Assembly (NCBI RefSeq): GCF_023055435.1
Contig: NW_025964358.1
Span: 744,001-808,000, forward strand
Origin: Haliotis rufescens
Lineage: Eukaryota
Reading direction: 5' to 3'
Length of the DNA stretch: 64,000 bases
Position numbers and translations under genes: made by a program. Below the pieces are notes generated by a model. It saw only the letters and a list, made by a program, of their open reading frames with translations, did not search any database and had not been told where the DNA came from. This document shows positions 1 through 64,000 of the stretch, piece by piece (the first letter of the stretch is position 1; each line of letters begins with the position of its first letter).

Positions 1-405
1 GTTAAGTTTAACGCCAGCATCACTTTCTGTTTTGCTCCAACATCACAAACATCTGAAGTCAATGTTGATTTACACTACGCTACCCGATTTTACAGAAAAA
101 AAATAATTCCAGACACATATTACATATCAGAAAAATACCGGCAAAATATATTTTATCATGAAAGCAGTGTAGATATTATTTTACCTATTCCGAGGCTGCA
201 GGAGGCACATGGACATTGATCAAGCGCCATCGACAGTTAAACTTCGAGTATTTTACATGTCAGGCAAGATACTTGATATTCCATGTCTGTGTTCATAATA
301 TTAAAATTATTAGGTTTTCTATCAATTAGGAGACAGTGATGTAGTCCCATTGTAGAGTAGATATCTCTTATTTTCATTTGGAACCGAGCACTTCTATTAA
401 TAAAA

Positions 406-754
406 GCCGCCTCTGTGGTCTAGTGTTAGAGCGTCCGCCCGGAGAGCGGAAATTCCGGGGTTCGATCCCCGGCCGCGTCATACCAAAAGACGTTAAAAGA
501 TGGTACTTGTTGTTACCCTGTCTGGCGCTCGGCATTAAGGGGGTAAAAAAACAAGGACTGGAGTCAGTACACTGTGTCTGAGTGGGGTATTCATGTTAAA
601 CTGCGGCATGGTATCTCAGTGAGCTAGCGCTATAAATCGGCATCAGTCCGGACTAGTACAAGCAGCCACACAAACACACACACGTATATGCACGTCGCTA
701 CATAAGTGCAATAATCTTGGACGCGACGTTAAACCCCATTTCACCTCAACTCAC
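406..754 (+). mobile_element. tRNA-derived SINE, family A (Meta/MESC-like central domain)
   Basis: A box TGGTCTAGTGTT, B box GGTTCGATCCC, body GCGTCATACCAAAAGACGTTAAAAGATGGTAC, (TCACC)n tail; TSD CTATTAATAA at 394-403 and 755-764. The Meta-domain resemblance is from recall, not a search. Confidence 0.9.
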
Positions 755-1465
755 CTATTAATAAGAGTTTATATATTAGCCTCACACGTCAATGTCTCTC
801 TGATTACTTAACTAAATAAATATTTAACAGGTCGGCGCTGTTGACATCAAATGCGAAAATGTAAGAACAGTTCTGACTAACCACTTTGACAGGTTTGACA
901 AGTTGTGCAACCACTGTCACGATCGCATCTTGAATATGTCACAACAGATTGCCGACTAGTCGTGCGAAGCAGCTTTGGGCACACACCCTCCACAGAGGGC
1001 AGCCTATAGTTGACCTGTACGTTCATTCTGAATACGCGTTATATATTTAGCCACGCCCTTGAGATAACAACTACAAATGTATTATTCACGAATTAGTGTA
1101 CACTTCTTGATCCGGTATATATCGTTCTAACTAAATGTTGAATCATGCGAATTAACACGTTTCCGGGTTAACGAATTAAAAACTCTTTTAGAAATACGTT
1201 TTCAAATATACATGTCAATCATGGTGTTTGTGTACTATAACATTCGCTGAAAGTTTCAAACTTTGTATCCCTGTGGACATTCCGGTCAGAACCGGTTACC
1301 ATCAGCGTATGCTGGTTGTAAGCGGAGACTTAATCAGTGGGTTGTTAGGCCCGGTGACATCGTACACTGACGGTTAGGATCGTTGCTCACAATATCAATC
1401 ACAAGATTGTTTGGTTCCAACTCAATTTTTACAGACCACCTTCATAAACCTGGAATATTTGCTGG

Positions 1466-1616
1466 NNNNNNNNNNNNNNNNNNNNNNNNNNNNNNNNNNN
1501 NNNNNNNNNNNNNNNNNNNNNNNNNNNNNNNNNNNNNNNNNNNNNNNNNNNNNNNNNNNNNNNNNNNNNNNNNNNNNNNNNNNNNNNNNNNNNNNNNNNN
1601 NNNNNNNNNNNNNNNN
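1466..1616. other. assembly gap (151 N)
   Basis: run of n. Confidence 1.
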
Positions 1617-1712
1617 CACAAGGCCTGTAAAAAATAAGTCTAGGTTTAACTGCAGGTGTGACTTAAAGTGTGGTTCTTAAGGCACCTTCCCCTACACACG
1701 CCATTTGTTACA

Positions 1713-1968
1713 GACTGCCACCGTGGTCTAGTGGTAGAGCGTCCGCCCGGAGAGCGGAAGGTCCGGGGTTCGATCCCCGGCCGCGTCATACCAAAAGACG
1801 TTAAAAGATGGTACTTGTTGTTACCCTGTCTGGCGCTCGGCCTTAATGTGCTAAAACAAGGACTTGTCAGTTTACTGTGTCTGAGGGGGGTATTCATGTT
1901 AAACTGCGACATAGTATATCAGTGGGCTAGCACTATAAATCGGCAGCAGTTCGGAATAGTACAAGCAG

Positions 1969-2014
<46 letters not shown>

Positions 2015-2109
2015 TCATTCACGTATTGCACTATATAAGTGCAATAATCTTGGATAACCCCAATAACCCCATTTCACCTCACCTCACCATTTCACCTCAC
2101 CTCACCTCA
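1713..2109 (+). mobile_element. SINE family A with expanded internal (CA)n
   Basis: Same head/body as 406-754; TSD CCATTTGTTACA at 1701-1712 and 2110-2121. Confidence 0.92.
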
Positions 2110-2259
2110 CCATTTGTTACACACCTGACAAAACAGATTACGGTTGAATGAACCCTGATCCTCTGTGTAACGTACAAAAATTTACAAAGACATCATTGTC
2201 CATTATAAGTGATAGTGGTCACTCTTATGTTGGAGAAACATCCCAGTAGGAATTAAGAA

Positions 2260-2517
2260 TGAGTGAGTGAGTGAATTAGGTTTAACGCCGCTTTTTACAG
2301 TATTCCAGTAAAATCACGGCGTGTCAGCTTAATATGGGAGGAAAGGCCGAAGTGATGCAGGTATCAGACGTTTACCACTTCGTTGAAAAACCCACGAACA
2401 CAGTATGGCGCTGACAAACCTAAAAACATAATTGGGGCGAAGCGGGATTCGAACCCACAATCACAGGTTTCTGGCGTGCCCAAGGGAAGCAACTCTGCAA
2501 AGCAAATCGCGGCCCCC
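2260..2517 (-). mobile_element. tRNA-derived SINE, family D
   Basis: Minus-strand B box GGTTCGAATCCC, (ACTC)n tail, TSD GAATTAAGAA at 2250-2259 and 2521-2530; homologous to 21540-21746 and, in the head, 54675-54810. Confidence 0.8.
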
Positions 2518-2544
2518 TAAGAATTAAGAAACAAACAATCACAG

Positions 2545-2740
2545 TGCAGGAGAAAGACTTCACATCCGCCATCAGTGAAAATAAAGCCCATCAATACTAC
2601 ATCATCCATTGGGACAACATCAGCATACTTACCAGAAGTCATATAAACTGCTAGATCAGGTAACTCGTAGAAGCCACCACATCAAAAGACACCAATCAGC
2701 CAGCCAGAGATCAATGTTATTACATCGGAATACTATGAGA
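2545..2740 (+). mobile_element. degenerate Penelope-like GIY-YIG endonuclease C-terminal remnant
   Basis: Translates to TSAISE..H....IHWDNISIL......IR*LVEA; Penelope-type terminal AATAAAGAAGTTGT at ~3305 matches the 34301-34599 element. Confidence 0.45.
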
Positions 2741-2810
2741 TCATGACTTATCAATCATAAAACTCATTCCCATTGTCCATTACAAAGCACATCTTAATCC
2801 TTCTCATCTT

Positions 2811-3160
2811 GACCGCCACCGTGGTCTAGTGGTAGAGCGTCCGCCCGGAGAGCGGAAGGTCCAGGGTTCGATCAACGGCCGCGTCATACCAAAAGACGTT
2901 AAAAGATGGTACTTGTTGTTACCCTGTCTGGCGCTCGGCATTAAGGGGCTAAAACAAGGACTGGTCGGCTCGGAGTCAGTATACTGTGTCTGAGTGGGGT
3001 ATTATGTTAAACTGCGGCACGGTATCTCAGTGAGCTAACACAAGAATTCGGTATTAGTCCGGACTACTACAAGCAGCCCCCCACACACACACGTGCATGC
3101 ACGTCGCTATAGAAATGCAATAATCTTTGGCGAGACGTTAAACCCCATTTCACCTCACCT
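2811..3160 (+). mobile_element. SINE family A
   Basis: Full head, body and TCACC tail. Confidence 0.9.
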
Positions 3161-3416
3161 GTTGTGTAAACATCAATCTATCACCATTCTACTTTGTTTT
3201 AGCATCAATTATCCATATGTATGTCACCTCCTAACAAGACATTTCTGTACATCACATGCTTAATAACTGTGTTAGTATCTACATCACAACGTCACATTCA
3301 TTGTAATAAAGAAGTTGTAAATCCATAGAACTATCTCCCTTGTTATCATACAAAATTCAACGGTGACTTAAACTTGTCATCTTAAATATTAGAAAACCTT
3401 ATTAGGAATGATTAAA

Positions 3417-3670
3417 TCACATTCCTGGCCTCTCATAGTTGAACAGTGCTTGGAATAAATCCAAATGAAGTAACTTTCTTGTTCTACTATATTGACGTCG
3501 ACTAATGTCGATATTCCAAAACAACCCGTCCGCTACTATTATCGGTGTATAAGGTTTGTACAATTTAAGATGCAGGGGAATTTGTTGACTGGCATAAAAT
3601 ATAACAGGCAAAATGAAGGTCACAACACGCCTTTGACTCGAAAAGCTGTGTTCAATCTGCATTGAGGAAT
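3417..3670 (-). CDS. mucin-like gene, probable terminal coding exon (~84 aa, non-repetitive)
   Basis: Acceptor AAACAG|ATTCC gives an in-phase join (G|AT = Asp) with the phase-1 donor at 4210 and reads open to TGA at 3419-3417: DSSMQIEHSFSSQRRVVTFILPVIFY...FNYERPGM*. Confidence 0.55.
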
Positions 3671-4010
3671 CTGTTTGTTCACATAATTGTGCATGGACAA
3701 CAAGTGAGTAAGGTGCTTTTCATGTAATTAAGAAAATGATCTCAAAGCAAAAAAAAAAAATTAAAGGAGAAAAATGTATCAGCTGTAATGATCATATTAG
3801 GGCAATGGACCCTATGTCTGTGACTACATTGTGGATCGGATGGCTACACATTAGGACACCATATTCACCTCTTGAGCTCTATTAGTCATTGTCGTGAGAT
3901 TGCTTGACTATTGCTGACTGTGGTGAAAAAAACGTTAAAATGCAATCATCAAACACTTCAATAAAATACTTCAAGAGACATAAACTCTCGTTAATTTTAT
4001 GACATATGTA

Positions 4011-4185
4011 CAGTAAACAACGGTTATAACGAACTCAAAGGGACTACTAATTTCAGTTCGTTATAACCGTACTTCGTTATAAGCATATATACAGCATAAC
4101 TACAGCATACAGTCGGGACTAATAAGTTAGTTCGTTATATCCGTTAGTTCGTTATAAGTGTGTTCGTTATAACCGTAGTTCACTG
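4011..4185. mobile_element. Tc1/mariner-superfamily (pogo/Tigger-like) MITE
   Basis: TIRs CAGTAAACAACGGTTATAACGAAC / GTTCGTTATAACCGTAGTTCACTG, TA on both flanks, internal TTCGTTATA repeats. Confidence 0.8.
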
Positions 4186-4209
4186 TATCTGAAAATTGGA
4201 AAAGCATAC

Positions 4210-7200
4210 CGTATGTTACCGGAACATCTGCTGTTGGTCTGGAAGCAGGGACAGAAGTCGCTGTGGAAGAAGTCGCAGCAGGCGTAGTACGTGTTGTCGT
4301 AGTCCTGAGTGTTGATGCTATCGGTCTTGCGGTAGACGTAGGTGTAGTAGTGGTTGATGTATTAGTAGTTGGTGTTGGTGATGTAGAAGTAGTGGGTATA
4401 AAAAATGTGGAAGTAGAAGTTGATGAGGTAGATGTGAAGTGGGTGGAAGTTGTGGGTGTAGAAGAGGTGGATGTAGGTGTAGAAGTCGTGCCTGTGGGAG
4501 TGGTCGGTGTAAAAGTGGCGGGCGTAGAAGTTATCGGCGTAGGAGCCTTGGATATAGTACTGGTTGGTTTGGAGGCTGTGGTTAGTGAAAGATTGTATCC
4601 TTTAGAAGAAGTTGTGGAAGTAGTGGGTGAAGAAGTCGTGGGTGTCGAAATTTTGGGAATATAAGTGGCGGGCGTAGAAGTTATCGGTGTAGGAGAGGTG
4701 GGGACAGTACTGGTGGGTGTGGAAGTTGTTGGTGAAAGATTCATTCTTTTTGGCGTGGTTGTAGAAGTCGTGGGTGTAGAAGTGGTGGGTGTAATCGTAA
4801 TGGGCGTAGAAGTTATCGGGGTAGGAGAGGTGTGTATAGTACTGGTGGGTGTGGAAGTTGTGGTTGGTGACAGATTGTATCCTTTAGGAGTGGATGTATA
4901 AGTGGTGGATGTAGAAATGATGGGTGTGGAAGTGTTGGGAATAGAAGAGGTGGGCGTAGAAGTTATCGGCGTAGGAAGGTTGGGTATAGCACTGGTTGGT
5001 ATGGAAGTTGTTGTGGTTGGTGAAAGATTGTATCCGTTAGGAGTGGGTGTAGAAGTGGTCGATGAAGAAATAGTGGGGCTAAAAATTGTTGGTAGCGACA
5101 TGGTGGGTGTAGATGTCGTAGGTGAGGAAGTGGTGGGTGTAGATGTGGTCGATGAAGAAATAGTGGGGCTAGAAATTGTTGGTAGCGACAAGGTTGGTGT
5201 AGATGTCGTAGGTGTGGAAGTGGTGGATGTAGAACTGGTTGATGAAGAAATAGTGGGGCTAGAAATTGTTGGTAGCGACATGGTGGGTGTAGATGTCCTA
5301 GGTGTGGAAGTGGTGTGTGTAGAAGTGGTGGATGAAGAAATAGTGGGGCTAGAAATTGTTGGTAGCGACATGGTGGGCGTAGATGTCGTAGGTGTGGAAG
5401 TGGTGGGTGTAGAAGTGGTGGATGAAAAAATAGTGGGGCTAGAAAATGTTGGTAGCGACATGGTGGGTATAGATGTCGTAGGTGTGGAAGTCGTGGGTGT
5501 AGAAGTGGTGGGTGTAAACGTAATGGGCGTAGAAGTTATCGGGGTTGGAGAGGTGTGTATAGTACTGGTGGGTGTGGAAGTTGTTGTGGTTGGTGAAAGA
5601 TTGTATCCTTTAGGAGTGGATGTATAAGCAGTGGGTGTAGAAATGATGGGTGTGGAAGTGTTGGGAATAGAAGAGGTTGGCGCAGAAGTTATCGGCGTAT
5701 GAGAGGTGGGTATGGATGTTGTATAAGTGGTAGGTGTAAAAGTCGTGGGTGTTGAAGTGTTGGGAATAAAAGTGGTTGGCGTAGAATTTATCTGCGTAGG
5801 AAGGTTGGGTATAGCACTGGTTGGTATGGAAGTTGTTGTGGTTGGTGAAAGATTGTATCCGTTAGGAGTGGGTGTAGAAGTGGTCGATGAAGAAATAGTG
5901 GGGCTAAAAATTGTTGGTAGCGACATGGTGGGTGTAGATGTCGTAGGTGAGGAAGTGGTGGGTGTAGATGTGGTCGATGAAGAAATAGTGAGGCTTGAAA
6001 ATATTGGTAGCGACAAGGTTGGTGTAGATGTCGTAGGTGTGGAAGTTGTGGATGTAGAACTTGTTGATGAAGAAATAGTGGGGCTAGAAATTGTTGGTAG
6101 CGACATGGTGGGTGTAGATGACGTAGGTGTGGAAGTGGTGGGTGTAGAAGTGGTTGATGAAGAAATAGTGGGGCTAGAAATTGTTGGTAGTGACATGGTG
6201 GATGTAGAAGTCGTAGGTGTGGAAGTGGTGGATGTAGAAGTGGTGAATGAAAAAATAGTGGGGCTAGAAATTGTTTGTAGCGACATGGTGGGTGTAGATG
6301 TCGTAGGTGTGGAAGTGGTGGGTGTAGAAGTGGTGAATGAAAAAATAGTGGGGCTAGAAATTGTTTGTAGCGACATGGTAGGTGTAGATGTCGTAGGTGT
6401 GGCAGTCGTGAGTGTTGAAATTGTGGGTGTAAACGTAATGGGCGTAGAAGTTATCGGGGTAGGAGAGGCGTGTATAGTACTGGTGGGTGTGGAAGTTGTT
6501 GTGGTTGGTGAAAGATTGTATCCTTTAGGAGTGGATGTATAAGCTGTGGGTGTAGAAATGATGGGTGTGGAAGTGTTGGGAATAGAAGAGGTTGGCGTAG
6601 GAAGGTTGGGTATATTACTGGTAGGTATGGAAGTTGTTGTGGTTGGTGAAAGATTGTATCCTTTAGGTGTGGATGTATAAGTGGTGGATGTAGAAATGAT
6701 GGGTGTGGAAGTGTTGGGAATAGAAGAGGTGGGCGTAGAAGTTTTCGGCGTATGAGAGGTGGGTATGGATGTTGTATAAGTGGTAGGTGTAAAAGTCGTG
6801 GGTGTGGAAGTGTTGGGAATAAAAGTGGTGGGCGTAGAGTTTATCGGCGTAGGAAGGTTGGGTATAGCACTGGTTGGTATGGAAGTTGTTGTGGTTGGTG
6901 AAAGATAGTATCCGTTAGGAGTGGGTGTAGAAGTGGTGGATGAAGAAATAGTGGGGCTAGAAAATGTTGGTAGCGACAAGGTTGGTGTAGATGTCGTAGG
7001 TGTGGAAGTGGTGGATGTAGAACTGGTTGATGAAGAAATAGTGGGGCTAGAAATTGTTGGTAGCGACATGGTGGGTGTAGATGACGTAGGTGTGGAAGTG
7101 GTGGGTGTAGAAGTGGTTGATGAAGAAATAGTGGGGCTAGAAATTGTTGGTAGCGACATGGTGGGTGTAGATGACGTAGGTGTGGAAGTGGTGGGTGTAG

Positions 7201-10200
7201 AAGTGGTTGATGAAGAAATAGTGGGGCTAGAAATTGTTGGTAGCGACATGGTGGGTGTAGATGACGTAGGTGTGGAAGTGGTGGGTGTAGAACTGGTTGA
7301 TGAAGAAATAGTGGGGCTAGAAAATGTTTGTAGCGACAAGGTTGGTGTAGATGTCGTAGGTGTGGAAGTGGTGGGTGTAGAAGTGGTTGATGAAGAAATA
7401 GTGGGGCTAGAAATTGTTGGTAGTGACATGGTGGATGTAGAAGTCGTAGGTGTGGAAGTGGTGGGTGTAGAAGTGGTGGATGAAGAAATAGTGGGGCTAG
7501 AAAATGTTGGTAGCGACAAGGTTGGTGTAGATGTCGTAGGTGTGGCAGTCGTGAGTGTAGAAATAGTGGGTGTAAACGTAATGGGCGTAGAAGTTATCGG
7601 GGTAGGAGAGGCGTGTATAGTACTGGTGGGTGTGGAAGTTGTGGTTGGTGACAGATTGTATCCTTTAGGAGTGGATGTATAAGTGGTGGATGTAGAAATG
7701 ATGGGTGTGGAAGTGTTGGGAATAGAAGATGTGGGCGTAGAAGTTATCGGCGTATGAGAGGTGGGTATGGATGTTGTATAAGTGGTAGGTGTAAAAGTCG
7801 TGGGTGTGGAAGTGTTGGGAATAAAAGTGGTGGGCGTAGAATTTATCGGCGTAGGAAGGTTGGGTATAGCACTGGTTGGTATGGAAGTTGTTGTAGTTGG
7901 TGAAAGATTGTATCCGTTAGGAGTGGGTGTAGAAGTGGTGGATAAAGAAATATTGGGGCTAGAAATTGTTGGTAGCGACATGGTGGGTGTAGATGTCGTA
8001 GGTGTGGAAGTGGTGGGTGTAGAAGTGGTCGATGAAGAAATAGTGGGGCTAGAAATTGTTGGTAGCGACAAGGTTGGTGTAGATGTCGTAGGTGTGGAAG
8101 TGGTGGATGTAGAAGTGGTTGATGAAGAAATAGTGGGGCTAGAAATTGTTGGTAGCGACATGGTGGGTGTAGATGTCGTAGGTGTGGAAGTGGCGGGTGT
8201 AGAAGTGGTTGATGAAGAAATGGTGGGGCTAGAAATTGTTGGTAGTGACATGGTGGATGTAGAAGTCGTAGGTGTGGAAGTGGTGGATGTAGAAGTGGCG
8301 AATGAAAAAATAGTGGGGCTAGAAATTGTTTGTAGCGACATGGTGGGTGTAAATGTCTTAGGTGTGGCAGTCCTGAGTGTAGAAATAGTGGGTGTAAACG
8401 TAATGGGCGTAGAAGTTATCGGGGTAGGAGAGGCGTGTATAGTACTGGTGGGTGTGGAAGTTGTTGTGGTTGGTGAAAGATTGTATCCTTTAGGAGTGGA
8501 TGTATAAGCTGTGGGTGTAGAAATGATGGGTGTGGAAGCGTTGGGAATAGAAGAGGTTGGCGTAGGAAGGTTGGGTATATTACTGGTTGGCATGGAAGTT
8601 GTTGTGGTTTGTGAAAGATTGTATCCTTTAGGAGTGGATGTATAAGTGGTGGATGTAGAAATGATGGGTGTGGAAGTGTTGGGAATAGAAGAGGTGGGCG
8701 TAGAAGTTATCGGCGAATGAGAGGTGGGTATGGATGTTGTATAAGTGGTAGGTGTAAAAGTCGTGGGTGTGGAAGTGTTGGGAATAAAAGTGGTGGGCGT
8801 AGAATTTATCGGCGTAGGAAGGTTGGGTATAGCACTGGTTGGTATGGAAGTTGTTGTAGTTGGTGAAAGATTGTATCCGTTAGGAGTGGGTGTAGAAGTG
8901 GTGGATAAAGAAATATTGGGGCTAGAAATTGTTGGTAGCGACATGGTGGGTGTAGATGTCGTAGGTGTGGAAGTGGTGGGTGTAGAAGTGGTCGATGAAG
9001 AAATAGTGGGGCTAGAAATTGTTGGTAGCGACATGGTGGGTGTAGATGTCGTAGGTGAGGAAGTGGTGGGTGTAGATGTGGTCGATGAAGAAATATTGGG
9101 GCTAGAAATTATTGGTAGCGACATGGTGGGTGTAGATGTCGTAGGTGTGGAAGTGGTGGATGTAGAAGTGGTTGATGAAGAAATAGTGGGGCTAGAAATT
9201 GTTGGTAGCGACATGGTGGGTGTAGATGACGTAGGTGTGGAAGTGGTGGATGTAGAAGTGATGGATGAAGAAATAGTGGGGCTAGAAATTGTTCGTAGTG
9301 ACATGGTGGATGTAGAAGTCGTAGGGGCGGAAGTTGCGGGTCTAAACGTAATGGGCGTAGAAGTTATCGGGGTAGGAGACGTGTGTATAGTACTGGTGGG
9401 TGTGGAAGTTGTTGTGGTTGGTGAAAGATTGTATCCTTTAGGAGTGGATGTATAAGCTGTGGGTGTAGAAATGATGGGTGTGGAAGTGTTGGGAATAGAA
9501 GAGGTTGGCGTAGAAGTTATCGGCGTATGAGAGGTTGGTGTGGAAGTTGTTGTGGTTGGTGAAAGATTGTATCCGTTAGGAGTGGGTGTAGAAGTGGTGG
9601 ATGAAGAAATATTGGGGCTAGAACTTGTTGGTAGCGACATGGTGGGTGTAGTAGTCGTAGGTGTGGAAGTGGTGGGTGTAAAAGTGGTTGATGAAGAAAT
9701 AGTGGGGCTAGAAATTGTTCGTAGCGACAAGGTGGGTGTAGATGTCGTAGGTGTGGAAGTGGTGGGTGGAGAAGTGGTCGATGAAGAAATAGTGGGGCTA
9801 GAAGTTGTTGGTAGCGACATGGTGGGTATAGATGTCGTAGGTGTGGAAGTGGTGGGTGTAGAAGTGGTTGATGAAGAAATGGTGGGGCTAGAAATTGTTG
9901 GTAGCGACAAGGTGGGTGTAGATGTCGTAGGTGTGGAAGTGGTGGGTGTAGAAGTGGTCGATGAAGAAATGGTGGGGCTAGAAATTGTTTGTAGCGACAT
10001 GGTGGGTGTAGATGACGTAGGTGAGGAAGTGGTGGGTGTAGATGTGATCGATGAAGAAATAGTGGGGCTAGAAATTGTTGGTAGCGACAAGGTTGGTGTA
10101 GATATCGTAGGTGTGGAAGTGGTGGATGTAGAAGTGGTTGATGACGAAATAGTGGGGCTTGAAATTGTTGGTAGCGACATGGTGGGTATAGATGTCGTAG

Positions 10201-13200
10201 GTGTGGAAGTGGTGGGTGTAGAAGTGGTGGGTGTAAACGTAATGGGCGTAGAAGTAATCGGGGTAGGAGAGGTGTGTACAGTACTGGTGGGTGTGGAAGT
10301 TGTTGTGGTTGGTGAAAGATTGTATCCTTTAGGAGTGGATGTATAAGTGGTGGGTGTAGAAATGATGGGTGTGGAAGTGTTGGGAATAGAAGAGGTTGGC
10401 GTAGAAGTTATCGGCGTATGAGAGGTGGGTATGGATGTTGTATAAGTGGTAGGTGTAAAAGTCGTGGAAGTGAAAGTGTTGGGAATAAAAGTGGTGGGCG
10501 TAGAATTTATCGGCGTAGGAAGGATGGCTATAGCACTGGTTGGTATGGAAGTTGTTGTGGTTGGTGAAAGATTGTATCCGTTAGGAGTGGGTGTAGAAGT
10601 GGTGGGTGAAGAAATATTGGGGCTTGAAATTGTTGGTAGCGACATGGTGGATGTAGTAGTCGTAGGTGTGGAAGTGGTGGGTGGAGAAGTGGTCGATGAA
10701 GAAATAGTGGGGCTAGAAATTGTTGGTAGCGACAAGGTGGGTGTAGATGTCGTAGGTTTGGAAGTGGTGGGTGGAGAAGTGATCGATGAAGAAATAGTGG
10801 GGCTAGAAATTGTTGGTAGCGACAAGGTGGGTGTAGATGTCCTAGGTGTGGAAGTGGTGTGTGTAGAAGTGGTGGATGAAGAAATAGTGGGGCTAGAAAT
10901 TGTTGGTAGCGACATGGTGGGCGTAGATGTCGTAGGTGTGGAAGTGGTGGGTGTAGAAGTGGTGGATGAAAAAATAGTGGGGCTAGAAATTGTTGGTAGC
11001 GACATGGTGGGTATAGATGTCGTAGGTGTGGAAGTCGTGGGTGTAGAAGTGGTGGGTGTAAACGTAATGGGCGTAGAAGTTATCGGGGTTGGAGAGGTGT
11101 GTATAGTACTGGTGGGTGTGGAAGTTGTTGTGGTTGGTGAAAGATTGTATCCTTTAGGAGTGGATGTATAAGCTGTGGGTGTAGAAATGATGGGTGTGGA
11201 AGTGTTGGGAATAGAAGAGGTTGGCGCAGAAGTTATCGGCGTATGAGAGGTGGGTATGGATGTTGTATAAGTGGTAGGTGTAAAAGTCGTGGGTGTGGAA
11301 GTGTTGGGAATAAAAGTGGTGGGCGTAGAATTTATTGGCGTAGGAAGGTTGGGTATAGCACTGGTTGGTATGGAAGTTGTTCTGGTTGGTGAAAGATTGT
11401 ATCCGTTAGGCGTGGGTGAGGAAGTGGTGGGTGTAGAAGTGGTGGATGAAGAAATAGTGGGGCTAGAAATTGTTGGTAGCGACATGGTGGGCGTAGATGT
11501 CGTAGGTGTGGAAGTGGTGGGTGTAGAAATGGTTGATGAAGAAATAGTGGGGCTTGAAATTGTTGGTAGCGACATGGTGGGTATAGATGACGTAGGTGTG
11601 GAAGTCGTGGGTGTAGAAGTGATGGGTGTAAACGTAATGGGCGTAGAAGTTATCGGGGTTGGAGAGGCGTGTATAGTACTGGTGGGTGGTGAAGTGGTTA
11701 TGGTTGGTGAAAGATTGTATCCCTTAGGAGTGGGTGTGGAAGTGGTGGGTGTAGAAGATGTGGATGAAGGAATAGTGTGGCTAGAAATTGTTGGTTGCGA
11801 CATGGTGGGTGTAGATGTCGTAGGTGTGGAAGTGGTGGGTGTAGAAGTGGTGGATGAAGGAAAAGTGGGGCTAGAAATTGTTGGTAGCGACATGGTTGGT
11901 GTAGATGTCGTAGGTGTGGAAGTGGTGGGTGTAGAAGTGGTGGATGAAGAAATAGTGGGGCTAGAAATTGTTGGTAGCGACATGGTGGGTGTAGATGTCG
12001 TAGGTGTGGAAGTGGTGGGTGTAGAAGTGGTGGATGAAGAAATAGTGGGGCTAGAAATTGTTGATAGCGACATTGTGGGCGTAGATGACGTAGGTGTGGA
12101 AGTGGTGGGTGTAGAAGTGGTGGATGAAAAAATAGTGGGGCTAGAAATTGTTGGTAGCGACATGGTGGGTATAGATGTCGTAGGTGTGGAAGTCGTGGGT
12201 GTAGAAGTGGTGGGTGTAAACGTAATGGGCGTAGAAGTTATCGGGGTTGGAGAGGTGTGTATAGTACTGGTGGGTGTGGAAGTTGTTGTGGTTGGTGAAA
12301 GATTGTATCCTTTAGGAGTGGATGTATAAGCTGTGGGTGTAGAAATGATGGGTGTGGAAGTGTTGGGAATAGAAGAGGTTGGCGCAGAAGTTATCGGCGT
12401 ATGAGAGGTGGGTATGGATGTTGTATAAGTGGTAGGTGTAAAAGTCGTGGGTGTGGAAGTGTTGGGAATAAAAGTGGTGGGCGTAGAATTTATTGGCGTA
12501 GGAAGGTTGGGTATAGCACTGGTTGGTATGGAAGTTGTTCTGGTTGGTGAAAGATTGTATCCGTTAGGCGTGGGTGAGGAAGTGGTGGGTGTAGAAGTGG
12601 TGGATGAAGAAATAGTGGGGCTAGAAATTGTTGGTAGCGACATGGTGGGCGTAGATGTCGTAGGTGTGGAAGTGGTGGGTGTAGAAATGGTTGATGAAGA
12701 AATAGTGGGGCTTGAAATTGTTGGTAGCGACATGGTGGGTATAGATGACGTAGGTGTGGAAGTCGTGGGTGTAGAAGTGATGGGTGTAAACGTAATGGGC
12801 GTAGAAGTTATCGGGGTTGGAGAGGCGTGTATAGTACTGGTGGGTGGTGAAGTGGTTATGGTTGGTGAAAGATTGTATCCCTTAGGAGTGGGTGTGGAAG
12901 TGGTGGGTGTAGAAGATGTGGATGAAGGAATAGTGTGGCTAGAAATTGTTGGTTGCGACATGGTGGGTGTAGATGTCGTAGGTGTGGAAGTGGTGGGTGT
13001 AGAAGTGGTGGATGAAGGAAAAGTGGGGCTAGAAATTGTTGGTAGCGACATGGTTGGTGTAGATGTCGTAGGTGTGGAAGTGGTGGGTGTAGAAGTGGTG
13101 GATGAAGAAATAGTGGGGCTAGAAATTGTTGGTAGCGACATGGTGGGTGTAGATGTCGTAGGTGTGGAAGTGGTGGGTGTAGAAGTGGTGGATGAAGAAA

Positions 13201-14706
13201 TAGTGGGGCTAGAAATTGTTGATAGCGACATTGTGGGCGTAGATGACGTAGGTGTGGAAGTGATGGTAGTAGAAGTGGTGGGTGAAGAAATAGTGGGGCT
13301 AGAAATTGTTGGTAGCGACATGGTGGATGTAGAAGTCGTAGGTGTGGAGATGGCGGGTGTAGAAGCGGTTGATGAAGAAAAAGTGGGGCTAGAAATTGTA
13401 GGTAGCGACAAGGTGGGTGTAGATGTCGTAGGTGTGGAAGTCGTGAGTGTAGAAGTGGTGGGTGTAAACGTAATGGGCGTAGAAGTTATCGGGGTTGGAG
13501 AGGTGTGTATAGTACTGGTGGATGGTGAAGTGGTTGTGGTTGGTGAAAGATTGTATCCTTTAGGAGTGGATGTATAAGTAGTGGGTGTAGAAATGATGGG
13601 TGTGGAAGTGTTGGGAATAGAAGAGGTGGGCGTAGAAGTTATCGTCGTATGAGAGGTGGGCATGGAGGTTGTATAAGTGGTAGGTGTAAAAGTCGTGGGT
13701 GTGGAAGTGTTGGGAATAAAAGTGGTGGGCGTAGAATTTATCGGCGTAGGAAGGTTGGGTATAGCACCTGTTGGTATGGAGGTTGTTATGGGTGGTGAAA
13801 GATTGTATCCGTTAGGAGTGGGTGTGGAAGTGGTGGGTGTAGAAGTGGTGGATGAAGGGATAGTGGGGCTAGATATTGTTGGTAGCGACATGGTGGATGT
13901 AGATGTCGTAGGTGTGGAAGTGGTGGGTGTAGAAGTGGTGGATGAAGGGATAGTGGGGCTAGAAGTTGTTGGTAGCGACATGGCGGGTGTAGATGTCGTA
14001 GGTGTGGAAGTGGCGGGCGTAGAAGGGTTTGATGAAGAAATAGTTGGTCTAGAAATTGTTGGTAGCGACATGGTGGGTGTAGATGTCGTAGGTGTGGAAG
14101 TGGTGGGTGTAGAAGTGGTCGATGAAGAAATAGTGGGGCTAGAAATTGTTGGTAGCGACATGGTGGGTGTAGATGTCGTAGGTGTGGAAGAGTCGGGTGT
14201 AGAAGTGATGGATGAAGAAATAGTGGGGCTAGAAATCGTTGGTAGCGACATGGTGGGTGTAGATGTCGTAGGTGTGGAAGTGGTGGGTGTAGAAGTGATG
14301 GATGTAGAAATCGTTTGGCCAGAAATTGTTGGTATCGAGGTGGCGCGGGTAGAAGTGGTGGGTTTAGAAATTGTCGGTGTGTAAGTGGGTGGTGTAGAAG
14401 TTATTGGTGTTGAAGTTGTTTGTGTAGAAGTTGAAGGCGTAGGTGTGATGGGTATAGAAGTCTTGATTGTAATTGTGATAAGTGTAGTTGTCGTTGTTTG
14501 TGTTGTTGTTTTTGGTATAGAAATGGGAAGTGTATTAATGGTGAGTGTATAAGCAGTAGGGGTAGTTGTGGTTGGTACAGTAGCGGTGGGTGTGGTAGTG
14601 GTTTGTTTAGTAGTTCTTATTGTTGAAGTGGTAAGCGCAGCTGTGGTCGCTGTTTCCGTGATGGGCGAAGTAATTGTGGCTGTTGAAATTCTTTGTGTCG
14701 TAGAAC
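4210..14706 (-). CDS. giant Thr/Ser/Pro-rich mucin-like repeat exon (~3499 codons)
   Basis: Uninterrupted ORF. Acceptor TTTATTTCTGTTGAAG|GTTCT at 14706 (alternative in-frame CTGCAG at 14766); donor TACG|GTATGC at 4210; 10497 nt is a symmetric phase 1-1 exon. Confidence 0.88.
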
Positions 14707-14894
14707 CTTCAACAGAAATAAATGTGAAATATGATAATGATACAACACTACTGAGTGACACATCAACTGCAGATAAACAGCTATTCCCATGATATTAGAA
14801 CATAACACAGTACTCCTGTTGCAAAGTCCCACAAGAGAGAGTGGATTTGGTTACACGCCCCTTCGAACAATATTTCAGTCATATATGTAATACT

Positions 14895-15715
14895 AGAAGG
14901 GACATTGTCGCATTGTCGCCTTATAAAAACAAGTCATCCAAAGGGCGCCAATGCAACATTTTGGTTATTTGTCGCATTGTCGTGTTGTCGCATTATCACG
15001 CTTTGATTTTTTTTATAATTTCACCAAAGGGCGACACTGCACCATTTTTTCAAGGTCCAAATATGTCCAATTGTCGCTCCAGCAAATGTGTAAAAGAGGC
15101 TTTAAAATGCGCAACAATGCGACATACTGATATTGTCGGATTGTCCCATTGTGGCTCTTTCCGGTTAAAGGTGCGCATGTGTGGAAAGTGCATTAATCTA
15201 CCCATGCACCGAAGTGGTTATACTGCTTTTCAAACATCACAGCGTGTCAGCTTGATGTGGGAGGAAATCCCTTAGTGATGTTTTGTTGTATGTGTATGGT
15301 GCTGGGATTCCAACCCACGATTCACAGTTTTCTTGTACGTCTAGGAGACGCACCTCTGCACAGCGAATTGCGAAATGACAGCAGGGCCAACCGTGTGTGC
15401 CCTCATCGATTTTATGAGGCATTAAATAGAAATGCAAAGTGTTTATTTCTTGCTGCGAAAACACGTTTGGTTTATGAAAAACGACACAGACAATAACGAC
15501 ATATGAACTAATTTCTAACAATGGAAGATTTGTTTCAATTTCGTGAAAAAGCAACCATTTCTCTCCATGCGTAGATTAAATTACTTACAACATATGCTCA
15601 CGATTAATCGAAAAGGGCAATGTGACAGTGCAACATTATCAATATATCGCATTGTCGCGTTGTAGCGCATTTTAACGCCTTTTTACGCATATTTGATGTG
15701 GCGACATTAATATGA
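14895..15715. mobile_element. degenerate foldback/MITE-like element with TTGTCGCA repeats
   Basis: Many TTGTCGCATTGTCG motifs; ~15082-15160 is an imperfect inverted copy of ~15615-15697. Confidence 0.45.
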
Positions 15716-15720
15716 ATATA

Positions 15721-15881
15721 CTGACCCCGAGCCGACCTGTCCTTGTTTTAGCTCCTTATATAATTAATGCTGAGCGCCAGAAAGGGTAACAATAAGTACC
15801 ATCTTTTTTTTTGGTATCACGCGGCTGGAGATCGAACCCCGGACCTTTCGGACGCTCTGCCACTAGACCCCGGAGGCGGTC
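15721..15881 (-). mobile_element. SINE family A, 5' half, degenerate
   Basis: Reverse complement of family A head and central domain. Confidence 0.8.
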
Positions 15882-16241
15882 TTTCACAATTTACACGCAC
15901 CAGTGTTGTGTATGGAAACACAAACAAGATGTCGCATTCACAACCAGTAGAAACAACTTTAAGTTTTTTAATTCTAATTTAATTTGTTTTAAGCTATAGA
16001 TGGACACTGTGCGTGTTTTAAATGGTGTCTTATTTATTTCATTCTGAGAAGAGTAGTATTGAAATATATCTAATCATGGATACTTTATATGTGGGTACTG
16101 TGTGTGTTACGTGTGTTATATACCAAGACAAATGTACTGTATCAAAGTCAATACAAAGTATTTGCCCCTACGAACAATTTGGCATTCCCTTAAAGCCAGG
16201 TTCGTGAAAGGAAGGACCAACTCTTTATACTATGACCATAC

Positions 16242-16299
16242 CTGCTGTCGTTAAAGCCAGTGCAATCAGCAGCGCCATGAGAACAGCCGTGAACCCCAT
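16242..16299 (-). CDS. mucin-like gene, signal-peptide exon (MGFTAVLMALLIALALTTA/G)
   Basis: ATG at 16299, hydrophobic core, donor CAG|GTATGG in phase 1 matching the big exon; upstream acceptor TTTCAG| at 16313 implies a 5' UTR exon (candidate donor CAG|GTAAG at 17631). Confidence 0.8.
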
Positions 16300-16380
16300 T
16301 CTGCATTAAACTTCTGAAATGAAAGCCACGGTGTTATTCAACCTTCAAGGTTATGTTAAGGTCTATATACATGTTATTAA

Positions 16381-16472
16381 AGGATTGAAGTTGTATTTGT
16401 TGACGTTCATCATCTGATCAAATTCCATGATGCGCGAAGCTGATGAACGTCGACAAATACAACTTCAATCCT
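16381..16472. repeat. inverted repeat, 32-bp arms with 28-nt spacer
   Basis: AGGATTGAAGTTGTATTTGTTGACGTTCATCA ... TGATGAACGTCGACAAATACAACTTCAATCCT (1 mismatch). Confidence 0.9.
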
Positions 16473-18409
16473 TATATTGACAGATACATAAAGCCTAACA
16501 AAACAATCGATTAAACTTCAAATTATAATTATTCAAAGCGAACAATATCAACGCGGAGAGACGTGACGTCGTGACGTCATCCGTCCCAAACATTCCATTT
16601 GGAGTGACATCGCTTGCTTTTACAAACAGCAGAAAGATGGCGGCTATGGCAATGTCATTCACTTGAAATACAAGTTGCCTCCTGTAAAGTTTGCGTTGGG
16701 AAGAAATCCAGACCTGGATGATGCTGAAAATGGATTGCTATTAACGTTCTGTGAACTTTGGGTGTGTGTTTGAGTCATACCACGGCTGCTGGTGACGGGG
16801 GTTACCGCCTGAGGCGGCGCGGTTGGATTTCCCGAAGCAATTCATGACAGTGTGGTGCTCGCAGATTTCTTTTGTTAAGCTGAGCACTCTCTGTTTTAGC
16901 TGTGATACATACATGATTGGCCTGACGTACCGATTCTAAGAGATTTTCATTTGATTTTAATTCTTAATTCGGGTAGGCAATTTTAAAATGTTTTTTTTTT
17001 CACTTCAGGACGCCTATCATTTCAATTTAGAACTCAGATTTGCTTAGGCGCTTTTTTTCATCGTAGTTGGTCTTAATAAGTAAGTTCACAGATTAACTGC
17101 AATTGGTCATTATATTCCCTTTTATATTATTGCAATAAATAAATGTTGTTATGAAAATAAACATGATCGTCATCATCCTAACTTCGAGCATTGAATCTTT
17201 TGAAAATATTACACTTAACCGATGATGTATCACTTTGCACTTCATAAAGACATATTGTGTTACAGTTAGACAGTTATTGTGGGACAATTACAACACAGTG
17301 CTAACAAAACTAACCATGTTAGTTAGCCTCAAGTCAAAGTGTTGATATGAAATTCACAAGGTTTATTAAAACGTGAAATTCAAAACACATTTAGTAGGTT
17401 TATGCCCTCCATTAGTTAGAGGTTTTTTTTGTAAATTGTATGTAAATATACAAGATCTCTTATTTGAAATTTGAGTAGAAGTTTCAACATTACTATGTGA
17501 TCAAACTTAGGCCAGCATATCTCAGCATTACATAATTATTATAAGTAATGAATAATATAAGTAATGAAAATCTTGCTTAAATTGACATTATTGTTAAAAG
17601 CACACTACTAACACGCTATGACCGTCTTACCTGAAGCAGCTATTCTCCATGTCTATGACAATTCAATTTCTAACACTGAACAAATAGACACTGCGATGGG
17701 CTGACTGTGACATAAACAAATCATTATCAAATTTGGTGGGCTGGTTACCGAGTTATGTTAAAATCACGAGTTATGGGTGTGTCACAGGTCTATATCTATT
17801 AGTTGGGATAAAATGACATGCATCAACCAAGTCAGCGATCATTATCAGCGGATCCCGTTAATCGACTCTTACGACAATCTCCAAGATTATGACTATTTGT
17901 ATATTTGAAATTTGTAATACGTAACACCGTAATTTGAAAATCTTCGAACATCGCTAAGTCACGGACTGTTTCAGCTTCCTGCCTGTACATTTACATAAAG
18001 AGACAACTTTTAAAGGTAATAAAACACCACAAAACTAGTTATATTAGGGTAACATCAGTCACAGCAAAATATATTCGGTTCAGTTTAATCCCAAGTGTAT
18101 TGTGGAGCGGACATAACACATAGCCAAAGTTCTTTGTGGGTGGTTTGTGTCAGTTGAGATGTTTCTGTTGCGACTTAGTATTCCACCACAACTGTTAGCA
18201 GACTGCAGCATCTGCATGCCATGTCGTGGATGCACTACATGACACCGTAACCAGCAACTGCAACTGACGTCAACGACAGTTTGGGACGTGAAATGACGTC
18301 GCCGTTGGGCGAACATGGCGGATGAAGTGCACATGAACAACGTCGTAATGTTTGAATACAGGATGTTGTTAAATGTCCAACGGTGAATAAAAAGTTTTAT
18401 GTTTTTTGC

Positions 18410-18863
18410 TTATTTGTTTTTTGACGCCGCACTAGGCACTATTCCAGCTATATGACGGCGGTCTGTAATTATTCGAGTCTGGAACAAGACATCCAATGTT
18501 TGACATCATGAACATCGATCCTTGCAATTGGGATATAACGACATTCATCAAGCAAGTCAGCGAGCCTGACCACCCGAACCAGTTAGTCGCCTCTTATCAC
18601 AAGGATAATCTTTTACGGCAAGCATGGGTTGGTGAAGACCTATTCTTCCCAACATCTTCACGGGGAGACAAGCATGGGTTGGTGAAGACCTATTCTACCC
18701 CGGATCTTCACGTGGAGGCAAGCATGGGTTGGTGAAGACCTATTCTACCCCGGATCTTCACGTGGAGGCAAGCATGGGTTGGTGAAGACCTATTCTACCC
18801 CGGATCTTCACGTGGAGGCAAGCATGGGTTGGTGAAGACCCATACTACCCGGATCTTCACGTG
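18410..18863 (-). mobile_element. SINE-like family B copy with five tandem 50-bp copies of its 5' end
   Basis: AGCATGGGTTGGTGAAGACC at 18621, 18671, 18721, 18771, 18821. Confidence 0.88.
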
Positions 18864-18914
18864 TTGAATAAAAGGTGTGCATGTGGGACTTTTTTCAAGG
18901 ACTACTCATTTCTG

Positions 18915-19760
18915 CTGTCAGAGAGAGATGTTATTCCTCGGGCACCGCTGCTGTGCAGCTGCTGTTGCAAAAACACAGTGGTTTGTATATGTTTGTGATA
19001 ACCCCACAGCATGATACATGATTGCCAATAATCCCAGGCAATAATATTCCAGAAGAGAAGACAGACGTTGTTCAGACACTGATGAAAGGTTAATGAACAC
19101 TGGGCCCGATCATACCCCTATCTCACATATGTCGTAGTCGTCAGTTTGGCAGGCTTATGTTTGCACGTAGACCTCTCCGATCCCGACTTTTCTGTTGTGC
19201 CATTTGCCATTGTGGAAGTAGTCTTGTGTTTGTCCGTTACCATGTAGATAATTCCTTGGTCGGTGTCACCTGGCTGGCGCTGAGGCTTGAACTGGCGATC
19301 AGAGATGATAAGAATTCCGTTCTTATAGTTGCCGAATTTCCCCTGTTCCTTCAAGTCGTGTAGTTTTCTCCTTTGCCGTTTCAACAGGTCATTTGCCACC
19401 CCTAGTGTCTTGCTGCTACTGGGCCGTACACTTCCTAGCCTATGTGCTGCAGCTAGTGCCTGGGGCGTGATAGCTCCTCGTTTCCTTAAGCACAATTGTT
19501 CAATGTATCGCACACATACTGTTTACATGCTTATCCAGTTTCATCACACTTTTAAGGCAAGCCATTGATAACCACATTATGCCGTCTATTTTAGTGTTCT
19601 TGTTTGTCCATATCATTTTCAAGCTGGCTAAGTCTCCTGCTGATTGCAGATAACCGACATGATCTAGACTTTCAATACAGGTTTCCACCTTTTCTAATCG
19701 TTCTTCCATGTGATCAACATCAAGCTGATGTATTTCCTATTTTGATTTGGGATCTTCCGA
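18915..19760 (-). mobile_element. degenerate LINE 5' region (ORF1-like coiled coil/RRM, possible start of endonuclease)
   Basis: MEERLEKVETCIESLD.., AAAHRLG, GVANDL..RQRRKL..LKEQGK....KNGILII are typical of CR1/L2-type ORF1; frameshifted. Confidence 0.55.
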
Positions 19761-20297
19761 ACTAGTTTGTATTTTACTGACCTTTATGTTCAGTTTGCTA
19801 GTCTCTGCTTGCTAGTCGAAAAATTGTATTAAATACTATTCATTACACCCAGTGGTCGTTAGTGGGACCACACCCCTCGCCGTCAGTGTGTCGCTAACCA
19901 GATGGATAGAAGGTCGTGCCCAGATTATTAGTCGCACACAATACCCAGAATCGTTATCGGTTAGAAAGTTCTTTTTTAATAATTTTATTTTTCCCGGTTG
20001 TATTTAACACGATCGCACAGTTCCCTGCTATACAAAGAAGATTTCAGTGATGTGATTCTTTTATCCATTCTTGCTTGCTGTGTAGTTGGACATTGTACTT
20101 TGTGAGCTTCTTCTGCAAGTGTTTCTTCTGAATGTTTTGTGTCTGAATATCAGACAGTTGCACAAGATTACGAACTGGTTCAGAATTTGGTAATTTATGT
20201 GGGTCCTGTGAGCACACTATTTACATCAAGTTGAACTGTCACCTGTCATTATTGTTACAACCAGCCCCAAGAGAGAGCTCAGGTTGTTACAAATACC

Positions 20298-20566
20298 AGG
20301 TGAGGTGAAGGTGAGGTGAGGCGAGGTTTAACGTCGCGTCCAAGATTATTACCGACGTGCATGCACGTGTGTGTGTTTTGCTGCTTGTACTAGTCCGGAC
20401 TGATGCCGATTTATAGTGCTAACCCACTGAGATACCATGCCGCAGTTTAACATGAATACCCCACTCAGACACAGTATACTGACTCTGAGCCGACCAGTCC
20501 TTGTTTTAGCCCCTTAAAGCCGAGCGCCAGACAGGGTAACAACAAGTACCATCTTTTAACGTCTTT
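20298..20566 (-). mobile_element. SINE family A, 5'-truncated
   Basis: Reverse complement of body and tail. Confidence 0.88.
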
Positions 20567-20782
20567 AGGTTACAGTACCAGAATAAACGTTCAAGAGTTT
20601 CAATTTGGTCATTACAGTAGCTTCATAATTTGTAACTTATTTGTAACTTATTTGTTGGTAAAATACGACAGAGAACTAAATACGGAAACCATTGCAAATG
20701 CGCATTAATAAGATATTTCTATGTAATCGAAGTGTTGAATCCCTGGGAGGTCGGGGACACGGGGACACAGGAATGTATGTAA

Positions 20783-21202
20783 TAGGGCTGGGACGAGTCC
20801 AAATTAATACCCGGGTACCCACCACTCTATTACCCGACCCAACCCGGATACCCGCTATATGTCTCAAGACTTGGGTATAAAAAGTCCGATTGGGAATAGT
20901 TTGACCGTAGCCCTGGTAAAATGTATTTAGAAACACGTATAAAACGATCAGGTCATGCATACACTGAAGTTGACCGAAGTTTTATCTTTATTCAAACCTA
21001 CAAAGGACAGAAGGAATGGGTGCATAGTAAGAAAGAAATGCGAACAATACTGACTTGTCGTGTAACCATAGAGTTTTGGATATTTTTTATCAATAAACAA
21101 TATATCACATGACTGACCACGGGTCCGGGTAGTCCTGTGGGTACCCGGGTCCTACTCAGTACCAACCCGACCCAAGTACCTGAGTTACCCGTCCCAGCCC
21201 TA
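20783..21202. mobile_element. hAT-like MITE
   Basis: TIRs TAGGGCTGGGACG / CGTCCCAGCCCTA and subterminal ACCCG/CGGGT repeats; no 8-bp TSD visible. Confidence 0.65.
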
Positions 21203-21539
21203 ATCCGGAAACATAAATTTAATTATATGTGTGCTCAGAACTAAGCAAGTACTCGTTCACCTATCTGACAAAACTCAATCAGGGTGGTTCTCTACCTATC
21301 ATTGTTTACACAGAAAACTAAAGTAGACGTAAGAGCCTCCGAAAAAATCAATAAATTCTGGGTGTTGTCATTTCATGATGCATCACATTGGACCTCCCTG
21401 AGCGCAAGTATGATAAGACCGTACAACAGTAGTCGGGGGGGGGGGGGGGGGGGGGGGGGCAAGCAACGTCACGGGTATACGGGGAGTTAACACAATTACA
21501 ATTGATCTACGACATCATAAGCGAAAGCTTTAACACTTC

Positions 21540-21746
21540 TAGACCACCCTGTCACCCCAAGGATTGTGGGTTCGAATCCCAGTTCGACCCGATTATGTTT
21601 CTAGGTGTGTCAGCACCACGCCAGTGCTCGTAGGTTTCACCAAAGTGGTAAACGTCTGAGTGGTAAACGCATCACTCCGATCTTTCCTCCTCATATAAGG
21701 CTGACTCGCCTTGGTAACTGGAATATTGTTATGAAAACTCAACTCT
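21540..21746 (+). mobile_element. SINE family D
   Basis: GATTGTGGGTTCGAATCCC and body homologous to 2260-2517. Confidence 0.75.
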
Positions 21747-21760
21747 CTCACAAACTCATC

Positions 21761-21927
21761 CGGGGGTGGTGGGGTAGCCTAGTGGTTAACGCGTTCGCTC
21801 ATCATGTCGAAGACCCGGGTTCGATTCCCCACATGGGTACAATGTGTGAATCCCATTTCTGGTGTCTCCCGACGTGATACTGCTGGGACATTTCTAACAG
21901 CGGCGGAAAACCATACTCACTCACTCA
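21761..21927 (+). mobile_element. short tRNA-derived SINE, family C, inserted in the tail of family D
   Basis: A box TAGCCTAGTGG, B box GGTTCGATTCC, (ACTC)n tail; TSD CTCACAAACTCATC at 21747-21760 and 21928-21941. Confidence 0.88.
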
Positions 21928-22145
21928 CTCACAAACTCATCTAGTAATGTTGTTCAAACATGCTTGCTTTGTTTGCTGTATAGCAACTCAACATGACGTC
22001 GGTCTGATAAAAATCGAGTCGGGGCCAGACAATCTTCTTTTATATTGGCATCATGAGCATCGATCTAGGCAATTGGAGTACGATATATCATGCATCAACC
22101 AAGTCAGGGAGACTGACTACCTGATCCCGTTGGATTGATACTCAT

Positions 22146-22408
22146 CCCGTGAAGATTCCGGGGTAGAATAGGTCTTCAGCAACCCATGCTTGCCGTAAAA
22201 GGCGACTTTGCTTGTCGTAAAAGGCGACTAACGGGATCGGGTGGTCAGGCTCGCTGACTTGGTTGATGCATGTCATCGATCCCGATTGCGTGGATCGATG
22301 CTCATGATATTAATCACTGGATTGTCTGGTCAAGACTCGATTATTTACAGACCGCCGTCATATAGCTGGAATATTGCTGAGTGCGGCGTTAAACAACAAA
22401 CCAACCAA
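22146..22408 (+). mobile_element. SINE-like family B, full length
   Basis: CCCGTGAAGAT..CCATGCTTG..GGCGACTAACGGGATCGGGTGGTCAGG..GCTGGAATATTGCTGAGTGCGGCGTTAAACAAC; flanked by further degenerate copies (21960-22140, 22410-22480, 22770-22960). Confidence 0.9.
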
Positions 22409-22963
22409 TCATGATGTCAATCACTGGATTATCTTGTCCAGACTCGATTATTTACACACCGTCGTCATGTAACTTGAAAAAAACCTTTACATCGCAGTTA
22501 AAATACGACTCGTAACCAGGCAAGCAAAGTTATCCATTGGACATCAAATGGTACGTCCTTAACCTTGGTGTCAGTGTCCTTGACCTGCATCCCGGTCAAA
22601 CGAGAGCTGTACAATATCAGTACACAGTGACAGAGAAAGTGAGCGTAATGTGCGTTTTTCATAATAGTAAATGAATATTGCATCAACACGTCTGCAGCTA
22701 TTCGCAGCGAGTTTTTCATAATAACAAAATACGAATCCCGCACAGCTATTTAAAATGAAATTGACATTAAACCCGTGAGATTCCGAGAAATCTATGCAAG
22801 TCGTAAGAGGCAAGAAAATGGATCGGGTCGACAGACTCGGTGACTTTGGTGATTGTGTGCCACTGTCGTTACTGACAATATCGATCAATGGCTTGTCTGG
22901 TCCAGTCTCGAATATTTACAGACGTCAGGTATTTTGCTGGAGGGATGTGTTAACAAACTAGCA

Positions 22964-23020
22964 AGGTGTGGTGAAATTGTGTTTAACGTCGTGTTCAAGA
23001 TTATTGCATCTATTACAGCG

Positions 23021-23079
<59 letters not shown>

Positions 23080-23262
23080 GTTTGTTTGTACTAGACCAGA
23101 CTAGTGCTGATTTTATAGTGCTAGCCCACTTAGGTACCATGAGGCAGTTTGATATGGATACCCCACTCAGACACAGTATACTGATTTCCAAACGCCAGGC
23201 AGGATAACAACAAGTACCGTCTTTTAACGTCTTTTGAAATGACTCTACTGGGGATCGACTCC
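22964..23262 (-). mobile_element. SINE family A with long (TG)n
   Basis: Reverse complement of body and tail. Confidence 0.85.
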
Positions 23263-23277
23263 ATGATCATGATCAGT

Positions 23278-24622
23278 TAACAGAGGTGTCAAGCAAGGAT
23301 GTATACTAACGCCTATCCTTTTCAACTTAATCAACTTTCAACCTTTTCGACTTAAACGAGATGATCAATGCCCTGGAGATCGGAGTGAACGTAGATGGGG
23401 AGACTGTAGGCATTCTGGCTTATGCAGATGATATCGTTCTGCTTGTTTGTACAGAGGCAGACCTGTACACTATGCTATCAACTTTAAACGTATGGCTGAA
23501 GAAGAACAACATGGCTATAAACCCCGAAAAATGAAAGATTATTCATTTCCGAAATCCCTCAATCCCAACTGTGGTGATATCAACATAGAAGTCACCGACT
23601 GCTACCAATACCTGGAGTTCTTTTAACAGAACATCTCGACTACAGTTTAACGGCAGCAACTAAATCAGTTGGCAGAGCCCTGGACCTTTTAATTAGCAAA
23701 TTCAAGTTATTGGAGGAATGCCTTTTAACGTGTTTACTAAACTTTATGATACAATGGTGTGGTCGATATTTGAGCACAGTGCTGCTGTGTTGGGGACAAC
23801 AAACTACAACTGTGTAAATGCCCTCCAGAACTGAGCTATGAGATTTTACATGGGACTCGGGAAATACGCCCCTAATGCTGCGATCTGTGGTGAAATTGGA
23901 TGGAAACCGCCTATTGTCCGTCAGTGGCCAAGCATCCTCCGTCACTTGTCAAGGCAAATTAACTCGCCAGATATTCGTCTTAATAGACGAGACCGCATCC
24001 GTGGTCTAGTGGTAGAGCGTCCGACCGGAGAGCGGAAAGTCCGGGGTTCGATCCCCGGCCGCGTTAACCAAAAGACGTTAAAATATGGTACTTGTTGTTA
24101 CCCTGTTTGGCGCTCGGCATTAAGGGACTAAAACAAGGAATTGACGGCTCGGAGTCAGTATACTGTGTCTGAGTGGGATATTCATGTTAAAATGCGGCAT
24201 GGTATCTCAGTGAGCTAGCACTATAAATCGGCATCAGTCCGGACTAGTACAAGCAGCCACACAAACACATACACGTATATGCACGTCGCTACATAAGTGT
24301 AATAATCTTGGACGCGACCTTAAACCCCATTTCACCTCACCTCACCTTAATAGACGAATATTTAACTGGGCTTGCTCCGTCGCGGCTAAAAAGAAGAAAA
24401 ACTGGAATTTCAGATGTAGATCAACGCTAACTGACAAGGACCTTATCTTTCACGTTGCCCAAACCTGCCAAAGAATTTTATTTATTTGTCTTCACTAAAG
24501 GTATATAGTCCCTCATAATCCGCTGGGTGATTGGTCATGGTTTTATTTGTCATGTAAGTTATACTATGTTTTATCAACTGTACCATGAGTGAGACTTAAA
24601 TAAACAATTCTGTCTGTCCGTC
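23278..24622 (+). mobile_element. 5'-truncated, degenerate non-LTR retrotransposon (CR1/L2-group) reverse transcriptase and 3' end
   Basis: RGVKQGCILTPILFN, GILAYADDIVLL, GLGKYAPNAAICGEIGW, DIRLNRR/IFNWA; stops and frameshifts; AATAAA plus (CTGT)n tail near 24600. Confidence 0.85.
23991..24345 (+). mobile_element. SINE family A nested in the LINE
   Basis: TSD CTTAATAGACGA at 23979-23990 and 24346-24357. Confidence 0.93.
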
Positions 24623-25399
24623 TATAACATCGTATTTACGCACCGGATGCTCAAAATCACAATACAATGCTAGTATTCAATATTTGTGTTCCAGGGAGTG
24701 AATACTAAATAGACGAGGACCAATTTGCAAGCCAGGTCGACAGACAGGTTAAATCTCACTTTGCCAGCAGCCTGGGGAGATTAACTTGTACGGTCCAGCT
24801 ATAGCCTGTTCTGATTATCTGAGCTCCTTAATGACTTAGCTGTGACCCACTGTGAGCCAAACTTAACTGATGAAGTGAACTGTGTTCAGCTTAACAGATA
24901 TGGGCACTGGAGGTGTTGTAAGGCTGGATGCCCTGCAACCATCAACACTGCCAACAATCTCATCACCACATCCATAACCATCTTCCCGATGAAGCCAAGT
25001 TGAAAGTCGACGTCTTCCTTGCCTCCATGATAGATACAGTTCAAGTTGACCCTAGGCCGGTGAACAGTAAGTGTAACAAATGACATTTTCAGTAATTTTC
25101 AGTTTCTACTGTAACCATCTGGTGATATCTTTGTATTTTGTTTGTGTTGTAGCTTCCATTAAATTTTTAATTAATAATTAATAAAAACCTATACTACTAC
25201 ATACATTTTGTGTGTTATATCTACCTAGACAGGCTCTAGTCTGGTTATAGTCAGTCAGTGAAAGTGAAACAGGTATTTACACGGGCTACTGATTTTTAAA
25301 CTAGAACAATAGCTGCTGGCAAAGTGAGAAAACCCCGACAGACACTAGTTTTCTTTGAACCAAAAAAAAGAAGGGGATTCAGCTGTCGGGGCTATACGC

Positions 25400-25608
25400 C
25401 AGCTTGTGGTTTTAATTAATTGTTACCAGATCCAGCTGGGGTAGCAGACGACACACTTTCCAACAATGGGGATCAGGGTAAAACATAACACACAATTAAT
25501 TCTCAGCTTGTGGTTTTAATTAATTGTTACCAGATCCAGCTGGGGTAGCAGACGACACACTTTCCAACAATGGGGATAAGGGTAAAACATAACACACAAT
25601 TAATTCTC
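25400..25608. repeat. near-perfect tandem duplication, 104 bp x 2
   Basis: CAGCTTGTGGTTTTAATTAATTGTTACCAG at 25400 and 25504. Confidence 0.9.
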
Positions 25609-26494
25609 AACCTGATCTAATTCTAATTCAACAATTTATCATGTACTTAGCAGTGGGAGATTCTGTTCTCTCTAGTGAAATGCAGTTTTCATGCACCTGT
25701 CTCACTCTTGGCAGGCAATATAATGCGGGAACGACCTGTCACGTATAACTCAATCTTAAATAATCTTTCTCACTTTCTTATTAAAGGCTGCAGCGTGGAA
25801 TGTTAATTTATTGTGACTAAGGCTACTCCCTGACTTCCAGACACTAATTGACATGTCCCCCTCACCCACTCACGAGGGATTAGTTCTTGTTAAAGGCTAA
25901 GAGATACAGTATACTGCAGGTTAACTAGGCTAATTAAGTAATTTAGGGTTAAATGATATTGTTTACTTAGAGTGTGTTATAATCCGTTTGATGTTGAATT
26001 AGAATGAGTGAATCTTCAAAATGGGTACGCATGTCCAACACTACCGGTAGCACAATCACCAATCACAAATAGTGTTTTCACAATTAATATACTAATCATG
26101 CTATAATATATATATAATACTGACACGTTGCTTAAGCGTTATCGGAATAACCGTGAATTAGATTTTCACACACTCTTTGCTCATGGGCATACATGCATAT
26201 ACATTATAAATTTGAAATGCAATTGTAAAAAAAGTTTTTTTTCGTCAGAAGAATCGTAACCAAGTCCTCGGGATACGTCATAGCGACCTTCCCGTCTAGA
26301 AGAAGAAGGCTCAGTTGATGTCATCCGAGGAGAGCAACTTTCACGGGGACGGAATGAAAGAATGAGTCGAGGGAACTTCAGATGGCGAAGAAGCTCGCAG
26401 ATGGGACATACGCAAAGACGCTGGACAGTGCAGCAGCCTTCCCAAAGGCAAGACGTCCGTGGACCAGCCGCAAAATACAGAGGGTCAACACAGA

Positions 26495-26529
<35 letters not shown>

Positions 26530-26599
26530 CGTGTGCATGTTTACGTGCGTGATCAGTGGTCATGAACAACAGTTTGGTGTAATGAGTAGAAGATTTGTA

Positions 26600-27270
26600 T
26601 ACTCAACAACAAGTACCTGTGACACAAATATTTTAGTGTACTTAGTATCTTTCAAACACAGATACAGATTGTAGTACATGTATGGAATCAAGTCACAAAA
26701 ACGCAACTGCTACAGAAAAGCATGCATTCCATGCAAAAGTTGACTTTTATCCAAGCCCCAAGCATTTCACTACCAAGAACGGGTATAAAAACATGTGCAT
26801 TAACGGGATTCCATATGCATTGATTACTATCGCGCTGACAACAACCACTCAGAAAAACAAGAACATTACGCAATTATTCAACATTACGAAATGCCACGTC
26901 TGTCCGAAAATGAGCGTCTGCGAGCCATTGGTATGCTTGAAGCAGGATCGAGTCAACGTGATGCTGCAAGACAATTTAACGTCCACAGAAACACCATTTG
27001 GTGTTTATGGCGACGTTGGCAACAGACGAATGCAGTCAGAGACCATCCTCGGAGTGGCAGGCCACGCGTAACCAATAATCAACAAGACAAAAATGCCTTC
27101 GACGAATATGTTCACAAACCGTACGTTAAACCAACAACTCAGCACAAATCGATTTCAACACTTTCAAGTGATTATAATATAGAAGTCACCGCCAGTGCAA
27201 TCACCTCGCACTGCTAATCCGCTGTGTGCATTTGACCATAATGTCTACTCACATACCAAGCACCGCGCCA
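26600..27270 (+). mobile_element. Tc1-like transposon, 5' part, internally deleted
   Basis: TA then TACTCAACAACAAG terminus; ORF 26891 MPRLSENERLRAIGML..SQRDAARQFNVHRNTI..PRSGRPRVT (paired-like HTH, GRPR); homologous to 53530-54384. Confidence 0.88.
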
Positions 27271-27484
27271 GGAAAAGTACCAGATGCCTCAATCGCTTAC
27301 CTGTCAATGTCATTGCAAGGAGAATACGTACTCCCGCTAACAGTGTGGAGTAGTAATTATACATTCCAGTAATGTTACACGCCACTATATCAGTTTTATT
27401 TGAAACCTATTAAAAAAATTGATCGACTTAAAATCACTGTATTTTGCACACACAGTACAATTATATAATAATACATATTAGCAA

Positions 27485-29747
27485 TTATTACCCATATGGG
27501 CTCAAATATGCAGTGTAATAACTTTTTGATATTTGCACAGTGTGCAATTGGTGATTCTCGAAGCTGATTGGTCAGTTAAACAAATGTCAATTTTCATTGG
27601 TCGACGGGACTATTTTTCTCTCATTGAGTTCATTCACAAATCCAGGGCATTCATTCACATGTTTTACGTGCTACAATCTCACTTAATCGAGATTTATAAG
27701 ACTAGAACATAGTTTCATATCAACCACATGATTTCACAGTATAATGAATAAAGCATTTATTTCGCACGAGTTTTAGTTTACAATAAGCGTAATTACAAAA
27801 AACAAAACTACGTCTGCATTGTTTGTAAACAAACATGGCTGACCATTTGACACCTGTCAAACTAAATGACCTCGTTAAAGTAGACGGAGATCTGACACTG
27901 ACAGGAAGAGTTATTCGCATAATTCAACCTCTGAACTCATTTGATGTCTTTGTTGTCAAAACTGCATATGGCCAGATTGAAGTTCCAAGTTTCAGATTGT
28001 GATGTTGCCAGAAACTGTTTCTAGTGCGCTAAAACTCAACACCACCAAGTCAGGATTTGCGTCTGTGTTAGAGGACTTGCTGTTTGGCGAATCTTTCGAC
28101 CACACGAATCCCCAAAACCGGACTTTGTATAGACAGGTTTGCCTTTGTGAACGATGATGACATCGATAACTGCCAATGAAAAGGAAAACACAATGAAAAA
28201 GACTAAATTTGACAAGTTGACATGAACTTAGTTCAAATTTATACTGGTAAGAAAAACGCGAAAAATAAGACTACTCACACTTTCAATGATGGCATAAGAA
28301 TAAAAACAAATTCCTTTTGCAACAACAGTTAGACTTTCCGAAAGACATTATAAACATACGCCATTTCGTAGAATTTAAGTTTGTAACATTGTGTGAAGAA
28401 ATAAGAACGCGACACTTTTTTATACAATGTATACTATACGTTTTTGTAACCGCGACGTCAGCACAGTACGGCGCTGAGCGGTATGCAGGCTGACTGACGT
28501 CCGGGCACCATAAGACTATGAGGGTTAATGACACAGGAAAGGTGCAACTAAACATTATTCTTTGCAAATTTATCATTTCGGCATGCACATCAGACGGTTC
28601 AGAATTCGAAATGCCTACTTTGAAGGAGATCAAGGGTAGCACCGAGTGCTACCTTAGCGACAAGATTACCAACATCTGGTTGCGAAATCGATGCACTTTG
28701 CTGAACTCAAATAGGTTTTGAAATCAAAACAAAAATAATTAAAAATACAAGGAAAAGAAAACTTACCCCAGCGAGGTGATCCTGTGTCCGACATTGAACT
28801 AAATGAACTCCGTGAATGCGGACAGCTTGTCACCAAGTCTCCAGATACCGTGTTAGTCTATCAACAGGTATTCGACCATATTATGAATCACATCAAAATA
28901 TCAACAAACTCCCGTTATCTGACTGTGTCCACTCCACAAGCGCGTTTGACTCAGACAAGTCCTCCTAAAATCCAACATGCACATGGTTCCCATCAGTCAC
29001 ACTTGTCTCAAATCACAAACGATGTTCATTAAACTTGTTGTCCGGATTAAACTGTAACGCCGGTTCTCTTGTCATTCCTGGTTTCGGCTGTCTCATATCT
29101 GGGTCAAGTCGGGTCATTCTTTCCGACACTGACAGCAATCGTATTTTTCAAAGTTTACCTACTTGTCGTAACTTTTCTCAATCAAACATGACTTCTGTAC
29201 ATTCCTTCTATGTTGTTGATACAGGTTTTTGCATTTTTACCGAATGACACATGAAAAAATTGACAGGTTTTCCGTGTTTCCTCTTATCAATGTGAAATTC
29301 ATGTCCATGGTGATGCACGACGCCTATTGTCTTGTCAATGAGAGGTCTTGTCAAAACAAGCGTTGATTAAAAAGCCTGTTGAACCTTTTTTGAAAATTGT
29401 CTTCTTTTATCAATGGTAGATAGTGTACGCTGTATAACTCAGACAGAAATATAACTGCAATAATGTGATCTTTCAAGTTTTGTTAACAAAACTATATTTT
29501 TACGCGTAGCAAGACGTTGTTGATTGAGTAATGCGGCTGGAGTGAGTGGACAGTGTTTTTTCACACGCGGATTGATACAAATCAGTTGATTCTTGATCGG
29601 CGACAGTTCATTGTTTTTTTCTTGAAACATGTCTTTAATATGAATATGGGTAATAAATAGAATAACCCACGAGGTACGAGTGATAACGGAAAATATGTCA
29701 CTCGTGAAATTAATCTTTAATCACTCGTACCTCGTTGGTTATTCTAT
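27485..29747 (+). mobile_element. degenerate Crypton-like (DUF3504 / tyrosine recombinase) DNA transposon
   Basis: ILCKFIISACTSDGSEFEMPTLKEIKGSTECYL and LKSKQK*LKIQGKENLPQRGDPVSDIELNELRECGQL...SPDTVL resemble CryptonA/ZMYM/KIAA1958 motifs; inverted 13-mer TTATTACCCATAT (27485) / ATATGGGTAATAA (29644) followed by a 28-bp-arm hairpin 29657-29747. Confidence 0.65.
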
Positions 29748-30901
29748 AATTATCCCCCTTTACGAACAAGAACAAAGAAACACCAACATTGTTTGGAGAT
29801 ATCATCTATCCAAAGCATTTGGAATTTTTTTGCAGTGCATGTGTATACAAATGTCCGTGAGCTATCGCGGACGAGGGGCTGGGCAAGTCATATCAAGCAT
29901 ATTCTATTTAGTTCAGGTCTTAGCTATGCTTGGTTTAGTTCCCCACCTTATTATCATGGCATATTTCAAAATTTCAAATTTCCACCAAAATCAATTAAGC
30001 GACCATAAAGCCCCTCCAAGTTGCCTCACCTTTCGGACATACCCTTCTCGACTACATCCCTATGTGGCTTCGCGGGCCCGTGTGCGAAATACGCATATGT
30101 CGGAAAGCGCACGTTTACACTCAAACTAAGAAAGTAAGAATGCTTGGTTTTATGTTCGATGTATTGTTTGTTGTCTAAGCCTTTTTCAAATCGGATTGAA
30201 AGATATGTACAGCCAAGAATGGACTAAAATTTATTATCTTATAGTACTCGACAAAAATGTTATTCATTTTTAAAGATAAGCCTACGAATTCCCTTGTTTT
30301 GCCAATCAATGCAGATTTTCCGATTCATGTGTAATCGAAAACAAAACATACAAAATGAACCTGCAATTCTACCTTCAATCCAACATTTCACTCGCCTAAT
30401 GGCAACCACAAACTATAGAGACTTGGACTTTGTCAAAAGCAGAACAGTACTTATTTGAAATTGTGAATCTAAGTGTTACATTATCCTCCACTGTATAGTA
30501 TGCACTTCATGTATTTGGGTCTACTACCTTTCATGCAATATGCATTTAATACTGTCTATCGTCGAATGAATTTTATATGTTATTAGTCACGATATGACTG
30601 ATACTGCCGACGTGATGCGACATCATTTCACACTAAACACAGCCCATTACTGACCGAGTACTCAAAGTAATCAAAGCTCTTGTGAAGAAAAACAAAGAAT
30701 GCAACACATTTCGTATTTGTTGTCACTGGATGATAATTCCACTTGTTGTGACCTACCAAGCAATAGAGAACACAGGGCTTCAAGTTTTTACCTTTTATTG
30801 AAATGATTAAACCGAACAATAACACATCATGTATGTGACAATGTTGTGATGCCTTCTCATTCTAGGTCGTCATGCTGCTGTTTTACTCCACAGTCAGCAA
30901 G

Positions 30902-31266
30902 GTGAGGTGATGTGAGGTGAGGTGAAATGGGGTTTAACGTCGCGTCCAAGATGATTGCACTTATATAGCTACGTGCATGCACGTGTGTGTGTGTGTGTGT
31001 CTGCTTGTACTAGACCGGACTGATGCCGATTTATAGTGCTAGCCCACTGAGATACCATGCCGCAGTTTAACATGAATACCCCACTCAGACACATTATACT
31101 GACTCTGAGCCGACCAGTCCTTGTTTTGGCCCCTTAATGCCGAGCGCCAGACAGGGTAACAACAAGTACCATCTTTTAACGTCGTTTGGTATGACGCGTT
31201 CGGGGATCGAACCCCGGACCTTCCGCTCTCCGGGCGGACGCTCTACCACTAGACCACGGAGGCGGT
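30902..31266 (-). mobile_element. SINE family A, full length, nested in a degenerate family B copy
   Basis: TSD ACAGTCAGCAAG at 30890-30901 and 31267-31278. Confidence 0.93.
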
Positions 31267-31705
31267 ACAGTCAGCAAGAATACAGCGAATGCGGCGGCCT
31301 GTAGATAATCAAATATGGACCAGACAGTTCAGTGGTTGATGTTATTGGAAGTGTCCAACGCCGTCGCCAACGCCGTGACAATGCGAAGAAACTCAATAAA
31401 CCAATCAACTACCGAACGACATACATGGTCATAGTATTCTAACAAAAACATGGTCATAGCATTTGCCTCTTCAGTTTTTGTAACATATTCATACGACCCA
31501 AGTTTGTGTGATGATGTAAAGATGATCATGACAATATCACACTCTTTTCACTTTCACAATATCTGTTTCATCTCAAAAGTAACGTATCCGAAAGGAATAG
31601 GTGGTATGTAAAAACATAATTTCATATTTCATATTTATCTTTTGGATGAAATAATTTGTGTTACTTACAATATTAGTCACTATGCAAAGTCGAAAAGAAT
31701 AGCAC

Positions 31706-31880
31706 CCCCGTGACGATCGGGGTGAGAATTGGTTTTCAGCAGAACATGCTTTGGTCGGAAGAGGCGATTAAACGGATCGGATCGCTGGTTGATGTATGTC
31801 ATCGTATACCAGTTGGATTATCTGGTCCAAACTAGATTATTTACAGGCCGCCGTCATATAGCTGGAATATTGCTGAGGGC
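31706..31880 (+). mobile_element. SINE-like family B, degenerate and deleted
   Basis: Similarity to 22146-22408. Confidence 0.7.
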
Positions 31881-32469
31881 AGCGAACCTTTCTGTGCAAG
31901 GCCAAGCTTGTCTCCATTTAAGACGCTAGAGATAGCTTACTGAAAAAGAAAACGGACATGCATGGTTGTGAGACGTGGTAGAAAATGGTATGCATTCAGC
32001 GACAGATTAGAAACAGGGTGAAATATGTCTTGTTCCCGCGACAAAGTAAAAACTATGTTTTGTTACAATGCCGTGTCGCGAAGCTAATAAAAATGTCAAG
32101 CCTGAAACAGATTGATTTGCACCGCTTTCGTTCATGCGTTTAGTTTCTTCACTGAAGGTAAGAGCTGACCTAGTGTTGGGCATAGGCTATAAGATGCATT
32201 ATTTCCAGCATGTGTGGATGACAATAAATAGCAGAAATATTAACAGAATGTTAAACTTCTCTGATAATACGTTAGAAGTGTAAGGTCGAATTGCCTGTAT
32301 TTGTGTTCAAGTACATAACCTTGAGTAATATGAGTAGTACATGTGTGTGTAAATTGGAGCGCTAAATAATAAATTCAGACGAAGCTATCGTATGAAGATA
32401 AGTTAGATTTATTCGGCTAAATTTTCATCTAGGTCACAGTGTGTTAAATATCTGGTCCAGATGATGGTT

Positions 32470-32885
32470 GGTGTGTTGTTTTACGCCGCACTCAGCAATA
32501 TTCAAGCCATATGACGGCGGTCTGTAAATAATCCAGTGATTGACATAATGAGCATCGATCCACGCAATTGGGATCGATGACATGCCACAACCAAGTCAGC
32601 GAGCCTGACCACCGACCCCGTTAGTCGCCTCTTACGACAAGCATAGTGAGTGAGATATGACCGACAAACCTTTTCATTGTCTGCGTCGCTGTGCACATGA
32701 TAGCGATTAGTATGATGCACGAAAATGGGATACGATGACATGCAATGTAAGTAATCGAGCAACGACTCGCGCCGTAGGGGTACGATGACACGCAATCAAC
32801 CCAGTCACGGACCCTGACGACCGGATCCATTGAGTCTACACGACCAGCATAGGTTGCTGGTACCAATTCTAACCTGGTACTCATT
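32470..32885 (-). mobile_element. SINE-like family B copies
   Basis: Reverse complement of family B body and tail. Confidence 0.75.
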
Positions 32886-33709
32886 TTAACAAAATATATA
32901 CGACTGACCCGACGTTTCTGGGAAAATCTTCATTACAAAAGTTTATCCACCTGCTGAATTATGACAATAACATCACACCCCTAGCTGCCATGGTGTCGCA
33001 AATGTTTGACCGACGAAGGTCGACTCTTGCTTATATATAATTATGTACATTACTAATTATTTATTAACAATTTCACAACCTTTCAGCATACATGATAGAT
33101 AATTGTCATTGTTACCTTTATATATTTTAAACCGACATCTTAAACTATACTTTAACAGACATTTATTGAATTGTAGTGTCTCATAGGCCAAATCTGGCCA
33201 GACACATTTATATGTGTGTGACACTTTAATAAAATATCTTCTTCTTCTTCTTCCTCTTCTTCTTCTTCTTCTAATTCTAACCCGGAATTAACACGAGCAT
33301 TTCAGTGAACCGGTATACAGTGGTATCAACACAAGTCACGACATCCCTCTCATACCTGACACGTACAAAATCTCATCCTAAACGAACTACAATCAGGAAA
33401 CAACAATAAAGTGTCACAAACCTAACGAAAACGCCCACTAGTGTCATGTGTCAAAAACACATACAGCTCTTTGAGCAGAATAGGAATGACGAAAATAAAC
33501 ATAAACGACAAAGCACAATCACAATTTACATCTATAACACATGCTCATGTATCAGAACTATGACAGCGTGATTACTCGTCCAATGACGTACATGTGCGTG
33601 CGCGTAATGACAGGTTGGCCTAAAACAACGCACGTCCTCGTGACGACAATAAAAGTGTCATATGTAGGTTCTGGCTGTGCAACAAGACGTGTTTCCATAC
33701 CCAGCAAAC

Positions 33710-33767
33710 ATGTGGTACAAAGTGCTAGGCGTTGTCTCTCTATGTAGTGTTTATGTGAGCACACAAG
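33710..33767 (+). CDS. FAMeT-like gene 1, exon 1 (signal peptide MWYKVLGVVSLCSVYVSTQ)
   Basis: ATG, hydrophobic stretch, donor AAG|GTAAGA, phase 1 matches exon 2. Confidence 0.72.
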
Positions 33768-33869
33768 GTAAGATTTTATTATAATTATTATTATTTATTA
33801 TCATATTTTTATCTTGTTTGATAACTACATTAACTTAACATTGTCACAAATAAGTGTGTTCATGCTTTC

Positions 33870-34100
33870 TTGTTGGTTAACGCCGCACTCAGCAATATTC
33901 CAGCTTTATGATGGCGGTCGTAAATAATCGAGTTTGGACCGGACAATCCAGTGACTGACATCATGAGCATCGATCTACGCAACTGAGATACGATGACATG
34001 CATCAACCAAGTCAGCAAGCCCGACCACACGATCCCGCTTGTTGCCTCTTACGACAAGCATGGGTAGCTGAAGACCCATTCTAACCCTGATCATCATGGG
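33870..34100 (-). mobile_element. SINE-like family B
   Basis: Reverse complement of family B. Confidence 0.85.
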
Positions 34101-34300
34101 GGAATGTGTCAGTGAATAGCATTACGCCCTGGTAATAATCCTGCCAGTAAATAGTCAAATCTGGAATGCGGCACTGAACGTATAAGTAAGGAACTATAGG
34201 GGTACGATGACCACTTATTCCCATGATGAATATCCGTTTAACCTGATTTCTGTTTTCTTATTAAAGTGTTTTCAAAAACGAATTTATGGGAAGTGAGAAT

Positions 34301-34599
34301 GAGATATATGGATGAACAACTTCTTTATTACAATTAGGAGCGACGTTTCGGTGTACACCCTTCTGTGTACATAACGGGCCTCTCCACTGCAGCAGTGTAA
34401 CTGCATCTTAAACCTTCTCAACTGTATAAACACTGCCTCCTATCCTGTATATACTTGTCAACCATACTCTGTACATCACTTGATTGATAACGGTGTTAGA
34501 ACCTACATCGAAACGTCGGTCCTAATTGTAATAAAGAAGTTGTTCATCCATATATCTTATCTTTACATAGTATTCCAATTCTAAATGCCTCTCAAAGAA
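34301..34599 (+). mobile_element. Penelope-like insertion (inverted pseudo-LTR fragment plus pseudo-LTR with tail)
   Basis: ~55-bp inverted repeat 34301-34355 / 34504-34558; flanking direct repeat GAATTTATGGGA at 34280 and 34600; hammerhead-like TTGATAA..GAAACGTCGGTC followed by AATAAA. Confidence 0.65.
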
Positions 34600-35570
34600 G
34601 AATTTATGGGAGTTGAAAATATTTCTTGATTACCATATGATCTGTCAGTACTCAAACCCAAATGTGTTTCGTCCGTGTCACCTTGGGCGAGGCTACATAT
34701 AACTTTCAGTTCATATGCCACGACTTCGTCCTTCACGTTCCACAGACAGGGAACAGTGCGACGTTATACGTCAAGCTCTCTGCAGTTTATAAACTTGTAA
34801 TAACTCTCTTAAACCATTTCCATTCTCCACAATGTAACGTTCAAATTCCAATATCATCATTTCAAACTTTCTTCTGACTGTCCATAAAGTATATACCTAT
34901 TAATCTTAGATAATGCTATGATGCGTTTGTCCAATAGTTTGTTTAATTAGGGGCATACAATTATTATTTGAAACTTATGAAACCCGTTTACAAAATTATT
35001 TGAATGCTCGTTGATTCGTTGACAGGGATTATAGAATGTCAAATATCTCAAATCAAAATCAAACGATACCTTGGTTTCCATGACCAATACCGATTTTCGT
35101 TTGAAAGTTCATTTTTAAATAAATCAAATAGACGTATTCGGAGGTAAGTAATTAGCGAAGAGATTGGCATATAGGTTTAACGATATGTTCTGATTTGTGG
35201 CCAGTATATGTAGGAGATGTAAAAGTGCGTTGTAAATCCACGAGCCCATGTTGCCAGGGTTTCCAAACGGTCGATCCGGATAAGTTCCCCGAAGCTTCGG
35301 GACGATCATTGGGTGGAGGGGATTTTTGTCACCGACAAAATCATTTTCACTGCTTCAAGACGGAAATGAAGAGCCGTATATCTTTATATTGTGTCAAGAC
35401 ATCAGAATATCCAGCGAAAAATATTACCTTTTTAACCCTGAGGGAAAACTATTATTTTCTTGTAATGTTAGAGGCAAAATATTATTTTTTAAAAACAACC
35501 CAGCCACCAGACATCAAACATTGGTCCATAATCAGTATACATATCTGCCTAATCATGCTCTTCCTTACAG

Positions 35571-35773
35571 TGTCCAGTCTGCAGTGTAAGGTTGCAGGCG
35601 ACGGAGACCTCATCCCGATCAGGACGCCAGAGTACAGAGCATGGGTGCCGCTAGGCGAAGTTGGACTTAACGTCAATGACTCCAAAGTTCTTGTTTTCGC
35701 CGCTAGGTCCTGTTTTGGGGCTCACATCTTACTCCAGAACGATGCAGCGGACTTCAAGAATTCTGTTTATGAG
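35571..35773 (+). CDS. FAMeT-like gene 1, exon 2
   Basis: TTCCTTACAG| VSSLQCK..VLVFAARSCFGAHILLQND..NSVYE |GTAAAG; the F-x-x-x-[AS]-x-x-[DG]-AHI-x-L motif matches the Methyltransf_FA domain. Confidence 0.85.
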
Positions 35774-35995
35774 GTAAAGTTACAGCATTGTATGATGTTC
35801 TGTTGTTTCATGCCGAGGTCAGTACTATTCCAGCTATGTCACGGCTGCCTTCATAGATCACAGAGTTTGACCAGGCAAACCAGTGAAGGATAACAATCCA
35901 TATAACAATTGTATCTCAGACCCTGAACACCCGTTACGACCAGCAATGAGTTGTTGGGGGTCTATTCTAACCATAACGCTAATATGTGCTATGTA

Positions 35996-36993
35996 GGAGG
36001 GTTGACTGATGAGTTCTGAACCTCACATGGAAGGATTTGTGTAATAGTGAAATCTTAATGGGCATTACATGATGTCACAGGGGTATATCCACAAAGTCTT
36101 GAGTCGTTGCTACAAGTCAGTTTAAGCAGGGGTCTGTGACCTTGAGGATTGTTCATTGATCAAGTACTTCCATGAAGATATGAGTACAACTCAAGGAACG
36201 TGGCAGGGAAATCCTTGAAGAGGGCCCCTTTCCCGGAAGGCCTGTGACATCAGCAGCACAAGAAAGTATCCGGAGAATCCACGATATGGTGATGGCCGAC
36301 CGGACAATGCTAGTTCGTTTCCTATGAGAGTGTACATTTCATTATCACAGAAACTTTGGCAATGAAGAAAGTAGTAACTCGTTGGGTTCCAAAGCTTCTG
36401 ACATCTGATAAAAAACGCACAAGATGACTTGTGATAATCTACCTCTGTTTGAGGCTGATCCAGATAGGTTCTTGCAACTAGTGTCTATGAATGAAACCTT
36501 GGTTCTTCAAGTCAAAACAACAGTCAAAACAATGGGAGCATGTGACATCACCACCACCAAATAAGGCAAAGACTATCCCATCAGCTTGGGCAGTTATGGC
36601 CTCACTGTTCTGGGGTGCTGGGGGTGTCATTATGGTGGACTATCTTCCATAAGGCCAGACAATAAACGGAGCATTTTATCCTGCCCTTTTGAGGCAATTA
36701 TGGGATAAAATGAATACTAGGAAAAGATGTGATCTTCCACCAGGACAATTTTCCAGTGCACAAACCAGTCACTGCCATGGATTACGATCCTGGCTTTGAA
36801 CTCAAATCAACTCGAACGATGACGTCATTGCAGCTGCGGAGAACCTTTTGGACAGCCAAAGGAAGTACTGGTATAAATTTTTTCGAACAACGTTGGCAGA
36901 CGTGTATCAATATTGGAAGTGATTATGTTCAAAAATAAGTCTTTTAATGTCTTTAGGTCAGGTCTTTCTGTGTGAGGTTCAGAACTTATCAAT
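35996..36993 (+). mobile_element. degenerate mariner transposon in intron 2 of gene 1
   Basis: TIR TGATGAGTTCTGAACCTCACA / TGTGAGGTTCAGAACTTATCA; KKVVTRWVPKLLT, MNET, VMASLFWGAGGVIMVDYL, IFHQDNFPVH. Confidence 0.88.
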
Positions 36994-37088
36994 TATTTTT
37001 AAACGACATATATAGACCTGGAATGAAAGTTACACACCCCCTGAGGTAATGAATTATAACATGTCACCTCTAATTTCAACTGTAATGG

Positions 37089-37303
37089 CAACCCATGTTT
37101 GTCGTAAAAGGCGACTGGGCTTGTCGTAAGAGACGACTAACGGGGTCGGGTAGTCAGGGTCGCTGACTTGGTTAATGCATATCATCGTATCCCAGTTGCG
37201 TGGATCGATGCTCACGATGGCAATCATTAATTGGATTGTCTGGTCCAGACTCGAATATTTACAGACCGCCATTATACAGCTGGAATATTGCTGAGTGCGG
37301 CGT
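37089..37303 (+). mobile_element. SINE-like family B
   Basis: Similarity to 22146-22408. Confidence 0.85.
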
Positions 37304-38718
37304 TGGTAATGGCAATGATCATTATGTCATGAATGGTGTTCCATCGAAAGAATGTGACCGTTCATGTATACCGGTGACGCCACTCATACATTGCCCAAAC
37401 TGCAGTATGTTCAGGCATCGAATTTTGGTACTGTAATCAGCTGTCGCGCACTGTTTAATCATTCCCTGTGCACGACACGAAAGATATCAGAGGTGCAAAG
37501 ATGACAAATAATCGGAATGCATTCCATGGGGTTGTCTATCTGGCGTAAAACATAGGGTACCATTACACAGTAGTCAGCCAGTCGGTGCGAAAACAAGGTC
37601 AAACCAATGCTGTCAAGGACTTCCAAGTTCAGAAAACCCTACAGCGACGTCACTGCGTTAAGACAGGGACTGCTACGACAAGTGCGACTACAGTCCATTA
37701 CAAGGGGTCCCGTCCTGAAGCTATAATGACTACCCTGTCGAAGTATGTCCACCAGAACCTTGATGAACGGCTTAAGAGTTGAAGGAATGGTGCCCAGGAG
37801 AGTCATCAAAGCTTCCCTCCTGGCAGATCACTGTCAGAGGTTCCGGTTTGTATGGTGTTCAGCATGACGGGCTTGGAATCTCACGGAACCAATATTCCAG
37901 CTACATTGTATATGACGGCGGTCTGTAAACTCAGAGCGGGCTGTCAATAAATGACCCTTGGGCCGGAAAACTGTGCCTGACAACATGAACAATGATCCAC
38001 GTCTTGGGGGCACAGTGTTTGTTCTGTTTATGTGTGTGTTGTTTCACGCCGCACTCAACAATATTCCACGCTACATGTCGGAGGCCTGTATATAATCGTG
38101 TCTTGACCAGACTATAAGGTGATCGATATTGTGAGAAACGACCCACGCCGACGGGGAGCGAGGACACGCTGTCAACAACGTCACAGCACCTGACTACCTA
38201 TTTTGGTCACCTCTTATGGCCAGCATAGGTTGCTGGGGCACAGTGACACATACTACACCAGGCTATGCATTGTAACCATCTGATCCTTTTTATGTCTTTT
38301 ACAATCAAAAGCGCCACAATTCTTTCCATAATAATAAGACATATCTGCTAAATGCAGGGTCCATTGTACGATTGTGATCATATCACGTGTTGGTGAAAAG
38401 AGGAGCACATTCTGTCCTACAGGTGGCACCAGTAACAAATACATGCAAAGGTTAGTCAAATGTTCACCTGAAATAAAATAGTGGAACCTAATCAAAAAAG
38501 GGAATTGCATCGGACATCATTTTGGTAACTGATGTTTGAAATGTGGAATGATCTCCACGCTCTGCCATGTTTTTTAAAGCAGTCGTAAGGCCTTCAATGG
38601 TGTACATCGTTTAAGCAAGTCATTTGGCGTTCTAGGGAGCTATCCTGCTCAGGAATCGCCAAAGGGAACAGTGATTTCGTAATAGTTGAATCCTCATATC
38701 GTATGTTTCCATCTTCAG

Positions 38719-38977
38719 GTTGTCATTGGAGGAATGAAAAACACCCGATCAGGAATACGGCAATGTGTTGGGTGTAAGTTCGATGAATGGGTGAAAGACA
38801 AGAGCCTCAACTGCCGCTTCTTCAACTACTTCTGGATTTCCTGGTGCGGGGATGAGCTATGGGTGGGGCGGGGATACAAACCCCCGCAGGACCGGTTCCT
38901 CCGACACAAATTCGAGAATCAACATGTCATCAACGCAGCTAGTATCAGGAGCGAGAGCGATACTTTCTGGGCCCTGT
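38719..38977 (+). CDS. FAMeT-like gene 1, exon 3
   Basis: CCATCTTCAG| VVIGGMKNTRSGIR..FNYFWISW..LWVGRG..DTFWAL T|GTAAGT; YE/VVIGGxxNTRSxIR and FWISW are signature motifs; exons 1-3 total 173 codons plus 1 nt. Confidence 0.9.
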
Positions 38978-39385
38978 GTAAGTAGTATAAGCAGCGAAAT
39001 TGATACATTCTAGGCCCTGTGTAAGTAGTATCAGGAGCGAGAGTGATACTTTCTGGGCCCTGGGTAAGTAGTATCAGGAGCGAGAGTGATACTTTCTGGG
39101 CCCTGAGTAAGTAGTATCAGGAGCGAGAGTGATACATTCTGGGCCCTGTGTAAGTAGTATCAGGAGCGAAAGTGATACATTCTGGGCCCTGTGTAAGTAG
39201 TATCAGGAGCGAGAGTGATACTTTCTGGGCCCTGTGTAAGTAGTATCAGGAGCGAGAGTGATACTTTCTGGGCCCTGTGTAAGTAGTATCAGGAGCGAGA
39301 GTGATACTTTCTGGGCCCTGTGTAAGTAGTATCAGGAGCGAAAGTGATACTTTCTGGGCCCTGTGTAAGTAGTATAAGGAGCGAG
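38941..39385 (+). repeat. 43-bp minisatellite containing the exon 3 end and splice donor (10 full units plus partial; degenerate copies to ~39970)
   Basis: Unit AGTATCAGGAGCGAGAGTGATACTTTCTGGGCCCTGTGTAAGT starting at 38941, 38984, 39027 ... 39328, 39371. Confidence 0.97.
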
Positions 39386-41080
39386 ATACTCCCTGGGCGC
39401 TGTTTTACTCGCATCAGGAGCATGTGCCTAAATATCGTTTCACACGTTTAAGCAATAATCCAGAAATATCATGGCGGGGAACACTAGAAATGGGCCTCAA
39501 GCATTAAACCCCAACAAGATTGATTCTTTCTGGGCCTTGGGTTTTTAGTATTACGAACAAGACTTATTCTTTCTCTGCCTTCTTGTCGTTGTGTTAGAAG
39601 CGAGAGTGAATCTTTCTAGGCCTTCTTTTACTAGCGTTAGACGCGAGAGCGCATCCTTCTGGTCTTTGTGTGTGTAATATGAGGAGTGAAATGAAACTTT
39701 CTGGGCTATGTCTTTGACTGGCGTTTAGACGTTGGTCGAAGGTGCAGACATAAAACTATTTGATGGATACCAACTTTTTATAGTGTGGCATGACGTTGAG
39801 GGGCTACAGTCATTCAACTGATGAAGGGGCAAAGCGTAGCCTACCTGTAAGTAGTGTCAGGAGAGAGAGAGAGAGAGAGGGATTCTTTCCCAGCTCTGTG
39901 TAAGTAGTTTCAGGGACGAGGGTGGTACTTTCTGGGCACTGAGTAAGTAATATGAAGAACGAGAGTGGAAGTGGATATGAATAACATGGAAAGGAACAAA
40001 ACTTTAACAAAATATAATGAAATTGGTGAGCTGTGTTCACGCATGTATGACTAGCATTTTGACTTTGAATTTTCAACAATTGAACATTGGCACTATAAAT
40101 GCATAGGTGAAGCTAAAACGCGTCATTAACCTGTACCTATTGCTACTCTGTTCATGCTGTTTACAGGTGACATCCCCTAAAATTCAGCTTGCTCCAAAGA
40201 CTTGCTCATGTTCAAATAGCAGACAAAAACGATTCTTCAAATCTCTGAAAATCAGGCTTTTTGACTTGCCCATACCTAGATTTACAATTCAGCCTTTCGT
40301 TCAATTATATATTTGATCTTTTCAAACGTCCAAGACTTGTAAGTGTAAGAACGTACACAAGTTAATTGTCAGCCACAGAAACATGTCTGACAAGATTCAT
40401 GCCCAAATTCTAAAGTTTCCTTTCGACATCCCAGTGGCTACAAAAGGGTCCTTGTCTATCCTCGACCTTTCCGAATCGAGGTCGTCAAGAAATAGAAACT
40501 ACTTGTTTTAGAAATCTTACATTTGACACGCCCAAAGAACCCCACGCATGGTGAAAATGATTATGAAATACACCTTTACCTGACCGAAAGTTTTTGAACG
40601 TTACCACTTCACCAAAAGATGCAATGTAATATGTATCAACACCCAGTAGCTAAACACTGCCATATTAGCCCCGTGTGGACCAAAGTTAAAATAGATCACC
40701 AGCACTCTATTGAATGTCGTAAGAGGCAGCTAAATTGGATAAGACGGTCGCTTTGTAGTTGGAACTTTGCTCAGTTCCATATTTCATTGTTTGTTCCATA
40801 TTTCTAACATATAATGCATTACCTCAATCCAAGACCAGCGATCACAGAGCTACGACGATGATCGTAGCTCCAATATACAAGCATAGGCATACAATCATAT
40901 AAGCACCAATATCGCTCTATCGACCCCTCAACAGACATTCCTCATATATACATATCCTTCTGTGTTTCGGAGTTGTTCTATAAGAGAGCTACTTGTTCAC
41001 CTGTTGTAGTTTTCGTCAAGGGATTTACTGGCACAAGATGAGGACATCTGAATCTTTATTCATTGCCTGTTGTGTTTCAG

Positions 41081-41285
41081 AACACCGTTGGTACGCCCTC
41101 TTGTAGAGTTCTGCCGATGCTGGTACATCTGTTTGAACCGTTCTACACTTACTCTATGATAGCAGCTTCCCCGGAACGACGACACACAATTTATATTCCT
41201 TAAAGTATTGTACAATTTGCTGATATATAGTTTCACATATATATATAATAGTTACAAATAAAATAAAAATGATATCGATTACGCA
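41081..41285 (+). other. candidate terminal (3' UTR) exon of gene 1
   Basis: Acceptor TGTTGTGTTTCAG|AA creates T|AA stop across the junction; AATAAA twice near 41257-41267. Confidence 0.45.
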
Positions 41286-43096
41286 AAGGAACTATACGAC
41301 TGAGATACTGTTTCGATCTTTTAAGATTTAGATCATTATTACTTCAAAGAATCATGGCAGATTACTGAAGCAAATACAAGTATGAACCTAATACGATTTT
41401 CATCAGAATTAACATTGATTTTGTTTTTGTCGTATCAACCCTGTGCTGTTGTACATTGCACCCTTGTGTTCAGAAGAAATATACTTGATGCATACAGGTA
41501 CATACTGTAGTTGTTTTGCTTGTTTGTTGTTTGTGTCTGACCTTACAACAAACATGGGTTGCTGAAGACCTATTCTAACCAGGATATTCACAGAGGGCAG
41601 GGAGTATAATAAAAACGACCAAACTTACATGGCCAGAAGAAATATCACCCAAAAGCAGAGCCGACTGCACGATTCTAAGCATGTGCTTGTGAATCACTAT
41701 CAAATGGTAATGATACCAGGTTTTCGCAAACAGGTGAGAGTATCTTGCCGCACTGTTGGCACCCAATTGAAACACACGCAAAGGTGAGTCAACACACAAG
41801 AACTCACACAATGTAAACATAAACCAATTGGAACTGGACATGTCAGCTTCGCCCTTTTGGTTTTGTAGTTAGTTTTTGTAGAGAATTATACAGGAAAGTA
41901 AATGACCTACAGAACAACGATGGTAACATTTGTTCGTCTATTCTTTGACGGCTAATTTTTAATACATTAGTCCAGAAGCCTAAAATCCTATTTTTTTAAC
42001 ATCGCACAAACGTTTTTCCAGATATATGACGGCGGCATGTGAATAATAGACTCAAATAAAAATGAAATTATTAAGCAAAGATTTACGAAATTTAGACACG
42101 TCACCGAGTCTTACCCCCCGATACATTTAGTCACCTCTTACATTTACGACCAGCATGAGATGCAGGATACGTTCAAATAGCTCCCCCGCAACCTATGCTT
42201 GCAGTGAGATGGGATGGTCAGGCACGCTGACTTGGTTGATGCATGTTATCATATCACAATTGCGTAGATCGATGCGTATGATGTCAATCGCTGGATTGTC
42301 TGGTCAAGACTCGATTATTTACAGACTGCCGTCATAAAACAAAAAACAAACAAACAATAAATCAAATCACAAGTGCAGTAATCTAAGGTTTGCTAATTAG
42401 CCGATTTTGGCGTCAAACAAAATACAAAGAAATGTTTTCGTTTGTCGCACGGGAACTTCGTAAAACAACTGCGGTCATCTGTAACACTTCAATGTGAAAA
42501 CTCTGCATGGTACATTTCAATATTTGCACCAGCTCGAGGGATAATTGAACTCATCAGCTGCCGAACCAAATGACATCTGCTAGTGTATCGGTCACCTACG
42601 TTAACTAAAGACTTAGACTATCGAACAAATTCATTAAAAGCCGCCATAGGAGGTGGCATCAGGTGAACCCTGACCGAACTTTGACCGTTTGATTTAAATG
42701 AAGGATGCGTGGGTTCCTGAGCCATAACATGTTAGCTCTCGCCCAAGGTGTAGATGCCATGGCGCTCAGAAACGACAGTATAAGTAAACTAGCGAAATCA
42801 TGGCCGAGCTTACATTCGGCTTCAAGATACAGAAAACACACATGTTGGTTTGCAGGCTTCACTCACGCGTATCGAGAATACAGAAGCCTCGACAGCTGAC
42901 AGGATGATTAACAATTTCTCCTTACGCGACCTCCTTTTATACGGTATATGTCGTAGATTGAATGTCAAACACTATCCCACATTCACTTCAGAAAAAGTGA
43001 GAACTGAACGTGTCAGAGTTTCAAACCTTTAAGCTAAAGTATAAGTTTATAGGTTATGTCTGCTTCACATCATCTGAACAGTTGGCTTGAGTGATT

Positions 43097-43358
43097 GCTT
43101 GTTTGCTTGTTTGTTGTTTAACGCCACACTCAGCAACATTCCAGCTATATGACGGCGGTCTGTAAATAATCGAAACTGGACCAGACAATCCAGTGATTGA
43201 CATCACGAGCATCGATCCACGCAGTGGGATACGATGACATGCATCAACCAAGTCAGCAAGCCTGACCACCCGATCCAGTTAGTCGCCTCTTACGACAAAC
43301 ACAGTCTCCTTTTACAGCAAGTGTGGGTTGTTGAAGACTTATTCTACCCCGGGGTCTA
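43097..43358 (-). mobile_element. SINE-like family B
   Basis: TSD CTTGAGTGATT at 43086-43096 and 43359-43369. Confidence 0.9.
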
Positions 43359-43912
43359 CTTGAGTGATTAAGTGAGTTTGATTTCCATGCGGCAGTATTT
43401 CAGTTATTTCAAGACGTGCCAGACTGATGTGGGATGAAACCCTGAAGTCATGCAGGTCTTAGATGTTTCTCAATTTGGTAAGCCCATGAGTTCTGGCGAA
43501 CATAACAAGATGGAATGTTGGATTCGAACACACGGTAATAAGAACCTGATGTTTTCTAAGGGATAAAAGTGGAAGTGGTGCTGTGGCCTTTGTTCCCGTT
43601 AACATGATATTTTCAGCTGGTTCAATGTGCAAATAATTCTGAAAAACCTTTGTTGTTGAGTAAATTATGCAAATGATCATTTTGGTTCTGTTCGTTGTCT
43701 AAGCCGCACACATCAACATTCCAGTTATTGCGGCCTGTAAGTAATCAAGTCTGGACCAGACAAACAATGGCACGCTTTTCCCTCCCTTCTTTGGTTGCAA
43801 AGAGATAACGGGAGTGTCAGTAACTAAGGCTGTACCGTACGTTCATTAGGCACCGTACGTAAGACAAGAAAGTGAAACAGACCTCCAAATTTTATTTTTG
43901 TGTTCATGACAG

Positions 43913-44022
43913 GTGCCACCGACGCTGGTCTCATCACTACTTTGGTTGGCTTTCTGTTGGTGTTGGCTTTTGGCCTGGTCACGGTGGTCTGCCGCTCCTG
44001 GGCTTGTCCCTGGTACGGCTAG
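43913..44022 (+). CDS. candidate orphan exon encoding a transmembrane segment
   Basis: TTTTATTTTTGTGTTCATGACAG| phase-1 reading xATDAGLITTLVGFLLVLAFGLVTVVCRSWACPWYG*; GC-richer than flanks. Confidence 0.4.
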
Positions 44023-44085
44023 CATGGCGGAAAATATAAAGTCATAAGTCTTGTGATTGTGATGCGTGGGGATCCAGAGGTTGCT

Positions 44086-44350
44086 GTTTTGTTTGTTTGT
44101 TTCATGTTTAACGCCGCACTCAGCAATATCCCAGCTATATGATGGCGGTCTGTAAATAATCCAGTTTGGACCAGACAAACCAGTGATTGACATCATGAGC
44201 ACGGATCCACGCAATTGGGATATGATGACATGCATCAACCAAGTCAGTGAGCCTGACCACCCGATCCCGTTAGTCGCCTCTTACGACAAGCATTGTTATG
44301 GCAAGCATGGGTTGCTGAAGACCTATTCTACCCCGGATCTTCACGGGTCT
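44086..44350 (-). mobile_element. SINE-like family B
   Basis: TSD GAGGTTGCT at 44077-44085 and 44351-44359. Confidence 0.9.
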
Positions 44351-45128
44351 GAGGTTGCTATATTGATATGGAAAGTCCCCATCTGTATCGTACTGATGGC
44401 TCTTTCTCTCTGCTATCGTGATAATCTTGTCATGATTGTTGTGATTCTCTTGTAAATGTTGATGCTATATATCGATGATTCAGTGCCTTTATACCGATTG
44501 GAGATTTTCTTCACAAGAATGACTATTATGTCGTTTATATAGGTAATTACAATTTTATAATGTTAACATAAAATGCCCATGGCCAAAATACTCAATTGTC
44601 GCCGAAACAGATTCCATTGGGCGTAAAAGGCAAAATGGCAGTAAAAATTATATTGATATACTATCCCTGAAAATCAGTGATAACACCAGCTGTTCACAAA
44701 AAGGGTAAATATATCCTGCCCTACATGTAGCACCGCCACTCACACAATTTAAATGAAAAGGTAAATGTTGACTGACGCCACACAGCAGAATTCCTGCCTA
44801 TAAACAAACCAGACCAGAAGGGGTCGATGGACACAAAGGCACATTACAGATGTGCTAAACTAAAACGATATTTAAATTTTAATAACACAAGTCATTTTGC
44901 TGGAATATTGCTGAAAACGGCGTAAACGCTTACTCACTCGCTAACTTATTTCTTACGTATAGACATTTTCACAGACGGTCAATTTGGCTGTGCTTGGTAA
45001 AAGCATACGATCTAGTGTTTACATTTCGCAGTTTTTTATTTAAAGTTTGGACATTCTTAAATTTGGCATCGCCAGTCAGTTTATATAATATCTTCTTTGA
45101 TAGGCATTTAGAAGTTGGAGTACTAAGT

Positions 45129-45232
45129 AAGGATACGAATTTATGGATGAACTTCTTCTTTATTACAATCAAGTGCTAATAGATAATTAATTAATTAATA
45201 AAGAATAAGTTCATCCATAAATTCTTATCCTT
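45129..45232. repeat. palindromic remnant of Penelope-like termini just upstream of gene A
   Basis: AAGGATACGAATTTATGGATGAACTTCTTCTTTATTA / TAATAAAGAATAAGTTCATCCATAAATTCTTATCCTT; related to the arms of 34301-34558. Confidence 0.75.
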
Positions 45233-45432
45233 ATTTATATAAAATCGTTAAGGTGACTATGCGAGGAGTATTACTTTCTTCCGTTCCAACTGCACAATGT
45301 GATACTGCATCCGATCGATATTCGTTTCCAAGATCACGTGAGAAGAGGCGCATATTTATAGTAAACATCTACGTTTTCTTCCCATATCCACATCAGCGCA
45401 TTGAGTTCTGAACGTGCATCTCATCACTGAAC

Positions 45433-45487
45433 ATGACATCCCCGAGGATGTTGTTGTTGTTGACCTGTGTCTATGTCTCCGTACGAA
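45433..45487 (+). CDS. FAMeT-like gene A, exon 1 (signal peptide MTSPRMLLLLTCVYVSVR)
   Basis: ATG, Leu run, donor AA|GTAAGT; paralogous to 56008-56062; TATA-like TATTTATAGTAAA near 45353. Confidence 0.82.
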
Positions 45488-45677
45488 GTAAGTATTAAAG
45501 GATGTGGGACACCCAAGGGGATATTATTAACACATTGAATGAAATAACCCAGTTGTCGGTTACACCTACTGGGTTGTCAGTCCAGATTTGAAGAGGTCAT
45601 TTTACGACGTATTTGCTAATCTAGGTATAGGCATGACTACAAATTGTGAGGATCCTCTGTTGTGTTTACTTGTGATA

Positions 45678-45967
45678 GACCCGTGAAGATCCGCGTTAGA
45701 ATTTATCTTCAGCAACCCATGCTTGCCGTGATAGGCGACTATGCTTGTCGAAAGAGGCGGCTAACGGGATCGGATGGTCAGGTTCGCTGACTTGGTTGAT
45801 GCATATCATCGTATTCCAATTGCGGAGATCGATGCTGATGATGTCAATCATTCGATTGCCAGGTCCAGACTCAATTATATACAGACCGCCGTCATATAGC
45901 TGGAATATTCCAGGAATATTGAATATTGCCGCGTTAAACAACAACAAACAAACAAACAAACACATCC
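45678..45967 (+). mobile_element. SINE-like family B in gene A intron 1
   Basis: TSD CTTGTGATA at 45669-45677 and 45968-45976. Confidence 0.9.
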
Positions 45968-46649
45968 CTTGTGATAAGCAAATCACGGTCAAGCAAATCC
46001 TGCTTGGCCATGTCAGTTTTTCCATCCGAAAGGGACGGATATTTCAAACCATCGTCTCTCAAGGACTTCTCCCTTATTTGCTCATTAGAAGAAATTGGAT
46101 TGATTGTCACAATTTAATATGTTGTGCTTGGTAAAATTTGATGATTAATCGGTAACAGATTGTTCGCTGCTGTATCCTCAAAGTAGCGTTAATTTAGTTC
46201 TCAACCTAAGAGGGTTTGTAAGCCCATGTCAAGGTATTAAGAGCTACTCTGTGATGCTCTTTTACTAGTTTTAAACATAGATATGTGATGGTTTAGTTCC
46301 ATCGTCGACAGGTTTGATATATTTCACGGAATAAGTTAACTTTGCATTGGGAATATATGAAGACTTTGATAGCTAAAACTATGCTTGTTAGCCATTTTAC
46401 CGCGAAATTTCGGGGGCCTGTCACAAAGGCCACCAAATGGATCGGGTGATGAAGCTCACTGACTTGGTTGATGGCGTGACATCGTACCAGTGGATCGTTG
46501 TTCACAACAGGCAGCCGTCCCATAACTGAAATAATGCCATGTGCTGCCTTAAACAACAAACTACTTCACATGTAAAATACTGTCAGATGTACTTGTCGTT
46601 ATGTTAAAAGGGCTTTAGAGGAAGGATATTGAAATAATGACAGATAAGT

Positions 46650-46819
46650 GTGTGAGTGAGTAAGTTTGGTTTTACGCCGCTTTTAGAAATATTCCAGCAA
46701 TATCTCGGCGGGGAACACCCGAAATGGGCTTCACACATTGTATCCATGTCGGGAATCGAACCCGGATCTTCGGCGTGACGAGCGAACGCTTTAACCACCA
46801 GGCCACCCGACCGCCCCAT
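46650..46819 (-). mobile_element. SINE family C in gene A intron 1
   Basis: TSD TGACAGATAAGT at 46638-46649 and 46820-46831. Confidence 0.9.
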
Positions 46820-47126
46820 TGACAGATAAGTATAACAGACATAGACATTGAAACACAGTCCACTTTGGATCGTTTGTTGCCGTACCTTGGGCGACAGGCT
46901 TCGTCGTAGATGTTCTGGTAACATGCACCGTCATGTACACTACCTTAGTGTATATTTGATGGCGAGCACATTGCATATCCAAAGGAATTATGACATCACA
47001 TCAGAGATATTCTAAGTACACTGTATGGGGTATATTGGGGACTTCTGTCATCCACCACTTGTCTGCCTCAGACTGTTTTATGTACAGGGTACGGTAATAT
47101 TGCTTGAATATTTGTTTCTTTCTTAG

Positions 47127-47251
47127 ACTGCCATGGTCCGTTACCTACGAGGCCCTATGTGGAGCTGGAGACGGACAATCAGTACATCTACCAGTCCTTG
47201 CAAGAGTTGGATGTGAAGCTCATACCACAGACAACGTCCTTCAAGTTTAAA
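47127..47251 (+). CDS. FAMeT-like gene A, exon 2
   Basis: TTTCTTAG| NCHGPLPTRPYVELETDNQYIYQSL..SFKFK |GTGAAG; 125 nt, same length as B exon 2. Confidence 0.85.
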
Positions 47252-47937
47252 GTGAAGTCTCTCCTCTCATCATTACTCATCACTTCTCATTGTTCGTCAG
47301 AATATATCCCCAGTATTACCAATTGTAATATAGCCATCAAAAAGGAGGCATGGATGGTTACAGTTCTAGTACATGCTTGACTATCCTTTTCATTTTTGCT
47401 CATTCATCAGGCTCGAAATAGATGTCCCTGATTGTTTTACCGCCAACAGCACATTCGTCAATATTATTAAGTATTGGGTCACATGGTGTAAGGTTCGATG
47501 AAATGCCTACATTTCCTGAATTACAGATTATACCAAGGAGAACTGTCCATTACGTTTTCGTATATTGTAGATGTGTTTTTGATAATACATATACAGGCTA
47601 AGACAGAAATGGGATCCAAAATTTAGGAATTTGATGAAACATTATATCCGCTAAAAGACAAAATATGATACTTGACACATTTCAGAATGTAAACTGGATT
47701 ACTGTGCGTCATTTTAACTACTCTTTAAAGGTAGGGATATTGATATTAACAGATGATTACAGAAATACAAACATGTATCAAGTGATGGTAATGTATGATA
47801 AAAAGCTGCAGTACTACGGATGCAACGTTCTGACTGCAACGTTTATATAGAGAGCTGTCTGTGGTTATTTTTAGTCTCTCATGATAATATATGTACTGAT
47901 TACTGCAGCGTTAAGAAATACCCCGCTCACTTTATAG

Positions 47938-48274
47938 GTCCAGGCTTCAAATGACGGCCACGTGGCTTTGCTTACCTATGATGGCGAAACGGGACAGAAC
48001 ATGTACGAAATCGTCCTCGGTGGATTTAGCAATACGCGATCTATAATCAGAAACAGCAGACAGGGAACCAACAGGGTCGAAACATTTCATTCTCCTCTCA
48101 GTTCCACGGAATTCCGCGACTTCTGGATCAGTTGGGAAGGAGGTGTGATATCAGTGGGCACAGGGACGACTGTTGGCGCAGGACAGTTCATGACCTGGAC
48201 GGACCCAGCTCCATATGATGTCAACTATCTCGCCGTCACAACGGGGTTCGGGTCTTCTGGGTCCTGGCAGTTTG
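47938..48274 (+). CDS. FAMeT-like gene A, exon 3 (domain 1 core)
   Basis: TTTATAG| VQASNDGHVALL..MYEIVLGGFSNTRSIIR..FRDFWISW..YLAVTTGFGSSGSWQF G|GTAAGG. Confidence 0.93.
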
Positions 48275-49120
48275 GTAAGGATTAATACAGAGGAGATAGT
48301 ATTAGTTGAGTGTAACGGCCTTTGAATAGTATTCAGGTGTAATTGAAATAAGAGCGACAAAAAACATTTCCTTAAACATGAGAAATATCTGCCAAAAGCA
48401 CAGTCGATTCCGACTATATCATGAGCATGTGTTTAAAGATAAATATCAAAGAGTGATGATACCAGGTATTCGCGAAAAGGTGAGTGTGCGGTCCGCATCG
48501 CAAACACATGTAAAGGCAGGTCAATTGTTCACCTGAAAAACACATGGGAACATATGGCACAAGTCAAAATAGGGAATAGCATCGGGTGGGTCAATCGCAT
48601 GAAGGGACTTGGCTTTTTGGCCGTTATTGAACAATTATTATATCAGATCATTGATACACCTTAAGCTTGGCCAAATCCTTTGTTTTCATCTCGCCAACCT
48701 GCGCAGATATTCATATACATGACAAAACAGATCAGCAAGAAGGGGAAGTATTGAGCGCCATCCCCAAATGTCTTTTCAGAGAGGAAGTTAAGCTTTTCAA
48801 AATCGTTTTATACCAGTTTTTCTTTTATATTTGACCAATTGTCCTGACACTGTGAAGATAGATATGTATATCTATACCTTTGGTCACCACGTTTTGTAAC
48901 AAATGCCCATGGATCGACGAACGTGTTCCCGTAAGTTTGCCCTGTTAGATAGCTTTGTAAAAAGTTGAAAATCAAAATTAGGCAATATATTTCTCTTTGA
49001 ACGAATTTTATGGATCTTTACAATATAGTACAAAAGAGGAATGAACATGTCTTCAGGTTTTAGAGAGACGTAAAAAGTCGATTCTACTGATGAGTGGTTT
49101 TGGCAGATTACTTCCGCAGT

Positions 49121-49415
49121 GGACCCGTGAAGATCCGGGTTAAATTAGGTCTTCAGCAACCCATGATTGCCGTAAAAGGCAACTATGCTTGTCGTAAGAG
49201 GCGACTACCGGGATCGGGTGGTCAGGCCCGGTGACTTGATGCATGTCATCGTATCCCAATTGCGTGGATGGTCATAGCGTCAATCACTGGATTGTCTGGT
49301 CCAGACTCGATTATTTACAGATTGCCGTCATATAGCTGGAATATTGCTGATTGCAGCGTGTGGCAGAGTGTGGCGTTAAACAACAAACAAACAAACAAAC
49401 AAACAAACAAACAAA
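49121..49415 (+). mobile_element. SINE-like family B with (AAAC)n tail
   Basis: Near-TSD ACTTCC(G/T)CAGT at 49110-49120 and 49416-49426. Confidence 0.9.
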
Positions 49416-49532
49416 ACTTCCTCAGTCAAAAGTGTAGATCGTAGACGTTTAGGAGCAGACCATTCCATATTTCGGGGAATGGCTGGTTTTTTTCTTAGTG
49501 ATAGACTAATTAAGGTCACTGCGTAAAACATA

Positions 49533-50260
49533 TACCCTCAGCAACAAAAGTTCCTGCGACACCCCTTGCCAATCGGTTGCATACAAAAACCTTTCTGGTG
49601 TTCAAATCGGATGTGAAAATATGAAAATAGTAGCACAAACGCAACCGATTACGTCTGCAGTTGTGTAGACAACGAGTGCGTTGAACGGCATTTCAGTGGA
49701 GGTTCTGTTCACCGACGTGTCTCGTTATCACCTGTCCCACGACGATGGCCGAATACGAGTAAACCGACGTCGTAGTGGACGTTACGCTCAGGACTGTGCT
49801 GTGGTGGAAGACCGTTTCGGAGGAAGCAGTGTCATGGTGCAGCGTTACCGTGACGAGGTCATCCAGCCTATCGTTGTACCGTTTTGGAATTAACCGAGAC
49901 CTGGCATGATTTTTCACCATGACAACGCTCGACCCCATGTAGCCCGGACTGTTCAACAAGGACTTGGACAGAACAACGTCAATGTGATCCCATGACCTGC
50001 TCGCTCTCCAGATCTTTCTCCAATTGAACACATGTGGGATGAAAGGAACCACCGTCTCCGACGTTTACCACGTGCTCCGACTACAGTACAGGAACTGATA
50101 GACAGGCTGGTGGAGATAGGGGATGCCATTACACAATACTGTGTTAGACGTTTGATCCGTTCAATGTGGAGGAGATGCATTGCAAGCTTCCAAGAGAGAG
50201 GGAGGCACACGCTACTGACGTGTGAACTGACAAGTCTGTTGCATCTTTCACAATACACTT
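49533..50260 (+). mobile_element. degenerate Tc1-like transposon (DDE region)
   Basis: VLFTDVSRYHLSHDDGRIRV..DRFGGSSVMV, IFHHDNARPHVA, PARSPDLSPIEHMWD; terminus resembles the 26600 family. Confidence 0.87.
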
Positions 50261-50944
50261 TACTAGAACGCCCAGTTAATTGTCTTTTTAAGTTTTGTAA
50301 AGATTTGCCACTTGACAACGGAGGACTGTTGTTAGCAGTGATGAATCGGGATTTGAGAGCAGGATTTCATTCAAGATGACAGATCATGGGTTCAAAGGCA
50401 GATCTGGTAGTGGCAGTGCTATTGTCTGAGCAGCCATCTCTCACAGTGTGGGAACAGACCTTGTGCATGTCACAGGGAACGTCACAGTCCTTCATTTCCA
50501 ACACAAAAGCATTCGGACACGCGTCATTCCATTCATGAGCCAACCTAACCGACCACACTATTACAACTTTTTTAAACCGAAATTGGATTTTTTCAATCGT
50601 CCTCCAGATCAATAGATCTGAGCCCAAGTGAACATGTGGGATATGCGGCGTTTATGACGACTTATATTTGACTTGGGCCTTATCTGTGTACTGGTTTAGA
50701 AACATGTCGGTTTAAGGTGTTAGTCTTCTAAGATGCCATGCTACAGTTTAAAATGTATAGCCTACTTAGACGCAGCATTCTGACTCCAAGCCAAATAGTC
50801 CTTACCAGTTCTTAAATAATTGTCGTTGAATTCAGCTATTTGCTGTCGTCCCTATATGGCTGAGACAATGCCAGTGCGACGTTAAATATTCAGACACAGA
50901 CTTTCTAGTACAGATATAATTTGTCTACCGCTCCTGTCCTGCAG

Positions 50945-51418
50945 ATTCTGATGGAGGCATGTCCAGTAGGGCACCTGTAGCAGGTGTTGCAACAGACAAT
51001 GTCTACCAGTACAAGTCTGTTACAACCCGTGGCGTCCGCTTGACACAAAGACGAAACTGTATTCCGGCCCTCGTGTTCTGGTTACGGGCCTCTAACGACG
51101 CCCACATTGCCTTGGTCGCCAACGACGGCGACACTGACAATAACATGTACGAGATCGTCATTGGAGGATTAAGCAACACAAAGTCTGTCATCCGAGAAAG
51201 TAAGCAGGGCACAAACGAGGCATTTGCTCTTCACAAGCCTCTCTCTCCGGATCAGCATTTACCATTCTGGATTAGCTATGACAATGGTCTGGTAGCAGTG
51301 GGATATGGCGTCACTGTTGGAAGACGGGAGTTCATGTCGTGGACGGACGCAACACCCAACAACGTCGGATACGTCAGCATCACCACGGGATTTGGCTCTG
51401 ATGGACACTGGCTCTTCT
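50945..51418 (+). CDS. FAMeT-like gene A, exon 4 (whole domain 2)
   Basis: CCTGTCCTGCAG| DSDGGMSS..FWLRASNDAHIAL..MYEIVIGGLSNTKSVIR..FWISY..VSITTGFGSDGHWLF T|GTGAGT; 474 nt, phase 1-1. Confidence 0.93.
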
Positions 51419-51574
51419 GTGAGTATTTGAATTCTGAGTGATCCATTCATATTATCTTCATTGGGATTATGTCTTTTAAGGACAAAGAAATCTGCTTCGG
51501 CAAGAATGTTTTTCTTGTGCTGACGTTTTATATAATCACTATGGATACGTTTGTTGATGTGCTCCGACTCCGGT

Positions 51575-51715
51575 GTGAGTAAATATAGTCTTACCCCGCT
51601 GTTAGAAATATTCCAGCAATATCCCGGCAACTGAAAAAGGTTCATATATTGCACCCATGTGGGGAATCGAGTCCAGGTCTTCGGCACGATGAGCGAACGC
51701 TTCAGACACAAGGCT
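51575..51715 (-). mobile_element. SINE family C, degenerate
   Basis: Similarity to 46650-46819. Confidence 0.75.
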
Positions 51716-52157
51716 GGTCCGACTTAGGGTGAACAAGTAGTTGAATGTAGGTTTCCAGGTGTGTTACCGAGGCTATAGAGACAAGCTGAGCCAGAACAAC
51801 CTGCGGTTGGCACTATTGTCAACAATACATGATGTTATGGTATATGACACAGAATCAGCTAGGTCATACATTCTGAGCACTCAGTCCTCATCAGTTCGCT
51901 CTAAGTCAGGCATTAAATGGTTCAGGTCAGTTCTGACCTACACTCTCCTATTTAGAGTTTGACTGTGTCCTTAAGTATTCTGCTTGCACCTCCTGGACCT
52001 GACGAACACACCGGACATATTATGCAAGACATGTTGTGTACATAAGTACACCTTGGTGAAAGGTGAAACTTTTGTAAGCTACTGTAACTATCGTCATTTT
52101 GTTCTTCTGGGCATAGTAGACTAATAAAGTGGGCACATTTTTAAATATTTGTTTCAG

Positions 52158-52174
52158 ATGCAAGAGACAGATAA
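52158..52174 (+). CDS. candidate short terminal coding exon of gene A (YARDR*)
   Basis: TTTGTTTCAG| in phase 1 with several AATAAA downstream; alternative acceptors at 51759 and 52258 are not excluded. Confidence 0.35.
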
Positions 52175-53172
52175 TTGGATGAAGTGGCGCCTTTACAATA
52201 AACATTTGGGCATACTGCAATAATTTCGACTCTGATTTATATTCTTCTTTTTTGCAGATACACAAAAGAATAAAACTGTACATTAAATGAAATAAACCAT
52301 TCCGCAACTGCATGTATATATGTTTCGATTGTGTAACTTGACAATACTTACCTTCAAAAAGTTATTGCTGGTCTCTCTGTCCCAACGGTGGCACCCGACA
52401 CAACACATGCTAAGGCAAGTCACTTGTGCACCTGAAAAAGACATGCCATGATTGACCATTGAAATATTGGAAACTAAGATTGATAAAAGATTTCTCCTGG
52501 GCGCTTTCTTTCTTCTTGCAGATCAACCAGCTCTTCGTTTTTCGATCCTCCATAGAAAGCATCTATGGTTAACGATTTATTAAATACGGAATTTTCACGA
52601 ATGAACATTTTCTGATTAAATGTAACTGAGTGAGGATGTGGGATTGGTGGATGAATGATACCTTCTTCACCTGTTAAGATTGACTGCATGTAATATCATG
52701 AAAACTTGACATCCATCTCCAGTTTGGTTTATATATGTATTCCTTCCGAATATATGCGACCTTGATTACTTGATCGAAGCTGTACTCAGTCATAATCAGA
52801 ACTGGCGTTCTCATGTTCTATGAAAACTTACAACAAACAATCACTCAAATACTTCATGATTGCTTCATGTTGTTTCAAGCGCTAACACTGGTTTGTTTCA
52901 CCTGTGACTCGATTCATTTAGCACGTTGGTTCGCAGTGGAAATTAAACTCAACTAACTTAACATGAATGTACCTCGCAATCAACTAAACGTGAAATCCCC
53001 TTTTTATGTGATGAGCAATGAACATGTAATACGATGCAAGGAAAACGAATTTTAAGTGAAGCTTCTGTTTAATTAGCGTGTGTTTACGATGTCAGTGGTC
53101 ACTCTCTCAACTATTTCTACTCAGTGTGACACTATACTATTCTAGTTGACTAGTTCTGTCACTCAGAGAGAG

Positions 53173-53402
53173 GACCCGTGAAGATCCGGGGTAGAATAGG
53201 TCTCCAGGAACCCATACTTACCGTAAAAGGCGACTAACGGGGTCGGGTGGTCAGGTGGTCAGTTGGTTGATGCATGTCATCGATCCAAATTGCGTGGATC
53301 GAACCTCATGATGTCAATCACTGGATTGTCTGGTCCAGATTCGCCGTCATATAGCTGGAATATTGCTGAGTGCGGCGTTAAACAACAAACAATCAAACAA
53401 AA
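53173..53402 (+). mobile_element. SINE-like family B
   Basis: Similarity to 22146-22408. Confidence 0.87.
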
Positions 53403-53529
53403 CACCCATAAAAGATATCCATTTACGACCTACACCTGTGAACGAGAAACCAACTGAAAACATTGGAGTAAAATACAGCGTCTACGCTGGACGGCCATGC
53501 AGTGGGGACAAGTCCATTGAGATATCCCT

Positions 53530-54384
53530 CTACCACTATCAAACGGGTCCTCTAGCTTGCTTTAATGCAACCCCATACCATAACGCTGCCGCACCCGAAC
53601 CGATCTTCGTCCATGACACAATGACTGACGTAACGTTCACCTCGACGTCGGTACACTAGAATCCGTCCATCGCTGTGGCTGAGGTGAAAACGAGACTCGT
53701 CAGTGAATAGAACTTGTCCCCTCTGCATGGCCGTCCAGCGTAGACGCTGTCTGCACCACTGTAGACGTGCTTGACGGTGGTTTCCTGTCATCATGGGACG
53801 TCTGGCGGGTCTGACGACGTACGGTTTGTGAAGATATTTGTCGAAGGCAAGGGATGCTTCTTGTAGTCACTGTTGCTGGCTGGAATCGATTTCGTAGGTG
53901 TGTTGTTCAAATCCAGTTGTCTTGTCAATTATTGGTTACGCGTGGCCTGCCACTCCGAGGATCGTCTCTGACTGCATTCGTCTGTTGCCAACGTTGCCAT
54001 AAACACCACATGGTGTTTCTATGGACGTTAAATTGTCTTGCAGCATCACGTTGACTCGATCCTGCATCAAGCAGACGCTCATTTTCGGACCGGCGTGGCA
54101 TTTCGTAATGTTGAATAATTGCGTAATTTTGTTGTTTTTCTGAGTGGTTGTTGTCAGAACGATGCTAAACAATGCATATGGAATCCCGTTAACGCACATG
54201 TTTTTATACCCATTCTTGGGTAGTGAAATGCATTGGGCTTGCATAAAGTCAACTTTTGCTTGGAATGCATCCTTTTACTGTAGCAGTTCCGTTTTTGTGA
54301 CTTGATTCCATATATGAACTACACTTTACTTGTTTGAAAAATACAGTAAAGTATTGGTGTCACAGGAACTTTTGTTGTTGAGTA
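53530..54384 (-). mobile_element. Tc1-like transposon, truncated
   Basis: Terminus GTTGTTGAGTA plus TA; ATG at 54101; HRQARLQWCRQRLRW..VLFTDESRFHLSHSDGR..VMVWGCI; same family as 26600. Confidence 0.9.
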
Positions 54385-56007
54385 TATATGAATTATAAAT
54401 AAATTCAATTATTAATCGATCAAGAACATACACGTCAGTCATTCTGAATTTATGTAAAACTGTTATGAATATCAAAAGTAACATTCTTATTTTTCATATA
54501 TTATTAATTAATTAATTGATTGATTAATTAGGTGATATATAGTTAATACACAGTGGATATATATTGAAAAACACTATCTGATAATATAATTTAGTATTCT
54601 TATTCCATATAGTCTTCACAATCTTCGTCTTTCCTTTCTGAAAAAGTGGTCACAAAATACTTTTTTACAGGAGAGGGGGCCACTGGTGAGTCGTCTCAGG
54701 TGCTGCAATTCACTGTTCAGAAAAGCGTGTCCTGGGAAACCGCTGATCGCCGGTTCGAATCCAGGTTCGTCCAGTTTATTGTTTGTAGATTTGTCAGCAC
54801 CACAATCGTGCCCTTGGATTTTACCAGTGGAAGAGTGAAAACGAGTTAATAACTGTTTCACTTAGGGCTTCTCTCCAACATCAAGCTGACAAGCTTTGCT
54901 ATAACTGCAATACAGGGAGGCAATAAACCAAACTTACTCTTATGGCAACAAACTGTATACATGTAGGATATACAATACGAAACGCCCCCAAAATATGATA
55001 CATGTTTAACAAATGATCTTATGACAATCACTGCTCGTTCTGTTATACGAAAGTATTGTCAATGTTTATTTTAATTATCATAATGATTGAGTCACTTAAT
55101 ATATAGAAAATAATATGGTTGTGTTTTTTGTATTACAATGTTTTCATAAAAGATGGGTAGGAGATTTCTCCTTTTGAATATCAAACTCACAATTCCTAAA
55201 TTACGATGTAACAATGCAAGAAGCAATATGTTATCATCCTAGTCATTTCGTCAAAGTAAGTATGTTTTTCCAAATAATTGGAACTTCTTTTAAACTGTGC
55301 GAGGTGCGGTGGAGGGAGATACGTGTGACGTAGTAACTGCCCACTGTTCGTTTGCGCTGCAGGCTATAGACATACTTTAGACAGGAGTCAAGATTAAGAT
55401 ATTCATACCTCAACCGTTGAAGATTTCGATCCTTGTCAGATCGCGGCCTGGGATCCAAGGCGGTTTGTGAAAGTGGAATAGGACTGAGGTATAGCAATTG
55501 TAAAGTTGAATATAAGCACTAAATATCAACAGGAACTAAGATTGTTTTGTACAAGAGGGCCCTGATTTTAATGAAATTGTTCGATATTCAAGCACTAGGA
55601 TTTGATGTTGGATAGAGATGAAGCGACAGATGACATCTCGTTCGACACCTGTTGTATTTTACTTCATCTTCTCCTGATGTGGTACAGATATCGATGTTCT
55701 GTTACATATAGATTTTACAAAATGACTAGCCGGAGTTTTCACTGCATTGCAGGGTGACAGATGGCTTGACCTATTTCGGGAATCGGAAAGAAACAAAATA
55801 ATTATCTTAATATTAACTCTTGAGAACGATTTCGCCACTGGATTCCGTGGGTCAACGCCTTTAACGAACTGTGACCAGATATATTGCTTGCTTCTCTTGC
55901 ATCTCCATAAGGTGATATAGCGTAAGATAGATATTCGTTTGTGAGATCATGTCACATATGGCTTTGCATTGAATTCAGTAGTAGTATCACATCACTGATT
56001 CGCAAAC

Positions 56008-56062
56008 ATGACATCCCTGACGCTTGTGTTGCTGTTGACCATTACCTGTGTCTTCGTAAGAA
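56008..56062 (+). CDS. FAMeT-like gene B, exon 1 (signal peptide MTSLTLVLLLTITCVFVR)
   Basis: 55 nt, donor AA|GTAAGT, paralogous to 45433-45487. Confidence 0.82.
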
Positions 56063-56527
56063 GTAAGTATTAAAAGTTGTCCGACACCCAAGTAGATATT
56101 AACAAATTGCATGTAATCAAACAGCCATCGGTGACACCTGCTTAGTCAGTCCTGATTTGGAGAGGTCAATGTCGAATTGGCCAATCCAGGTAAACGCATG
56201 GAGATATCCTGTAAGGATCTGCCGATGTGCATCACATTTGATTCTCGCATCACTAATTGGCAGGACATGCTTGACCATGATTCACTGTTTGGTAGGGTTG
56301 ATTTTTAACATCCCAAAGGGCTCACGATTTCCAAGCATCGTCTTACAAGGACATGTTAATCATTGTAAGCGCTGGTTTTCTGATTTGTGGGTTTAAAGAA
56401 ATGGTACGATCAACAAACTGTGAGATGTTGGGCAAAGTAAACATGTAACGGTCGGTAACTTGGTTGATATTGTGTCATCGTACCCCAATAGCGTGACTCG
56501 ACTCGGTTATTTTGTGCGTGTCCTTTT

Positions 56528-56810
56528 TTATTGTTTGTTGTATAACGCCGTACCCAGCAGTATGATGGCTGTCTGGTTATATCGAATCTGGACCAGACAA
56601 TCCAGTGATTGATGTCAGGCGAATAGGTATGCACAACTGGAATAGGATAAAATGCATCAACCAAGTCATCAAGTCTGACAACCCGATCTCGTTAGTCGCC
56701 TCTTTCGACAAGCATGGATTGTTGAAGACCAATTCTAACCCGGATCTTCATGGGGGAGAGACAAGCATGGGTTGCTGGAGGCTTATTCTGACCCGGACCT
56801 TCATGCGAGA
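56528..56810 (-). mobile_element. SINE-like family B with duplicated 5' end
   Basis: Two AGCATGG..GACC/GGCT..CCCGGA units at ~56711 and ~56764. Confidence 0.75.
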
Positions 56811-57249
56811 CAGGTCATCGTCATGTAGCTGGAATATTGCTGAGTGCGGCATTAAAGAATAATGGAACATCATTTTTCAAGATATTTCAAATGCAAAAAT
56901 ACTGTCGTATGTAATTTACATGGCTTAAATTAGACGAAGGATATTGAAATATTGACAAATATTCAAAACCGATACAGATATTTGAAACTCCATTTTTTAT
57001 CCTCTTTTTGGCCCTATCGTTGGCGACAGATTTTATCGTACAGCGTGTAGACCATGATTATTCTGGTCAAAGACTCTTGAACACACAGGTCGTGAGTGCC
57101 TTTTTAAATATCTGCTTCTCAGTTTCCTATTTGTTCCATGGCAACTGGCCAGCATCTTGAAATGACCTGTAGCCATATGTTTCTGTACACGTGAATGGGT
57201 CGTAAAACCAGTGTAGTCACGGCCTAATGACCGTACCGCTTTCCTCTCT

Positions 57250-57506
57250 CCGTGAAGATCCAGGGTGGAATATGTCTTCAGCAACCCATGCTTGCCGTCA
57301 AAGGCGACTATGCTTGTCGTAAGAGGCGACTAACGGGATCGAGTGGGCAGAATTGCTGACTTGTTTGATGCATGTCATCTTATCCTAATTGCGTGGATAT
57401 ATGTTAATGATGTCAATCGCTGGATTGTCTGGTTCACGCTCGATTATTTACACACCGCCGTCATATAGCTGGAATAGTGTGGTGTTAAACAACCAACAAA
57501 ACAAAA
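57250..57506 (+). mobile_element. SINE-like family B
   Basis: Similarity to 22146-22408. Confidence 0.87.
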
Positions 57507-58907
57507 ATTCTCCGCAAACGGTCTAGTGAAAGTACTGCTTCCCTCTCTCTTAATTTCCCGGCGTCGTCACCGTTCGGCAAACTCGTACTCCGGTGTCTTT
57601 AAGTTCATTCTTTGGGCTCAGTTACACATTCAAGATTTTTTTACTGCCTTCCTTGATAGGACCATCCCAAATAAAATTTGTTAAAATTCCGATCATGATC
57701 CTGCGATTCGTGGCGGGAAATTCACGAACAATCAGACGTTGTTCAGGAAGCGTCCCGATTTAGCCGTTTCAAGCAGAAATCGTCTCGATTCTCCCGCTCT
57801 CAATCCGAATCTGATCCGACTTGTATGTTCCGCATAGTTAAAAAACGTCCGAATCTGTTCTCACAGCCTCTCGATTCCTGAATGCGATCCGACAGAGATC
57901 AGACTGTGATCGGACAGTGAAACGACGGTTTGCATTCGGCAAGATCTGGACTCCATCGTCAAGAAACGGCAATGAACAATTCATGCACGTTCATCACGAT
58001 CCACAGGACACCATCCAGACAACACAGGACATTGTTACGATTTTGATCCGATACAGCAGAATCTGTTGCGACATAGTCACGATTGTAATTCGACTAGACA
58101 AAAATCGGCAGAGTTTCACGAATATTACGGGACGCACCATACTGTCGGGAGTGCTTGGCCGACCTCTCTGCATCTTTCCCGACCCGTAGGACTCTGTTAC
58201 GAACGTTTAAGACTGGGTTCAGACAATGATAGACATTCTAGATCATTGAGGATCCTGTGATTGCTTACTTTAGGTCAAGTGCCTATTTACTATTGGGAAT
58301 CAAGTTACGTTTTTCAATTATTAGTTTATTCTTGTTTAAGGACATCCTGGTACCCCTAGAAAATGTTGATCTTTTGATCGGAGAGAACGTGCTATCTCTA
58401 AGTCTGTAAACTGTGTCTGGGTTGGGTATCCATGGCGAGTAAGGCATAAATAAGGCATGGATTAACATCTTAGTATCTGATTTACCACTTGGCCTGTAAC
58501 CAACCGTAGGTACACCAGAAGTATTATTCCGGCTGTCTTACTCAGCAAAATTCAAGCTGGTATTCACCACCCGATCCATCAGTCGCTTTGTGGAGGGAAG
58601 ACAAGGGCTTGCAAGCCTGGAGGTTATTAAACCGATTTTCTATGTTCCATTCATATTATCTGCACCCGATATTTCCTGGACACTGGAATCTGTTTCGGTT
58701 GATAATCGAGACTGGTTATTCTCTGGCGTTGACGTTTTATATTTACTGTTGGCAATGATGCATTCGTGATAATGAGTTAAACAAGGATTCCGTCAATTAA
58801 TGCGTGTGTCGTAAGAGGGTGGTGACATGCATGATTGCGTGTCATCGTACCGTATCGGCGCGGATATGACACGGTCATAGTGCTTTAATACTTGTTTTTT
58901 CTCTTAG

Positions 58908-59032
58908 ACTCTTATGGCTGGTCAGCGACGAGGCAGTATGTAGAGCTTGAGACAGACACCCAGTATAACTACCAGTCATTGCAGGAGGTGGATGTGAAGA
59001 TAAGATCACAAGCCACATCCTTCAAGTTCAAA
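58908..59032 (+). CDS. FAMeT-like gene B, exon 2
   Basis: CTCTTAG| NSYGWSATRQYVELETDTQYNYQSL..SFKFK |GTAAAG. Confidence 0.87.
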
Positions 59033-59534
59033 GTAAAGTATCTTATTTCATCATTCCTCGTCACCTTTCATTATTTCAGAGTCAGAATACGTCCCCAGTA
59101 TGAGGCTTGTCGTGAGAGCAACCCAAAAAGGGTATTTGGTGGTTACAGTACATGCTTGCATTCTTTTTATTAATGTTCAGTTCTTTCACACAGGAAAATA
59201 AATGACACTGAGTTTTTCCACAAACACCAGGAGCTCATTCACCGACATTTTAAGTATTGAGTCACTTGGTATTGGGTTCAAATTGCTGGATTAAGGAGAG
59301 CTTTTAAACATATATTTCTTTGGTTTCATAATATTTTAGGCTTTGGGTTTTCTTTTTCTTTTGTTAGAGCCTAGATGTGTTTTTGGTCACTACTTCAAAA
59401 CTATGAAAAGAGGAGGCATTTCTTTTCCACCGTGGTTCGAGAGCATCCAGCAATGCCCAAACTGTAATGAATCTGGAAGCTTATTCGTCTTTTTACGATC
59501 GATAAAATTTAGATTTCATTACTTCATATACATA

Positions 59535-60781
59535 TAGTCTGGTTCGAAATTATTGTGAATTTTAATGTCATATTCAAGGAAGCATACATAAAATATCAAT
59601 ATTGACACGTGTTTAAAATTAAGGTATGGTCAAAGGGAAGCAACTCTTCTTCAATTTTAGAAGTAGCAAATAAGAGTTATCTCCCTTAATTATGGAGCAG
59701 ACGACTTTTCCTGATATATGCCAGAAATGAGTGCAGAGGACAAAAGAAGGTTGATTCTACAGCTCCATGATGGAGGCATCATTGGTGCTGCTAGAAGAAG
59801 AGAACAGATACTCCTCTTCCTACAGTGTATAAAGTTAAGAAGAATATTGAGAATGGTTCGGGAATTGAGCACAGAAAAGGAGCGGGGAGACCTCGAAAAC
59901 TGGTGTTTGGTGATCGTGTGAGAATGGGTATTTCGGCTTCTAAAAACAGAAGGGCGAGTATCTCAAATATCCAACATAAAATGGTAGATAGAGGGACAGT
60001 AAATGTATCCAAATCTACAGTAAGAAGGAATTTGATTGAACTTGGATGGGGAAAAAAGAAAGGAATTGCCTCTCCGCTCTTGAAACAAGAACACAAGGAT
60101 AGACGTGTAGGGTGGTGTTTGGCGCATAAAAACATTGACTGGAACAGTGTTATTTTCAAAGATGAGAGCTTTGTATGGGTGTATCCTAACAATGTTAAAA
60201 TGTGGAGTCCGAAGTTTCATGTTTGGGGAGGGATATCTTCACTTGGAACGACGCCCATGTGTGTCTTTGAGGGTAATTTAACCAGTGAAAGGTATACAGA
60301 CATTTTGGAAGCTCACCTGATCCCAAATGCAGATGGGTTTTTTATGGAAATACTTGGATTTTGCAACAGGATAATGACCCGAAACACACCGCAAGACATG
60401 CGCGGCAGTGGTTTGTGGACAACAATGTGACAGTTTTGGACTGGCCTAGCAACAGCCCGGACTTAAATCCTATAGAAAATGTGAAAAGACTCATGAAGGA
60501 GTCGGTGAACCAAAAGGGATTGACAAAAGTTGATGACATGAAGCGCGAGGTGGTGCAATATTGGGACTCTCTCACCCACAAGACTCTAACCTCTCTCATA
60601 GGAAGTATGCCCAATCGTATAAACTTTGTTTAGAAGCAAATAGTGGTCTGATAAAATATTGATGTTACTGTGATGTGATTAAAGTAGGTTTGTGCTCACT
60701 TAAAATGTTTTATTTTGGGGGGAAATTTTCATATTTACAATTTTAAAGATTTTCAATTCTCAATATTTATGACTCATACTG
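59535..60781 (+). mobile_element. near full-length, frameshifted Tc1-like transposon in gene B intron 2
   Basis: GAGRPRK, WNSVIFKDES, HVWGGISS, QQDNDPKH, WPSNSPDLNPIEN; degenerate TIRs TAGTCTGGTTCGAAATTATTG / CAATATTTATGACTCATACTG with TA flanks. Confidence 0.92.
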
Positions 60782-60899
60782 TATAACTCTATAAGGCTAA
60801 AACAATGCTGATGCAACGTTCTAATGTCCTCACCCAAACATTTGTATGTCTCTGATTACTATGAGGCTGACATGATAATATATCTAAAAATGCTTACAG

Positions 60900-61236
60900 A
60901 TCCAGGCTTCAAATGACGCCCACGTTGCTTTGCTCACCTATGATGGCGAAACGGGACAGAACATGTACGAAATCGTCCTCGGTGGATTTAGCAATACGCG
61001 ATCTATAATCAGAAACAGCAGACAGGGAACCAACAGGGTCGAAACATTTCATTCTCCTCTCAGTTCCACGGAATTCCGCGACTTCTGGATCAGTTGGGAA
61101 GGAGGTGTGATATCAGTGGGCACAGGGACGACTGTTGGCGCAGGACAGTTCATGACCTGGACGGACCCAGCTCCCAATGAGGTCAACTATCTCGCCGTCA
61201 CAACGGGGTTCGGGTCTTCTGGGTCCTGGCAGTTTG
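60900..61236 (+). CDS. FAMeT-like gene B, exon 3 (domain 1 core)
   Basis: GCTTACAG| IQASNDAHVALL...GSWQF G|GTAAGG; ~98% identical to A exon 3. Confidence 0.92.
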
Positions 61237-62819
61237 GTAAGGATTAATACAGAGGAGATAGTATGAGTTGAGTGTATTTGTGTGGTATTCCAATGATATC
61301 ATCAATGGAACTGAAAACTAAGAACAAAAAAGTAATATTTCCATTAACAAAATAAATAACAGCGACAAAACCCATTCCATATTCATCAAATTCGATTGAA
61401 CAATTCCGACTATATCATGAAATGTGTCTATGAATCATTGTGATGACCCCATTGGTTTGCAAAAAGGTGAGAGTATCTGCCCCACCGTTGGTACCCGTCA
61501 CATGCAAATGCAATTCAATTGCTCACCTAGGGCAACATGGGAACATATAGTACAAGACACAACAAGATATTTTATAAGCTCTGCTCAGGACTTAAATGTT
61601 TTAACCAAGATCAAACACTTTTTAAGCAACAGTCGTATGACACTCTTTGAAATCTTGGTAGAAAGAACATGCTCGATTGTGCCTTAAAAATTGTGAATGT
61701 AGACTCCAAAGGCTGTAGCTGCTGGAATATTGCTGGAAAGTTGTCAGTTGACTAATGAAAAGATGAAGTCATTCCTCTTGTCATGAAGGCTCCTTTAGTT
61801 CTAGTTCAGGTGTTATATCAGTGGAAGGGACTTAGCTATTTAACCGAGGGAAAGTGTTTTTATTTTATTTTCAACATAAACTATCTTCTTTTAAATAAAC
61901 TGCTCATATCGATAATGAAGCCTTTCAATTCCAGCCAGGAAGAAGCTTCTGAAACCACTCTAAAAATGAATATTAACTGTAAAAGTGTTTTTAGATATAT
62001 TTTGGAAAATGAAAAGCTAGAATGGTTTAAAAAAATATTTCATCTGAGGTTGTTCAAGAATCACTTGACAGTGCATTTACACGTATTGATACAAGCCCAG
62101 AATATATTGTAGAGGCATGTTGTCCAGCTTCGTCTGACAGGAACAGAAAAACTGGCGAAGTGAGAAATGAAGTAAATAATTCCTTTGACCACAGAATGTT
62201 TAAGATCTTTCAATAAAATTAGAAAATGTAAAGATACAAATTATAAGAATAACACTACTTTGTTTAAGACAAGTCAATATCTAATTAAATGTTTTCTGAA
62301 GTTTTCCGTACTGAAAATTATATTTCTTGTTGAAGTAAAGTCTTGAAGGTTTTGTAATATTCATAACGTGAACTGTCCTCTAAAGTGAAATGCCATTCTT
62401 GGTATAACATGATTATAGACCGATTTCAAAATTCTTTAAGAACCATATTTACATTTCCAACTGACTTATATAAAACTAAAACCATGAGATAATAAATGAT
62501 TTCTTATGTGCGAGTATTCGTTACCATGTTATGGCCATGTATAACCTTGTGTGAGGAATAACCATAATGGTTCTTCTGATACCTTCTATATACAACTCGG
62601 AGTGAGGTTATATACTGAATTAGCAACTCAGATTTAAAACTACCACACCAGTGTAATACAATTCTACCAAGATATAGTTTTCATTTATGTCTTCTATTAT
62701 TTGAAGATGATGTATTATTCAGAAACAAATTAAGGACCTACAACATTATGGAAAATAATGTATATTAACGGTAAAAGTGGATAAATAAACCCAACTGAAA
62801 ATGCGATACGAACTTGCAA

Positions 62820-62925
62820 TTGATAGTCGTGTACGACACCGTCACCCTGAACCTGAAACAATTGCACGACTTGTTGTTGGCCTTGCAACCAGAGTGGAAT
62901 TAACATCCCCCAGACAGGTCATGAC
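62820..62925 (+). mobile_element. small Tc1 transposase C-terminal remnant
   Basis: RRVRHRHPEPETI.. and ALQPEWN*.IPQ-like residues. Confidence 0.4.
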
Positions 62926-63180
62926 TTTTGTTGACCCTAATGGTCTGTAGTATGATGCTGTCATTGAATCCTTCTTTTTGGGCTGGAATATTATATTTAA
63001 CTATCAACAGAACATTTGTTTTGTATTGCATCTATGAAATTTATCTTCCTAGTTTGCTGAGCCTTCGCTAACTGAATTATGTATGATTTGCTCTCGTCGC
63101 TACTACCAATGTGACGTTAAGTGTTCAGAAACAGACTTTGTATTTTTAAGATGTAATCATATTACCGCTTTTTCCTTCAG

Positions 63181-63657
63181 ATTCCGACAGCACCTTGTTG
63201 AGTGGGGTACCTATAGCAGGTGTTGCAACAGACAATGTCTACCAGTATCAGTCTGTTACCACCCGTGGCGTCCGCTTGACACAAAGAGGTAACTGTATTC
63301 CGGCCCTCGTGTTCTGGTTATAACGGGCCTCAAACGACGCCCAAATTGCCTTGGTCGCCAACGACGGCGACACTGACAATAACATGTACGAGATCGTCAT
63401 TGGAGGATTTGGCAACACAAAGTCTGTCATCCGAGAAAGTAAGCAGGGCACAAACGAGGCATTTGCTCTTCACAAGCCTCTCTCTCCGGATCAGCATTTA
63501 CCATTCTGGATAAGCTATGAAGACGGTCGTGTAGCAGTGGGATATGGCATCACTGTCGGAAGACGGGAGTTCATGTCGTGGACAGACGCAACACCCAACA
63601 AAATCAGATACGTCAGCATCACCACGGGATTTGGCTCTGATGGACACTGGCTCTTCT
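63181..63657 (+). pseudogene. FAMeT-like gene B, exon 4 (domain 2) with in-frame TAA insertion at 63321-63323
   Basis: TTCCTTCAG| DSDSTLLSGVPIAGVATDNVYQY..FWL*RASNDAQIAL..; 477 nt = A exon 4 plus 3 nt; donor T|GTGAGT. Confidence 0.85.
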
Positions 63658-64000
63658 GTGAGTATTTGAAAACGTGTTCTTAAACATAACGGATACATGT
63701 GTATCAACTATAAGAAATAATGTGTGAATATCAAAACGTGTTATTGGATGTTTTAGGCCACATATTATGCATTTAACATAGGATGCTGATATTTCTATAA
63801 AAATTGTAAGATGAAAGCGACTTCAACCCATCGAATAATACAATGACCAATTTCACATAAAATGCATTGATTCACAATTTTTAGTTATAAAAATACAGTA
63901 CCTCAAAAATCACATATATCTTGATAAAACAAAAAAAGCAAACGTTGGGGATCAGGCCATGGTTAATACACTTTGAGTAAAACATTTGTGGGCTGGTGTC

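Follow-up and report, generated by a model that had tools for sequence, protein, structure and literature searches.

A tandem cluster of PF12248-domain genes in Haliotis rufescens holds the orthologue of shell-matrix protein UP5 and two-domain paralogues with a predicted lectin-like sandwich fold

The window analysed here is a 64,000-nucleotide stretch of the red abalone, Haliotis rufescens (contig NW_025964358.1, positions 744,001 to 808,000), in whose coordinates all positions below are given. It carries three plus-strand genes with one, two and two copies of the PF12248 (Methyltransf_FA) domain, and a mucin gene on the opposite strand. Labels of the form X7 denote sequencing runs, which are taken as RNA without a record to that effect; the GT..AG joints of their contigs show splicing.

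4130..14706, - strand: mucin exon of 3,525 codons rich in Thr/Ser/Pro (36/23/16%), from sequence
16242..16299, - strand: first coding exon of the mucin, predicted signal peptide, from sequence
33710..33767, + strand: gene 1 exon 1, phase 1, predicted signal peptide (sequence; RefSeq model; same N-terminus in Swiss-Prot P86728)
35571..35773, + strand: gene 1 exon 2, encoding the N-terminal half of the PF12248 domain (GT..AG joint to exon 3, runs X10, X23)
38719..38977, + strand: gene 1 exon 3, encoding the C-terminal half of the domain (PF12248 27.7 bits; RNA joints on both sides)
38940..39386, + strand: 43-bp tandem repeat, 10.4 copies, duplicating the exon 3 end together with its splice donor
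41081..41445, + strand: gene 1 exon 4, completing the stop codon, then 3' UTR (joint 38977-41081 GT..AG, X10, X23)
45433..45487, + strand: coding portion of gene 2 exon 1, ending in phase 1, with a predicted signal peptide (joined to 47127 in X6, X7, X10)
47127..47251, + strand: gene 2 exon 2, where domain 1 begins (RNA joints)
47938..48274, + strand: gene 2 exon 3, encoding the domain 1 core (PF12248 102.2 bits; RNA)
50945..51418, + strand: gene 2 exon 4, entire domain 2 (PF12248 102 bits; all-beta model; RNA X1, X2, X7)
52158..52297, + strand: gene 2 exon 5, with the five final codons, the stop and the 3' UTR (X7 contig)
56008..56062, + strand: gene 3 exon 1, predicted signal peptide (RefSeq XP_048243111.1 starts with the same exon)
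58908..59032, + strand: gene 3 exon 2, from sequence
60900..61236, + strand: gene 3 exon 3, encoding the domain 1 core (PF12248 102.4 bits)
63181..63657, + strand: gene 3 exon 4, domain 2, broken by an in-frame stop (sequence, PF12248)
63321..63323, + strand: in-frame TAA in domain 2 of gene 3 (the RefSeq model stops there, at 219 aa)

All five domain copies exceed the curated PF12248 cut-off of 24.2 bits, with scores of 102, 102.2, 102.4 and 95.6 bits and, for gene 1, 27.7 bits from exon 3 alone and 48.7 from the whole protein. The arrangement of domain copies and its coordinates given in a preliminary description of this DNA thus stand, save that the TAA leaves only four of the five copies intact. 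Likewise borne out are the small first exons, which in all three genes span 55-58 nt, end in phase 1 at a GT donor and encode a hydrophobic product (best 9-residue Kyte-Doolittle means of 2.3, 2.68 and 2.92, with all later 19-residue windows at or below 1.09). Genes 1 and 2 are spliced and transcribed. The signal-peptide exon of gene 2 is in use: contigs from three of four runs compared, all three belonging to one study, splice it to exon 2 (45487 to 47127, GT..AG), and a single contig of run X7 spans exons 1-5 of this gene, whose product has 335 aa. In gene 1, RNA contigs splice from the first donor of the 43-bp repeat; the joint between exons 1 and 2, bridged by no contig among those examined, is modelled from sequence, RefSeq and P86728. 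Two other splice choices for gene 1, a C-terminal exon at 40167 and an exon 2 acceptor at 35598, are ruled out, as RNA and RefSeq give 41081 and 35571 respectively.

The resulting 173-aa product of gene 1 is identical to RefSeq XP_046325978.2, which bears the name ‘uncharacterized protein 5’ (UP5), Haliotis rufescens. It matches Swiss-Prot P86728 at 149 of 173 residues (86%) with equal length, falls in the same 90% cluster, and has six cysteines after the leader (25, 67, 103, 106, 119, 130), the number counted in the preliminary description, all of which align with those of P86728. Based on this sequence agreement, gene 1 is the orthologue of the abalone shell-matrix protein UP5. UP5 is in print as a protein with a signal peptide and a methyltransf_FA domain (PMC6003135, PMC2989941), and its orthologues have been found in the shell organic matrix of H. 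asinina and H. laevigata (PMC2989941, PMC6003135). In other Haliotis species it is reported mostly from the acid-insoluble nacre matrix, with a share of 2.69% iBAQ in one such sample (PMC6003135). The earlier suggestion of a matrix protein accordingly holds for the orthologue of gene 1, while the proposal of an undescribed system fails because gene 1 is UP5 and secreted FAMeT-domain proteins are already in print.

Genes 2 and 3 share only about 32-35% identity with UP5 over 79-89 residues and are nearer to paralogues on contig C605 (51-63% identity). The final exon of gene 3 lies just outside the window; three further two-domain genes follow as far as 931 kb on contig C580, with another at 1.40 Mb. 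The Haliotis cracherodii protein closest to gene 3, in the same 90% cluster, has 335 aa and an open reading frame. Genes 2 and 3 and the downstream copies form a young tandem array in which copies arise and are lost; in the present assembly gene 3 is truncated. For gene 3 no spliced contig was seen among those listed, and none across the TAA, which is not evidence of silence. The genome holds at least 77 PF12248 matches spread over many contigs, and the locus represents ordinary tandem duplication within this family. Among six copies compared over 264 codons, a crude count gave pN/pS values of 0.21-0.96, below 1 in all 15 pairs; positive selection is rejected on this count, and since no diversifying selection is shown, the earlier label of a ‘diversifying’ family falls away. 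RefSeq names gene 3 CPAMD8, a protein that has a methyltransf-FA domain (PMC9358689). Unlike CPAMD8, the abalone products (173-335 aa) lack alpha-2-macroglobulin and thioester domains and have PF12248 as their sole Pfam match; the name was carried over on account of the domain they share.

We then considered the predicted fold. AlphaFold models of gene 2 domain 2 (pLDDT 93.4, an all-beta sandwich) and of UP5 (pLDDT 83.8, all-beta) contain no helix beyond 4-residue helical turns and show no Rossmann-like alpha/beta fold; the domain is predicted to be an 11-strand sandwich. In the VIA fold search, from which the structural similarity scores derive, the best match of both models was the carbohydrate-binding module CBM66 (gene 2 domain 2: Z 13.2, rmsd 4.0, 135 aligned residues; UP5: Z 13.7, rmsd 2.5, 129 aligned). 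Galectin-9 matched with Z 11.3 (rmsd 3.0, 125 aligned) and Z 12.1 (rmsd 2.9, 128 aligned), respectively, and gene 2 domain 2 also matched the galactocerebrosidase lectin domain (Z 11.4) and a legume lectin (11.3). The matches listed by Foldseek include lectins and glycoside-hydrolase sandwiches, and no Rossmann methyltransferase was present among the fold matches listed (the best 40 in one search and the best 50 in two), an absence that by itself rules out no family. The lectin-like beta-sandwich put forward in the preliminary description is therefore upheld at the level of models. Sequence identity to every fold match is at most 16%, and 6% for CBM66; sequence and profile searches returned no relative in the PDB (best E 0.59, elsewhere none at E 10). 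In the ESM Atlas, mature P86728 gave concanavalin-clan clusters at 0.79-0.81, a lead only as this lies under the 0.9 level.

Across 387 PF12248 domains several polar residues are well conserved (D51 73%, H53 49%, E69 71%, N77 89%, R83 74%); judging from strand alternation and galectin topology, they would lie on one face of the sandwich. In UP5 the conserved His, Glu and Arg are H71, E87 and R101. UP5 lacks the conserved Asp, and where 56% of the family have a Trp following the GG motif, the abalone genes have Leu, Phe or Met. Carbohydrate-binding modules accompany the domain in 14 of 56 longer PF12248 relatives, which were picked by length from 150, a count without base-rate control; the partners comprise F5/8, SUEL, C-type, DM9, ricin-B, tectonin, H-type and CBM96 modules, and none of the 56 carries a SAM-methyltransferase family.

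Taken with the predicted signal peptides, these observations lead us to propose, at a probability of roughly 0.6, that the abalone PF12248 proteins are galectin/concanavalin-like sandwiches that bind glycans outside the cell and do not transfer methyl groups. The conserved Asp, His, Glu, Asn and Arg on strands 3-5 might make up a ligand site of the concave sheet, by which UP5 would attach to glycosylated or polysaccharide components of the matrix; the two-domain paralogues may serve as bivalent cross-linkers or in pattern recognition, in the mantle, mucus or haemolymph. Sugar binding is what the models would suggest for these proteins. The predicted sandwich superposes on galectins, CBM66 and legume/L-type lectins (Z 10-14 over 115-145 residues), shares with galectins a concanavalin-like sandwich of about 130 residues, and in the two-domain layout of genes 2 and 3 recalls tandem-repeat galectins. 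It differs from galectins, CBM66 and L-type lectins in its identity of at most 16% and in lacking the galectin sugar motif H-x-N-x-R ... W-x-x-E-x-R, which neither UP5 nor gene 2 domain 2 nor a two-domain paralogue contains; the abalone proteins also carry predicted signal peptides, unlike galectins, which are not known to have them. More tentatively, at somewhat short of even odds, PF12248 as a whole could be an unrecognised lectin family of galectin-like fold, misnamed as an enzyme and with its own Asp-His-Glu-Asn-Arg sugar site, in which UP5 would be a nacre lectin and the two-domain array would encode secreted bivalent cross-linkers; this would also account for PF12248 in sea-star glue, arthropod ‘FAMeT’ and human CPAMD8.

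The same secreted sandwich might instead serve, without sugar binding, as a protein- or mineral-binding scaffold of the SPRY/laminin-G type for shell or adhesive matrices, which we regard as unlikely while giving it weight. Non-lectin sandwiches score almost equally (TRIM67 PRYSPRY Z 10.6 and 11.1, SPRY 10.1-10.9, thrombospondin 10.3-10.5); the protein-binding SPRY, laminin-G and thrombospondin domains share the fold at Z 10-11, near the lectin scores. The missing galectin motif and the loss of some conserved polar residues in UP5 point the same way, as does the report that sea-star Sfp7/8 occupy the surface primer layer and are labelled separately from the WGA-positive glycans (PMC9382459). 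Against this, carbohydrate-binding sandwiches rank top for both models, lectin modules often accompany PF12248 in relatives, and an oyster Methyltransf_FA protein, MFCP, is described in the title of its report as ‘exhibiting microbe binding activity’ (PMID 34023375).

The preliminary description had also suggested that the cluster and a secreted mucin may form a mucus, mantle or immune locus. In such a locus the lectin-fold proteins would bind mucin O-glycans. The two are oriented head to head, the heavily Thr/Ser-rich exon would supply the glycans, and no intervening gene was seen: 95 open frames of at least 55 aa lie between the start codons, of which two match Pfam, both of them mobile-element fragments. 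However, the start codon of the mucin (16299, - strand) is 17,411 bp from that of gene 1, a distance that a shared core promoter would not normally span, and this adjacency is the sole support for the link. Furthermore, exons downstream in the mucin, past the left end of the window, code for an EGF-like stretch and for a transmembrane helix by prediction, so the mucin is more likely membrane-tethered than secreted, and with 77 PF12248 matches on many contigs one cluster beside a mucin is unremarkable. We consider a joint locus improbable and the mucin likely an unrelated neighbour. A homologue search with a mucin exon gave no match, and the H. laevigata shell supplements yielded none of three mucin motifs, a weak negative as the species differ.

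That the genes encode SAM-dependent methyltransferases, for farnesoic acid or another substrate, has in its favour only the Pfam name and a mussel study that still presents the domain as a potential enzyme (PMC8194122), and is very improbable given the all-beta models, the predicted signal peptides, the lack of any match to a SAM motif I pattern or GxGxG in genes 1-3, in keeping with the earlier statement that a canonical SAM-binding motif is missing, and the reports that FAMeT activity was never reliably shown (PMC10015273) and that recombinant Drosophila FAMeT protein was inactive.

Several described systems carry the same domain. The sea-star footprint proteins Sfp1, 3, 4a, 5, 7 and 8 are secreted adhesives that contain FAMeT domains (Sfp7 and Sfp8 have two apiece), the role of the domain being given there as unknown (PMC9382459); these are mosaics with EGF, hyalin, WAP or vWF domains, whereas those of abalone are domain-only. 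For the mussel mantle, too, secreted FAMeT-domain proteins have been published (PMC8194122). Oyster MFCP and arthropod FAMeT share the Pfam domain of the abalone genes; arthropod FAMeT occurs as 2x pfam12248 and as pfam12248-DUF3421, and genes 2 and 3 have the layout of the crustacean 2x type, without the DM9/DUF3421 domain of the other. Papers on shell, adhesion and juvenile hormone leave the function of the domain unknown or still read it as a methyltransferase. The gain here lies in a testable lectin-fold assignment for the domain; UP5 and secreted FAMeT-domain proteins were already known. A literature search, with subscription journals, Pfam clan pages and the AlphaFold DB outside it, found no link between FAMeT and a lectin fold, which may nonetheless be reported. 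The lectin-like fold and the named candidate residues make the function of the domain directly testable, and UP5, an abundant nacre protein in a relative, and gene 2, a clean two-domain form, are small domain-only proteins handy to express. In the H. laevigata shell supplements, motifs specific to genes 2 and 3 were not found (EFMSWTD, VAVGYG and YEIVLGG in a search of 24 of the 27 files, TNRVETF and GTNEAF in all 27), again weak negatives given the difference in species; a two-domain paralogue resembling those on C605 is present there at trace level, 0.002-0.006%.

Motif and splice-site reading of the window (C580:744001-808000, on one contig of the 1.33-Gb H. rufescens genome) resolves three genes with PF12248 (Methyltransf_FA) domains, all on the + strand, near a mucin-type gene on the opposite strand:

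Exons 33710-33767, 35571-35773, 38719-38977 and 41081 onward, + strand: gene 1, 173 aa
Five exons, the first at 45433, + strand: gene 2, 335 aa
First exon at 56008, + strand: gene 3, in-frame TAA at 63321-63323
Window 4130-16299 and locus L018:955-5930, - strand: very large mucin-type gene, Thr/Ser/Pro exon, then putatively assigned EGF-like and predicted transmembrane exons

All five domain copies of these genes pass the PF12248 profile, in agreement with the preliminary description. However, the fifth, domain 2 of gene 3, is broken by the TAA, at which RefSeq XP_048243111.1 (219 aa) likewise ends; its H. cracherodii counterpart from the same cluster at 90% has an open frame of 335 aa. As the stop sits upstream of the last intron, the gene 3 transcript may be degraded.

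The product of gene 1 is identical over every residue to RefSeq XP_046325978.2, and its sequence cluster contains "uncharacterized protein 5" from four Haliotis species together with Swiss-Prot P86728 (UP5_HALAI), with which it shares 149 of 173 residues. By this comparison gene 1 is already known, as the shell protein UP5. Marie et al. (PMC2989941) describe the proteins deposited as P86725-P86738 from H. asinina shell as mantle-secreted, and Mann et al. (PMC6003135) list UP5, annotated "SSP, methyltransf_FA", among the major proteins, mainly of nacre; its iBAQ share is 2.69% in one sample of insoluble nacre material, compared with 0.63% and 0.34% in samples from the insoluble prismatic fraction. 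The suggested matrix role has published support for the orthologues of gene 1, whereas the claim of an undescribed system fails, the domain having also been reported in six sea-star footprint proteins, with its role given as unknown (PMC9382459). The domain is further reported as upregulated during mussel shell repair (PMC8194122), and the title of a reference cited in PMC9358689 credits an oyster protein with binding microbes. The cluster genes add members to an already known kind of protein.

A 43-bp tandem repeat at window 38940-39386 carries about 10 copies of the final UP5 exon 3 codons plus GT donor. The first donor is the one used in the examined RNA contigs; an H. cracherodii model continues past it and terminates in CK, so alternative UP5 C-termini are possible. 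Clusters on two other contigs, C556 and C57 (L026-L031, L034-L036), encode PF12248 domains that occupy a single exon, contain Cys and have a CxxC loop as in UP5; among the loci compared, they score highest against UP5 (25-32% identity).

Transcription was assessed in contigs from runs presumed to be RNA, four per gene. The signal exon of gene 2 is spliced to exon 2 in three of four, all of one study, and one contig spans all five exons. For gene 1, joints 2-3 and 3-4 occur in two of four runs, from two studies, and no contig of the four runs bridges exons 1 and 2; its leader is shared with the N-termini of P86728 and of an H. laevigata transcript. By hydropathy the leaders of genes 1-3 are hydrophobic and no membrane-anchor-like segment follows them. 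Together with the published SignalP annotation of UP5, this predicts signal peptides and upholds the proposed secretion.

The structural models of gene 2 domain 2 (pLDDT 93.4, pTM 0.88; 51-row alignment) and UP5 (pLDDT 83.8, pTM 0.79; 39-row alignment) are both all-beta, although not independent, most alignment rows being common to both. Against 48,161 solved chains the top match is CBM66 (Z 13.2 and 13.7, respectively), followed at Z 11-12 by galectins, an archaeal legume-lectin domain, the galactocerebrosidase lectin domain and glycoside-hydrolase-32 sandwiches, and at Z 9-11 by SPRY, thrombospondin and laminin-G domains. Foldseek is concordant, with modest TM-scores of 0.35-0.55. The predicted fold class is accordingly the lectin-like one anticipated earlier. 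A motif scan found no galectin motif, and the literature searched contained no paper assigning the PF12248 fold; other databases may have such an assignment.

We propose that these proteins bind glycans extracellularly, with a probability of roughly 0.6. Across 387 domains from 150 proteins, D51, H53, E69, N77 and R83 (numbered as in gene 2 domain 2) are conserved polar positions, and strand order and alternation, read on the galectin topology, would place H53, E69 and R83 on the face equivalent to the galectin sugar-binding face. UP5 retains the His, Glu, Asn and Arg and lacks the conserved Asp and Trp. Among 56 longer representatives, which we selected from a list of 150, a partner domain accompanies PF12248 in 23, four proteins with extra matches but no passing stretch being counted as partnerless; a named carbohydrate-binding module is present in 14, or 16 with laminin-G3 and WSC added, as a raw count with no base rate. 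A common fold by itself proves no function, and binding of protein or mineral in place of glycan is an unlikely, if still appreciable, alternative. Methyl transfer is highly improbable: a pattern scan found no SAM motif I in genes 1-3, none of the 56 relatives has a SAM methyltransferase partner, one review states that FAMeT methylation was never reliably demonstrated (PMC10015273), and the Drosophila FAMeT protein is reported as lacking activity (PMC3906101).

The wider family comprises at least 77 PF12248 matches in the H. rufescens genome, counted by exon. Past the window, three further genes with two domains and a signal exon apiece extend up to C580 931 kb, and another two-domain copy lies at 1.40 Mb. 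In H. cracherodii four two-domain proteins and UP5 are seemingly on one contig, three accessions being consecutive, and hence the array is, at least in part, older than the split of these species. Exons 3 and 4 of the copies are 95-99.7% identical and pN/pS among them is 0.21-0.96, as in recently duplicated genes whose selection is purifying or relaxed; the "diversifying" character suggested for the family is unsupported. Genes 2-3 have their nearer relatives in clusters on contig C605 (51-63%), while UP5 reaches 32-35% along part of the domain. A library search at E 0.001 returned 1,542 cluster representatives, with as many as 14 matching segments in some of them, and the relatives looked up include brachiopod, lancelet, hemichordate, crinoid, moth, oyster and annelid proteins.

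The 1.40-Mb copy (L016; G000:C580:1398958-1403732) shares 99.4-99.7% identity with the 870-kb copy. It lies within RefSeq model XP_048243112.1, which is 985 aa long and includes a B-box zinc finger, and the 13 kb upstream of the copy yielded no signal exon. The arrangement may reflect a true TRIM fusion or a nested insertion, or else an error of annotation or assembly. On C605, L021-L025 (15.47 Mb and 45.29-45.34 Mb) are further multi-domain PF12248 gene clusters of like exon layout, similar in sequence type to a trace-level two-domain protein of H. laevigata prismatic shell. Introns of the downstream copies (C580:821795-836647, 844983-868838 and 895215-928278) measure 15-33 kb versus 0.7-3 kb in the window copies, which suggests large recent insertions.

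The mucin starts at 16299, 17,411 bp from gene 1, and only mobile-element fragments were detected in the interval (2 of 95 frames). Its large exon, of 3,525 codons (10.6 kb), is internally repeated and 76% Thr/Ser/Pro. Farther along its strand lie EGF-like frames rich in Cys, together with a hydrophobic stretch of 19 residues (KD 2.73) that precedes basic ones, and the Pfam transmembrane matches there fall below threshold; assigned to the mucin by position and strand, these exons would make a membrane-tethered product likelier. No tested feature connects the mucin to the PF12248 cluster, and the linkage once suggested is not borne out on present evidence.

Tc1/mariner-type transposase-like fragments and a reverse-transcriptase fragment lie at window 59795-60630, 49696-50376, 53555-54274, 26646-27214 and 23331-23531, one transposase-like fragment carrying Pfam transposase HTH matches. 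Several mobile-element fragments sit within introns of the PF12248 cluster, and short interspersed repeats occur in many copies across the window.
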